A DNA stretch of 64,000 nucleotides from Carcharhinus amblyrhynchos (Eukaryota). Of the stretch, positions 1 through 64,000 are shown piece after piece. Each line of letters opens with the position of its first letter. Within the stretch, counting starts at the first letter, position 1. Made by a program: the position numbers and the translations under genes. The stretch covers positions 1,054,001 to 1,118,000 of the forward strand of contig OZ336903.1 of NCBI GenBank assembly GCA_965287045.1. The letters are read 5' to 3'. A model generated the notes under the pieces. It was not told the origin of the DNA and ran no database searches. It worked only from the letters and a program-made list of their open reading frames with translations.

Positions 1-1782
1 GTATGGCGATACATTTCAAAGTTGTGGTTCCACTAGCGACTCCTAACCTGTCCTTCCTGCTGTCAGCTAAACGGTTCCACTGTTTAACGGTGGTTTTCAA
101 CTACAAATACGATATTTTGTAATTAATTCCACTCGTAACACTGACATTTCTTTTTTACTTTTTGTGTCTCATAGATTAAGATGAAATATGATTAACAGAT
201 CGAATACTCAGTCAAGGAGAGACACATTTGCCGCCTTGTGCTAACGGCGTTTTGTAATCTTTAAATAGAGCTACATTTTACAGTACCAAAATTCCCATAT
301 CTATTTATCTCTTCCAAATAAAGTTAATATGCCACATTCAGCCAAGGCCTTTGCATTTTTGTTGTTGTTATGCTATCTCTTGTGAAGTCAGTGTCCCTGG
401 CAATGGCAGCATTTATTATCTGTGCCCAGATGTCTTCAGAAATTGATCTCTGAGCTTTTTTTTTTGCTGCCTGGCTGCAGTGAATGATGTACTGGTGCAG
501 GCACAGTGAGATTAGGGATTTAGCGCTCACGAGATGAAGCAACCCCTATATCGTCCGAACGCAGCATATTGACCAGCTTAGAAGGGAATGCGCAATTCAG
601 GGTATTGCCTCAGGCCTGTCCTTCTACTGAAAGGTGGTAGAAGTCGCCGGTTTGGAATGAACTGCCGAATGAGTCTTGGCCATTTGTTGTTGTGTATCAT
701 CTACACGGTACACAAATGATTCAGGTGATGGCTGTTTTTTTTTAGCAAATGAGGCTGCTGACCAGCTCCTTCTATTTCATTGTTTTTGGTGTCATTAGTG
801 ATCTGTTGCAGGAAGAAAAGGGGGCACAGGTTTAAGGTGAGAGGGGAAATTTAAAGTGAGATGTGTGGGAAAAGCTCAGAAAGTAGTGCATGCCTGCAAG
901 GCGCTGTCAGAGGAGGTGATGGAAGCAGGCACATGAGAAACATTTTAAGAGGCATCTGGATGAGAACAAGAATAAAGAGGAAATAGAAGGATAGGGACGG
1001 AAAGAACACCACTTTTTTTTTGCTTAAATGGACATCATGATGGACAGGGGCTTGAAGGACCGAAGTGTCTGTTTCTCTGCTGCACATTTCTTTATTCTGT
1101 GTTTTTGAAATGGGTCACTGATTCAGTGGGAGAATTACTGAACACTGAAAAGTGGAGCCAGAGATAGGAAGACGGAATGGGTGAAGAGGGACAGAGATTC
1201 CAGTTGGACCATAGAAATTGTCAACATTTTGAGTAAATATTGAAATGATATCCCACAATTCTGGCAATGAGTACAAATTAAGTTGAAGTTCTGTGATATT
1301 GTTTGCGATGAGTTAATAAGGATAGCTGGGATATGTCTGCATTGGAAATAAATGACGCACTCTCCGTATTGTGGACGGTGGTGCAGAGATATTCGAGTAA
1401 CTTTATCATTGTTACTCTGTGGATCAAGGTATAAATTTCAGCAATCCAACCAGAGACAGGAATCGCTGCCCTGTTGATTTTATTATGCAAACTAGACGCT
1501 AAAGCGGATTTGGAGATTTGACTGACACAAAATATCCCTGTTTGAGAATACGGTAAAATGTGTTTAAAAATGTATTCAAAAAATGGAATGAGGCTGTGAT
1601 ATTCTTAGGCCATAATATCACGGGTGTTGGAATTTGAATAAAACTTTTTAACAGCAAATGCTTGGAAATCGTATAGTGAAGGAATAACACAGATCCTCGG
1701 TGTTGACTTTGTGATGTTTGGTTTTGACAGTTTCATTCATCTCGTGTTCCAGCAGAGACTAATTTTCAAAATTTCATTTCAG

Positions 1783-1815
1783 GCAGACCAGGGAACAGCC
1801 AGGCTGATCCATCAG
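1783..1815 (+). CDS. Gene A 33-bp micro-exon (end of signal peptide, (C)[10 protein letters not shown])
   Basis: tttcag|GCAGACC...ATCAG|gtaatc; identical to gene B 42136-42168. Confidence 0.75.
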
Positions 1816-4800
1816 GTAATCGTCCTCCAAGTTCATATCTGACATTTCACTGCACTAATCCATCCAACTGAATGATAAATCCCGGAGACTACTTCAGTGT
1901 CTTTGTATTCAATGATTCGGTTCAATGTCTGCCTGTCAGTTGCGAAGGAAAATGTTCTTGCGATGTTTTCACGTAAATGTTTAAGTTCTGCTCCCTAATT
2001 TAGAAATTAGATCCCCGAGGAGCAGGGTGAGAGGCAAAGATTTCCCACTGCCGTATGGAAATAAATGTTTACTTCTCTAGTTACCAGCCAGCGCTGAAAT
2101 GCAGTGCAATATGAAGCCCTTCCACCCCCGGTGTATTAGGGTTCCGCCGTAAATTCGCCGCATCTCATAGCCCCGGGAAGGGCTGGAGACGACCTGACTG
2201 TCCAATTCAGCCGGTTGCAGCAGGGTGAACCACCGGGTTCGACACTGGTGGCAGATATCGAATCCATGCTAGGATCAGGATTCCACTATATTGGTCCCGG
2301 CTGTATGGTGGACCGCGGACCATAACAGCCCTGAGTTGTACAGATTGAATCAAGTAAGCACCCATCGACACTCCTGCCTGACACAGCCGAATGATGTTTC
2401 CAACTTCCAACTGATTTGCGGATGTTTCCCACTGTCAATCCATATTCCCGCTTCCACTTGCAATGTCTCAGGGGGAGGTACTGGAAGCGGATACGACAGT
2501 GACGTTTAAGGGGCGTCTTGATAAGTAAATAAACAGGGTGGGAATAGAGGAATATGGTCCCCAGAGCGGTAGGGGTTTTTAGTTAAGTCGGGCAGTGAGG
2601 TCGGTACAGGCGAGGAGGGCGGAAGGGCCTGTTCCTGCGCTGTCAATGTCTTTGTTCGTTCTTTATTTCATGTTATCCCTGTGTTTATTGAGATTGTAGA
2701 CACACTCCTTACTTGGCTTGATTCCTATCTGACCTGCTGCATCAGCTGGCCAATAACTGTTGGTTTATTTCTGTACTTTACAGAGGCAGTGAAGCTGAGA
2801 CTGGCGAATGGGCAGAGTCGGTGCGCTGGAAGAGTGGAGATTCACTACAGGGGACAGTGGGGCACTGTGCTTGATCTTGGCTGGGACCAGCGGGACGCCG
2901 ATGTTGTGTGTGGGGAGCTGGGCTGCGGGACCGCGCTCTCTGCACCAGGCGAGGCTCACTTTGGGGAAGGATCCGGACCCATTGTGACGGCAGGTGTTGA
3001 GTGCGAAGGGACCGAGACCGCCCTGCGGGAATGTCCCTCAGAACCATGGAGTGATTCTCAGTACTTGCACTTGCCGCACTCCTATGATGCCGGTGTGATT
3101 TGCTCAGGTAAAAAATAAATCCATCATCTACAGCCTGCTTTCCGGGAAAGGGTGGATTCAGTTAGATAGGGGTCATGGGTAGAGAGGTGGACTGGTGGTG
3201 TTAAGATGGCGGCGCGGGCTCGTTGGGCCGAAGGGCCTGTTTCCCGGGCTGATTTTGTTCTTTGTTCTAAGTATTCTGAGACTGTACACTGTCGTAAAGA
3301 GACTGGTGAATAATTTTAATATTCTATAAATAGATTTGTTGTTACATTAATAACAGCGAATGGGAATGGGTGAAGAGGATCAGAGATTCCAGTTGGACCA
3401 TAGAAATTGTGAACATTTTGAGTAAATATTGAAATGTTATCCCACAATCCTGGCAATGAGAACAACGTAAGTGGAAGTTGTGCGATATTGTTTGTGAAGA
3501 GTTAATAAGGATACCTGAGGATTGTTTGCATTGGAAATTGTGACGTTTAGTGCTGAGTGCGAAGGGACCGAGACCGCCCTGCGGGAATGTCGCTCTGCTC
3601 CATGGGTTCAAGATTTCTACTCTCTCCTTCCGCACTCCAATGATGCCGGGGTGATTTGCTCAGGTAAAAAAAAAGTCCATCATCTGCAGCCTGCTCTCCG
3701 GGAAAGGGCGGATAAAGTATTCTGAGACTGTACACAGTCGTAAATAGAGTGGCGATTAACTTTAATATTCTGAAAATAGAGTGTTGTTACATTAACACCA
3801 GGATTTAAGTTTATAATAAAGTAACAACAATGAGAGTGATTAACAATTACCACAACCGTGCACAGGCCCGCTGTGCCCTTGAGCTGAGCGCTTGCTGTTA
3901 GCTATGTTCAGGAGAGGAGTTGTTCACTCCTGGTTCCTCACTGTTCAGTTCCGATCATCATTCAACAAATAATGAATCATTCCAGGGCCACACAGAGCAA
4001 ATCCTGGACAACAATCAGGCTTCTGCTGAGCAACCGTTTATCTTCATCTATCCGCAGCGTTTGGTTTATTCTGAAATTTTAACTTAAATTCAAATCGTCC
4101 GATTCTAAATGTTTTTTTTTCCTTCAAAGTCCAGAAATTGTACCCACAAATGTGCTGCCCATTGTGGTTCGAACCCCAGAGATACGGCCGGAGGCATCCC
4201 GACCCCCAACCCATCGAAATCTCCACCGCCACCCCTCCCCCAATGCCTCATCCGACACAACCACACGCCTGGAGACATAGGCGGATCTGTCAGCAACAAC
4301 GGGGGTGTGGGGGTGGGGGGGGGGGGTGCGGCGGACAGACCTGGGAGGAGACCGAGAAAGCGTCCCGGGCGTACTAATCTGTCCCAATTTTGCCTGTGCA
4401 GAGTCAAAATTTCAGGCATGCTTTGATGGGCTGGCTGTGAACGGAATTACATTTAAGGGGAGTCCGGATCATTCGGCACTCCGTGAGAATTGGCGGCTGT
4501 CTCTGAATTAAATCCGGGTGTCTCGGTCCATGTGTTTGACATTTACTGACTATTGATTGCGGAGGCCATAGAGCGCTTATCCAGTCACTGCGGCTACTTT
4601 CAGAGCAGCAATCAGTGGGCAGATTGAAGGTGTTCCAAGAGCGGAGTGAGGATGAGAAGGGTCTGGAGGAGAGTCTTGCGCACTGGAAACTTCCCTCTAT
4701 TCTTCCCTCGCCACTAATTCCGCCACAGCTGCTGAATTGTTCCAACATTATCTGATTTTGTGTGAGAGGGGACTGGCTGGATATCCCCTGTCTCTCCAGG

Positions 4801-7800
4801 CGTGTTGTTTTAATAACTGTCATGTAAATCCTCTTCCCAAAATGTTTGAACCTACTTGGAAACTTATCTCCCTCTCACACCCTAAATCTGATGAACACCA
4901 GCTGTTCCTGTATGATTTCCACTCGTGTTATATTTTTTTTCGGACGGAGTTTACCTTTAGAGTCTGTCAGGGAGAGAAATCAGAAATGTTATTGGTGGAG
5001 TGTTCCGTTGTATCTGAATAAATTGTGCTGGAGCAATTAGTTCAGGAGGTTGTATTTTAAACAAATGTGCGGCAGTCCATACTTTCTCCAGAATAAAATG
5101 AAGGGAGATGAGTTGTTTTAATATTTAAAGCTGCTGCAGCTTCAGGCAGATTTCACAAAGAGTAAACTGATAGAAGGAGATGTTGTCTAGTCTCAGTAAC
5201 CAGTAGCCCGGGACACTCTCACTGGACTGTTTTCCAGAACAGGAGATTCTTTCAAGGTTGCATTTCCCTGAATTGTTTATCGCATTCCAGATATGGACTG
5301 AGCAAAGTTACTGAAACTTGAAGCAGAAACTCTCCCCCTTCACATTCTCACTGCCCAAATGGAAATGCTAAAATCCCTGTGGATACTTGATTACGTTTTC
5401 CATCTGGCCTTAATGTATTAGCCACCTGTGCACATGGACTCTCAATAAGAACTCGAATGTTGTTTGCTCATCACCATTTAAACATTCGGAAATCCATCGT
5501 TTTATTTCTGGTTGAAATCGTTTGAGAACGTTCATTCTCAACACGTTTCAGCGCCAACAGAGAAACAAAATCAACTCGATCATTTTGGTGTCTATCAGTT
5601 AGAAAGCCTCTGGGCAAATTAAACCCATTTTCTTTCGATTCATGTTCGCCTGCTGCACATGGGGGTAGTTCCCATCAGCAGGCGCTAGGGGGCGATCATA
5701 CCCAGATTTCTCCAGATAAACCAGCAGTCCGTTCAGTTTATGGGCGGATGGTGAATAATGTTCCAGATGAATCGCTGTAAGACTGAACACGGCTTCTGAA
5801 GAGAATAATAGTGGACACATGTTGAACTGATGAAAGAGATTGAATTATTAAGTTGAACGAACTGCCCCCTTGTTCCAGTAAATGGGCCCGAGTGCACCCA
5901 CAGGAACGATGCCAATGTGATTTTGCATTGAAGCGTCATTTATCACATTAATTCGTTTTCACTTAGTAATTTGGCACTTTTGGGAAATGGATTTCTGTGG
6001 CTGTACAAATATGGAAGTTTTTTTGAATCGCTAAAAAAAGTGTTTCTTTTGACTGCAGTGAGGAAATTAATTAAGTCGGTGTGTTTTTCTGATCTGAAAC
6101 AGGAAACACTGAACCCCGGCTGGTTGGTGGAAATGACAGGTGCTCCGGGCGGGTGGAAGTGCTGCATGGAGAACACTGGGGGACGCTCTGTGATGTTTAC
6201 TTTGGTTTCCAAGATGCCAGTGTGGTCTGTGAGCATCTTCAGTGTGGAGTGGTAGAGAAAATCCTGAGAGGAGCAGCCTTTGGGAAAGGAAATGGGACAA
6301 TATGGAAGGAAAACTACAGATGCCACGGAAGTGAGTCCCGGTTGGGGGAGTGTCCGGTTTCATCAGTGGAAGAGTTTAACTGTTCACATGAAAATGATGC
6401 CAGTGTCATTTGCTCGGGTGAGTCCTCACAATGCAGTCACTCAGAGAACTACAACACTTGGGTGTAGTAAACAAAAAAATCCATTCGACCCGTGAGCCTG
6501 CGCAGAATTATTGGAAATGAACCTCACCCAGTCACAATCCATGAATATCCTCACAGATTTGTATTATTTTTCACTTCACATAATTGTTCAATTCTCGAAA
6601 AAGTTTTGATTGTCCTTCACCCACTATAAACTCACACAATTCATGTTCAAACCTAACCACTTACTACAGCTGATTTCAATTCGGTCACTATTGGTATTTT
6701 GGGAGTTATCTTTAACGTCCCCCGCTCCCTTCCCACATCTTTCCCGCTCTTTGTACCTCCACCAGTGACAGCACTTTCCTCGATACACTTTTTTTTGCAG
6801 AACCCTCGGGATTTTGAAGTCGCCATGGAACCTGGAGGTCAAAACAAAACCCATCCGAATTACATTGAGTAACTCGCCCGAGTCCAGACTAGTTTTATCC
6901 CTTTCTCCTTTCTTTTATATCGATCCTGATATAAGCCTATTTATGACACTGATAAATAAACTTAACACTTACCACATTGCGACATACGGGTGTTCTGTAT
7001 GTGCAAACTCGCTGCTTTGATTAATATATTTCAGAAGTAACTGTAATTCTCGCAATGTCCATTGATGACTATTCCGGGCTTTGGGACATCCTGCGGCTGT
7101 GAAAAAGCTTCGCGGAAAATAGTCGTTGCCTCCTTCCCGCCAGTATGAGTCAATTCCCATTTTCCGGCATCAGGTGACGCTGCCATTTGCCTGTGCACAC
7201 CACCAGCGCGGCATTTGAAAATTGTAATCCTGCCCATCACACCACAGTCAATGTCCTTAACATATCTCAGGTACAACAGATGTTCACAGATTCCCCTAAG
7301 GAAGCCACATTAACAGATCGAATGACTATTCCCTGTCAAAGGCCCAATTTCACACTTGGGTAGACATTACCCTTCCATTTCATTGACGCGAACTTACCAG
7401 TGAAGCCTCGAACGTGGCCTTTCTTTGGAAAACTATCTGTACAACCGTATCCTTCCTACCATTATTAACTTCCCCCTTTGATTTCCCCGAATATAAAACA
7501 TGAGGAAGCTTCTGAAACATGTTTTCTTTTTCCTAAAAAATATCTCGTTGGTGCTCTAAATAGTTAACATCTTAAAAAGTGTCCTTTTGTGTATCAAATT
7601 CTCATTTCAAACAAATTATCGCACTGCCAGAATAACCTCTGTCCCTGCTTTGATGGGTTGCAGCATATCCCAGCATGCCCAGATAAACTTTCACAGAATA
7701 GTTTCCCAATTTGCCGGAAATGAATGTCCAACCTCTAGCACTATCTCCTCAGAACAGAACATAAGAACATAAGAACATAAGAAATAGGAGCAGGAGTAGG

Positions 7801-10800
7801 CCAACTAGCCCTTCGAGCCTGCCCCGCCATTCAATAAGATCATGGCTGATCTGTCGTGGCTCAATTCCACATTCCCGCCCTCTCCCCATAACCCTTAATC
7901 CCCCCTCTTATCAAAAACCCATCAACCCGCGTCTTAAAAATATTTAGCGAGGTAGCCTCCACCACTTCAACGGGCAGAGAATTCCAGAGATTCACCACCC
8001 TTTGAGTGAAGAAGTTCCTCCTCAACTCCGTTCTAAACCGCCCCACCCCCCTTTATCTTGAGGCTGTGCCCCCTAGTCCTACTATCCTTTCTGAGCTGGA
8101 AGAGTCTCTCCACCACTATCCTATCCATCCCATTCATCATCTTATACGTCTCAATGAGATCTCCCCTCATTCTTCTAAACTCTAACGAGTACAAGCCTAA
8201 AATATTCAGCCTCTCCTCATAGCTCAACCCCCTCAACTCCGGCATCAGCCTAGTAAACCTCCTCTGCACTCCCTCCAAGGCCAAAATATCCTTGCGCAAG
8301 TATGGCGCCCAAAACTGCACACAGTACTCCAGCTGCGGCCTCACCAATGCCCTATACAGCCGCAGCAAGACCTCCCTACTTTTATATTCAATCCCCCTCG
8401 CTATGAAGGCCAGCATCCCATTCGCCTTCCTGACCACCTGCTGCACCTGCAAGCTGGGTTTTTGCGACTCATGCACAAGGACCCCGAGGTCCCTCTGCAC
8501 TGTCGCCTGCTGCAGTTTTTCGCCACGTAAGTAATCATCCTTCCTACCATTATTCCTACCAAAGTGGACCACCTCGCACTTGCCAACATTAAATTCCATT
8601 TGCCTTTTCCTGGCCCATTCGCCCAGCCTATCTAGATCCTTCTGTAGACTCTCCCCACCCTCCGCACAATTTGCCGTTCCACCAATCTTGGTATCATCAG
8701 CAAATTTCGACACCCTACACTCGGTTCCCTCCTCCAGATCATCTATATAAATGGTAAATAGCTGAGGCCCCTGCACCGACCCCTGGGGCACTCCACTAGT
8801 CACCAACCGCCAATCCGAATAGCACCCATTGACCCCCACTCTCTGCCTCCTATTTGACAACCAGTCCTCTATCCACGCTAACACCCTACCCCCAACTCCA
8901 TGCCCCCTGATCTTCTGCAATATCCTCTTGTGAGGTACCTTGTCAAACGCCTTCTGAAAATCAAGAAAGACCACATCCACCGGCTCACCTTTATCCACCG
9001 CCCTAGACACATCCTCATAGAACTCCAGTAAATTTGTCAGACACGACTTCCCTTTAACGAAACCGTGCTGCGTCTGCTCTATCAAGCAGTTCCCCTGAAG
9101 ATGCCTTGCTACTTCCTCCTTGATGACGGATTCTAGCATTTTACCTACAACAGACGTTAAACTAACCGGCCTATAATTCCCTGCCTTTTGCCTGGCACCC
9201 TTCTTAAACAACGGCGTAACATTAGCCTTTTTCCAATTTCCCGACACTTCCCCGGAATCCAGCGACGTCTGGAAAATAACCACCAAGACATCCACTCCCA
9301 CCTCCGCCATTTCTTTCAGGACCCTCGGATGTATTCCATCCGGTCCTGGGGACTTGTCCACAATCAGCCCCTCCAGTCTGGCGAGCACCGCCTCTCTAGT
9401 AACAGTAATGTCATCGAGACCCTCCAGTCCTACCACCTTTCCATCGCTAACACCCGGCAAATTATTCACGTCCTCCTCCGTGAAGACAGAAACAAAAAAG
9501 TTATTCAAGACCTCAGCCATATCCCCATCCCCTACCACTAAGTCCCCTTTCTCATCCTCTAAGGGACCAACGTTCACCCTAGCCAGCCTCTTCCTTTTTA
9601 TATATTTATAAAAACTCTTGCTATCCTTTTTTATATTAAGCGCTAGCCCAGCTTCATAGTTTCTCCTACCCTTCTTTATCAACTTCTTTGTCAATCTTTG
9701 TTGACATTTAAACCTCTCCCAACCCTCTTCTCGCCCACTACTCTTAGCTACTCTAAACGCCTCCGCTTTTAATTTAACACTTTCCTTCACCTCCTTCGTT
9801 ATCCACGGCTCAGCTGGATAATCACCCATTATCTCCCATTTAAATCACTCACTAACACGTGGTACTGGATTAATGAGGATGTTTCGACATTTGTCCGCCC
9901 AAATGCCCGTCCATCCCTGCGTTCTGCAAACATATAATGCCGCTTTGCTGAACAATGCATTTATTTTCGATCCAGAGCCGGAGTTCTGGTTGTTCATCCT
10001 CCTGCCTGACTGTGCTGAACCGCCTCTCAGGAATATCCTTCACCTTTTAACAAACAGAAATGTACTGGTGAAAGGTGACCTCAATACGGGTTAATTTGCT
10101 GCACTGGAACCACTGCTCTCAATGTCTTTCTTCGCCTAGATGAAAACTGGTCACTGAGATTGATGAATGGGGGAAGTCGGTGTGATGGGCGAGTGGAGAT
10201 TTACTACAACCACAGCTGGGGCAGAGTGCAGGACAGCCTCTGGGATCTGAATGACGCTAATGTGGCCTGTAGACAGCTGGGCTGCGGCGAAGCGGTAACC
10301 GCCTATAACAATTCAAAGTACGGAGAGGGTGAAGGGCTTGTGTGGGTGAATGATGTCCAGTGTGAAGGAAACGAATCGCATCTCCGGAAGTGCAGCACAT
10401 TCTCATTGAACCCGGATCGCAGTGATAGCATCGGCGTGGGGGTTCTGTGCTCAGGTGAATAAACAGGTCACTTTTTCTTGAAACGTTAAGGGAAAAAGAA
10501 TGTAATCTTGGTCATCTGGAGAATATACTTCAGTTCTTCCTCGGGAACACACAGCTGAGATAGTTCACACTGGGGCTTGGATGCAGGACAGGACACCCTG
10601 GGAAGGAAGCAAAAAAAATAATAGTTTGGAATATGATGACAATAACACTTTAATAAAATTATTTATCAATTTTATCAATCTCCAGGTAACTTTCCTCAGT
10701 GAATTGAGACCAACATACTAAAGAAGCATCGGCAATGGGGACTAATGTGCTAATCGGTGGGGTGGGTTTCAGCAACACAACATTGGGAGAGAGGGTCACG

Positions 10801-13800
10801 TTTCAGAAAGGGGATTGCAATCTTGTGTCCCAGTCAGTAACACACCGACTGTTGAATAAGGATGAAAAAGGGTTTGCTGCATAAATGTCAGATGGGAAGG
10901 AAAGCGATATCTGAGTTCAAGTTAATTTATTATTAACAAATAAGACTAATATTAACACTGAAATGAAGTAACAGTGAAATTCTCCGAGTCGCCACAGTCC
11001 ACCGCCTGCTCGGTTCCATACACATCTTTCAGAATATGGACGTAACCAGAACACTGAGAGAAAACCTATGCAGACACGGAGAGAATGTACAAATTCCATA
11101 GAGACCCTGACCTCAGCCAAAATCGAACGCGGGTCCCTGACGTTGCGTAGCTAACCACTGTGCGGACTGGACAGTGAATGGAAACTGATTATCATGATCT
11201 CCAGGGGTAGTGGGACTGATTATGATGGAGCAGTGAGCAGTAGTGGAGAGCATGGGTATCTCTGAACATGACCATGGTATTTTGAAACTTATTTGTATTG
11301 ACGGAAGAGAGTCCAATGCAAATCAAGTTGCCAAGTCCGCTGGTTCTGTTGGTCAGTAAGGGGGAAGAGGAGAACATGGAAAGGGAGGGGGTGTGTGTGC
11401 GGTTTTGTGTGTGCACTGGTCACTGCTGGTGTGTGGGAATGTGCAGGGTTTGTTTAGAAACGCTTTGATTGTTTTGGAGGGATTGATTTGAAATCTGCAT
11501 TCTTGAAATAACAAGGAACTGATGAACATTTTAGCAGTAAATTGGACTAGTTCGCAAGAAAGGGCACTGTCTGAAAGGTCAACCGACTGTCAGCCGACCT
11601 ATATGTTTGCAGTATTTCTGATTTGTACTGACATATATCTATATATATGTGTGAACTGTTGAAATGTCTGATGAAGGTTCCATGGCAAAATGAAGTAGTG
11701 AAAAGCAAAGAATCAAATGTCTGCCTCAAACATTCTGTGTGGAACAACTAATTAACACAATTTCATAATTGACGGTAAAGCAAAACAGGCAGTAATGAGT
11801 GGGTCAGAACCGAACAGAAAACGGCCGGACTATGTTATTGTTGGAAATATGGATATCTAGGAGATTTGTAAACGCCACATCATTTACTTTACCTCGCAGC
11901 AGAAACTGTTTTCTCTCGAGCGTTTATTAATGTCCCTCTCAACGGCTGTTAAAATACGGGCTTTAAATGATCTGGAAGTGATATCATAGTGTGAATTTAG
12001 CAACGAGGTGAATATGTTTAAGAAATATAATCTGTCTCTTTCATTATTCCATTAGAACACAAACAGTTAAGGCTCTCTGGCGGCGGAAGCCGATGTGCGG
12101 GCCGACTGGAGATTTATCACAATGGGATCTGGGGCTCAGTTTGTGATGATTCCTGGGATCTGACAGACGCAGACGTGGTTTGCAAGCAGCTGGGTTGTGG
12201 ACATGCATTGCGGCTTCCTCTTCCTGCTTCGGCTGGACCTGACTCACAGCCAATTTGGTTGGATGAGCTGGAATGCACCGGGAATGAAACATTTCTCTGG
12301 GAATGTCCCCATGCATTGTGGGGTAAACACGACTGCATTCATAAAGAAGATGTGAAGATCATGTGCTCTGGTAACTGTCCCAACTTCAGTTACATTAGAA
12401 GTTTCATATATAAGATATGTTCCTGATTTACCAAAGGACGGCGCTTACGAATGCTTCTATGTCAAATCCCTCTCTATTATTTATTCTGGACATCATTACC
12501 GTTACATTATTTCTATATCCTACTTTTGACGTGTTGCCTTATGTTACTTTATACCTCATTTCCTGAGATAAATGCGTTTTCCAATTAATATCACTGACTA
12601 TTATGAACACGAGTCTTAAATTTCATCAGTTTATGTGTAAAATGTTCCGGATTACTACATTATTTTGCAAAGATGTTTGACGTAATCAATTATTTCTCGA
12701 GAAACGCGCTGTCACTTTATTCTTCACATCAAAATGCGCCCTATTCCATTGAGCAGTTGGAAAACTAAGTTGTCATTGCCATGTGTACCTTGCCATATAT
12801 TAGCATTGTGACACACGCTTTGCAGTCCTCTTTCGTACTAACTATACAAGCCAGTTTGCTGCCGCAATAGACGTTCTTTTTTTTCACTGTCGAATACAAC
12901 ATCCAGCTGGCTTATGTCACTCTCAAGGGTCAGGGACCACAGAAGCAATCGGTGTGAACCTCACACCGGAAGTTTTGCTACATAAGAAACGAGAAACTTT
13001 GCAAAAGCTCTTTAAATCCACTTTTATCCTGATTGCCTGGTTTCCCAATGCCTTTCGTGAGCTTTCACTGTGGGAACTTGTTGATGCTCTGCTGGTAATC
13101 CACGGACAGAGCTTCTAAAACATTGTCCCTTTCACCATTGCTGCAAGCTTTGCAAATAAATCAATCGGGCCCAGCGTTCAAATGTTTCGATCGAAATTCA
13201 ATGTTGCTTATTTTTGATTATGTTTTTTTTCTGTGACCTTTACGAAATAATTATTACAAACTATGACCTCAACTTAGACAAATCCACAGTGTTAGAATCA
13301 GAGTTGATAATTGCACCACGTGATTATTTATGATTTGATTGACAGAGCACAAAGAGCTGCGTTTGGTGAACGGAAAGCATCGCTGTGAGGGCCGAGTGGA
13401 AGTGCTCTATAATGGGACCTGGGGAACAGTTTGCGCTGTAAACATGGATTCAGATGATGGAGCAGTGATCTGTAAACAGTTAGGTTGTGGCACAATCGTT
13501 TCCATCGACTATTATGCTCGTTCATTCGGAGTAGGATCCGGACCGATTTGGTTGGATGAGATGAAATGCCTTTCACACGAGTCGACACTTTGGCAGTGCC
13601 AGGCAGACCCGTGGGGTCAACACGACTGTGATCATTGGGGCAATGCAGGTGTCGTTTGTTCAGGTAACACAATCAATCATTCTGCTTACAGGTGTGATTT
13701 GAAATATTGATGTAGCTCATGGAGTCAACATATTTGTCTTATCAACAGAGCGAGGGACACCGAAGCAAGAGCAGGAAACTGTGAAAAGCTGCAAGCGAGA

Positions 13801-16800
13801 ATCAGGTGTTTTCCCAACTTTAATAAACCAGCAATCTGATTGTATTCCTCTCTTGTGCTACATCAAATTTAATAATTTATTTATTATCTTTAACAAATTC
13901 AGGACCAAGTTTGCGCTTGGCTGGAGGTAACAACATCTGCTCCGGGAGAGTGGAGATATGGTGTAATAGAACCTGGGGCACGGTGTGTGATGATTCCTGG
14001 GATATGAACGATGCCAGTGTTGTCTGCAGACAGCTGGGCTGTGGCTCTGCTCTCGAGGCCACAGGAGGGGCCGCTTTTGGGCAGGGTAACGGTACTATCT
14101 GGCTGGATGAGGTGATGTGCACCGGAAGTGAATCCTTTCTGTTGGACTGCCCTTCATCATTCGCTCATTCTGACTGTGATCACAAGGAAGATGCCAGTGT
14201 GATTTGTTCCGGTAAGTGTCCCATTGAGCGGTGTGCTTTGGGACTGTGTGACGTTTTTCGCCCATTTTGGCTGAAGTTAATTCATGTTTTCAAATGTCTT
14301 TCTGACCAACAATGCAACTACTTGTCTCCCTTTTACCATATCTTCATCAGGTCCGGAATTATCTCCGACTGTTCTGCCCACACCTTCAGGTATGTCTCAG
14401 TAATAAATATCAATCACTATTACGGCTCATTTTACATTAGGATTCATAGTTGCCACACATTTGTATTGCCTTTTTTGTCAATTTCTACCGACAGTCTGAG
14501 TGTTTGATAATCATGTAAGTGTTTAAAACATTGTGGACACTTTATCTAAGAAAATTCCTTGAATCTTTCATCAAGGATATGAAGATGAAAGCACCTCCAT
14601 CCCTCTGGTGATCTGCATATCACTCGGTGTCCTGTTGATCTGTGAGTTCATCGCCCTTTTGGCAGTAATGCAGAGAAGATCATCAATAAAAGGTAAGGCC
14701 CGAATCATATCCCTGAACCCACGCTGAGTCATGGATGTTGCTTCATCCATCAGAGGGGCTTCTTTGCCGATTTACATAGAATGACTTGAATACATTTCAA
14801 AAAACAAATTAACTGAGTATTGACCAGTAATTTATTTTGAGTCACATGAGAAACAGTAAAATATTACTATAAATGAGGGAGTTATCTACATTCATATTCC
14901 TGCTCAATCCACCAGTGCATGGGATGCGGAACTGGATTTTTTAATGCAACAAATTGATCTCTAATGACCGGCACACTTTTGGAAAAGGAGGTGGCAGCAG
15001 ATATAGTAGATGTAGTTTTGTTATTTCATTGTTTCCGAGATTCTGGAAAGATATCAGTGGATTGGAAACACGCTGGTATGACACTTTCATTCAAGAAAAA
15101 GCAGAGGCATAAAAAAGGCAAACTGTAGACCACTTGTTTTGACCCCTCTGTTGGGAAGTTGTTGCAGTCAGTCATTAAGCAGGAGATAACTGATCAATGG
15201 AAAACAAAGCGGAATTCTCCAGAGTCAGCACGATTTAGTGAAGGACAACTTGTGCCTGACAAACTTGCTCATTTTTTTTGAGAGTTTGAATCGCGAGGTG
15301 GATGCTGGGCATCACGTGGATATGGCACATCTAGATTCTTGATGGCATTGGGCAAGAGTGTTAGATCCCAGAAGCTGGGCACAGAATGTTGGCTTGGATA
15401 GGGGATTAGTTGAATGAGACAAAGCACAGGATAGGGGTAAAAGGCTCCTTCTCTGGATAGAGAGCAAAATGTAATAGCAGGGATGACGCAGTATTCAGTT
15501 TTCAACAGTTTACAACTGATATAACTGACCTGTGATTCGAGCCAGAGTGAAACACGACAAGATTTGCAGATGATCCAAAGATGAGTGGGAAAGCAGGCCC
15601 TCATGAGATTACCGAGTTTACAGATGGATATTGACAGGCGAGGACAAAGGACCAGAATGTCACAGATGGAGATCATGTGGATACATTTGTGGTCAAACAT
15701 GTTCGCAGAGAGAAAAAAATAAAAGGGTAAATGATTATTGAACTGGGAAGCATATTCAAAGTCTGTCAATGCAGAGGCATCTGGGTGCACTTGTGCATGA
15801 ATGACAGAACGTTAATGTACAAATGCAGCATTTCGTAAGAACGACAATTTGAATATTGGCATTTACTGCAAAAGGACAGGAATTTAAATGCAAAGCAAAT
15901 ATCAGTCAGTAGATTGAAGAAAAGAAACAAGTATGTGTCTCAATGAAAGTTGGATAAATCTAAAATGGTGCAGGCAGGTTTGTGGATTTGAGACCAAGAT
16001 AAGATCAGGCATGATCATATAGAACTTTGGAGCGGGCTCAAATGGCTGAATTGCCGAATCTCGCTCCTAATTCCCGTGTTCCAACGCGTTCATTAATTAT
16101 TTAGCTACTGGCATTTTCTTCCCACTTACAATTGGTTGGAATCCAACACTGAGTTATTTTTTTGCCGTGTCAAGTTCCCCATCAGTACGTGATGGTATGA
16201 TTTTCCACAATTATCAATGCCAATACTGCATCCCAGCAAAACTATCCCACTAATATTACAGGATTCATGCCGGTAAATAGCGTCCCGCTCTCTGAGTCAG
16301 ATGCTCCATGTTCAGTCCCAAGATTTAATAGGAACACAGTGTCAGCACTTCCTGTAAAATCATTCCAAGGCAACAAGGCTGTGAGAACGGAAGATATCTC
16401 TGTTCGGCCATGGTTGGTATGGAGTGGCGCCCCTCTGGTAACGGGTTACTGACCTGCTCCATGTTAAAACATGGCCACGGAATCTGATGAATGCCTGCCT
16501 TTTGCACCATAAGTTTTGCACAGATAAACAAAACAACTGCAAGTGTCTAAACTCGCAGCGAGTTTTCTTGATTCCAATCTTATGCGCTGACTTTCACTGG
16601 TCTCTAAATGCCTCAGTGTTCCCTGTGATGGAGGCAGTGCCATCATCACTGGATTCATGATGCAGAGAAACAAAGTAAATTCTGCAGGACCCTGGTACGA
16701 ATCTAACCTCTACAGAGAATGAGATATGAAATCAATACAAATCATGAACAGGAATATAATTCCAGAATGTAAGAATATACTAATTGCCCCGATCTTCCTC

Positions 16801-19800
16801 CAACAGAACCTGCCGCGGGGAGCTGGGATCCAACTTCTGTTATATATCAAGCCATCTATGAAGAAATAGATGATATTCCTCCAGCCAAGCTATACACTCA
16901 GTCTCGTGGTTCAGGTTTGTGTGTGTTTTAACCCAAGCTGGATTGAAAAATACCGCTTCACGTTTATCCCCTTTTAGCCATGGTCAAGAGAAGCATTAAC
17001 CTCACTGTCCTCCTGTAGAAAGGAAACATTTTAAATGTCTTTATTTATCTTCAGAGTATTTGCTTGCTTTATAAATTACCAATACTCATTATTGTTCAAG
17101 AAAATTTTTGCCTTCTGTTTAAAAATAGAAAGCAGAGTAGCTATTGTCTGTTTCCAACGGCTTTGCAACTTGCACATATCAAAGTCTGATCTAAATCATA
17201 ATAAGTGAAATATTTGATTGAATGTGTTAATGCGCTCAATACTTTATTCCTGCTGGCCACATACACAGCGCCTAATTACAGGACAGATTAGTATTTGGGA
17301 AATTTCCTGGAGTGCAATATTCTTTTTTTTTGTAAAATTGGTAATTTTAAAACCTTTTCTGGACCGAATCAAAGATAAAATATATCAAGAGAAAGCAAAA
17401 AATAAACAATTGCAAACGATTAAATATAAGGGCGCATCCCCAATGCAAATGAGGAACGACAACCAGGGAAATGTATTAGACTCAGTGGAGTAGTGAACTG
17501 AGCCCAGCGAGATATGGAATCGGGGAAAGAAAAGTGATGATGTTATTTGTTAAGTTGGCAAAGGAGGACTACTTTATGAGTGAAAAATGGAATGTCAACT
17601 AACATAACGAAATATTCAATCAAAATAAAAGTAAAATGGCCAATTCAGAATTTACTTCAGGTGTTTTCGAAGGATAGATTGTACAGTCACTATAATGAAA
17701 TGAGAGAAATATTAATCAATTGTTTATTTCAGTTTATACCAGAGATAACACTTAAGTTCATGACTTCACATCATGTGAATGGGAATTATATCAACAGTTA
17801 GAAACAAACATGAACTTAAAGCATCAAACTCATTCGGACATTTTCATCCATCCATTTTCAATGAAAGGGAAATTCTAGCAGAAGCAGAATTGCAGCTTTT
17901 CACCGAGTCATTAATAAAGTGTGTAATTCCAAACTGCTGGTGGAGAGCAAATAGTGATGCTGTGATTAGGAAAGTAAAAAAGGAAAATGACAGTAAAATA
18001 GGTAACAGTTTACTGAACATTATTTGGAGAAAAGCCAATCGAATTTCGACCAAAGGAAAAACAGAAAATGTTTACATTAAAGCAAAACGAAGAAGTCAGT
18101 GCACCTTTCATGCTGGGATTCCTCACATAATCAACATAATCAAAACCTCACAAACGTCATCAGAGTAGATGCCTAAACATCAGGAAAATATTTTTCTCGT
18201 GCCCAACGTTCATTAGGGAACTGCCATCTCATACACCAAAGAGCGGGGCAGTGCCCTGTCTGCTCTTTCTTCAGTAAGTTCCAGCATTTCCTGTATCTCA
18301 AACGTTTCCAAATCCTTGTTCCATCCCAGCACTTCAACAGAAAAACGAAAGCTGACGTTTTCATTATTGCTGACGGCACGGTGGCACAGTGGTTAGCAAT
18401 AATGCCTCACAACTCCAGGACCTGGGTTCATTTTCTGGCTTGGATCACAGTCTGTGTATTGTTTGCACCTTCCACCCATGTCTGTGTCACTTTCCTTCAG
18501 ATGTCCCGGTTTCCTCCTAAAGTCCAAAGATGTGCATATTCGGTTGATTGACCATGCTAAATTGCCCCTTAGTGGAGGTCAGAGGGATAAGTTGGGTTCA
18601 TATGTTTGGCTGCGGGGACAGAGCCGAGGTGAAAGTGTTGTCCGTGCAACCTCTATGGGTCAGATGGCCTCCCTCTGCATGGTGGGGGATCTATGAGTCT
18701 GTGGATTTTCAATTCTGATGATGAAAGGCTGGGGAGTAAAACGACAGCGAAAAGTGTTTCTGGATCATAAAAGCCGGTCCACTCGCCCAGATGTAATTGT
18801 TTTTTTTTTAAATAATACATGTTCCTCGTTCACTGATATCTCACACATTATCTCTCCTCAGGGACTGGACATTTCGGAGCCAGCGTAACATGTTTTGTCC
18901 AATAACGTAGTGCTGGTTCTTCACTTTAGACCACTGTAGTCAGTCGGCGGACAGTCCGCCCAAAGTGGTGCCAGGATCAAATGCCAGGATATTTCCACAG
19001 AGGAGATGAAGTTGTTGTGATCTCTACTCTGATTTTCTGAATCACTCTCTGCCATGATAACATCGCAATGGCTCGATAAACAACTTGCCAACTAACCAAT
19101 TATTTTGTGCTTACCAGTTTCTTCAAGCATTGACTCCTTCAATCAGATTGAATATTACACCAGTCACAGTTTGGGAGACACGGATCCTGGATCAGAATAT
19201 CCTGAAGTAGAATCCTCCTCTATTCCGGGTAGGTATAATTTCACATCCTACCATTTCCTTCTGGGCCTTTCCACTCTGTAATATCTAAAATAGCTTCTGA
19301 AATCTCTAAACGTGTACACCATGACGTGCACACCATGAAATGACAGCGCCAAATAGCTCAGATATTGCAGAATGATTTCAGTTGCAGAAACGTTGAATCT
19401 GAAACAATGTTTTACCATCATTCAGAACAATTGGAATGACCGTGAATCTCCCCAGAAGCCTCTCTTGGCTCTGAATTGTGCACTGGTTTGTGGGATCGGT
19501 GGCTCATTAGAACAGTATAAATTTGAACTAAAATTAAAAGAAAACAGCACAATTTCGTCCAATCTTTCCCATGCTCTAATTCACTGGTCTCCACGCCACA
19601 ATAGATCAATATCTGTTCCATAATTGCTGTGGAAATAGACATTTAAGGAGATCATTCTAACTGTCCATTATTACTAATTAATTACAATTCAAATACTTTT
19701 CTCTCTCAGCTCCTGCTTTGACAGACTATGACGACGCTGAGACTGAAAACATTGACTCTCAGAGTGGGCACTTGCTGCTGAACCGGGACCCTGACGGTAT

Positions 19801-22481
19801 CTTCACTTTGACAAGTTCCAGCGGTGATCTCAGCACTCTGGGTGAGATAATTCTTTGATTGTTCCTTTTCTTAAACAGTCGACCGGGATCAGTACACAAT
19901 AAGTTGATAAGAAATTGGAACAGGATTAGGCTGTTCAGCCCCGCGAGCCTGGCCGGCCCCTCAGTGGATCATGACTAATCAGACATTCATCATATTGACT
20001 CTCTTGCCCTTTCCCCGGATCCCTTCATTCCTTTACTGATTAATGGTTTACCAATCACAGCCTTAAATGTGCACAAGGACTCTGCCTCCACAGCTCTCTG
20101 TGGCAACGAGTTCCAAAGATTCACAACATGTTGAGAGAAATAAAAAACACTTCAAATTTCAGTCTCAAGTTGGTTCCCTTTCATCTCATTCTGCGCAGTC
20201 TGGTGCTAGAATCTCTAATGTGTGGGTGGGAGGGGGAGGGGGTGACAACATCCTCTCAGCATTTATCCTGTCGATCCCCATAACAATCCTATGTTTCAAT
20301 GAGATAACCTCTTATTCTACCGAATACCAATGTGCATAGTGGCAGCGATGTTTCTTTTGCCATTATTAATCAGTATTTGTGCAGTGACTATATTTGCCTC
20401 TCGTCGTTGAGTATCCGAGCTCCGATGTTACATCTTACTGTTCTCTCTTTATTATTGTTTCTCGTGTTTCTCTTTCCTATGTCACGCAGTTTGTGTTCCC
20501 ATCAACTTGTCATTCTGTTTTATCCCTTCCAAACCACACTATCAAACACTCACCACAGGACAGCATTTCCCGTCCCAGCCAGGTACAGCGCGTTCACTTT
20601 ATATTGATCTCGCCCCATCACCACCGCCCCCCCTCCCCCTCCCCCTCCCGCCACCCCCACAGCCCCTGAACCTCTCCCAACGTCCCAGGAATCTAAAACC
20701 CGTCACCATAGCACCAGATTCGCAGCCAGGTACTCAGCTGATATTCCGGCAATATTAACTTTGCCCAATAGGAGGAGCTGTTAGTAGCTCTGAAATCACC
20801 AGATTTGAGGTAATAATTTTCAACTGACTTCCTATCCCCATGATGCGCTTTTGCATATAGTTTTTGTGAACTTAATTGATTAATACCGATGCAAATCACG
20901 GCAAGTGGCTCTTCAGCGCCCCCTGCTGAATATCTCCCAACTGCCCTGAGAAATCCTTGACTCGAACACCAGGGGCGCAACATTCCAGCCTGGAGTATCG
21001 TTTCCGGCCAAAGGAATGCCTTCCAATTTCCCTGACATTTGAATCTCATATAAGGATTGCATTTCCACACTTTCTGCTTCTATCTCGTGCAATGGAGCCA
21101 TATATGGTGCTATCAATTGGGATGTTATTCCCATCACATGAGAAGCCGTTACCCCAACAGGATCAAAATCAGCCCACCATCAGTGGCACCTCCGCGCCAG
21201 GCCCTAAATATTGTCCCTGCTCGTCTGCCTAACACTAAGGGGCGATTTAGCATGGCCAATCAACCCAACCTGCACTTCATTGGACCGTGGAGTGAACCGG
21301 AGCACCCTGGGAAACCCACGCAGACACGGAGAGAACATGCAAACTTCACACAGTGAGATGGGGATTGAAAACCCGTGATTGAAAACCCCTGATGCTGTGA
21401 GTCCGCAGTGCTAACCACTGTCTCACCGTGCTGCCCTTATTTTCTTTTCATTAATTTAAAACAATCTGGATTCAGACCGATATTCAGATTGAAACAAATC
21501 TTTAAATTAAATTATACCATTCCTTCAAACTGAGCCCTTGTGACTCCCTGTTTCTCGAAGCTCCTGACAAGGCCACACTGAATAGCCTTCTGTTTTTGGC
21601 CCGAAATTCAAGGCTTCTGAAGCTGCATTAATCCTGATTTCTAATTAACTCGCTCCAGCTGAGAGGCTGGGAAAACCTGTTTCCAATCTGCGATTAAAAT
21701 TCACCCAATCAAAAGTGCAATGTTTAATCGATTGCTAAAATAATGAACAAAGTAGATTGAAATTTAACATTTCCTGGATACTGTGAGGAAATCCCTGTCA
21801 TTTCTGATCTCCTTCATGGAGTCCCATGCTGTGACTGCTTTCTGAATTGATTATCACCTCTGATTATTACTGCAGTCTCCCGCCCTCTTGTGTGGAATAT
21901 ACTCGCTCTGGTGTGCAGCCGATCAAAGAATAATTGGTATTTGGGTTTAGTTCCTGTCGCGACTGAGCAGAATTGTATTAAACAAGGAACCTACTTTAAG
22001 CCCAAAGTTCAGCAAAAATATGTCCAACCCCCACAATGTACAGTAAATCCGTATTAATCCAATCTTATCGGTTCCTTCCACGCCAGCCAAGGATTACAAA
22101 GATTTCTGTGGCACAAGTAGGGACATTGGGCAGTGACCATTCATTTCCGAAGTTTAAACATATACATTATAATGTTAAACCGTATTTTATGAGATTTTCC
22201 AACGGGAATGCCGCAGTGTAGGGATGTGATCTGTCCCGTGTGGTTTCTGCTTTGTGATTTCCTGCAGTATTTTCAGTGGTGCATTACATTGAAAGTATCG
22301 GAGACAATGTGCAGTGTGTGTTTGATAGAAAGAAACTGCCAGTTGAACTGGAATATAATACAAGTACTTGTGTAGTGTTGAACTGATTGTGGAAATGGTT
22401 GTTATTCTCACTCATTTTTCTTTTACCGTTTCAGGTCATAGTCATCACAAAATTCAGGATGTGACGTCCTCAGACATGTGA
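1783..22481 (+). CDS. Gene A: CD163/WC1/SCART-like SRCR type I membrane receptor, 5'-partial (signal-peptide exon upstream of window), 6 intact SRCR domains
   Basis: Exons 1783-1815, 2784-3107, 6103-6417, 10140-10454, 12056-12370, 13346-13663, 13749-13805, 13903-14211, 14351-14389, 14576-14692 (TM), 16807-16914, 19118-19228, 19710-19841, 22435-22481 (TGA). All AG/GT bounded, all phase 1, spliced frame open. Each exon has a counterpart in gene B of identical length, except SRCR D1 (324 vs 333 bp). Confidence 0.88.
2784..3107 (+). CDS. Gene A SRCR D1 (distal domain, 6 Cys, no C2/C7)
   Basis: [27 protein letters not shown]...DAGVICS; tttacag| and |gtaaaa. Confidence 0.93.
3539..3663 (+). pseudogene. 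Orphan 3' fragment of an SRCR D1 exon
   Basis: Encodes [36 protein letters not shown] followed by donor gtaaaa. The 5' two-thirds is replaced by a copy of intron sequence ~1175-1348. No in-frame acceptor. Confidence 0.85.
5716..5930 (+). pseudogene. Decayed SRCR exon in gene A
   Basis: Relic ADGE*CSR* near 5743-5770 and [21 protein letters not shown] at ~5860-5922, comparable to gene B D2 [21 protein letters not shown]. Stops, frameshifts and no donor. Confidence 0.6.
6103..6417 (+). CDS. Gene A SRCR D3
   Basis: [27 protein letters not shown]...[12 protein letters not shown]; 315 bp, aaacag| |gtgagt. Confidence 0.93.
7751..9840 (-). mobile_element. CR1-clade LINE, 5'-truncated, with long reverse transcriptase ORF (8033-9829)
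   Basis: RT motifs [45 protein letters not shown]-terminus continues after a frameshift in a G-run (ORF 7861-8046). 3' tail (TTCTTATG)n at 7751-7785. Absent from the equivalent ~310-bp intron of gene B. Confidence 0.95.
10140..10454 (+). CDS. Gene A SRCR D4 (6 Cys, no C2/C7)
   Basis: [27 protein letters not shown]...GVGVLCS; 315 bp. Confidence 0.93.
10915..11165 (-). mobile_element. tRNA-derived SINE remnant (HE1/V-SINE-like)
   Basis: Reverse complement shows cacagtggttagc...cagggacccgcgttcgatttt...gtctctatggaatttgtacattctctccgtgtctgc. Confidence 0.6.
12056..12370 (+). CDS. Gene A SRCR D5
   Basis: [34 protein letters not shown]...[12 protein letters not shown]; 315 bp. Confidence 0.93.
13346..13663 (+). 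CDS. Gene A SRCR D6
   Basis: [19 protein letters not shown]...[12 protein letters not shown]; 318 bp. Confidence 0.93.
13749..13805 (+). CDS. Gene A linker exon ([19 protein letters not shown])
   Basis: caacag| |gtgttt, 57 bp, phase 1-1; conserved in gene B 33431-33487. Confidence 0.75.
13903..14211 (+). CDS. Gene A SRCR D7 (membrane-proximal, 9 Cys)
   Basis: [31 protein letters not shown]...[12 protein letters not shown]; 309 bp. Confidence 0.93.
14351..14389 (+). CDS. Gene A Pro/Ser/Thr stalk exon ([13 protein letters not shown])
   Basis: catcag| |gtatgt, 39 bp; conserved in gene B. Confidence 0.8.
14576..14692 (+). CDS. Gene A transmembrane exon
   Basis: [38 protein letters not shown]: hydrophobic span followed by basic stop-transfer residues; |gtaagg. 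Confidence 0.88.
14980..16085 (+). mobile_element. Old degraded CR1 LINE, inserted before the duplication
   Basis: Degenerate RT-coding sequence and CR1 3' end; counterpart at ~30720-32240 in the other arm. Confidence 0.75.
16807..16914 (+). CDS. Gene A cytoplasmic exon 1 ([11 protein letters not shown])
   Basis: caacag| |gtttgt, 108 bp. Confidence 0.85.
18375..18700 (+). mobile_element. tRNA-derived SINE (HE1/V-SINE-like)
   Basis: ggcacggtggcacagtggttagc...cctgggttc head, central tttgcac...ccggtttcctcc...gattgaccatgctaaattgcccct, LINE-like tail. Confidence 0.85.
19118..19228 (+). CDS. Gene A cytoplasmic exon 2 (IEYYTS...SEYPEV)
   Basis: ttaccag| |gtaggt, 111 bp. Confidence 0.85.
19710..19841 (+). 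CDS. Gene A cytoplasmic exon 3 (TDYDDAE)
   Basis: ctctcag| |gtgaga, 132 bp. Confidence 0.85.
21230..21436 (-). mobile_element. tRNA-derived SINE (HE1/V-SINE-like)
   Basis: Reverse complement starts gggcagcacggtgagacagtggttagcactgc and includes gattggccatgctaaatcgcccct. Confidence 0.8.
22435..22481 (+). CDS. Gene A terminal coding exon ([15 protein letters not shown])
   Basis: cgtttcag| acceptor; stop position conserved in gene B. Confidence 0.8.
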
Positions 22482-22831
22482 CTTAAATCAATGGGGACGC
22501 CCATTAAGTTTTCCACAAATGTCACCATGTCGAATATGCTTTAATCTCACATAAATGCGTAGTTGTTTTTGGATCAATATGTTATTATTTCATGTTGTGT
22601 AATTTGTGAATGATTATTTCTTTCTTTGTTTTATATGAAAGAGTAAACGTTTTGTTCAATTAATAATGAAGAACAACATGGAATGAGTATCGAGTATTGC
22701 ACTGTCCATATTGAACTCGTTACATTGTATTGCATTGTGGAACGGAGCCATGATTATAATTCAAGGTGTTATGCGTTTTTTTTGTCAAATGGACTTCACG
22801 TTTATTTTGTAAAAGCTTCACTTCTTATGCC

Positions 22832-22857
22832 ATTAAATAAAGATTAGGGCGAATAAA
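22832..22857 (+). terminator. Gene A polyadenylation signals
   Basis: ATTAAATAAA (AATAAA 22836-22841) and a second AATAAA at 22852-22857; the first is conserved in gene B. Confidence 0.65.
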
Positions 22858-23474
22858 TACATGGTTTGCTTAAGTTTTCTTCATTTGTTATATTCTCGAT
22901 CGCCATGGAGGCGGAGGTGGGGTGGGGCGGGCGGGGTGGCGGTGGTGGGATGGGTCTGGTGGGGGGGCGGTGCTCCACTGCATTTCCCCAGCAACTAAAT
23001 CCAACCCGATTACATCTCAGCACCACCCTAAACACTGGAGACCGTTGAGTAGCGGGAGGTATGAAGATGCTGCTCAGATTCCCATGTCTCCTTTTCATTT
23101 TAATTCCACAAGATTTAATATCCAGTAATCCGTTAGTTTTCATTTCCTCCGGATAAGCCCCTGTCCGATCGCCCGGAAATTCTAACCATCCTTCGGTCGT
23201 TATGGCATTAAAACAGAAACATTAATTAGCGGAAGACCGTTATTTCATAAATACATAAATATTGGAAATAGTGATCAAACTGGAGAATTCCGACACCATT
23301 TCCTGAGCGCAGATTAAGACGGAAATGTTTACATATCGGCCCACTTCGCTCGCATTGTTTTTTGGCCTGTGAGCTTGCTGTATTCCGCTGTGTCAGGCCC
23401 ACAACGCCTCGTTGTCAATAAAGTTGTTGAAAAGTGAATTGCAGGGACAGTGGCACCAGCGGTTGGAGGAGAGA

Positions 23475-23770
23475 GTTTATTTATTCGTATCACGAGTAGG
23501 CTGACATTGACACTGCAATGAAGTTACTGCACAAATCCTCCAGTCGCCACAGCGGCACCTATTCGGGTACACTGAGTGAGTACTGAGCATGGTCAATCCT
23601 TCATTAGCACATCATTCTGAGTGTGAGAATAAACCAGAGCACCGGGGGGAAACCCGCACAGACATGGGGAGTACATGCTGACTCCGCATTGAAAATGACC
23701 CAAGCCAGGAATTGAACGCGTTTCCTTGGCACTGTCTCGCAGCAGCGCTCAGCACAGAGCCACCATGCGG
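23475..23770 (-). mobile_element. Degenerate tRNA-derived SINE
   Basis: Reverse complement: atggtggctctgtg...gcgttcaattcctggcttgggtc...ctccccatgtctgtgcgggtttccccc. Confidence 0.6.
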
Positions 23771-23779
23771 GTGAAAGGA

Positions 23780-24265
23780 GGAGGAGGAACAGAAACGCCA
23801 GCTGTGGGAGGGGAGTGACAGAGCGAGAGGGGGAGACGCAGTGCCACCAGCCATGGTTTGAGGGAATGGCTGAGGGAAGGGACAAACAAAGTCATCAGCG
23901 GTGGGAGGTTAGAGGGACAGAAACAGAGCGGGAGAGACAGCGACTCAAGCGGTTGGAGGAGAGAATGACAGGGCGAAAAATGGAGAGACAGTGACACCAG
24001 CCGTGGTTGGGGTGGGAGATCGAGAGAACGAGAAACATCAGCGGTGGGAAAAGAAAGTGACAGAGCGAGAAGGGGGGAGCACAGAGGCACCACCAGTGGG
24101 ATGAGAGAGTGACAGAGCGAAGAGGTCAGTGACAGCGGCACCAGCGGTAGGAGGAGGGAGTGCGAGAGAGAGGGAGTGACACACTGACACCAGCGGTGGG
24201 AGGAGAGAGTGCGCGAGAGAGGCAGTGACACACCGACACCAGCAGTGGGAGGAGAGAGTGCGAGG
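23780..24265. repeat. Degenerate GA-rich tandem repeat
   Basis: Recurrent caccagcggtgggagg...gagtgacagagcgaga units of irregular length. Confidence 0.75.
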
Positions 24266-24740
24266 TGAAGAAGCGGTGAAATTGCTTCAAATTGCTGTCA
24301 AATTGTGGAATTGTCAGGTTATTCGTGTAAGACTTCAGAAACATGTTGGTGTAATGTTGGGTGGAATCATAGAAGGAAATGGGAAATGTATACATTAAGA
24401 ATTCATTAACTAATTGCTTAATGTACAACAATAAATAAATATTGTCCCGGAAATGGGCGATCCGTTGATGCAAATAATGATCCCTGATCTAAATTTCCAG
24501 GAAGAAAGAATATCCTTGCCACATCTACCCTTTCAGTACCCTCCAGGATCTTAGAGGTTTTGATCAAATGGCTTCCTACTGTCCTAAACTGCAGTGAATG
24601 CAAACCGGGTCTCTGCAAACTTACTGCAGCAGTAACCAGTCCATTACAGATATTAGTCCAGTACACTTTTTTTTTTCAACTCCTTCCCATAGAATTAATT
24701 ATTTCCTTCAATAAGGAGTCTATAAGCGTACACAATATTC

Positions 24741-24982
24741 CAAGATGGCCGCCTGCTGTCTCCCCTGGCAACGCAAGATGGCCGCCTGCCGTCTGCCCTG
24801 GCAATGCAAGATGGCCGCCTGCCGTCCCCCTGGCAACGCAAGACGGCCGCCTGCCGTCTCCCTGGCAACGTAAGATGGCCGCCGGCCGTCTCCCCTGGCA
24901 ACGCAAGATGGCCGCCTGCCATCTCCCCTGGTAACGCAAGATGGCCGCCGGCTGACTCTTCCAGCAATACAAGATGGCCGCC
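24741..24982. repeat. 32-33 bp GC-rich minisatellite, 7 full units plus 1 partial
   Basis: Unit caagatggccgcctgccgtctcccctggcaacg starting at 24741, 24774, 24807, 24839, 24871, 24904, 24937, 24970. Confidence 0.95.
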
Positions 24983-25095
24983 AGCGATGGGTCTCCCTGC
25001 AGCCCATTGTCCAGATTGTCCCCGGTGGATGTGGTGGGGATGGTGCAGCAGATGGAGCAACAATCTCAGTTTCAATGGGGGGAAGAAGCTGCAAT

Positions 25096-25112
25096 GCTGC
25101 CCCCTGGTGTAC
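25096..25112 (-). promoter_or_regulatory. CTCF-like motif
   Basis: Reverse complement GTACACCAGGGGGCAGC resembles the CTCF core CCACCAGGGGGC(G/A); motif match only. Confidence 0.4.
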
Positions 25113-25295
25113 ACTCCTCTCCTGTCTCTGCATTGCAGAGTGTTTAAAGCCAGAGAGTGAATTGTCAGCGCAGCACCTTGACCCCAGGGATCAAACTACC
25201 CCCACTTAAAACCATCAAATCCTGACAGTGCATGGACTCTGCATCGACAGGGCATCTTATCCGATTCCCCTCCCCTCACACAGTTACCCTCTGAT

Positions 25296-25472
25296 CCCCC
25301 CTAACCCACACATCTTTGGAATGTGGGAGGAAACCGGAGCACCCAAAAGAAACCCACGCAGTCACGGTGAGAATGTGCAATCTCCGCACAGACAGTGACC
25401 CAAGGCTGGAACCGAACTCGGGTCCCTGGTGTTGTGAGGCAGCAGCGCTAAACACTGTGTCACCGTACTGTC
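25296..25472 (-). mobile_element. tRNA-derived SINE (HE1/V-SINE-like)
   Basis: Reverse complement gacagtacggtgacacagtgtttagcgctgctgcctcacaacaccagggacccgagttcg... Confidence 0.8.
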
Positions 25473-26060
25473 ACTCCGGGAAATGCATTTGTGTTGAACA
25501 TGGGGCGGGCGGGGGGATTTCTCACTCACTTTGATTATTGGAGGGGGGATGGGTATCAGAGTAAGTCAGCGTTGCCTCAATATCCTCACCTTTCCTCTTG
25601 TTTCTTATTTAAAAATAACTCATTCCTCCACCTGGCCCAGCGAGAGGGCTAACAGAAAGCAGAGAAAAAGTCACGACATGGAAAGAGGCCATTCAGCCCA
25701 TCACATTCTCACCAGCTGGAGAAATATAAACTAGCATTCCATTCTAATCCCACCTTCTAGTGACCCAGTCCCCAGCCCGATCTTTACAGGTTACAACATT
25801 TCAGCCGCAGATCTGGGGGCCGATCTTTGGATCCGAGGAGTTTCTGTCTGGACCACCAGTTTAAACACGAATTCCAGACACCCACTACTCTCTGAGTGAA
25901 AACCTTCTTCCTAATGTCCCCTCTAATCCTCCCAGTAATTCCCATTCAATATTTGTAAACCCCACTCCCCCAGTAAATGTCCTCTCTCTGCCTCCGTGAC
26001 GATTTACAATATACTAAATGAAGAAAACGGAATCAAACCATGTATTTATCTGCTCTAATC

Positions 26061-26070
26061 TTTATTTAAT
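26061..26070 (-). terminator. Gene B polyadenylation signal
   Basis: ATTAAATAAA on the minus strand, homologous to gene A 22832-22841. Confidence 0.65.
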
Positions 26071-26426
26071 GACATAAGAAGGAAAGGCTTTATAAAATAA
26101 ACTTCAAATCCATTTGACAAAAAAAACGCATCAAATCTTGAATGATAATAACGGCTCCGTTCCACAATGCAATGCGATGTAACCGCTTTAATATGGACAG
26201 TACAATACTCGATACACATTTTAGGTTGTTTTTCATTGTTGCTTGAACAAAACGTTTACTCTTTCACGCGGAACAATGACAGAAATGAGAATTCACAAAA
26301 CGCAACATGAAGTAATAACCTATTGATACAAAAAAAAACAATATTTTATCTGGGAGTAAAGCATATTCGACATGGCGATATTTGTGGAAAAGTTAAGGGG
26401 CGCCCCCTGTCATTTAATCCCATGAT

Positions 26427-26473
26427 TCATATGTCTGAGGACGTCACATCCTGTATTTGTTGATGACTATGAC
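26427..26473 (-). CDS. Gene B terminal coding exon ([15 protein letters not shown])
   Basis: Homolog of 22435-22481. Confidence 0.8.
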
Positions 26474-29400
26474 CTGAAACGGTAAAATAAAAATGAGTAA
26501 GATTTACAACTATTTACACAATCAGGTCAACACTTCAGAAGTACTTATATCATATCCCAGTTCAACTGGCAGTTTCTTTCTATCAAGTACACACTGCACA
26601 TTCTCTCTGATACTTTCAATGTAATGTACCCCTGAAAATACTGCAGGAAATCACAAAGCAGAAACCACGGGACAGGTCACATCCCTACACTGCGGCACTC
26701 CCATTGGAAAATCTCATCAAATATCATTCTAATGTATATGTGTAAACTTCATAAATGAATGGACACTGCCCAATGGCTGTTAAAAACCTGCGCTTGCGCC
26801 ACAGATAACTTTATTATTCTTAGCTGGCGTGGAAGGAACCGATAAGATGTGATCAATACGGGTTTGCCCGTGAGTTGTCAATACTTGGAACACGTCGCCA
26901 CAGAGAGCTGTGGAGGCAAAGTCCTTGTGCACACTTAAGGCTGAAATGGGTAGATTATTGGTCAGTGAAGGTACCGAGGATTATAGGGAAAAGGTAAGAG
27001 AGTAAATAGAATGAATGTCTGATGAGTCATAATCCACTGAAGGGCGGACCAGGCTGGAAGGTCTGAAAGGCCTAATCCTGTTCCAATTTATTCTCAATTT
27101 ATTATGTACTCATCCCGAACGACTGTCTAAGATATGGAACAATCAAAGATTTATCTCACCCAGAGTGCCGAGATCACCGCTGGAACTTATTAAAGTGAAG
27201 ATACCGTCAGGGCCCCGGTTCAGCAGCAAGTGCCCACTCTGAGGGTCAATGGTTTCAGTCTCAACATCGTCATAGTCTGTCAAAGCAGGAGCTAAGAGGG
27301 AAACGTATTTGAATTGAAATTAATTAGTAATGAAGGACAGTTCGAATCATATCCTTAAATGTCTATTTCCACAGTAATTACGCAACAGAGGCTTTGATCT
27401 ATGGTGGCATGGAGACCAGTGAATTAGAGCATGGAAAATTATTGGACGAAGCTTTGTTTAGTTTTTGTGTTCAATGTTAGTTCAAATTTATATGTTTCCC
27501 AATGAGTCACCGATCCCACAAACCAGTGCACAATTCGCAACCAAGGGAGGCTTCTGGGGAAAAACATGGAACTTCTTAAAAAATGGCATTTACATTGCTT
27601 GGAACAATGATAAAACATTGTTTCAGTCTCAACGTTTCTGTAATTGAAATAATTGTGCTGTATCTGAGCTACTTGGAACTGTTTGGAGATTTCAGAAGCT
27701 ATTTTAGATATTACAGAGTGAGAAGGCTCAAAAGGAAATGGTAGGATGTGAACTTCGACCTACCCTGAATAGAGGAGGAATCCACTTCAGGATATTCTGA
27801 TCCAAGATCCGTGTCTCCCAAAGTGTGACTGGTGTAATATTCAATCTGATTGAAGGAGTCGATGCTTGAAGAAACTGGTAAGCACAAAAATAATTGGTTG
27901 GTTGACAAATTGTTTGTGGAGACATTAAGATGTTGTCGTGACAGAGAGAGATTCAGAAAGTCAGTCGAAATCACAGAAACTTTATCGCCTCTGTGGAAAT
28001 ATCCTGGCATTTGATCCTGGCACCAATTTGGGAGAACAGCCCACAGACTGACTGCAGTGGTCCAGAGTGAAGAACTAGCACGAGCTTATTGGACAAAAGA
28101 TATTACTCTGGCTCTGCAATGCCCCGTGCCTTGGGACAGATAATGTTTGAGATATCAGAGAACCGGAAATAATGTAAGAAAAAAGCAAATGAAGTAGATT
28201 TGAAACTTCCCCTTTTGCAATATAGAAATTCAGAATGCAATTTTATGCATTGCAATATTTCACGGTAAATGACATCAATTTAATAATGAAGTGGTAATCT
28301 GACTTATGAATTTGTTCAAGTGGTTAAAAAAAAACTACCATCTCAAGTCTACTTTAGCATGGTCAGCTGATCATTGATCACCAAAGGAGAATGTAACTTG
28401 GCCATTGGGTGAATGGCTCCTATGAAAAATCATATCACCAAGTGTGCAGCAACTCGCTCAGCACGGCACCGGAGTGTCAGCTTTATTTTTCTATTGAAGT
28501 GTTGGAATGGAACATGGATTGGGAAATATTTGAGAATCAGGAATGATTGGAACTGCCTGGAAACGAGCTGACCGGAAATTGTCCCGTTAACGCTGTATGA
28601 GAGGGCAGTTTCCCAAACAAATGGTGGGCTCGAGGAAAGAAAAAACTTTTATGGTGTTTATGGTATCTACTCCGATGACTTTTGTGAGATTTTGATGATG
28701 TTGATTATGTGAGAGATCCCACCATGAAAGGTGCACTGACTTCTTTATATTGTTTTAGCGTAAATATTTTCTTTCCTCCTTTTGTCGAAATTCGATTAGC
28801 TTTCCTCCAATAATGTTCAATAAACTGATACCGATGTCTTGCCATTCCCCTTTTAGTTTCCTAATCACAACATCAATATTTGCTTTCTGCCAGGAATCTG
28901 ACATTACACCCTTTAGTAATGATTCAGTGAAAAACTGCAATTCTGCTTCCGCTAGAATTTTTCCTTTCTTTAAAAATGCATGGATGAAAATGTTCCAATT
29001 AGTTTGTTTTTGTTCGTTTTTGTTTCTACCTGTCGATGTCATTTCCATTCACATCTTGTGAAGTCATGAATTTAAATCTCATCTCTGGGACAAACTGAAA
29101 CAAACAATTGATCAATATTTTTGTCATTTCAGCATTGCTGACTGTCTAAAAAAAAAACTATCCTTCGAAAATGTCTGAACTAATATCTGAATTGGCTATT
29201 TTGTTTCTGTTTTGATTGCATATTTTGCTGTTTAATTAATACTCCATTATTCACTAATATTGTAGTCCTCCTTTGTCACCTTAACTAATCACATCGCCTT
29301 TTTTTCCCAATTTCTCAACTCGCTTGGTTCAGTTCATGACTCCACTGAGTCTAACACATGTCCCACGTTGTTTTTCCTTGTTTGCATTGGAGATGTTTCC

Positions 29401-32400
29401 TTATATTTATTTATTTTTTGTCTTTTTTTCAGTCCAAAAACGGTTTCAAAATTGCCCATTTTAGCAAAATAATCTATTGTACTCCATGTATTTTCCCAAA
29501 TTCTATTCTGTCCTGTTAATTGGACGCTGTGTCTGCGGTCAGCAGTGACGTATTAAATTGATTTACATATTCAATGAAATGTTTTCCTTATTATTATTTC
29601 GATCAAACTTTGATGTGTGCAAGGTACAAAGCAGTTGGAAATTGGAAACAACAGCTCAGCTCGCTCTATTTACACAGAAGGTAAAAAATATTCTTGAACA
29701 ATAATGAGCATTGATTATCTAATCAGTATGCAAATACTCTGAAGCTAAATAAGGACATTTAACATGTCTCCGTTCTACATGAGGACAGTGAGGTTAATAC
29801 TTCTCTTGGCCATGGCTATGGGGGGGAGGGCGGGGGGGTAAACATGAAGCGGCATTTTTGCAGTGTAGCTACGGTTTCTAAAGAAAAACACCAACCTGAA
29901 GCACGAGACTGAGTGTGCAGGTCGTCGGGAGGAATATCATCTATTTCTTCATAAATGGCTTGGTCTATAACAGAAGGTGGATCCCAGCTCCCCGCGACAG
30001 GTTCTGTTGGAGAATGGTCGGGATTGTTACATTCTGGAACAATATTTCTCTTTTTTTTATTGATTACATATCTCATTCGATGTCGAGGTTAGATTCAAAG
30101 AGGGGCCTCGCGGAATTTATCTTGTTTCTCTGCATCATGAATCCAGTGATAATACCACTGCCTCCATCACAAGCAACACTGAGGCATTTAGCGACCAGTG
30201 GAGATCAGCGCATAAAATATGAATCAAGATAATTTGGTGCGAGTTCAGATACAGGTAGTCGTACTGTTTATCCATTCAAAACTAGTTGTACGAATGTCAG
30301 ATTTTCACCAGACTCTCTGGCCATGCGTCAATATGGCCGCTAAGCAGAGGGGCGTCACTCCATACCAAACAGGCCTGAATATCTCCCGTTCTCACCGCAT
30401 TACATTATTGCCTTGGAAGGATTTTACAGGAAGTTTTGACACTTTTTATTGGTAAAAAGTCTTGGGACCAAGGGTGAAACATCTGACTCAGAGAGGAGGA
30501 GGCCACGCACATTACCACCGGCATAGATTATGTAGTATTAGAGAGGTAGTTTTTTTTTTCTCTCTGGGATGCAGTGTTGGCACTGGTGATAGCCTCAAAA
30601 TGGGTCGAGTACTTTTCGAGAACTTGACACGGCAAAAAAAAACTGAGTGTTGGTTTGAAACCAATTGTAAGTAGAAACAAAATGTCAGTTGCTAAATAAT
30701 TAATGAATACATTGGAACATAGAAATTAGGAGGAACATAGGAATTAGCAGTGAGATTGGACAATTCCGCCTTTTAAGGCTGCTCCCCCATTCTATCTGAT
30801 CATGGTCGATCTTATCTTGTTCTCAAAACCAAAAGCATCCCTGCTCCATTTGAGCTTTATTCAGCTTTCATTGATATACATATGTATTTCTTTCCTGAAT
30901 GTGCTAACTGATCAATCTGCTGACTGATTCTGTCTCGCCTGCACTCTGGACAATCGTTCCACAGGTTCCCAACACTCTGAGAGAAATTGTCCCTCTCCTC
31001 AGATTTGGAACTCCTCCGTCTCACTCTAAATCTACGAGCTTTTGTTGTAGAATCTCCAACAAAGGAGAATATCTGCTCAACATCCACTTCAACAATCCCT
31101 TTAGAGTCTTATATACCTCCGTCAGATCCGTCCCCCCGCCCAATTCTTTTAAGCTTCATGAGTACAAACCCAAGCTATTCAAATGCTCCTCGTATGGTAG
31201 ACCTTTCTTCCCTGGAATCAATATGATGAACACTCTCGGAACTGTCTCCAGTGTCACCACATCCTTCATCAGGTATGGAGAATAAATCTGGACACAACAT
31301 TCCAGGTGTGGTCTCACCACGGCCTTATCCAGTGTTAACATTTCTTTATATTTAAAATCCTGTCCTTTTGCAATAAATGCCAATATTCAATATGCCTTTC
31401 TTACTCAACATTGCAATTTCAGGTTTCCGTTCTGTCATTTCTGCACAAGGATACCCAGATCCCTCTGTACTGACACACTTTGAATATGCTTCCCATAAAA
31501 ATAATCATTTAACTTTATTTTTCTGGAGAAAATGGATGGCCACACAGGTATCCACATTCAGCTCCATTTGTCACATTCTGGCCCATTCTCCAAGCCTGTC
31601 AATATTCATCTGTAAACCCTATAAACTCAAGGGTGCCTGCTTTCCCAGTCATCTTAACATCATCCGCGAATCTTGCAATGTTGCACTCTGGCCCGAATCA
31701 CATGTCGTTATGTCGGTTGTGAATAATAGAGAACTGAATCTTGCGTCATCCCTCGTATTACATTTCCCTCACTCCCCACCCTATGCTTTCTCTCTCTCAA
31801 CTAGTCCCCTATCCGAGCAAATATTCTGTGCCCAGCACCTGGTATTTAAAATTCTTGTCTAATGCATTCCCGAATCCCGATACGCCAATTCCACGTGATT
31901 CCCATCGACCACCTGTCTGTTAAATCCTCAAAAAATCTAGCAAGTTTGTCAAACACAACCTGTCCTTCATGAAAATCGTGCGGACCCCGGTGAATTTCGT
32001 TTTGTTTTCCATTTATTAGTTATCTCCTGCCTAATGACTGACTCCAGCAACTTCCCACCACTGAGGTCAAAGGAAGTGGTCTATAGTTTGCCACTTTTTG
32101 AGTTTTTTTTTGAATAAGGGTTTCATATTGATGTGTTTCCAATCTATTGGCATCTTTCCTGAACCGAGGAAAAAATGCCATAATATTTCTAATTCACCCA
32201 CTATCTCTGTTGCCATCTCCTTTAATACTAGAGAATTCAGATCATCAGAGTTCAATTTGATGAATTTAACTTCTTAATCTGTTGCATCAATAATAAATCC
32301 CATTTCGTATCTTATAAACTGGTGGATGGAGCAGGAATATAATTGTAGATAACTCCCTTACTTATATATAGTATTTTACTGTTTCTCATGTGGCTTGAAA

Positions 32401-35400
32401 TAGATTACTGACCAATAATCAGTTAATTTGTTTTTGAAATTTATTCAAGTCATTCTATGTAAATCGGCAGAGAAGCCCCTCCGATGGATGAAGCAACATC
32501 CATGACTCAGCGTGGGTTCAGGGATATGATTCGGGCCTTACCTTTTATTGATGATCTTCTCTGCATTACTGCCAAAAGGGCGATTAACTCACAGATCAAC
32601 AGGACACCGAGTGATATGCAGATCACCAGAGGGATGGAGGTGCTTTCATCGTCATTTCCTTGATGAAAGATTCAAGGAAGTTTGTGAGATAAAGTGTCCA
32701 CAATGTTTTAAATGCTTACATGATTATCAAACACTCAGACTGTCGGTAGAAATTTACAAAAAAAGGCAATACAAATGTGTCACAACTATTAATCTTAATG
32801 TAAAATGAGCCGTAACAGTGATTGATATTTATTACTGAGACATACCTGAAGGTGTGGGCGGAACAGTCGGAGATAACTCCGGACCTGATGAAGATACGGT
32901 AAAAGGGAGACAATTATTTGCATTGTTGGTCAGAAAGACATTTAAAAACATTAATTAACTTCAGCAAAAATGGGCCGAACAACGTCACACAGTCCCAAAC
33001 CACACCACTCAATTGGACACTTACCGGAACAAATCACACTGGCATCTTCCTTGTGATCACAGTCAGACTGAGCTAATGATGAAGGACAGTCAAACAGAAA
33101 GGATTCACTTCCGGTGCACTTCACCTCATCCAGCCAGATAGTACCGGTACCCTGCCCAAAAGCGGCCCCTCCTGTGGCCTCGAGAGCAGAGCCACAGCCC
33201 AGCTGTCTGCAGACAACACTGGCATCGTTCATATCCCAGGAATCATCACACACCGTGCCCCAGGCTCTATTACACCATATCTCCACTCTCCCGGAGCAGC
33301 TATTGTTACCTCCAGCCAAACGCAAACTTTGTCCTGGATTTGTTAAAGATAATAAATAAATTATTAACCTTGACGTAGCACAAGAGAGGAATACAATCAG
33401 ATAACTGGTTTATTAAAGTTGGCAAAACACCTGATCCTCTCTTGCAGCTGTTCACAGTTTCCTGCTCTTGCTTCGGTGTCCCTCGCTCTGTTGATAAGAC
33501 AAACATGTTGACTCCATGAGCTGCATCAATATTTCAAATGTAAGCAGAATGATTGACTGTGTTACCTGAACAAACGACTCCTGCATCTTCCCAATGATCA
33601 CAGTTGTGTTGACCCCACGGTTCTGCCTGGCACTGCCAAAGGGTCGACTCATGTGAATGGCATTCCATCTCATCCAACCAAATCGGTCCGGATCCTACTC
33701 CGAATGAACGAGCGTCATAATCGATGGAAACAAGAGTGCCGCAATCTAACTGTTTACAGATCACCGCTCCAACATCTAAATCCAGCTTTTCAGCGCAAAC
33801 TGTTCCCCAGGACCCATTATAGAACACTTCCACTCTGCCCTCACAGCGATGCTTTCCATTCACCAAACGCAGCTCTTTGTGCTCTGTCAAACAAATCATA
33901 AATAATCACGCGATTCAAATATCAATTCTGTATCCACGCACTATATGTCTAAGTTGTGTTCACTGTTCGCTTAATTATTGCATAAAGGTCACATAAAAAC
34001 AGACACAATCAAAAATAAGCAACACTGAGTTTCAGTCGAAACATTTGAACGATGAACCCGATTTATTTATTCGCACAGCTTGCAGCAATGGTGAATTGGG
34101 CAATGCTACAGATGCTCTGTGCACGGATTACCAACGGAGCTTCAAGAATTTCCCTGAGTGAAAGCCCACGAATGACAATGTGGAACAGGGCAATCAAGAT
34201 AAAAGTGGATTAAAATAAATGTTGTAAAATTTCTCGTTACTTCAGTGGCAGAACTTTCGGTGCGACGAAAAAGAACGTCTATTGTGGCAGCAAACTGGCT
34301 TGTATAGTTAATACTAAAGAGAACTGCAAAGTATGTATCAAAATGCTAATACATGGCAGGATACACACGCCAATGACAACTTAGTTTTCGTACTGCTCAG
34401 TGGAATGGAGCGAATTTTGATGCGAAGAATAAAGTGACAGCATACTTCTTGAGAAATAAGTGATTAAATCAAATATTTTTGCAAAATAATATAGTTATCC
34501 GGAACATTTCACACATAAACTGATGAAATTTAAAGCTTGTGACCGTAATAGTCAGTGATATTAATTTGAAGATACATTTATGTCAGGAAATGAGGGATAA
34601 AGAAACATAAGGGAACACATCAAAAGTAGGCTATAGAAATATTGTAACGGGAATGATGTCCAGAATAAATAACACAGACAGGGATTTGACAGAAGAGCAT
34701 TTGAAAGGGCCGTCCTTAGGTATATCAGGAACATATCTTATATATGAAACTTCTAATGTAACTGAACTTGGGGCAGTTACCAGAGCACATGATCTTCACA
34801 TCTTCTTTATGATTACAGTCGTGTTTACCCCACAATGCATGGGGACATTCCCAGAGAAATGATTCACTCCCGGAACATTCCAGCTCATCCAACCAAATTT
34901 GCTGTGAGTCAGGTCCAGCCAAAGCAGGAAGAGGAAGTCGCAATGCATGTCCACAACCCAGCTGCTTGCAAACCACGTCAGCGTCTGTCAGATCCCAGGA
35001 ATCATCACAAACTGAGCCCCAGATCCCATTGTGATAAATCTCCAGTCGGCCCGCACATCGGCTTCCACCGCCAGAGAGTCTTAACTGCTTGTGTTCTAAT
35101 GGAATAATGACATAGACGGATTATATTTATTAAACATATTCATCTCTTTACTAAAGCCAAACTATTGTATATTTTGCAGCTAAATTAAAACCTGGATTTT
35201 AACTGCCGTTGACTGGGACATTAATTTACCCTCTAGAAAAAAGAAAGTTTCTTTTCAGTGGTAAAATATGCAAGTTGCTAGCTGCGAATTGACATTTCAG
35301 ACAGTGACCTTTCCTGAGAACTCACACAAGTTGCTGCTAAAATGGTCATCAGTTCCTTGTTATCTCTCAAGAATGCAAGTTTCAAATCTACCCTCATGGC

Positions 35401-38400
35401 GGCCCTTCCAAAAGACTGGAATGTTATCGAAACTATTCTCAATGAACCGTGCATATTCCAACTCAGCAGCAGCGAACAGCGCACGCTCAAAGCCGCACCC
35501 ACACCCAATCCCCTTCCTTTCCCTCTTCCTGACCAACAGCCCCACCAGCACTGGTTATTTGATCTTCATTGGATTGTCTGCCGTCAATACAAATTAGCTT
35601 CAACATATCATGGTCATTTTCATAGATATCTACGCTCTCCACTATTGACCACCATTTGATCACTACCCCTCGCGATCGTGATAATCAGCGTCCATGAGTC
35701 TAATCAACAAAGTAGCACAATGGTTGGCACTGCTGCTTCGCAATGCCAGGGATCTGGGTTCGCCTTTCTTCATCCTTATTCAACAATCGTTATGTTAGTG
35801 TCTGGGACACAAGATTACAATCCCCTTCGTAAACGAGACTGTCCCTTCGTTGTGCTGTTGAAAGCCACCCCACTGATCAACACATTAGCCCCTATTGCTA
35901 ATACTGTCTTTAGCTGTGTTGGTCTCAATTTACTGAAGGGAATTACCTAGAGATTTATAAAGTTGTTAACTTTAAAAAAAAATGATACTGTCATCATATT
36001 CCAAACTATTAAGATTTTTTCTTTCTTCCTGGAACATTTTGTCCTACATCCAAGCACGATTGTCAAATATGTCACGAGCATGCTCCCGAAGAGGACGTGA
36101 AGTATATTCCCTAATGACCAAGATTATATATAGTCCCTTTCGTTTCTGGAAAAGTGACCTGTTTATTCACCTGAGCACAGAATCCCTACGCCGAGGCTGT
36201 CACTGCGATGCGGGTTCAATGAGAATGTGCTGCACTTCCGGAGATGCGATTCGGTTCCTTCACACCGGACATCATTCACCCACACAGGCCCTTCACCCTC
36301 TCCGTACTTTGAATTGTTATAGGTGGTTACCGCTTCGCCGCAGCCCAGCCGTCTACAGGTCACATTAGCGTCATTCAGATCCCAGAGGCTGTCCTGCACT
36401 CTGCCCCAGCTGTGGTTGTAGTAAATCTCCACTCGCCCATCACACCGACTTTCCCCATTCATCAATCTCAGTGACCAGTTTTCATCTAGGCGAAGAAAGA
36501 CAAGGAGAATAATGGTTACAGTGCAGCAAATTATATCAAATTGATACATCTCTCACCAGGCCAGCTCCCCCGATGCAGAGGTGAAGGATGTGGTGAGAGG
36601 CTGCTGAGCACAGTCAGACAGGAGGCTGAACAGCCACCGTGGCTGCTCTGAATCTGAAGCAAATATATTGATAGACAGAGGGATATAATATGTTTATGGA
36701 ATTCGAGGATGGGCCAACATTTGGGCGGTCAAATATAGAAATATCCTCTTTAACCCCAGCACCACTTGTTTTCATTATCTTGATTTAGGGACTCACCCGT
36801 GCAGATGACACTGACGTCATTTCCATGTGAGCAGTTAAACTCTTCCACGGATGAAACCGGACACTCCCACAACCGGGACTCGTTCCCGCGGCAGTTGTAG
36901 TTCTCCTTCCATATTGTCCCATTTCCCTCCCCAAAGGCTGCACCTCTCAGGATTTTCTCTACCGCTCCACACTGAAGATGCTCACAGACCACACTGGCGT
37001 CTTCTAAACCAAAGTAAACATCACAGAGCGTCCCCCAGTGTTCTCCATGCAGCACTTCCACCCGGCCGGAGCACCTGTCCTTTCCACCAACCAATCTCGG
37101 CCCATGGTTTCCTGTTTCAGGGACAAACACAGGACCAACGAATTAGTACATCAAAATTAGAAGAACACAAGCCAGTTCTTTTTTGTGTGTAAATGGGAAG
37201 ACAGAGTTTACATCTGCATCCACAATCATAGCCCAGTATTCACAAATGATCACATCGAACTAATTAACATAATATGTGCTAGTTTTCGGAAGGTGCTTCA
37301 ACCCGAAGTGAACAGTCGATCCTGAAGAGAAAAGCTAATGCGCCATTGGCACAATATATTGTCTTTGGAGAGTGTCTCGTATATTTTTTTACATAATGTG
37401 CACAGAGTTTAAGCATTGCGTTGGGATGCAATTATAAAACGATATCCTCAGGAGCAATAAGGTAAGAAAAAAATGGCAAGTGCACCACCAAATTAGACAG
37501 AATCTGGGACCGGTTAATTCAGAAAATAAATGTCGTTCGAAAAATTCCTGTGTCATTCTGAAGTTCATGCGCATTATCGGCACGTTCTCCATGCTTTGAA
37601 ATCTCCTCTACACATGAATATAAGATTCCAACTGAAAGCTGGTGAGTAGATGTAAAACAAGCGCTTGCAATGCTGTTACTGAGCTCACCAATTATTTTGT
37701 TTGATGCAAGATATTTGAAATATAAAACCATTTATTCTGCTGCATCAATATCCTCTGTAGAATGCAAGCACTGTTATGCTCTGTGATCGTCCATGCAGTG
37801 GGTTCATGGCTTGGGAGACAGAGCACGAATGTGTAACAGCTTCATTAAAAAAAAACTCAAATGTTTAGGAGTAACACATGAAATTGGTCAAGGTATAAAT
37901 CAGCAATAATAATCTGCTAATTTCAGAACATGACATTTTTTAATTTGAAATGATAATCCAAAATTACAACAAATGACATGAAAAATGAAGGCCTGGTTAT
38001 TTACCTCCATGCTCGAGAGAAACAGAACTGTCATACCTACTTTGGTGCAATATTAATATTTTTTTCTCTCTAATATTCACAGACTGCACTCACCGGAACA
38101 GATCACACTGACATCGTTGCTGTGGGTGCACTCGGACTGACTGACAGGAACATGTGGGCAGTCCGTCAGGCCTGTCTCGCCACCTTCACATTCAAATCTT
38201 TCGTTCCATATAATTCCCGCGCCCTCTCCAAAATAAGCCCCTCTTCTAATGGAAATGGCGACTCCACACTGCAGCTCAGCACAGATCACTCTGGCGGTAT
38301 TCCAATCCAAGTCACGGTCACACACTGTACCAGATTCTATATCGTTATGGATCTCCAGTCTGCCGGAACATGTGGAAGGCCCGGATACTAGTTTTGGAAA

Positions 38401-41400
38401 TCTGTGGGCTGAACAACAACAAATCACAAAACACTAATTATTAAAAAAAAACTCACAACTGGTTAATTACATTATGTCATGAATGGTTCTGAATCTCTTT
38501 CCACTCAGTTGCCCCTTAATCTAAAGATGCATCGTACAGGGGAATTTTCGAGATGAAAAAGTGGGCTACGACCAGAGTTGGATGCACCATCGGTGACACT
38601 CAGCGGCTGAATGGCCTTCTTCTGCATTAACAAATTGTATAATTATAGGTCTTTCATCAAATTCAATCCATGTCAGTGTTGATTCTCTCCAGGAGACGTG
38701 TTCAGTCTCACAGCGGTTCCTTTGGAACACCCTTCCCCATTCCCCCTTTAATTAAATCAACTTCTGGTTTATCACAACAAATTCTAAATAAAGCTGCCCC
38801 CTATCGCCTGGGGATGGAGAATATCAGAATGTGCAACAAGCGGACCTCAATCAATAACATATGGAATTCTTTGCACAGGGACAGACTCACTGCTAGACAT
38901 CATACAAAAACAACATTCTTTATTGTTTTTCGGCGCTGAAACGTGTTGAGAATGGACGTTCTGAAATTGCTTCAAGCAGAACTGAAACGATGCATCCCAG
39001 AATGTCTAAATGGGGATTAGCAAACAACACTTGAGCTTTACTGAGGGTCCACTTGCACAGATCACTAAACCAAAAAGGCCAGATGCAAAATGTAACCAAA
39101 ATCCGAAGGAATTTTAGCGTTTCTATTTAGAGGGCTAGAATATGAAGTTGCGGGGGTGGGGGGGTGGGTGGGTTTCTGCTTCAAGTTTCAAAAATATTGT
39201 TCAGTCCATTTTTTTAAATGACAAATTCTTTACGTAAACTGGTAGAGTGTAGATAAGAAAAAGCAAACCATTGATTATATGATTTAATTATGTTGCAAGC
39301 ATTTCCTGTTCTGGAAAATATTCCACTGGGAATGTCCCAGACTACTGGTTACCGAGCCTGGGTCTAGACAACATCTCCTTCTATCAGCTTACACTGTGTG
39401 AAATCTGCCTGAAGCTGCAGCAGGTTAAATATTAAAACAACTAATCTTCCTTCATTTTATTCTGGAGAAAATATCGACTACCGCACATTTATTTATAATA
39501 CAACCTCCTGAACAAATTGATCCAGCACAATTTATTCAAATACAACAGAACACTCCACCAATAACATTTCTGATTTCTCTCCCTGACAGACTCTAATAGT
39601 AATTAGCACGCGTGGAAATCATGTAGGGACAAGTGGGATTCATCAGATTCAGGGAGTGAGAGGGAGATAAGTTTCCAAATGGTATCAAACAATTTGAGAA
39701 GAAGATTTACATGACAGTTATTAAAACAAGACGCCTGGAGAGACAGGGGATATCCAGCCAGTCCCCTCTCACACAAAATCAGAAAATGTTGCAACAATTC
39801 AGCAGCTGTGGCAGGAATCGTGGCGAGGGAAGAATAGAGGGAAGTTTCCAGTCCGCATGACTCTCCTCCAGACCCTTCCCATCCTCACTCCGCTCTTGGA
39901 ACACCTTCAATCTGCCCACTGATTGCTGCTCTGAAAGTAGCCGCAGTGACTGGATAAGCGCTCTATGGCCTCCGCAATCAATAGTCAGTAAATGTCAAAC
40001 ACATGGACAGAGACACCCGGATTTAATTCAGAGACAGCCGCCAATTCTGACGGAGTGCCGAATGATCCGGACTCCCCTTAAATGTACCTCTGTACACAGC
40101 CAGCCGATCAATGCATGCCTGATCTTTGGACTCCACTCAGGCAAGATCGGGACACCTGAGCACGCTAGGACGTCCCTCGACCACCTCCACCCTCCTCCTT
40201 CTCCACGAGCCTGTCCGCGCCCCGCCCCTTCCCCCACTTCCCCCCTCTCCCGCACCCCCACCGTGTTTGCTGTCAAGCCTGTCTGTGTGTCCAGGCGTGT
40301 GGTTATGTCGGTTGAGGCATTCGGGGAGGGGTGTTCGTGGAGATCTCGAAGGTTTGGAGGATGGGGATTTTCGTCTGAGCGAACAACTTCTGGACCCCGA
40401 TGCAAAACAACAAGCATTAACAATTGGACGATTTGGAGTTAAGTTAAAATAGCAAAAAAAAAACGCTGCGGATAGATGAAGATAAACGGTTGTTCAGCAG
40501 AAGCCTAATTGTTGTCCAGGGTTTGCTCTGTGTGACCCTGGAATGCTTCACTATTTGTTGAATGGTGATCGGAACTGAACAGTGAGGAACCAGGAGCGAA
40601 CAACTCCTCTCCTGAACATAGCTAACAGCAAGCGCTCAGCTCAAGGACACAGCGGGCCTGTGCACTGTTGTGGTAATTGTTAATCACTCTATTAATTCAG
40701 GAATCATAGAATGCTACCGTGTAGAAAGAGGCCATTCGGTGCATCGAGTCTGCACCAACCACAACCCCACCCAGGCCCCATCCTTATATCCCTACATATT
40801 TACCCATTAGTTTATCTAATCATTGCATCCCGAGACACTCAGGGTAACTTAGAAAGGTTAATCAACCTTGCCCGCACATTTTTGGACTCTCATTGCTATG
40901 ACATTATTAGAAACGTAAATCCTGGTGTTAATGTAACAGCACTTCTGTTTTCAGAACAGTTAAATTATTCACCACTCTCTTTACCGTCTCAGAATATTTT
41001 ACCCGCCGTTTCCCGGAGAGCAGGCTGTAGATGGTGGAAAGATTTTTTTTTTACCTGAGCAAATCACGCTGGCATCACGGGAATGCAAATAGCCATAGTA
41101 AGGGTCGTAGCGATGGTCCACCCATGGATCTGAGCGACATTCCCGCAGGGCGGTCTCGGTCCCTTCGCACTGAACATCCGACGCCACAATGGGTCCGGAT
41201 CCTCCCCCAAAGTGACCCTCGCCTGGTGCAGAGAGCGCGGTCCCGCAGCCCAGCTCCCCACACACAACATCGGCGTCCCGCTGGTCCCAGCCAAGATCAA
41301 ACGCAGTCCCCCACTGTCCCCTGTAGTGAATCTCCACTCTCCCAGCGCACCGACTCTGCCCATTCGCCAGTCTCAGCTTCACCACCTCTGGAAAATGTAG

Positions 41401-44400
41401 AAATAAACCAGCCGTTATTGGCCAGCTGATGCAACAGGAGCCAAATCAAACATCGAATGTGTCCAGGATATCAACAAGCTTTTTGATAATATGATACATA
41501 TGAAACGAGAATTTGGATTGACAGGGGGAAACATTCGTAAATCAGTTGGAACTTGGAAGCATCATACGGCTGCGTCAGGCAGGAGTGCCAATAGGTGTTT
41601 AATTGATTCAATCCACACATCTCAGGACTGTCATAGTCCGCGGTCCACCATACTGCCTGGACTAATATAGTGGAATCCCAATCTGAGCATGGATTCGACA
41701 TCTACCATCACTGTGGTACCAGGGCCGCCCTGCTGCAGCCGGCTGAATCGGGCAGTCAGGTAGTCTCCAGCCCTTCCCGGGGCGGTAAGATGCAGCGAGG
41801 TCTCGGCGGAACCCTTTTATACCGGAGGTGGAAGGGCCAGAACATCGCACTGCATTTCAGTGCTGGCTGGTAACTCGGGATGTGAAATTTATTTGTAAAC
41901 GGCAGCGGGACCACGTTGCCTCTCACCCTCCTCCTCAGAATGTTGTTCCGAATTAGGGAGCAGCAATTAAAACTTGTCAGGAAAACATTGCAAGAACATT
42001 TTCCTTCACAACAGACAGGCAGACATTGAACGGAACCATTGAACACAAAGATACTGAATTTGTCTCCGGGATTTATCATTCAGTTGGATGGATGAGTGCA
42101 GTAAAATGACAGATATGAACTTGGAGGGCGATTACCTGATGGATCAGCCTGGCTGTTCCCTGGTCTGCCTGAAATGAAATTTTGAAAATTAGTCTTTGCT
42201 GGAACACGAGATGAATAAAATTTCCAAAACCGTGTTTCTCATGTCAACACGGTGGATCTGTGTTATTCCTCCACTACATGAATTACAATCACTCGACGTT
42301 AAAAAGTGTTATTCAAATTACCACACCCGTGATATTTTGGCCCCTGAATATCCTGGTCTCATTACATTTAACCATGTGTTACCATATTCCCAAATAGGGG
42401 TATTTTGTGTCAGTCAAATCTCCTAATCACTTTTAGTTCCTAGTTTACGTAATAGAATCAACAGGGCAGTGATTCTTGTCTCCGGTTGGATTGCTGAAAT
42501 TTATAACTTGATCCACAGAGTAACAATGATAAAGTTACTCGAATATCTCTGCACCAACGTCCACAATACGGACAGGGCGTCATTTATTTCCAATGCAGAC
42601 AATCCTCAGCTATCCTTATCAACTCTTTGCAAACAATATCACTGATGTTGTAATCATTGCCAGAATTGTGGGATAACATTTCAATATTTACTCAAAATGT
42701 TCACAATTTCTATGGTCCAACTGGAATTTCTGGACTCCCTTCACCCATTCCGTCTTCCTATCTTTTGCTCCACTGAATCATTGACCCATTTCAAAAACAC
42801 AGAAGAACGAAAAATACAGCACAGAAACAGCTCCGTTGGCCTTTCAAGTCTCTGTCCATCATGATATGCAACAAAGAGAAACAAGACATACTGTCCTATT
42901 TCCTTCCGTATCTTTCTACTTCTTCCTTATTCAAGTGCCCATCCAGATGCCTCTTAAATATTGATAATGTGTCCGCTTCCATCACCTCCTCTGGCAGCGT
43001 GTTCCAGGCACACACTACTTTCTCAGCTTCTCTCACACTTCTTCCCTAAACTTTCCCCCTCTCACTTTAAGCCTGCGCCCCTTTTCTTTCTGCAGCAGAT
43101 CACTAATGACACTAAAAAGCAATGGAATAGAAGGTGTTGGTCAGTAGCCTGATTTGCTGGAAATCCCAGCCATCACCTGAATCATTTGTGTACCGAGGAG
43201 ATGATACACAGCAACAAATGATCAAGACTGACACAGCGGTTCATTCCAAACCCGCGATTTCTACCACCTAGAAGTACAAGGACAGGCCTACAGCAATACC
43301 CTGAATTGCGCATCGCCTTCTAAGCTGGTCAAAATGCTGAGTTGGGACGATATCGGGGTTGCTTCACACTCGTGTGAGCTCAATCCCTAATGTCACTCTG
43401 CCTGCACCAGTGCATCATGTACTGCAGCCAGGCATCAAAAAAAAGCCCAGAGATCAATTTCTGAAGACATCTGGGTACAGACAATAAATGCTGCCATTGC
43501 CAGGGACACTGACTTCACAAAAGAGAGCATAATAATAACAAGAGTGCAAAGGCCGTGTCTGAATGTGGAAATTAATTTTTTTTGAAATAGATATAATGAA
43601 AGTTTGGTCGGGTATAATGTCGGGCCATTTCCAGATCACAGGACGTGATTAGCACAAAACTGTAAGGCAGCAAATATACCTCCCCATGACTGAGTACTCG
43701 ATCTGTCAAATAATGTTTTATCTTGAACTATGGGACCCAGCACGTAACAAATAAATATCGATGTTGCGAGTGGAATTAATTAAATAACTTGATACTCGTT
43801 GTTTAAAACCACCGTTAAACACTGGAAAAATTTACCTCGCGGCAGAAAGGGCAGATTATGAGTCACCAGTGGAAGAATAATTTCCAAATGCATGGTCATA
43901 CCAAATTAATACTTCCCTAATGTAAGATATCACAGATAGAAAATAAGCGGACCCTTAACCAATCTTTGCGAAATAGGGTGATATTTTTCTGGGTTCTGGA
44001 GGCCGAAGCTAACAGTATAAAATGGTTCAGAACATTTTACAAGGAAACGGTGAAGTTCCCCAAACTGGAACGTGTAACGGGTTTGCATGGATCGTTATAA
44101 GTAACAGAAATCTCAATGCATATTTAGAGTGTCTGGAAAGGCGCTGAAAAGTATCTACTGATTGTTACATAAAGCTGATGTTAATGTATTGTTTAGAAAA
44201 CGTTGTTTTGATTTCTAAACCTCATTGTTCCAAATAGCTACCAGAAATACTCATGCTGCAAATTCGCGGAAGAGGACCGAATTTTCACGTTCTGATTATT
44301 TCGCTGGTGCCACTGATATTGCGTATACTGCTTAATCTGCCGGTTAAAGCAATGTTACTCCCACATAGATTGAATATTAAACGTTTCAGTATTTACTTCC

Positions 44401-46889
44401 ATGTCCACTACTCCAACTCAAAATAATTTGTTTAACATATGGCAGCTCACTGTACCACAGGGCGAGCATACAGCTCTTCCACTGAGAAATATCTATCCCA
44501 AATCTGTGTACACATTAGAACATAAGAACATAAGAAATAGGAGCAGGAGTAGGCCATCTAGCCCCTCGAGCCTGCCCCGCCATTCAATAAGATCATGGCT
44601 GATCTGTCGCTGCTCAGTTCCACTTTCCCGCTTTCTCCCCATAACCCTTAATCCCCTCTATTCTATTGATAGTAACTAGACCTTTTACTGGGATTCTGCA
44701 AGCGGTTAATTCACCGAGATTCCATTCGGCAATGTTCGCTATTCGAACAATAGCGGCAATCTATACCCAGATTGCGCCGTTCAGCTAGAATTTCAAGTCA
44801 AGTCTGTTCCGTCTGTACAGCAGACCCAGTGAAGTATTTAATTCTACCTGCCGCCGTATCTGGGATTGATTCAGTGGTGCATCTAATTTTCTTATTCACT
44901 TGCTGTTGTTTTTGGAGACTAATGATCTGGAAATGCAACATTGCCCAAAGTATGTTGTGATAATTTTCGGCAAATTAAGCCAACGATTTCAATGTCCGCT
45001 TTATAACTGCGAGCTAACTGGCGATTCAGTAGCAAGAAAAAAAATAATGAGATGAGATTACTGAGCAGAGGATTTATTGCATCACAACATAACATTTGTT
45101 CTGCTTGCTTCTGTAAGACATGTCCTTTCAAGCAACTGGAAAGTCCAAACACTATTTTTTAAGAGTTTATTTTGCGGACTCTCCGTCCTTTACTGTGTGA
45201 AGTGTTTGATAACAGTAATGGGGCGCTTCTCTATCAGTTAACCAGCATTTTCAGTGACATTCGGATTAATGAATATAACCAAAGAGGCACGTTGGGAACC
45301 GAGCGAAAATGAACCGAGTCAACGACTGAAATGGAGCAAAACTACTTGGTCTGTGGAAGGAGGTGAAGGAACAGTTCTCGATCTGCCACAGAAAACGGCA
45401 TGAGACACAGAGAGAACATGAACACGTGGAATACTTTTGAGAAATAAAAATAATTAGAAACTGAAAAAAAATCACTGTGTAGAAATATTAATTTAACACA
45501 TTCTGGTCATATTCCGTAGGAGATATGAAACAATTGAGCAACAAACTTCACAAAGCATTTCACGCATATTTAGCAAATTACATTATCAACATAACAAGAT
45601 AAGTGTTTTCTTCATAATAATAAAATTAATTACTCATATTATTAAATTAATTATAAGATTAATCTTATTAAAATAAGATTATTAATTAATTTTATTCTTA
45701 ATTGCAATTCATATTATAGCGTTAAATGCATTATTCACAGAACTAGCCCATCACTTTGAGGCTGAGACACCTATTTTAAATGAATTGTTTTCACTCTACA
45801 CGCGTTCAGACAGAAAATATACTGAGAAATATCAAGAGAAATATATATGGACGGTCCTGGCCAAAATTCCCGCATTTTTAAACTCAGTGAGTTGGTTTCC
45901 ACTCAAACTCCTTTTCAGCAGATTCTAACAGCCACTGCTCTCATTTGTACCAACACAAATCAAGTTATCCGAATAGAGGTTTTACAGTAATATGTTGTCC
46001 ATGCACACGTGCGGTATTTCCATTCAATTTTTTATTTAAATCTCAGGTTGCCGTAAGTCCCGGCCGAGAAATTAAAACATGCATTAATCAGATGTTCTAT
46101 ATTCTAAATGTATTCGAAAGGAAATACGTTAAAAAAGAAACAGGGAATCTAAATTATTCACCAACTGAAACGTCTGCTACTTAAACTCCCAATTCCAATG
46201 CACACTTCATAACAACGAAGGAAGCATTTGAAAAGATTAGAGTTTTTTTTTCATCAGTACAGTGGAGAATCCACTGCTCAAAAGAAACCCACATAATTTC
46301 CCAGATTGAGATTTGACAGTCCATTTTGATTTCCAACTCCAATTTATTTATTCTGCACAAGAATGTCTGGTAGACGGCGATTAAATACAACTTCTGTTGG
46401 GCACTTGTGGCCTCAGAGCAATATTCGGCCGATGTGTTAGGCCCCTAGGCCCAAAGAGACTGTGCCGAGTGAAATAAAACCAATTCGGTCTCACCCCACT
46501 AGACTGTTCTTGGCTCCTTTGTGCGTTATAATACTTCAACCGCAAAAGGAAGTATGTTTTCAATGTGCTGAGCACTTCTTCATTTTCCAGCTTTTCAGAC
46601 ACTGGACTCGCCTCCTCTCATTGTAAATTGATGTACATTAATATTCCATTACCTCCAGATGGCACTTATTATTCAAATCATCAAATTTCTCTTACATCTG
46701 TCACTAACATTTTTATTACGGAATCTCTCTCTCTCTCTCGTTCTATATATATATAAATATATATACCCATATACACATGCTAAAATTTTATGTCACTGAA
46801 TTCTCAATATGCATCGGGATACTTTCAATCAATCATAACTCACAGTTGAGAAGCTGCAATGCAATTAGAGTCAGGAAGGAGCGCAGCAT
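26427..46889 (-). CDS. Gene B: complete CD163/WC1/SCART-like SRCR receptor, 16 exons, 7 SRCR domains, 969 aa
   Basis: Exons 46889-46844 (ATG, signal peptide), 42168-42136, 41387-41055, 38408-38094, 37111-36797, 36485-36171, 35095-34781, 33883-33566, 33487-33431, 33333-33025, 32884-32846, 32658-32542 (TM), 30003-29896, 27874-27764, 27291-27160, 26473-26427. Sum 2910 nt, all introns phase 1 GT-AG. Confidence 0.88.
27160..27291 (-). CDS. Gene B cytoplasmic exon 3 (TDYDDVE)
   Basis: 132 bp, homolog of 19710-19841. Confidence 0.85.
27764..27874 (-). CDS. Gene B cytoplasmic exon 2 (SEYPEV)
   Basis: 111 bp, homolog of 19118-19228. Confidence 0.85.
29896..30003 (-). CDS. Gene B cytoplasmic exon 1 ([11 protein letters not shown])
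   Basis: 108 bp, homolog of 16807-16914. Confidence 0.85.
30720..32240 (-). mobile_element. Old degraded CR1 LINE (counterpart of 14980-16085)
   Basis: ORF relics such as AFIAKG...[11 protein letters not shown] (31156-31383) and [10 protein letters not shown]...DWK (32067-32255); CR1 3' end near 30720. Confidence 0.8.
32542..32658 (-). CDS. Gene B transmembrane exon
   Basis: [38 protein letters not shown]; 117 bp. Confidence 0.88.
32846..32884 (-). CDS. Gene B stalk exon ([13 protein letters not shown])
   Basis: 39 bp, phase 1-1. Confidence 0.8.
33025..33333 (-). CDS. Gene B SRCR D7
   Basis: [28 protein letters not shown]...; 309 bp. Confidence 0.93.
33431..33487 (-). CDS. Gene B linker exon ([19 protein letters not shown])
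   Basis: 57 bp, phase 1-1. Confidence 0.75.
33566..33883 (-). CDS. Gene B SRCR D6
   Basis: 318 bp; lies within ORF 33534-33899. Confidence 0.93.
34781..35095 (-). CDS. Gene B SRCR D5
   Basis: 315 bp; ends [12 protein letters not shown]. Confidence 0.93.
36171..36485 (-). CDS. Gene B SRCR D4 (no C2/C7)
   Basis: 315 bp; lies within ORF 36163-36549. Confidence 0.93.
36797..37111 (-). CDS. Gene B SRCR D3
   Basis: 315 bp; lies within ORF 36750-37130. Confidence 0.93.
38094..38408 (-). CDS. Gene B SRCR D2 (no intact counterpart in gene A)
   Basis: [20 protein letters not shown]...ICAELQCG...[12 protein letters not shown]; 315 bp; resembles CD163 SRCR5. Confidence 0.88.
40700..40890 (-). mobile_element. 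SINE/LINE 3' fragment specific to arm B
   Basis: catagaat...gaggccattcgg...catcgagtctgcacc tail; interrupts homology with ~3800-3840. Confidence 0.6.
41055..41387 (-). CDS. Gene B SRCR D1 (distal domain, no C2/C7, loop 3 aa longer than in gene A)
   Basis: 333 bp; ...WGTAFD...[28 protein letters not shown]. Confidence 0.93.
42136..42168 (-). CDS. Gene B 33-bp micro-exon
   Basis: Identical to 1783-1815, including splice sites. Confidence 0.75.
44517..44660 (-). mobile_element. Short 3' fragment of the young CR1 family
   Basis: Nearly identical to ~7760-7910, including the (TTCTTATG)n tail. Confidence 0.88.
46844..46889 (-). CDS. Gene B exon 1: start codon and signal peptide [15 protein letters not shown]
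   Basis: ggacgATG context, hydrophobic core, phase-1 donor T|gtgagt. Joins the micro-exon in frame to give [26 protein letters not shown]. Confidence 0.75.
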
Positions 46890-47144
46890 CGTCCCGACTG
46901 TCGGTTACTGCGATCAGACTTGACTATTCACCGAGTTTTGTACACCGGTACCGGGCTGTCCTTCCAACACTTTCTAAAACACCAAACGCTCCAGGAATGA
47001 ATTCTTTGTTCAGAAAATAATATTTCCTCCCATTTGGTTAATTAATGCTCCCAATTATCAAATTTAAATTGCCGTTTGATAAAAGATACCAATGACAGTT
47101 ATATCCACCTCCTTCCCCTGTGCGGCTAATGAGGCCTACATTTT

Positions 47145-47162
47145 TGATAAGGAAGTGAGTCA
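47145..47162. promoter_or_regulatory. Overlapping GATA-ETS-AP1 motif cluster ~260 bp upstream of the gene B ATG
   Basis: TGATAA.GGAAGT.GAGTCA (TGATAAGGAAGTGAGTCA); motif match only. Confidence 0.45.
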
Positions 47163-49169
47163 CTAACCCAGCATCGGATCATCGAATCATCATAACTTAT
47201 TACACAGGCACAGGCGAGTGAAGAAAATGTATATGGAAAATGTTTGCAAATCATATTCGGCCTGCACTAGATTATTTACATTTTTTGCAATGTTTTGCCA
47301 CTTTTTGCAAAGAACAATTTCCGAGGAACAGTTGAAGGCCGGAGAGACGATGAGTTAAAATTTCCAGGGGAAATGGACTGCTGTGATGTGGAGAAAATGC
47401 ATAAATTGCATGTCAGATCCAATCACTTTCCTCAAGAAATCTGTGAGTGAGTGTTCTCACCGACAAGTCCAATCTAATCGGCTGTTGAAGACTCCTATTG
47501 AGTCCGAATACAGCCTGTATTCACAACCTGATTTTCACGTCTTCACAAGCGAAAAGTGAAGAGATTTCACTCCAGCGGCAACTCAAGCAAGAAGTTCAAA
47601 TCTGTAACATCTGGAATCATTTTTTTTCCCCCGAGTGAAAACAGACCTTTTGCTCCTCGCTCTGAGAACAACCTCCAAAGTTTTTACTGTCTTCTATTTG
47701 CAGAACAATATTCTCGAAATACAGAAAGCCCAATTTGTGAAGATTCTTAATATGTAACATTTCTATCCGGAAATCCTAGATTAAATGCTTCTGTTAAAAG
47801 ACTGTTCATCTCTGTTTGAACTTAATTACTTTTTGAACATACTTTAGAAGCACCATTACATATCTGAGCGATTTTGCTGCCTCCGCCCAGTTTAGAGTGA
47901 CAGAGTTCGGCGGGACTGTGCCGCTCAGAAATATTTCTTATCTGCTGGGCAAATGTGATTTTATTTTCATGATCAACTTGAGAGTCATTTGAGTGAATAT
48001 CTTTACAGAGCCGCGTTTAGAGAGAGGAAGCCCACAGACATATTTGTTCCATACAGGAAGAAATGATTCCTGAGAAGCTGAACAATTGGTATTGAGTTAC
48101 ACTCCGTGTCATCCCGAAGCAGCTCACTGTCTGCGCAGCCTCAGAACACTCGCTGCGCAGTTGCTGAACCGACAGGAAGCACCTGGCCTGGTGGTCAGGT
48201 CTCTGCTCGCATGTTAGTCGCTGCTACACTTTAACATTGACAGATTGCAATTGCACATTGGAACTTGTGACGGGCAGTGCACTGGGACATGTAAAACTTC
48301 AAGTACCTTCATGAATTCACCAGCAGCATGTGACAGAACGGCATCTACAAATAGTTATCAGGGACTCCAGGAATAGTGTGTCGCTGAACGTTATTAAATT
48401 TCACTTGTGTTCAACAAATTTGAAATTATTGGTGTGAGTTTAAACCGATTGTCTGGGCTGTATAAATCAATACACTACACATAGACATTTGACACGCTTA
48501 GACGCGGAGGGCCCACCATTCAGCTCCATATCTATTATCCCTCAGTGCTTCCCCCGTGAACACAGCAGACCGGGTGCACAAGTTCACCGAGAGCTTTGAG
48601 ATGAGAGCAGATACGATCTTGGGATAATGGGTGTCTTTATTTGCAAAATACATTTACAGTTTTTGGTCACTTTCAATGTTGTTCAGTTCCCAAAAATGTA
48701 TCCAATCTGTGAAATGATAGACTGCAAACACGGAGTGATTTCCATGTGAGTCATTTTGTGACGTTGGCATCCCTGACTTCCTTTATCACCGAGAGGGCGG
48801 CTTAAGCACTGTAGTCACTTTGTGATGCGACAAAGTCTTAAGCAGGTACTGGGTGCCATGGAAATTAGAGATTCAGATATTGATATGTGATCCAGTGTGG
48901 AGACTTATTACAGATTGGTTATTTAGGAAATACTGCGGGTATCGAGTCAGTTTATGGAGGTGGAATTTACAAGCATTGGTTGGTCTTTGATATCATTAGC
49001 ATCAATCTTTCCATTTGGCAGCACCTGTCTGTAAAACATATTAACTCCTTCTACCTCCAAATTCTGTGTCTTAACACTGGGTCAGTTCTTGTCAAAACTT
49101 GTCAAGTTACCCTGGTTTTAGCTTATTGATCAATGTCTTTTGTCTTTTGTCATCCAGTGTCTAAAGTCT

Positions 49170-50240
49170 GTCTGGGGTCACTCTGTCCTTTCAGATTCAG
49201 TGTTACAGGCCTGGTTGGGGTTACTGTAATTTGAGATTCAGTGTCAGAGGCCGGGCTGTGCTGGAAATGTTATTTGAGATTCAAGGTTTCAGGCCTGGCA
49301 GAGTTCACTCTGTCCATGAAGATTCAGTGTCATAGGCTTGGTAATATTCACTCTGTCCTTTGCGATCCAAGGTCTTAGGGCTGGCAGAGTGCACAGTGTC
49401 CTTTCAGATTCAGTGTCACAGGCCTGGCTGGGTTCACTGTGTCCTTTCAGATTCAGTGTCACAGGCCTGGCTGGGTTCACTCTGTCCTTTCAGATTCAGT
49501 GTCACAGGCCTGGCTGGGTTCACTCTGTCCTTTCAGATTCAGTGTCACAGGCCTGGCTGGGCTCACTGTGTCCTTTCAGATTCAGTGTCACAGGCCTGGC
49601 TGGGTTCACTGTGTCCTTTCAGATTCAGTGTCACAGGCCTGGCTGGGTTCACTGTGTCCTTTCAGATTCAGTGTCACAGACCTGGCTGTGTTCACTGTGT
49701 CCTTTCAGATTCAGTGTCACAGGCCTGGCTGTGTTCGAACTGTTATTTGGGATTCAGTGTCACAGGCCTGTCTGTGTTAATTCTGTCCTTTAAGTTTCAG
49801 TGTCACAGCCCTGGCTGTGTTTGAACTATTATTTGAGATGCAAATCTCATGCCTGGCAGGGTTCAGGCTGTTCTTTGAGATTCACTGTCATCGGCCTTTA
49901 TTGCTTCAGTCTGTCTTTAAATTCAGTGTCACAGACCTGGCTGAATAAACTGTGTCCTCTCAGATTCAGTGTTACAGGCCTGGTTCTGTTCAATCTGTCA
50001 TTTCAGATTCAATGTCACAGGTCTGGCTGTATTCACACTGCCCTTTGAGATTCAGTGTTACAGACCTGGCTGGATTCAGTATGTGTTTTGAGATTCAGCG
50101 TCACGGGCATGTGTGGGTTCACTGTATCCTGTATGTTTGAGTGTCACAGGCCTGGCTGGGTTCACTCTGTCCTTTGACAATCACTGTCACATGCGTGGCT
50201 CGGTTCACTGTGTCATATGAGGTTCAGTGTCACAGGCTGG
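49170..50240. repeat. 43-bp minisatellite, ~25 units, homogeneous core ~49390-49740
   Basis: Unit cctttcagattcagtgtcacaggcctggctgggttcactgtgt; cagattcag recurs at 49405, 49448, 49491. Confidence 0.95.
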
Positions 50241-51570
50241 CCTGGAGATGGAGAGAGTGTGGTGGCTTACTGAGTGTATTGAGATAGCATCAACAGCGGA
50301 TCGAGAGAGTGAGGGGGAACTGAGTGCAGTGAGATAGCATCAGCAGCAAATGGAGAGAGGGGCAAATGAGTGCATTGAGTCAGCATCACCAGTAGATGGA
50401 GATAGTGAGTATTCTAAATGAGTGTGGTAAGACAGGGACACCAGGAGATGGAGACAGTGAGTATTCTAACTGAGTGTGGTAAGACAGGGACACCAGGAGA
50501 TGGAGACAGTGAGGGGGTAACTGAGAGGACATGGACAGGTTGTTCTAATGTGGTAAACAATAAGGATGTCTGTGGGATGTGGCAGGTCACAGGCTGGGAG
50601 TTGAAACTGGGTAAACAGAAGGAGAGCAGCAGGATGTGTGAGGTCACAGATTGGTGAAGTGTAGCAGTAAATGAGGATGTAGGGTAATTTTGAGGACACA
50701 GACAATGTGGTGAAATGTAGAGATGACTCAGGATAACAGAAGGCCTTCTGAGTACAAAGAAAAATTGTTGATTTGTAGATAGCAGTGAGGATAATAACAG
50801 TGTTTGGGGGACACAGAGAAATGTGTGAGAAGTAGAAAGAGTGAGGATAACAGTTGGATATGAGAGGACACAGGTAGATTGGTGAGACATAGTTAGCAGT
50901 ATGGATAATAGCAGGGTTTGGGGTGCCAGACAGATTGCTGAAATGTAGTAAATAATGATGATTATGATCAAATTTGGGAGGACACAGAGGGATGGGAGAA
51001 GGGCAATAGCAGTGAGAGTGACAACAGGAATTGGCAGGACACAGAGAGGATGGTGAAATGTTGTAATGAGTGACGATAGAGCTCGGATTCTGGAAAGACA
51101 GGCAGTTTACTCTAACGTAACAAAGAATAAGGATAACAGGAGGATTTGTCATGATAGCAAATGTTGGGGATATATCCAGGATTTGTGTGCACACTGGCTG
51201 ATTGGATATCAGTAAGCAGTGAGGATATCAATTAGCTTTTGGAGGATAGGGATCCGTGTTAAAATGTAGAAAACAAGGTGGACAACCGCAAGTTTCAGAG
51301 GGATGGAGACAGAATGGTGAAATGTGGTAAACATTGTGGATAACAGTAAGTTTCAGCGGAATCAGGCGGAATGGTGAAATGTAGTAAACATTGTGGATAA
51401 AAGCAGTGTTTCTGAGAACATGCACGGCTTGGTGAAATGTTGGAAAGAGTGATGGTAGAGGCAGGATTTAGGAAGCTAATGAGAGATTGTGAGAATAACA
51501 ATAGGATTTGGAAGAGGCAGGAAATGGATGAAATGTGCTAAACTGTGTGGATAGTGGAGGATTTGTGTGT
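50240..51570. repeat. Adjacent degenerate purine-rich tandem repeats (~45-50 bp and ~60 bp units)
   Basis: Recurrent gatggagacagtgag...ctgagtg and tggtgaaatgtag...gaggataacag motifs. Confidence 0.7.
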
Positions 51571-51649
51571 TGGGGTAATGCTGGAATGAAGCATGGTGCT
51601 GTATCAAGTTGTGGGGGAAATACAGTTCTCTGTGTGGTATCTAGAGACA

Positions 51650-51890
51650 GAAATGAAGAGAAAGGAATCAAACCGTGTATCTAACTGTCATAATCTTTAT
51701 TTAATAGTGTAAGAATGGTCGCTACTACAAAATGGAAATCAAATGCATATGACAATAATAAGTACCAAATTTTGAATTATAATCCCGGCTCTGCTCCACA
51801 ATGTAATGTGATATAAGAGCTTTAATACAAACAGTGCAACACCGGATATACATTCCATTCTGCTCCTCATTGAACAGAATGCAGACTCAA
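51650..51890 (-). pseudogene. Diverged third copy of the SRCR-gene 3' UTR and polyA region
   Basis: Collinear with ~26015-26260 (ggaatcaaacc.tgtat...taatctttatttaat...ggctc.g.tccacaatg.aatg.gat...gctttaata). Confidence 0.75.
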
Positions 51891-52484
51891 ACAGATTGAG
51901 AAGAAAAATGCAAACTCCCTGAAATTAAATTGTCACAATTCACATTGGTGTTTTCCTTCACATTTCATTGAAAGATGAAATATAGATAGGAATGTCTGGG
52001 GTCAGAGAGAGGGGTGGGGTGCCAGGATTGGTAAGAACATTGGAGAGACAGAGACAGGGAAATTCTAAACCCCGCATCCAAATATAAATTCCCGGGGAAA
52101 GAGAGAGAGAGAAAAACATAGAGTCACACAGCACAGGAATGGGCCACTGAGCCCACCAGGTCTCTGCTGGCCGTCAAATCCCAATCTATCCTGCTCCCAT
52201 TCCCCAGCACTTGCTGCAGAACCTACGATGCCTCAGCGATTAAAGTGTTTGAATTTACCCAATCCCGTAAAAACTTATTTTTTTCTTCTAAACACTTTGT
52301 GGCCCGTCAGCAAGATTTTGTCAAAAAAAAGTGTCCTCACTGTTGCAGTGCGGGCAAAGGCCACAGGCCCAGTGTGTACACAGGAAGATCCCACAGCAGC
52401 AGCAGCAATGTGAACCGAGATCAGATGGGACACAATCCCTCCCATCACACCCTCACACTCACATCTGCTGTGAGCCCCCTCCCC

Positions 52485-52662
52485 NNNNNNNNNNNNNNNN
52501 NNNNNNNNNNNNNNNNNNNNNNNNNNNNNNNNNNNNNNNNNNNNNNNNNNNNNNNNNNNNNNNNNNNNNNNNNNNNNNNNNNNNNNNNNNNNNNNNNNNN
52601 NNNNNNNNNNNNNNNNNNNNNNNNNNNNNNNNNNNNNNNNNNNNNNNNNNNNNNNNNNNNNN
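52485..52662. other. Assembly gap (N run)
   Basis: Run of n. Confidence 1.
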
Positions 52663-52891
52663 TTTACAGAAAGTGTTGAACTTCCTCTTCTACCGAAGCC
52701 AAACCATTTTAAAAATAAAATCCCTGCGGTGCACAGCAAGATCCCAGAATATCCTGTCAGTTGTGTTCAACCTTTTTTTTCTAATTTGGTAAATCGTTAT
52801 ACAGAGAGAGAGAGAGAGAGACAGAGAGGGGCTGAGACAGTGAAATTCACCCCCTCCCCCCCGGCACCCACAGAATTGAATCATAACATGT

Positions 52892-52970
52892 AGGGCAGCA
52901 CGGTGACACAGTGGATTAGCGCTGCTGCCTCACAGCTCCAGGGACCCGGTTTCCATTCCTGGCTTGGGAC
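52892..52970 (+). mobile_element. SINE tRNA-like head, followed by CT-rich low-complexity sequence to ~53390
   Basis: gggcagcacggtgacacagtggattagcgctgctgcctcacagctccagggacccgg. Confidence 0.75.
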
Positions 52971-53689
52971 ACTGAGATCCTGTGTCTCTCCCAACCCCTC
53001 GCTGCAACCCACAAACCTCACCTCATGCTATCTTTTCCTGTTTTCCCCTCTCTCTCCCTGCCATTCTTTTTCTTTCTACCCCTTCTCCGTCTGTTGTTTT
53101 TCTCCCCCCTTCATAACCTGTCTTTCTCTTTCTCTCCCCAACTTTCCGTGTTTGTCTTTCTGTCACCCTTTTCCTCCCTCCCTGTCTTTTTTTTTTCTGT
53201 CGCCCTCCCTCCGTCTTTCACTGACGCCTCTCTCACTACCTTCGCCTTCCTCTGTCTTTCTCTCTGTCTCTCTCTCTCTCGCCCCCTCCCCCATCGCAGT
53301 CCTTCCCAAAGTAACCCCCACACTCTCGCCTGTTGTGAGTCCCCTCCCCTACTCTTTACCCCGTGTGTGTCAGTCTGTGTGTCATCCCAAATTTCCAGAA
53401 AGTGTTGAACCCCCTCTTAAAACTAATCCAAACGCCTTTTAGAACAAAATTCCTGTGATACACAGCAAGTTCCCACAAGGTGCAGTCAGCTGGGCTGAGA
53501 TAGAAGGTCCCGGTCACCCAATGTAGAACATAAGCACTAGCCCACCCCTGTATGTAACTGCCCCTGCCTATGGAACCCTGGATTGATGGTGTCCGGGCTC
53601 CCCAACCTGGGTGTGTAGATCCATGTGGGATAGTGAAGAGGGACCCCTAGTTAACGGCGAGATAAGAGGCCACCTCGTGAGACACACAA

Positions 53690-54030
53690 CCTGTGGGTGG
53701 ACGGCCCAACACAGCTGTAGTAACTGATTTAAAACGCACCCTCGCCACAACGCCAGCCTTACTAGTCCCCGACACAGATATACCAAAGACCTTAGAGATT
53801 GCAGCCTCCAGTCACACACTTTCAGCAGTATTATTACAAGAAAGACAAGGTAGACCAGGTCAGTGGCCTACACCTTATGATTATTTGACACAGTCGAACG
53901 GGGCTTCTCCAGGTGCGAACGACATCTGCTTGCAGTGTTTTAGGCTGTGCAACATTTCGCTGTATCACCGAACTGAATCCAAAAACTGTTCACACTGAAC
54001 ACACCCCAAACCAGCTTCTGCTGCACGGCC
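53690..54030 (+). mobile_element. Ty3/Gypsy-type LTR retrotransposon pol fragment (RT connection and RNase H), decayed
   Basis: LKRTLATTPALLVPD...LEIAASSHTLSAVLLQE then, after a frameshift, VAYTL*LFDTVERGFSRCERHLLAVF*AVQHF. Confidence 0.8.
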
Positions 54031-56348
54031 GCAGAACTCTCCGGTCATTGTCGTTTATAATGTTAAGAAGATAACGGGGATGGAATATTTGGAAGCAGGA
54101 ATGGATGCAAGGGAGCGAAAGGGTATGTTTGGACATACTGATTATAAACTTCAAAGGCTCATTGTTGAAGAAAAATAGCTGCCATGCGATCTTGAACTGT
54201 TCCTGCTTCAGCTGGAGCTTGGGTTTCTCTATCAGGCTCCATGTTCCAACTCTTCCATTTTTGTTGGAAAATTATCTTCTGGGTGAATGCTCAGTTCCTG
54301 TTGGAGGGCAGAGTCGTGCAATGCACAACACACTAAACTAATCCTTCTCACTATCTCTGCTCCATCCTGTTCCATTCCCCCTGACCTGTCCAGCCATGGG
54401 AAAGGTGACGTCACTCCACCCATTGTCCTCTCCACCAACTGACGCGCTGATATAGGAACATGGTTGTCACGTGTTTTGTGCTCCATTGTTGGTCTCGCGA
54501 TATGATATTATCCACCATATTCTCCCGTATCATCCAGTAACAACCCTATCAGGACAGGTCATGGACATGCTCCAATGTTGGGTCGCGCCCTTAGAAACGA
54601 ATGATTCATGGTCCTGCCCCCGTTTGTTTGCCTTTACACTAAGTTTGCTCATTTGTGCATCATGACATGTAAAGATTGGAATCCCTTCCTGATGATAAAT
54701 GAAGCAAAGTTATCTATTGGTGCCTTCATTGGAATATAATCTATCAACAGCTTCAACTACCTTTGGAGAACTAGCGATGCTGTGGACTATGACAACATTG
54801 CCTGAAATTACAGGGTGGATATTGAGTGAAAGGGGAAACACTGAGAAAATAAACTGAAGGAGGAAAGTGTCCTGTTTTTACCACAACACTGCCTTCTGGA
54901 ACTCGGATATCATTGGGCGTTCACAGTCTCAGCGCCTCATGGTTAACAATCTCTTGCAGTGCACTGGGGGCTTCTCGGATAGCTGAGCTTAACTTCCAAG
55001 ACTGCTTCACAGATCCAGAGCTTTGGTGGAGCTTCTCAGGAAACGGAACCCTGCGTTTACATATTTGCCTTTGATCGGAATGTGTGGGCCAAAATGTTTA
55101 CGGGACATTTTGTGGGACCTTCCTGGTACTGTGGCGGTGGGAACCGTCGTCCTGAAAAGACAGCTAAGGCGCAGGGTTGGGATGATGTTTTGAATTGCAA
55201 CTTATGAACAACTAAACACATCAAAACGCTTGAACAACCTGTGTGGAGTTCTGGAGCGTCCACACGTGTGTGTGTAATGTTGTTTACGCTTCACACTTGC
55301 CCTTGATGTCGGTTCTTGTGCGCTGTCCAATCTTGACCTACTTGTGTCGAGAAAACCGTCATTTCAAAGACTAAACAGGCAAGAGGGCGACCGTAGATTT
55401 GTGCGAAGTTGATGACCAATAAAATACTACCCCTTGCTTCCAACTCTAACCTTCCTGGATCATTTTAGAATCCGTTTCTGCACCTTCTCCAAGGTGCTGA
55501 CCCTTGGTCCAATACACACCGCCGGAGTGAGCTCAGAAATAGACGAGTGTCCAGTGATGAACAATATTCACAGATTTCTTTATTTAATTATTCTACATTG
55601 CTCTTTTATGAGTGTTTTTCAACAAAGTGTGAAGCAAGCTTTATATCTTGGAAGACCAGCACATGTGCATTTTTTTCCCCAGGAGAACAATTATATTAAA
55701 CCCATTTCTTCCATTGTAATTTCAGCTACATGTGTCTTTTGAATTCAGCAACCGTTGTATGTTCACCAAGAGCTTTAACTGTCGCCCTCTCTGTGTTTCT
55801 TCATCGCTTTGACAAGTGCCTCCTTCTCAAGTGTTGGAATTATTTACTTTATGGATAAGAATGGACAGATTGTTGAATGAAACACAGTTGTTTTTAATAT
55901 TCCAGGGAAACTGCTCTATATATTTGGCCTGAGTGATTAGTAACAAGACGCTACTTCTCTGATTTCTGCATCTTATCAGTGTCACAACCACACCACACCT
56001 GACCTGTAAACTGTGTGTTTCAGTTTCCAGACCACAACTATTGAATTGCAGCTGATAACATTTTTTTCCCTGCGTCCACATTCCTGAAACAACCACACGA
56101 TGGCACATAAACTTTCCATCAGTTCATCTGACTTTCATAAGGCTGGTTTGAATTATTTTTTTTAATTTATATATTTGAAGAAACACATATTTCTTTACTT
56201 AATTATGATTTCGGGAAACTCGGCACCATTGTCAGCGCAAAGCAAGCTACTGTACTTCTCATCTTGTCTTCCTTTTTGTCATATCCGAACATGTTTACTC
56301 TTCCAATCCCCGGGCATCAATTCAAAGCCCAAGAAATATCGACAGCTT

Positions 56349-56879
56349 GATATTTTGGCCTTGGAGGGAGTGCAGAGGAGGTTTACTAGGCTGATGCCGG
56401 AGTTGAGGGGGTAGAGCTATGCGGAGAGGCTGAATAAACTAGGCTTGTACTCGTTAGAGTTTAGAAGAATGAGGGGAGATCTCATTGAGACATATAAGAT
56501 GATGAATGGGATGGATAGGATAGAGGTGGAGAGACTCTTCCCGCTCAGAAAGGACAGTAGGACTAGGGGGCACGGTTTCAAGATAAAGGGGGGGGGGGGG
56601 GGGCGGGCGGTTTAGAAGGAGTTGAGGAAGAACTTCGTCACTCAAAGGGTGGTGAATCTCTGGAATTCTCTGCCCGTTGAAGTGGTGGAGGCTGCCTCGC
56701 TAAATATTTTTAAGACGCGGTTTGATGGGTTTTTGATAAGAGAGGGGATTAAGGGTTATCGGGAGAGGGCGGGAATGTGGAACTGAGCCACGAAAGATCA
56801 GCCATGATCTTATTGAATGGCGGGGCAGGCTCGAAGGGCTAGATGGCCTACTCCTGTTCCTATTTCTTATGTTCTTATG
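56349..56879 (+). mobile_element. CR1 LINE 3' fragment, same young family as 7751-9840
   Basis: [21 protein letters not shown]...; near-identical to the reverse complement of ~7770-8291; tail ttcttatgttcttatg. Confidence 0.93.
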
Positions 56880-57072
56880 AGTGATGCAACACTTGTCTTA
56901 TCGCGAGGGGTTAACTGAATCTGTTTTCAAGAGAATGAAAAAAAAAATGCTAATTACTTTCCTTGTGGGATTCCATCTTCTTTAAAATGAGACTCCTTTC
57001 AATGTTATCTCTCATAGTGTCTGTCCGTAACCACTGGATAGATCTGGAATCAGCGCCTGCAGACGGAGGGAG

Positions 57073-60000
57073 ATGAGAGATCGCAATTTGAGATTGACAG
57101 ACAATGTTAAAACAATGGTTCATAATTTGTGGAGAATGGATTTGAATGTTTCAACAGTGACCCCCGACATGAGAATAAGAGATTGGAATTTTACACCGAC
57201 GGATCATAATTGGAAAACCAGAGATACGAATGTTCCAATGATGAGCAGAAGTTTATCCGGAGCTCTTTACCATCTTTCTACATATTCTGCTTGGATGTCA
57301 TTAGAAAACCGGATCTACTTCACGTTGCTGATTATTCAGGCAGGTTACTATCCCATCCTTGCCATTGTTGGTGTCCCTGGTAAGTCGTTTTATGCCTCCA
57401 CTAATTATACCATATTTTGAAACCCGGTAATGTTCCTGTCATTGTACTTGGGAAGACCAGATGTTTTTTTTAATATCCGATAAAGAAAACGGTGACCTAC
57501 CCATGAATGTCCTTTTCCCCGGCCTGCCCAATGTCTGAGCACCAAGATAGTGAATGTCCACAACCTCCGAAATGGATTTGACATGGAGTTTTATCCAGAA
57601 TCCACGTTTCTCTGTATTATCAAACACTGATCTTGCCCCAACTCTGCCTTAAGGGAATGCTGCACAAATTCTCATTTGTGTTTTTGTTACAAAAAAGACT
57701 CGATGATTCGACTGTGATCTGGTAATGTTAAGTTTCCATATCTCACCACAGCCCATCTGGAAAGCACGTCGCTATAGTCGAAATCACAGCAAACCAGTTC
57801 AGTCACTGTGCTGATGCAGAATGATATTGACAGCTTTCCATGCCAGTTGTTCATTAACTAGTTTTTTTGCTTCGGCAAAACATTTCCTAAAACATTGACT
57901 ACACACCCTTAAAAAATGACATACCTGTATCTATCCTTGGCTACAATTTACTCTCTCTCTCTCTCTGTCTCTCTCTATTTGAATACCATTATCTAGCAGA
58001 TGCATAACGAGATAGAAAAAGCAGGAAAAAATAAATAAAAACAAGACAATTAAGGAACATGCATTAACATGCACATAAATGTTCAAGTTAACCCGTTTAC
58101 ACAGACTAACACAAATGTAATGAAACATTAAATTTATTTAGTTCTGCACAGAAGAGGACACAGTCAGAAAGAAAACTGAATTATTGAAGTATTTTTGTTT
58201 TATTTATGGTTGAAATTTCGTCACATAGAATGACAATTGCTGCTGTTGAAATGTGGGGTATTTTATTCTGCATCAAGAACGATGTGTTCCAACAGAAAGT
58301 GGTAAATCATGAAAATTAATTGAGATACTAGCAGGACAACATATTACTCCAGTTGCATCAATGCTCCGCCAGCATGCACAGGGATCTTTATATGGCAACA
58401 AACAGCGGTCCCATTGGTTTTTAAGCACCGATTTCAACCAGTTTCAAATTGATCTGTCAATGTTTCCCCAACACTTGTGTTCGTCACTCTCATCCTTAGC
58501 GTGTGCTCTGTAGCTTCGGGAACACAAACATTGGCAAGTAATACGGCAGTGACTGTCATTTCATCAGATGATAGTCCAGGAGTGAATATAATCAGGTCTT
58601 ACATCGTCCGGTACTTTCCCATATCTCTGCGTTTTTTTTCTCTTTAATTGTTTTACCAATTCAAAATTAGAATTCCAATTCTACCACTTGATACACAATT
58701 TGATTCATTGCCAATATTTACTCTTTGTTCAATTAATATTGTTGAAAATGTTACTCCCTGTATCAAATTCCCCATTAGTTTCTACTGCTCAAAGCAGGAA
58801 AGCCCTAGATCTTGAAAATCTCCCACCTAACCTTCCATCAGGCGTGTCCGTACCAAGCAGATTATATCCCTTCTGTGCATCGATCAAGCCACGCGATTTG
58901 TGTTCAAACTGAAGCAAGGGAAACTTTTCTTAGCAAATCTATAATAAGTTTCCAAGGATGTAACCCATAAGCTTGATTAACAGAAGTAACAGGATGTGGT
59001 TTGTTTTGACTTCCAGAAGGCGTTATTCGAAGTGCCATACACGAGATTGGCATGTTAAGTTAAAGCACATGCGATTGAGGGTAAGGCATTGAGGAGGGTA
59101 AGAACTTGATGGCAGATCAGAAAGAAAAGATTAGGAGCAAACAGGCCANNNNNNNNNNNNNNNNNNNNNNNNNNNNNNNNNNNNNNNNNNNNNNNNNNNN
59201 NNNNNNNNNNNNNNNNNNNNNNNNNNNNNNNNNNNNNNNNNNNNNNNNNNNNNNNNNNNNNNNNNNNNNNNNNNNNNNNNNNNNNNNNNNNNNNNNNNNN
59301 NNNNNNNNNNNNNNNNNNNNNNNNNNNNNNNNNNNNNNNNNNNNNNNNNNNNNNNNNNNNNNNNNNNNNNNNNNNNGACCAGGTTGTTAAGTTGATGATC
59401 CATTATGAGCATAAATAATGGCAGGGAAGACATGACAGACTCGTTGGCCTTCTCTTGCTCCCAGTTTGTCTGTTTCTATGACATTCTTCTGGACGTTGTA
59501 TTGTGTTCATCTTGCAATATTAATTTGGCGTCTTTGACAATTCTAAACATGTCTGCCAGAACAGTGAGGCGATAAACAGAATTCAGGTCTGAATTTTTAT
59601 GGCCTATTTGTGGTGAACTACGTGAACTTTGAGGTCAGATTTCAGCATCACCAATTCTTCCAGTGACCAACGTCGAGAAAGGTCTCGAAAGAGCAGTGCG
59701 CTATATGTTGCACTGGGGCATGTCAGAGGGGAAATTAGAATGGAATCGGAGATGAACACGTTTTCCTTTCTTGAATGAAATCATGTTGTCGTGGGTTCAA
59801 AGACTGCTCTAGCCACATATATGATCAAAAGCAGGACTTTCCAATCAGCATGAAATATCGTGAGGTTTCTCTTCATCCAACGTTTCCTCCATGTAGGACG
59901 CACAATGTGACTGCTGTTTTGGCTGCATAAGCTCGGCAGCAGCATGGCCACTCCTGTAAATCTTTCACTACTTAGTTTCCTGATAACCAGACTCTGTTCC

Positions 60001-62357
60001 AGCATTCACCCTACAGCAGTGTCATAGCATCATCATACAAAGCATTCTCCAGTCACTTCCCCCATTACACTCCACCGCCACAGATAATCCCCGTCAAACC
60101 ACAACTCCTGTTCGGCCGCAACACCTAGAATTCCACACATCTCGTCACATTTTTTCTATGTCCTCCATCCGAGGCTACTCAGCCACAGACACCTACGCTG
60201 CGTTCCCAACCACAAAACTCACCTGTCTCTGCCGCTTACTGCAACCGCTGTAGCAGCCATCCTGGAGTTTTTGAACGCTGATTCAGTCACTGTTCATTTG
60301 ACGCCAGCACACAACCCCGCCCCCTTCACAAACACAGAAATCCTGTGCCACGCGCCTCCGGGTATCCCACGAGTGTTTGCAAACCTACTTTGGACCCCTG
60401 CTTTTAAACCATCACTGAATCATGCATCCCTTTCCAAGTTGTATTGTTGGCTCAGCACCTCCCCAGCACCACAATTGATTTCCAAGCTGTAAAACATCTG
60501 CAGTCCTCCTGGATGTAATAATCTTTCTCTCTCCGACTGACTCACCCCAGTAAATCAAATACCACCTCATGTGAAAACCAGTATCCCGTCTCAAACTCCT
60601 GTCCCAGCTGTCGTCACTCTTCAACCTGCCTCATAAAAACCATCATCTGAAAATGCTGCCTCAATCAACAACTTCACAATCGACCAACAAACCCATACCC
60701 ACTGCTTCTCAAAACATGCCGGTATTGCCAGTTTGCATGGCGTGTAAGCGGCGACTTGGGAGATGTAGCCTCGAGGGAATGAAAAAAGAAAATCCTGCAC
60801 TGTGGGGATGAAGCCAATGTATGTGTCACTTTTTCCGGGCCAGATGTTGTACGCTGGTAAAGCATCTGTTTGAGAAGTGTTGAAGAAATTCCAAAGCTCA
60901 ATGATTTTCAAGTGAAGTGAATGGAATTGCATATTGTCAAGAATTATGGAAAAACTTACCTTTACTTGGGAGTTTGCACACTTTCAAGGGACCTGCATTC
61001 AGCTCAAAACATTATATCAGAATGTAGCCTCGCCTGTCTGTTTTCAAATAGAACCATGCTGCAAGGGGCGCAGCAAAATACCACTATAAACAAAGGGGCA
61101 GAGTGATTCGCTTCATGAAATGGTCACTGGCTAATAGCGGTCGGCCAAGGCACAAACATTCAACAAGTGGCACTCAATGAGTTCCAGGACGGAGCCAAAT
61201 TAAGATATCGAAGGAATAGACAATGAAGGAGCAGAATGAACAATAAAAATTAACATTGACGATAACAATTTCAGTACCTTTGCCAGGCAACCCCTCCTGA
61301 ATTCAACAGACTTCGTAGTTTATCCATAGTAAAAACAATATGTTATTTAATTAGATACCGTGTTTGACGACAGTGCATGTCTTCACTGAAGGTAATGTTC
61401 TCCCCTTCCTGACGTATAATTTCCTTGTTTTTTTTCCTGTCTCCTCCAGCTAACTTAGCCACGATTGCGATATTAGCCTTTCGAAAATGTGGTCTCTCCA
61501 AATGTGTAACGCGCTACCTGGTGGCCATGGCAACAGCAGATCTACTCATTATTATTATCGATTTGATACTAAGACACATTCCAATTGTTTACTGGGAACA
61601 TTTTTCCTTTCTGTGGTCCATGCGTGTGTGCAATATCCATGCAGTTTTCTTGTTTGCGGCCACTGACTGTTCTGTTTGGTTTACTGTGACTTTCACCTTT
61701 GATCGATGTGTTGCTATTTGTTGCCAGAAGCTGAAAAATAAATATTGTACAGAGAAAATGGCTGCTGTGGTTCTCGGAACCGTTACTGTATTGAGCTGTT
61801 TCAAGAATACTTTCTGGTATTTTATGTTGACAGACTCGTACTCGATGAGGAATAAACCCTGGTTCTGCTCAATAACATTCACTGTCCAGGAATCTCCAGT
61901 CTGGATAATTGTTGAGTTTCTGCATCACGTTCTAACCCCATGCTTACCATTTGCCCTGATTCTGTTGCTAAATGTTGTCACCATCAGGCATATTGTAGTG
62001 AATAGCAGAGCCCGTAGAAGACTTCGAGCTGTGAGAAGTGGGGATAGTTCCAAAGACACAGAGATGGAGGGTCGACGGAAATCTATAATTTTACTGTTTG
62101 TTATCTCTTTGAATTTCATCGTGTTGTGGGCTGTTATAATGGTGTTTTCAGTAAACAGGCGGGTGTATTATCTAATCTATTATTCTGGAATGTTGAGTAA
62201 TTGTGTGCAGGAAATGGGCTTCATGTTGCAGCTTCTTAGTTGCTGCACAAACACTTGCATTTATGCCGTGACCCAGACTATGTTCAGAGAACAATTGAAA
62301 ATTATGCTGAAATATCCGTTTATTTCAGTTTTTCGATGCATTCAAAAAAATAAATAA
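57073..62357 (+). CDS. Two-exon class A GPCR, GPR139/GPR142-like (~404 aa from the first ATG)
   Basis: Exon 57073-57379 (...YYPILAIVGVP, G|gtaagt) joined in phase 1 to exon 61450-62357 (ANLATIAIL...YLVAMATADLL...SVWFTVTFTFDRCVAIC...LQLLSCCTNTCIY). Seven hydrophobic spans. True start Met uncertain. Confidence 0.88.
58930..59148 (+). mobile_element. Degraded CR1 RT fragment
   Basis: gatgtggtttgttttgacttccagaaggcg...gtgcca...agttaaagcacatgcgattgagggtaag (DVV.FDFQKA). Confidence 0.65.
59149..59376. other. Assembly gap (N run) inside the GPCR intron
   Basis: Run of n. Confidence 1.
59800..60930 (+). mobile_element. Possible highly decayed L1/Tx1-like non-LTR retrotransposon fragment
   Basis: C/A-rich coding-like composition and a relic HCGDE...HFF..C zinc-knuckle-like stretch at ~60795-60850; weak. 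Confidence 0.35.
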
Positions 62358-63230
62358 ACGAATAACTGATCATTGGTTAATTGTTGTCAATATATTTTCT
62401 TGTTTTTTTTTCTCTAATGGAAACACAAGCTGTCATGATCGTGTCAGAGCAGGAGCTGAGCTAGCCAAATCAATTGAAAAATGTGGACCGGTCTGTCACT
62501 GCCACAACAAGCTGCTAGTATTATATCAACCAAGGACAGGAGAATGGCTGGCACTGCAACAATGAACAGAGAAAGTGAAATACCTTGTTGCAATGCAGAG
62601 ATCCAAAGTGCTGGTGTTGTATTGCAGGAGCAATGACACAGAAAGTATGCATATAATGCTGATGAATGGCAAGGCTTCTTGCTATGATGAGAGTGAGGGT
62701 GTTGTCTGTTGTTATTATGTCAGAGGAGTGCCTGGGCATTCTCAATATGGTAGCAAGGCAGACAGAGTCTTCTTTCAGCAGAGGCAGTTTTTTTTAGCTG
62801 TATGTGCCAGGCTAATTCCCAATAATTACAGGAAATCCATTTCATGCCTTCACTCACAAATGAGAAATCAGATGTGGAAGAAATATTTTCCAATTGTCCA
62901 CATCCCATCGTTCATCATTTCAGTGAATTACGTAGGTGGAGATTAATGTCAAATATACTATGCAATGATTTTGTTTTTCTTATTGCAAGAAACTCAGCTC
63001 ATGTTTTGTGGACACTGATTCGAAATTTAAATTCACGAAAAAAAATCTGAAAATAAGTATCTACAGAAGACTATGAAACATTGACAATTATGGAAAAAAG
63101 GAAACAAAAAAAAACACCTTGGATTCACCTGTATCCTTCTTGGAAGAAAATCTGTTGTCCGTACTTGGTCTGGCCTGCATGTAACTCCAGCATCAGACCG
63201 ACGTGGCTTACTCTTAAGAGTTGTCTGATT

Positions 63231-63655
63231 GGCACAGTGACACAATGGTTCACAGGGCTGCCTCACAGTTCCAGGAACATGGATTTGATTTGCATTTTGA
63301 GTCACTGTCTGCGTGGAGTTTGCACATTCTCCCCGTGTCTGCATGGGTTTCCTCTGGGCACTCTGCTTTGGGTGTCATGGTGGCATAGTGGTTCGCACTG
63401 CTGTTTCACAGCACCAGGGTCCCAGGTTCAATTTGGCCTTGGGTATGGAGTTTGCACATTCTTCCCTTTTCTGCATGGATTTCCTCCGATGCTCTGGTTT
63501 CGTCCCACTGACATAAGACGTGTGGTTTATGTTGATTGACCATGCTAAATTGACCCCAGTGTCAGCGGGATTAGCAGGAGAAATGCAGGGATAGGGCCAG
63601 GGTGTGATTATGGTCGGCACAGATTTGATGGGCCGAATGGCCTCGTTCTGTGCGG
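63231..63655 (+). mobile_element. tRNA-derived SINE with duplicated head (~63231 and ~63377)
   Basis: Two copies of ggcacagtg...tggagtttgcacattct, then gattgaccatgctaaattg...gatgggccgaatggcctc tail. Confidence 0.8.
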
Positions 63656-64000
63656 CAGGTATTCAGTGACTCTTTGAAATGGCCTAGTAAGACGTTCGGT
63701 TTCAGTGTTACTAGGGTCGGCCAATAAGTGCTGACCAGCCAGTAACACACGCAGGCCCCACAGATGAATTAAAATATATTGATAATGTGTCTGGCTCACC
63801 GAGAGGTATGATAAATCCTCGTTCTGATAGATATATCACACACTCTACTGGAAGGTTAACTCAAACCGCCTACACTGGGGGAAAAAATCTGCCAGGCTCT
63901 GAAAAGAGAAGGTTCACCAGGTGCATTCTGAGAAGCAGAGTGCAATATATAATACACCAGGCGAGGTGTGATATGCGACCGTCAATTGGGTAATCATTTG

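Follow-up and report, generated by a model that had tools for sequence, protein, structure and literature searches.

Gene A, a multi-domain SRCR receptor gene, carries in the assembly a tandem duplication of the unit that holds its linker exon and first SRCR exon, D1 (1174-3356), and the second copy of this unit lacks the equivalent of 1350-2982. We consider it probable that this is an old intragenic duplication of the D1 module, the second copy of which is dead, and the whole looks like ordinary duplication and decay, through which domains are born and die in this expanded receptor family.

Two receptor genes and a duplicated D1 unit

In the 64-kb window (the whole stretch of DNA analysed), gene A occupies ~1-22,900 of the + strand and its inverted paralog, gene B, ~46,900-26,000 of the - strand, and the two are 72-89% alike in collinear blocks. 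Both encode one SRCR domain per exon, with 6-8 cysteines per domain, followed by a transmembrane exon and a tail, and the tyrosine motifs YEEI, EYY and DYDD occur in the tails of both genes. Their closest named proteins come from sharks, rays and a chimaera and are annotated as DMBT1-like or M130-like, and in P0181, which is 55-75% identical, the seven domains are arranged in the same order. Judged by its sequence, gene A is a CD163/WC1-like group B SRCR transmembrane receptor of cartilaginous fish. In gene A (+ strand), a 33-nt linker exon (1783..1815, phase 1/1, AG/GT ends), which matches the N-terminal linker of the shark relatives P0271 and P0273 as well as gene B 42166-42137, precedes the intact D1 exon (2784..3107, Pfam SRCR E = 2.9e-30, AG/GT ends), whose domain has six cysteines, without C2 and C7, and a variable loop near 3035-3085. 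The SRCR exons D3-D7 follow on the same strand at 6103-6417, 10140-10454, 12056-12370, 13346-13663 and 13903-14211, and the linker and all six SRCR exons can be read through in one frame of 642 codons without a stop. The exons for the stalk, transmembrane segment and cytoplasmic tail, located by tblastn with P0181 and by translations and approximate in their ends, lie at 14351..19841 (+ strand), with a hydrophobic exon near 14576-14693 and YEEI near 16860, the latter agreeing with the cytoplasmic motif Y-(Q/E)-(D/C/E)-(I/L) as defined in the available part of PMC2906472. No signal exon of gene A was found within the window; gene B (- strand) has its signal exon at 46889-46842, a single D1 exon at 41055..41387 and D2 at 38408-38094, and no D1 remnant was found in it.

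Three copy-to-copy matches far beyond chance (E = 4e-62, 2e-47 and 7e-22) define the duplicated unit: 3363-3538 copies 1174-1349 (90.4% over 177 nt), 3537-3713 matches 2981-3157 (83.9%), and 3715-3801 matches 3269-3356 (86.4%). Copy 1 (+ strand) runs from an intron-1 segment at its 5' end (1174..1349), through the linker exon, which is missing from copy 2, and a high-copy repeat insertion (2455..2732), to the intact D1 exon and its downstream intron (3108..3356), which carries a 112-nt piece of high-copy repeat (3157-3268). The insertion appears as an alignment gap against gene B, where it is largely absent, and shows very high summed depth and joints from 2465-2470 to 2701-2718 in the contigs of relatives; the 112-nt piece is missing from both copy 2 and gene B, and summed depth is near 1e6 in the bin 3088-3261. 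Copy 2 (+ strand) consists of the intron-1 segment (3363..3538), a second D1 exon remnant made up of the last 127 nt (3537..3663, 42 codons in open frame, GT donor intact), and the intron after it (3664..3801), which continues into unique sequence collinear with gene B. The stretch deleted from copy 2 measures 1633 nt in copy-1 coordinates (1350-2982) and ~1395 nt in gene B (42586 to 41190), because copy 1 carries the later repeat insertion.

These results bear out and refine the original prediction that a copy of ~1175-1348 lies downstream of D1 and is fused into the last third of a second D1 exon, which proves to be an open 42-codon D1 C-terminus. It had further been proposed that the intron downstream of the remnant is the one collinear with gene B, marking one D1 as new and the other as old; the collinearity holds for copy 2, but the copy-1 intron is collinear as well, and the distinction between new and old finds no support. 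Both flanks of the duplication are collinear with single-copy gene B (5' flank, 1-2454; copy-1 intron, 2733-3155 and 3294-3356), as in any tandem duplication.

The D2 exon has been lost from gene A and kept in gene B, leaving in gene A a relic of 65 nt of its 3' end (5857..5921, + strand, 81.5% to gene B 38166-38102) with neither acceptor nor donor. The stretch 5799-6090 is spanned by contig 24 of run X5, with 7 differences and 2 gaps, which shows that the relic is not confined to the present assembly. With the D2 relic in addition to the D1 remnant, 3'-end SRCR leftovers recur in gene A and are not special to the variable loop.

Junctions and ancestry of the two copies

At the duplication junction (3357..3362, + strand), homology to the normal intron stops at 3356 and gives way to a 6-nt filler, which is identical to the following 6 nt except at one position, and then to 3363-3538. 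The deletion junction shows an exact microhomology of 2 nt (AT, 3537-3538), an overlap that 15.4% of 200,000 randomly drawn junction pairs attain, and divergence may have erased more. A ~1.6-kb deletion of microhomology type had been predicted to have disabled one D1, and an internal deletion in copy 2 is indeed present, with an exact microhomology of these 2 nt. The fusion had been placed at a longer shared motif (..aat/tgtgacg), but the exact overlap does not extend beyond AT; TGACG, considered as a crossover site, was rejected, as it adjoins the junction, is off register by one base and is preceded by bases from the exon side. Neither junction is in homologous register, and in local alignments of 200 nt around the breakpoints, 0.90 and 0.58 of 500 shuffles reached the score of the joined flanks. 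Homologous unequal crossover between paralogs yields an in-register chimera, and out-of-register junctions mean that such a crossover alone cannot explain either of them. The unequal crossover of the original prediction is accordingly not upheld, with flanks no better than shuffles, gene B in inverted orientation and star-like site patterns. Both junctions could have arisen by end joining or by a replication template switch. Joints from 1158-1190 to 3381-3386 and from 3525 back to 1337, seen in contigs of relatives, were set aside as paralog contigs switching between similar copies and not taken as junction support.

In a three-way alignment of copy 1, copy 2 and gene B (413 gap-free columns), 330 columns are invariant, 25, 19 and 29 hold a base private to copy 1, copy 2 and gene B, respectively, and 10 differ in all three, a star-like distribution (P = 0.35 for equal thirds) that is also found at non-coding private sites (16/12/17 in the same order, P = 0.63). 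These counts reveal no pull of copy 2 toward gene B, and there is no clustered identity tract between the copies, the longest runs comprising 3-5 sites (P = 0.33-0.65). In non-coding sequence the copies are 10.2% apart, with distances of 12.0% and 10.6% to gene B; as the copy-copy distance is near that to gene B, either the duplication happened long ago or its trace was blurred by exchange with paralogs.

Copy 2 had been said to share diagnostic bases with gene B and not with copy 1, which is true of the sites that were named but is a selective choice that the overall site counts do not reflect. Among the four named sites, one is the relatives' state, one varies in the family and two (gtgaac and gttatc) are unpolarised. 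At gaggattgt (1328/1333) copy 1 is the odd one, and the state that copy 2 and gene B share with relatives is old, so that it does not link these two; RECRS was rejected as a diagnostic, with RECR found in P0270 and P0107 and RECP in P0269. Sites were polarised with contigs of 4 related runs (of 21), on the basis of 40 rows among 486 for substitutions and 12 among 35 for indels, and most of the pieces listed from these 4 runs are related multi-copy sequence at about 90%. Within these rows, copy 1 is odd against the relatives' contigs, and thus private, at 1284, 1291 and 1328/1333, and copy 2 at 3449, 3753 and 3760. Two candidate shared-derived characters unite the copies of gene A: a T at 3763 and at the matching position of copy 1, where gene B has A and the contigs of the 4 runs mostly C, and a short loss after the A-run of the donor, where gene B, P0270 and P0277 are 3-5 nt longer (the lengths in P0270 and P0277 being taken from intron read-through). 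Together they weakly favour an origin inside the lineage of gene A. The sister relation of the copies rests on these two characters, one of which sits beside a slippage-prone A-run.

The remnant exon, its variable loop and competing explanations

As acceptors, all three in-frame, stop-free AG sites available to the remnant score -5.1 to -6.3, compared with 0.9 to 9.5 for real acceptors (model of 16 real acceptors, with three of 19 reference acceptors left out). By this model the remnant is predicted to be a dead pseudo-exon, unspliceable in frame, and would be skipped in real transcripts. It encodes Ala at a position taken by Val or Ile both in the intact D1 of genes A and B and in those D1-type domains of sharks, rays and a chimaera that were compared. 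Six words of the remnant loop were absent from 285 retrieved proteins, and a search with the junction plus loop (40 residues) returned 3 candidates and no hit, both of which are weak tests. No RNA run was among those listed as containing the sequence, which says nothing about expression, and none of the runs contained half of the sampled sequence words.

As had been predicted, the remnant covers the most variable loop. Between C6 and the final strand the two copies differ at 19 of 51 nt, compared with 29 of 284 non-coding nt (Fisher P = 6e-6), and D1 is the most variable domain, the matching stretch of D3-D7 differing at only 2-4 of 54 nt between genes A and B. The framework of the remnant differs at 1 of 57 nt (P = 0.02 on the assumption that both copies could change freely, 0.31 with the remnant alone unconstrained), which is compatible with neutral decay on one branch, not on both, and which also suits a functional period, a recent loss or homogenisation. 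Within the loop, pS (0.32, from 11 synonymous sites only) is as high as pN (0.39), which is more like block replacement than plain positive selection. Tandem D1-type domains are also predicted in relatives, four in P0107 (Rhinoraja), four in P0158 (Narcine) and two in P0175 (Mobula), all of them automatic gene models that may be mis-joined (P0255 was left out of this comparison). The D1 copies of P0107 match at 77-83 of 83 framework residues and 8-13 of 14 loop residues, and those of P0158 at 57-64 of 82-83 and 3-9 of 14, respectively. Because loops thus diverge among tandem D1 copies in single predicted proteins, a foreign origin is not needed to account for loop divergence. A search of near-length proteins with D1 (17 of 24 candidates) yielded three close D1 exons with other loops, and among long proteins the best 120 of 928 and the best 150 of 15,164 were crowded by multi-domain DMBT1-like proteins.

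The most serious competitor, although in our view unlikely, is that one D1 module was imported from a different paralog or a deeply diverged allele, by out-of-register exchange or templated insertion, or that one copy was later overwritten by gene conversion from a paralog, the remnant being dead in this case too. This amounts to the history given in the original prediction, minus the donor role. A copy-copy distance close to the 10.6-12.0% from gene B and the differences between the loops would suit such an import, and donors abound in this multi-copy family, where a variant site in one run is covered by as many as 32 different contigs; against it, no excess of sites joins either copy to gene B, the two candidate shared-derived characters unite the copies of gene A, homologous unequal crossover would give an in-register chimera unlike these junctions, and tandem D1 copies inside single genes are loop-diverged as well. 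That the structure is an assembly artefact, produced by mis-joined paralog or haplotype pieces, is very improbable. The family is multi-copy, the window has two N gaps (52485 and 59149), and no piece bridging a junction occurs among the best 32 of 60,831 contigs from the runs of relatives, a coverage gap that in itself proves nothing. However, no N lies near the junctions, both of which are out of register and one of which has filler, whereas mis-joins would usually follow shared sequence; moreover, the copies share no exact match longer than 38 nt, private bases occur all along copy 2, and the D2 relic of gene A is bridged in another run.

The function of the remnant, if it had one, could take two forms. 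It might serve as a cryptic alternative exon and give the receptor a short second loop, having an intact GT donor and an AG at 3518-3519 that would yield an in-frame, stop-free exon of 144 nt; this AG lacks a pyrimidine tract, and its score of -6.3 is lower than that of the median intronic AG (-4.5), the better-scoring AGs upstream are out of frame or run into a stop, and the product would probably carry unpaired cysteines, which together make this the least credible of the readings. It was also proposed in the original prediction that the remnant could act as a gene-conversion donor; in that case it would be kept to supply the intact D1 with a variable loop, whether in lymphocytes or in the germ line. 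The loop does have homologous flanks, ~55 nt on its 5' side and ~70 nt on its 3' side, and lies 0.55 kb from the intact loop, in an open frame with a nearly unchanged framework. Nevertheless, this role found no support and is highly doubtful: the window holds a single D1 remnant (the region upstream of gene A lies outside it) and gene B none, no clustered identity tract links the copies, the 38-nt exact match sits in framework common to gene B, a similar D2 relic exists in gene A, intact paralogs supply many more loops, and bovine WC1 diversity is described as genome-encoded in the available parts of PMC3511184 and PMC2681482.

For the intragenic tandem duplication that we favour, the course of events may be pictured as follows. 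Soon after the split of genes A and B, a non-homologous rearrangement (end joining or template switch) in the gene A lineage would have duplicated the linker and D1 exons in tandem, and copy 2 would have lost its linker exon, its acceptor and the first two thirds of its D1 exon, either in a later deletion with 2-nt microhomology or in the same template-switch event. What remained would have stayed as a dead intronic pseudo-exon, possibly decaying neutrally, with a mature receptor made of one D1 followed by D3-D7, and the remnant loop would differ from that of the intact copy since this loop changes fast family-wide.

Comparison with known systems

With a D1 that was duplicated and killed and a D2 that was deleted, a single gene would offer a tidy case of domain birth and death in an immune receptor, and a remnant that had been dead from the beginning would preserve an old gene A loop and allow the rate at which the working loop changes to be measured. 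The scar may be less important than the family to which the gene belongs, a multi-copy group of CD163/WC1-like receptors of cartilaginous fish whose first domain is hypervariable. Among the openly accessible papers listed in our searches we found none on such a family, and the main text of the whale shark genome paper makes no mention of SRCR, CD163 or DMBT1.

According to the available parts of PMC2906472, PMC2681482 and PMC3511184, CD163c-alpha/SCART and WC1 are multigene transmembrane receptors with one exon per SRCR domain, the first domain being the most variable and some domains lacking C2 and C7. Gene A resembles them in its features, as a group B SRCR receptor with a variable first domain and the tyrosine motif YEEI, while genes A and B differ in belonging to a cartilaginous fish, in having 6-7 domains instead of 11, and in that D1 itself is without C2 and C7. 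In chicken immunoglobulin genes, as described in the accessible portion of PMC6008532, an array of pseudo-V segments serves as donors, and templated changes have been demonstrated in B cells. The remnant is similar in being a non-expressible variable segment in cis near a working copy, but it is a single remnant, and no sign of transfer was found. By analogy, an in-cis template might convert the D1 loop in the manner of chicken pseudo-V, with the tandem D1 arrays of relatives as banks of donors or alternative exons, which we regard as a long shot; judged by titles and the beginnings of abstracts, none of the 16 papers listed in a literature search gives an account of SRCR genes with pseudogene donors, and such a role, if demonstrated, would add a new means of diversifying SRCR receptors.

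Closer parallels are found in the gain and loss of domain units. The chondrichthyan DMBT1-like models P0107, P0158 and P0175 share with gene A a repeated first domain with diverged loops and, in some, a missing D2, whereas their extra copies are predicted to be intact and the second copy of gene A is truncated. In DMBT1, as far as the consulted part of PMC4851238 goes, alleles gain and lose whole SRCR repeat units within an array while working domains are kept, so that this kind of intragenic turnover is already known. Gene A is like DMBT1 in that SRCR exon units have been gained and lost inside one gene, and unlike it in that neither junction is in register and the extra copy is, by our prediction, dead.

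Domain exons of the paired receptor genes

Two apparently intact CD163/WC1-like receptor genes were found in inverted, tail-to-tail arrangement, gene A at 1-22900 (+ strand) and gene B at 26000-46900 (- strand). Across the 5' 195 nt of the exon for the first SRCR domain, D1 (2786-2980 in gene A versus 41385-41191 in gene B), only 8 sites differ (4%), and an 84-nt exact match lies somewhere within the segments compared, while the introns flanking D1 differ by 14-18%. D4 and D7 are likewise close between the two genes, and this low exon divergence may reflect either selection or conversion limited to exons. By eye inspection of the translations, D4 (exon at 10140-10454 in gene A and 36485-36171 in gene B) was seen to be, like D1, without cysteines 2 and 7 in both genes.

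Domain loss in gene A, and repeats

SRCR domain 2 is gone from gene A, where the stretch 5846-6080 retains a 65-nt leftover of the exon 3' end at 5857-5921; this relic was bridged at ~97% identity by a contig from X5, one of four sequencing runs from relatives. The intact D1 exon is flanked, in gene A only, by two high-copy repeat pieces (2455-2732 and 3157-3268), which we take to resemble retroposon 3' ends. A further segment of ~3.4 kb (6425-9854), missing from gene B, is probably a mobile element; part of it (7768-8290) is 94% alike to 56349-56879 and 44512-44662. Separately, a ~1.1-kb tandem array of degenerate units, which matches itself when shifted by multiples of ~43 nt, occupies 49141-50246.

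Receptor family in cartilaginous fishes

A literature search, including the main text of the whale shark genome paper, found no paper on this cartilaginous-fish receptor family. In the relatives' contig sets, single sites carried many variants (as many as 32 contigs at a site), which suggests that the family is large and its D1 loop hypervariable. Among automatic gene models of chondrichthyan relatives, predicted proteins (P0107 from Rhinoraja, P0158 from Narcine, P0175 from Mobula, P0255 and P0221) displayed 2-4 or more tandem D1-type domains together with shuffled domain orders, an arrangement that may be genuine in the proteins, may instead reflect exons used alternatively, or may come from gene models joined in error.

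Follow-up and report, generated by a model that had tools for sequence, protein, structure and literature searches.

The two receptor genes in the window, the whole 64,000-nucleotide stretch analysed here, are members of a 23-gene cluster of CD163-family type I receptors on the same contig. We consider it probable that this germline cluster, whose distal SRCR domain (D1) has been diversified by positive selection, acts like cattle WC1. It is likely to serve as a library of microbe sensors that is passed on through the germline instead of being assembled by somatic rearrangement. The receptors probably sit on lymphocytes; D1 is expected to recognise a range of microbial ligands, with signalling predicted to run through a YEEI tyrosine motif in the tail. 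From the window alone, a multigene family of germline receptors in cartilaginous fish had been proposed; the 23 genes, with 36 full D1 exons, bear this out.

The gene order is leader, micro-exon, one to three D1, b/c, b/c, n, d-position, e, d′, transmembrane (TM) exon and tyrosine tail. D1 directly follows the leader and micro-exon, confirming its earlier designation as the distal domain. The leader exon of gene A lies outside the window, near 1050.5 kb of the contig; its other features are:
1783..1815, + strand, 33-nt micro-exon
2784..3107, + strand, D1 exon, 6-Cys distal SRCR, variable loop at 3050-3076
3537..3663, + strand, 3′-half D1 fragment lacking the 5′ half and splice acceptor, carries the 3606-3632 loop
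5857..5922, + strand, remnant of deleted D2 exon
6103..6417, + strand, D3 exon, b/c-type SRCR
10140..10454, + strand, D4 exon, n-type, also without C2-C7, conserved
12056..12370, + strand, D5 exon, d position
13346..13663, + strand, D6 exon, e-type
13903..14211, + strand, D7 exon, d′-type
14576..14692, + strand, transmembrane exon
16807..16914, + strand, cytoplasmic exon, YEEI motif
19118..19228, + strand, cytoplasmic exon 2
19710..19841, + strand, cytoplasmic exon 3, YDDA motif

Gene B runs in the opposite direction:
46844..46889, - strand, leader (signal peptide) exon, at whose edge an RNA-like contig stops
42136..42168, - strand, 33-nt micro-exon
41055..41387, - strand, D1 exon, 6-Cys distal SRCR, variable loop at 41086-41121
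38094..38408, - strand, D2 exon, b/c-type
36797..37111, - strand, D3 exon, b/c-type
36171..36485, - strand, D4 exon, n-type, 6 Cys, conserved
34781..35095, - strand, D5 exon
33566..33883, - strand, D6 exon, e-type
33025..33333, - strand, D7 exon, d′-type
32846..32884, - strand, predicted Pro/Ser/Thr hinge exon
32542..32658, - strand, transmembrane exon, D7-to-TM joint present in RNA-like contigs
29896..30003, - strand, cytoplasmic exon, YEEI motif
27764..27874, - strand, cytoplasmic exon 2
27160..27291, - strand, cytoplasmic exon 3, YDDV motif
26522..26640, - strand, predicted last coding exon

The RNA-like contigs (runs X1 and X2), whose RNA nature is a guess and which may represent one data set and an organism other than this species, break off at exon boundaries and connect D7 to TM. 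Named shark and skate proteins carry the same peptide as the gene B micro-exon ahead of D1.

TM exons number 23, giving a TM in 23 genes, D4 exons also number 23 (at a threshold of at least 88%), and there is one leader per gene. All 36 full D1 exons are flanked by AG/GT splice sites. YEEI, which conforms to the cytoplasmic Y-(Q/E)-(D/C/E)-(I/L) motif of WC1 and CD163c-alpha, occurs in 22/22 gene-linked c1 exons, the remaining one of the 23 genes having no c1 match. Haplotype duplication was rejected as the origin of the copy number: most duplicated blocks show 95-98.6% identity, and one reaches 99.5%. IgM-type clusters lie within the receptor-cluster region.

Assignment to the group B SRCR/CD163 family follows from one exon per SRCR domain, 6-8 Cys and the SRCR fold (Pfam PF00530). 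Domain types were taken from a quick tree of 144 rows, in which D2 and D3 grouped with b/c (support 99), D4 with the 6-Cys n-position domain of birds and turtles (96), D6 with e (95) and D7 with d′ (90), so that the membrane-proximal order is e, d′, then TM. D5 was not resolved as d in this tree and grouped with d domains in two further trees.

The preliminary description had reported three versions of the D1 loop. All translate exactly as claimed, at 3050-3076, 3606-3632 and 41086-41121, and two lie in intact exons; the 3606 copy sits in the truncated fragment and, having neither 5′ half nor splice acceptor, is not a third working domain. Both intact window exons lack C2 and C7, as had been noted, and the same holds for the entire cluster: 36/36 full D1 exons encode 6 Cys, none at C2 or within the C7 stretch. 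The near-identical framework and clustered differences were also confirmed for this pair, with 95.5% nucleotide identity over codons 2-83 and 19 of the 23 differing alignment columns in or beside three patches (columns 28-29, 68-72 and 84-104). The flanking PW and HSxDA, described as fixed anchors, are so only in part: W is fixed, while the preceding P and the second residue after H are positively selected.

Comparison across the cluster showed that the C6-C8 loop of D1 has 44% identity between copies and occurs in 5 lengths, versus 79-91% identity for the equivalent loop in D2-D7 of the same gene cluster, which served as controls in the loop-identity and selection tests. Five D1 with at least 98% identity were dropped before the selection tests, leaving 31 non-redundant copies from one genome. 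These contain 30 distinct loop regions, and Tyr makes up 17.8% of their loop residues (43/242). The diversity of the D1 loop and patches exceeds chance. Codon models in a custom implementation (fixed branch proportions, naive empirical Bayes, 5 beta classes) detected strong positive selection on D1, with an M1a/M2a likelihood ratio (LRT) of 298 and omega of about 6.9 on 17.5% of sites. The M8a/M8 LRT was 293, and at n=16 values of 117-144 were obtained. The D2-D7 controls gave LRTs of 1-17; D2, D3, D4, D5 and D7 pass M1a/M2a weakly (7.5-16.5), indicating that the whole family shares part of the selection signal. On average D6 has diverged as much as D1 (0.80 versus 0.79), but the 4-fold-site distance is only 0.069 in D1 versus 0.209 in D6; greater age alone therefore does not account for D1.

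Loss of the C2-C7 disulfide had been put forward as the cause of this hypervariability, which did not hold up. D4 lacks the bond in 23/23 cases, yet its loop has a single length and 83% identity, and in a sister cluster 20/20 D1-like domains are without C2-C7 and likewise show a single loop length, at 87% identity. Disulfide loss is therefore an insufficient cause. We propose instead that it would permit loop insertions, which selection would drive.

The AlphaFold model of D1, built on an alignment of 85 mixed SRCR rows, reached a pLDDT of 92.5 overall and 68 in the loop block, and has the same fold as the DMBT1 SRCR domain (TM-score 0.90). Cation and ligand residues of DMBT1 were taken from PMC7043408. 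Mapped onto these by residue offset, the selected sites fall on the known DMBT1 cation/ligand face, in keeping with variable patches that share one surface. By the same offsets and source, positive selection acts on 5/6 of the positions that provide side-chain ligands at DMBT1 sites 2/3, and the buried site-1 aspartates are kept; the E1086 equivalent is never Glu or Gln (Asp in 3/31), and the D1058 equivalent is Asp in 1/31. The canonical cation-bridged ligand face may thus have become a contact surface that is variable and rich in aromatic residues. The 31 distinct D1, on an almost fixed framework, single out some 16 residues under selection on this inferred face, and the variant set offers a direct route to testing how SRCR domains acquire specificity.

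The positive selection on D1, an exposed distal domain, could reflect escape just as well as recognition. D1 might have a single host ligand or role and vary to avoid binding by a pathogen or parasite, making this an evasion or decoy family; an orphan leader+D1 and the at least 5/23 genes that are broken are compatible with such a reverse arms race. We nevertheless regard it as unlikely. Variation on the inferred ligand face removes acidic cation ligands, which would be difficult to reconcile with a single conserved host ligand, one genome contains 30 distinct loop regions, and the closest design, WC1, binds bacteria directly.

The arrangement of D1 also raises the idea of somatic or combinatorial diversification, with D1 acting as a V segment that is altered by AID or chosen by splicing among tandem cassettes. 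In 7/23 genes, 2-3 D1 exons lie behind a single leader, mostly as micro-exon+D1 units; all are phase 1, so that any subset stays in frame, and IgM-type clusters occupy the same region. However, a scan of 1.04 Mb detected no RSS beside any of the D1 exons; its three strict matches belong to Ig D segments. AID hotspots amount to 0.078 per base in the patches versus 0.098 in the framework, the diversity is already present in the assembly, and that of cattle WC1 is germline, which together make this reading quite improbable. The likeness to CDR3 drawn in the preliminary description is accordingly chemical only: the D1 loop resembles Ig/TCR CDR3 in being Tyr/Asp/Ser/Gly-rich and variable in length, whereas CDR3 has V(D)J signals, junctional diversity and a different fold.

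Relaxed constraint, in which a loop without C2-C7 drifts and misalignment and gene conversion mimic selection, is scarcely credible and largely refuted: the loop is difficult to align, one D1 is a clear mosaic and other domains test weakly positive, but the LRT remains 243 with the indel loop removed and 46-74 in each of three segments with its own tree, omega (6.6-9.5) greatly exceeds 1, the PHI recombination test on D1 is not significant (p 0.58; p 0.12 without selected codons), limiting the mosaic claim to that one D1, and neither D4 nor the sister cluster shows such drift. In the favoured reading of a selected germline repertoire, new D1 variants would come from duplication, from point mutations and loop indels, and now and then from a crossover within D1.

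D1 shares its fold and, by offset, its ligand face with the SRCR domains of DMBT1/SALSA, CD163A and MARCO, which, unlike D1, keep the acidic cation ligands. SCART1/2 (CD163c-alpha) resemble the shark genes in an n domain without C2-C7 and in the Y-(Q/E)-(D/C/E)-(I/L) tail motif, but have m/l distal domains and comprise one or two genes in most mammals. The WC1-CD163c-alpha hybrid genes of chicken and platypus (a-b-c-n-d-e-d′; PMC2906472) form an expanded family with a near-identical domain order; the chicken hybrid genes and SCART sequences were outside our comparison set and trees. In stork, owl, buzzard, turtle and coelacanth relatives the first domain has all 8 Cys (5/5), unlike shark D1.

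The closest correspondence is with WC1, and the presumed novelty of the design did not survive the comparison: bovine WC1 a1 also lacks C2-C7 and the same columns vary. C2 and C7 are missing from the first domain of 8/8 Bos taurus-labelled WC1 proteins examined, and the variable regions VR1/VR2 and indels of a1 are already described in the literature, VR1/VR2 being illustrated in a supplement of PMC5949365. Both systems are multigene arrays with germline diversity, a most variable distal domain bearing variable regions and indels, and YEE(I/L) and YDD(A/V) tail motifs; WC1 a1 and shark D1 further share 6 Cys, variable patches by column and loop indels. Per-column entropy of D1 correlates with that of mammalian a domains (rho 0.57 over 104 columns, 0.33 over the 81 variable columns). 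Binding in cattle extends beyond a1, other WC1 domains also binding Leptospira, so D1 need not be the sole binding domain. Unlike the a-[b-c-d-e-d]-[b-c-d-e-d′] pattern of WC1, which has no n, the shark genes carry a single b/c-b/c-n-d-e-d′ cassette with an n-type D4, and 1-3 tandem D1 per gene. C6-C8 spacing is 20-26 in shark D1 versus 22-23 in 6-Cys mammalian a domains (two terminal Cys counted).

WC1-like arrays have been traced to birds and monotremes in a study whose main text contains neither 'fish' nor 'shark' (PMC2906472), and no title among the matches listed in the open-access literature described a shark WC1-like array. Grouping of D1 with WC1 a received support of 88 with the trait columns included; without them, AU p was 0.52 for D1+WC1a and 0.51 for WC1a+bird. 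A bolder proposal, which we hold to be doubtful, is that sharks and ruminants arrived independently at the same SRCR paratope, in that both lost C2-C7, took apart the calcium site and diversified the surrounding face, and that sharks run a second, non-Ig germline T-cell repertoire from splicing-chosen tandem D1 cassettes. The 6-Cys distal domain of D1 type also occurs in named sharks, skates and rays, and the WC1 strategy therefore either stood at the jawed-vertebrate root or arose twice through the same structural change; both origins bear on that of gamma-delta T-cell co-receptors.

The window holds two paralogous CD163-family receptor genes in inverted orientation. Gene B (minus strand) has a full set of exons, encoding leader, 33-nt micro-exon, seven SRCR domains (D1 to D7, distal to membrane-proximal), hinge, transmembrane (TM) segment and cytoplasmic region. 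The leader of gene A (plus strand) lies beyond the window edge, and its D2 is gone. The same leader and micro-exon peptide immediately precedes D1 in named shark and skate proteins (P0121, P0133 and P0176), and therefore D1 is the distal domain, as the preliminary description held. Translation reproduced its three loop peptides. Of its three D1 copies two are intact, and the second loop sits in a partial exon. Features of the window are:

3537-3663, plus strand: 3'-half D1 fragment of gene A, without an acceptor, containing the second loop
8033-9844, minus strand: reverse-transcriptase ORF (PF00078) of a retroelement, inserted into the gene A D3-D4 intron
24741-24982: tandem array, 7 copies of a 33-bp unit
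39750-40150 and 40450-40750: non-coding blocks in the intron 3' of gene B D1, 92-98% conserved in ~27-30 copies
49168-50241: tandem array, 25 copies of a 43-bp unit, just upstream of the gene B leader and recurring in the cluster
61413-62357, plus strand: single-exon rhodopsin-family GPCR ORF (PF00001); similar ORFs recur between receptor genes cluster-wide

Conservation of the intron blocks equals that of exons; they are possibly regulatory elements or repeats.

All 36 D1 domains carry six cysteines. The loop between C6 and C8, likened earlier to a CDR3, had a mean pairwise identity of 0.44, with 32 distinct forms and 5 lengths, compared with 0.84 for the remainder of D1. In D2-D7 the equivalent loop was 0.79-0.91 identical and of a single length, apart from a 1-residue indel in D7, so the claim of exceptional variability held. 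Selection was assessed with our own GY94-type site models on 31 D1 sequences, after removal of 5 near-duplicates. Positive selection on D1 was borne out by an omega of 6.9 on 17.5% of sites, with likelihood-ratio statistics of 298 (M1a/M2a), 302 (M7/M8) and 293 (M8a/M8). In contrast, M1a/M2a values for D2 to D7 were 12.7, 16.5, 11.2, 7.5, 1.3 and 10.4. All but one of these domains reach p<0.05, and therefore a weak selection background exists. D6 diverges overall as much as D1 (0.80), but at three times the synonymous distance (0.209 versus 0.069) and with no selection signal. The D1 statistic was still 243 without the 13 loop columns, and 57, 74 and 46 in three segments each with its own tree. 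Two subsamples of 16 sequences each gave 144 and 117.

Posterior support exceeded 0.95 at 16 D1 columns (29, 31, 32; 69, 70, 74; 86, 87, 89, 91-93, 98-100; 104). D1 was modelled as a confident SRCR fold (pLDDT 92.5, 68 in the loop block) with a TM-score of 0.90 to DMBT1 domains. The available text on DMBT1 SRCR8 gives D1019, D1020, E1086, D1058, D1059 and N1081 as exposed cation ligands and D1023 and D1026 as a buried site, and reports that exposed-site mutation abolishes ligand binding (PMC7043408). In the shortest D1, columns 30, 69, 99 and 104 show the same spacings as those ligands (39, 23, 5). Offset mapping would make columns 31, 69, 70, 99 and 104 the counterparts of five exposed ligands out of six, and would put the lost C2 and C7 at columns 29 and 100. 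Each buried aspartate persists in 29 of 31 D1 sequences; at the exposed positions Ser, Tyr, Asn, Arg or Gly mostly stands instead. The preliminary description asked whether the three variable patches share a surface; by this mapping they probably do, lying together on the face that SRCR domains usually use for ligands.

The preliminary description attributed loop diversification to release from the C2-C7 disulfide. Loss of C2-C7 is not sufficient for hypervariability. Both cysteines are missing from 23/23 copies of D4, the most conserved domain (0.94), although its loop is a little less constrained than the framework (0.83 versus 0.95). Likewise, a sister cluster of seven related genes (contig C34, 8.51-8.81 Mb) encodes 20 D1-like six-cysteine domains whose loop has one length and 0.87 identity; each gene has 2-3 such domains in tandem, a shortened SRCR-like exon and D3-D7. 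C2/C7 loss is already recorded, in the available text, for CD163A domain 8 and CD163c-alpha domain 5 (PMC2906472). More CD163-like genes lie on contig C3 (137.86-138.2 Mb), with an n-type domain, other domains of eight cysteines and four D4-like matches.

The window spans 1054001-1118000 of C34, and both its genes belong to a larger array on that contig. Among 150 scored of 421 candidates, 36 full D1 exons at 74-100% identity fell within 0.16-2.05 Mb, the next matches being at most 64%; D4 exons at ≥88% numbered 23. Mapping 1.04 Mb of the ~1.9 Mb region yielded 23 genes and one orphan leader, micro-exon and D1. Seven of the 23 carry 2-3 D1 exons after one leader; the skate gene model P0107 also has several tandem D1. 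D2 is absent from four genes, and at least five are disrupted by a frameshift or stop codon within an SRCR or TM exon. The first cytoplasmic exon encodes YEEI in 22/22 gene-linked copies found. A 27-kb inverted duplicate (157548-184566 versus 2026325-2053331, 97.1%) contains an entire three-D1 gene. Among named D1 proteins, Heterodontus (71%) and Cetorhinus (68%) matched best; together with the abundance of IgM-type exons described next, this marks the genome as that of a cartilaginous fish, probably a shark. Interspersed among the receptor genes are IgM-heavy-type clusters (V, RSS-flanked D, J and C exons). The genome holds >100 clustered IgM-type constant exons, 7 with the receptors on C34 versus ~90 on contig C39, and ~2 kb separates the orphan D1 from the final C exon of one cluster. 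C34 positions are:

156465, 957266, 1308312, 1396802, 1454689, 1503952, 2057218: leaders of multi-D1 genes, D1 exons all phase 1
1.8147-1.8217 Mb and 1.998-2.0045 Mb: IgM-heavy-type clusters
0.668, 0.706, 1.523, 1.763 and 2.075 Mb: additional IgM-type C exons

D1 diversity is germline. A strict RSS scan of 1.04 Mb returned three matches only, all belonging to Ig D segments, and AID hotspots were not enriched in the D1 patches. The PHI test did not detect general recombination in D1. There is one clear mosaic: over 11 kb the orphan D1 (1824013) and the gene at 453568 are 99.5% identical, but 24 of their 52 differences lie in the final third of D1 and immediately after it, a part that matches gene A D1 and intron at 94%. 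This mosaic may be an assembly artefact. Contigs from two runs guessed to be RNA covered exons, ended at exon edges and joined D7 to TM.

No description of such a shark array was found in the literature searched. The feature is real and selection strong; of the novelty claimed earlier, lineage and layout are new, but the design is already known. In the available text of the WC1 papers, the distal a1 domain of this cattle multigene family is the most variable, with VR1/VR2, indels and germline diversity, and WC1 binds Leptospira (PMC2681482, PMC3511184, PMC5949365). C2 and C7 are missing from the first domain of 8/8 examined WC1 proteins labelled Bos taurus, as from shark D1, and bovine a1 was narrowly the highest-scoring WC1 domain for D1 (99.0 versus 96.3 bits). 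Per-column entropy correlated between shark D1 and 85 distinct mammalian domains of mixed species, chosen for absent C2 (rho 0.57; top-15 overlap 6, p 0.008). The same six-cysteine type of D1 occurs in Heterodontus, Cetorhinus, Chiloscyllium, Stegostoma, Leucoraja, Rhinoraja, Pristis and Mobula proteins, grouped at 96, whereas first domains of bird, turtle and coelacanth relatives keep eight cysteines (5/5). Sequence trees do not choose between one origin and two for shark D1 and WC1 a. As far as the available descriptions go, the shark cassette order agrees with the chicken hybrid type, n domain included, whereas strict WC1 has no n domain. By analogy, the shark array would work like WC1, yet it is not classed as WC1 proper.
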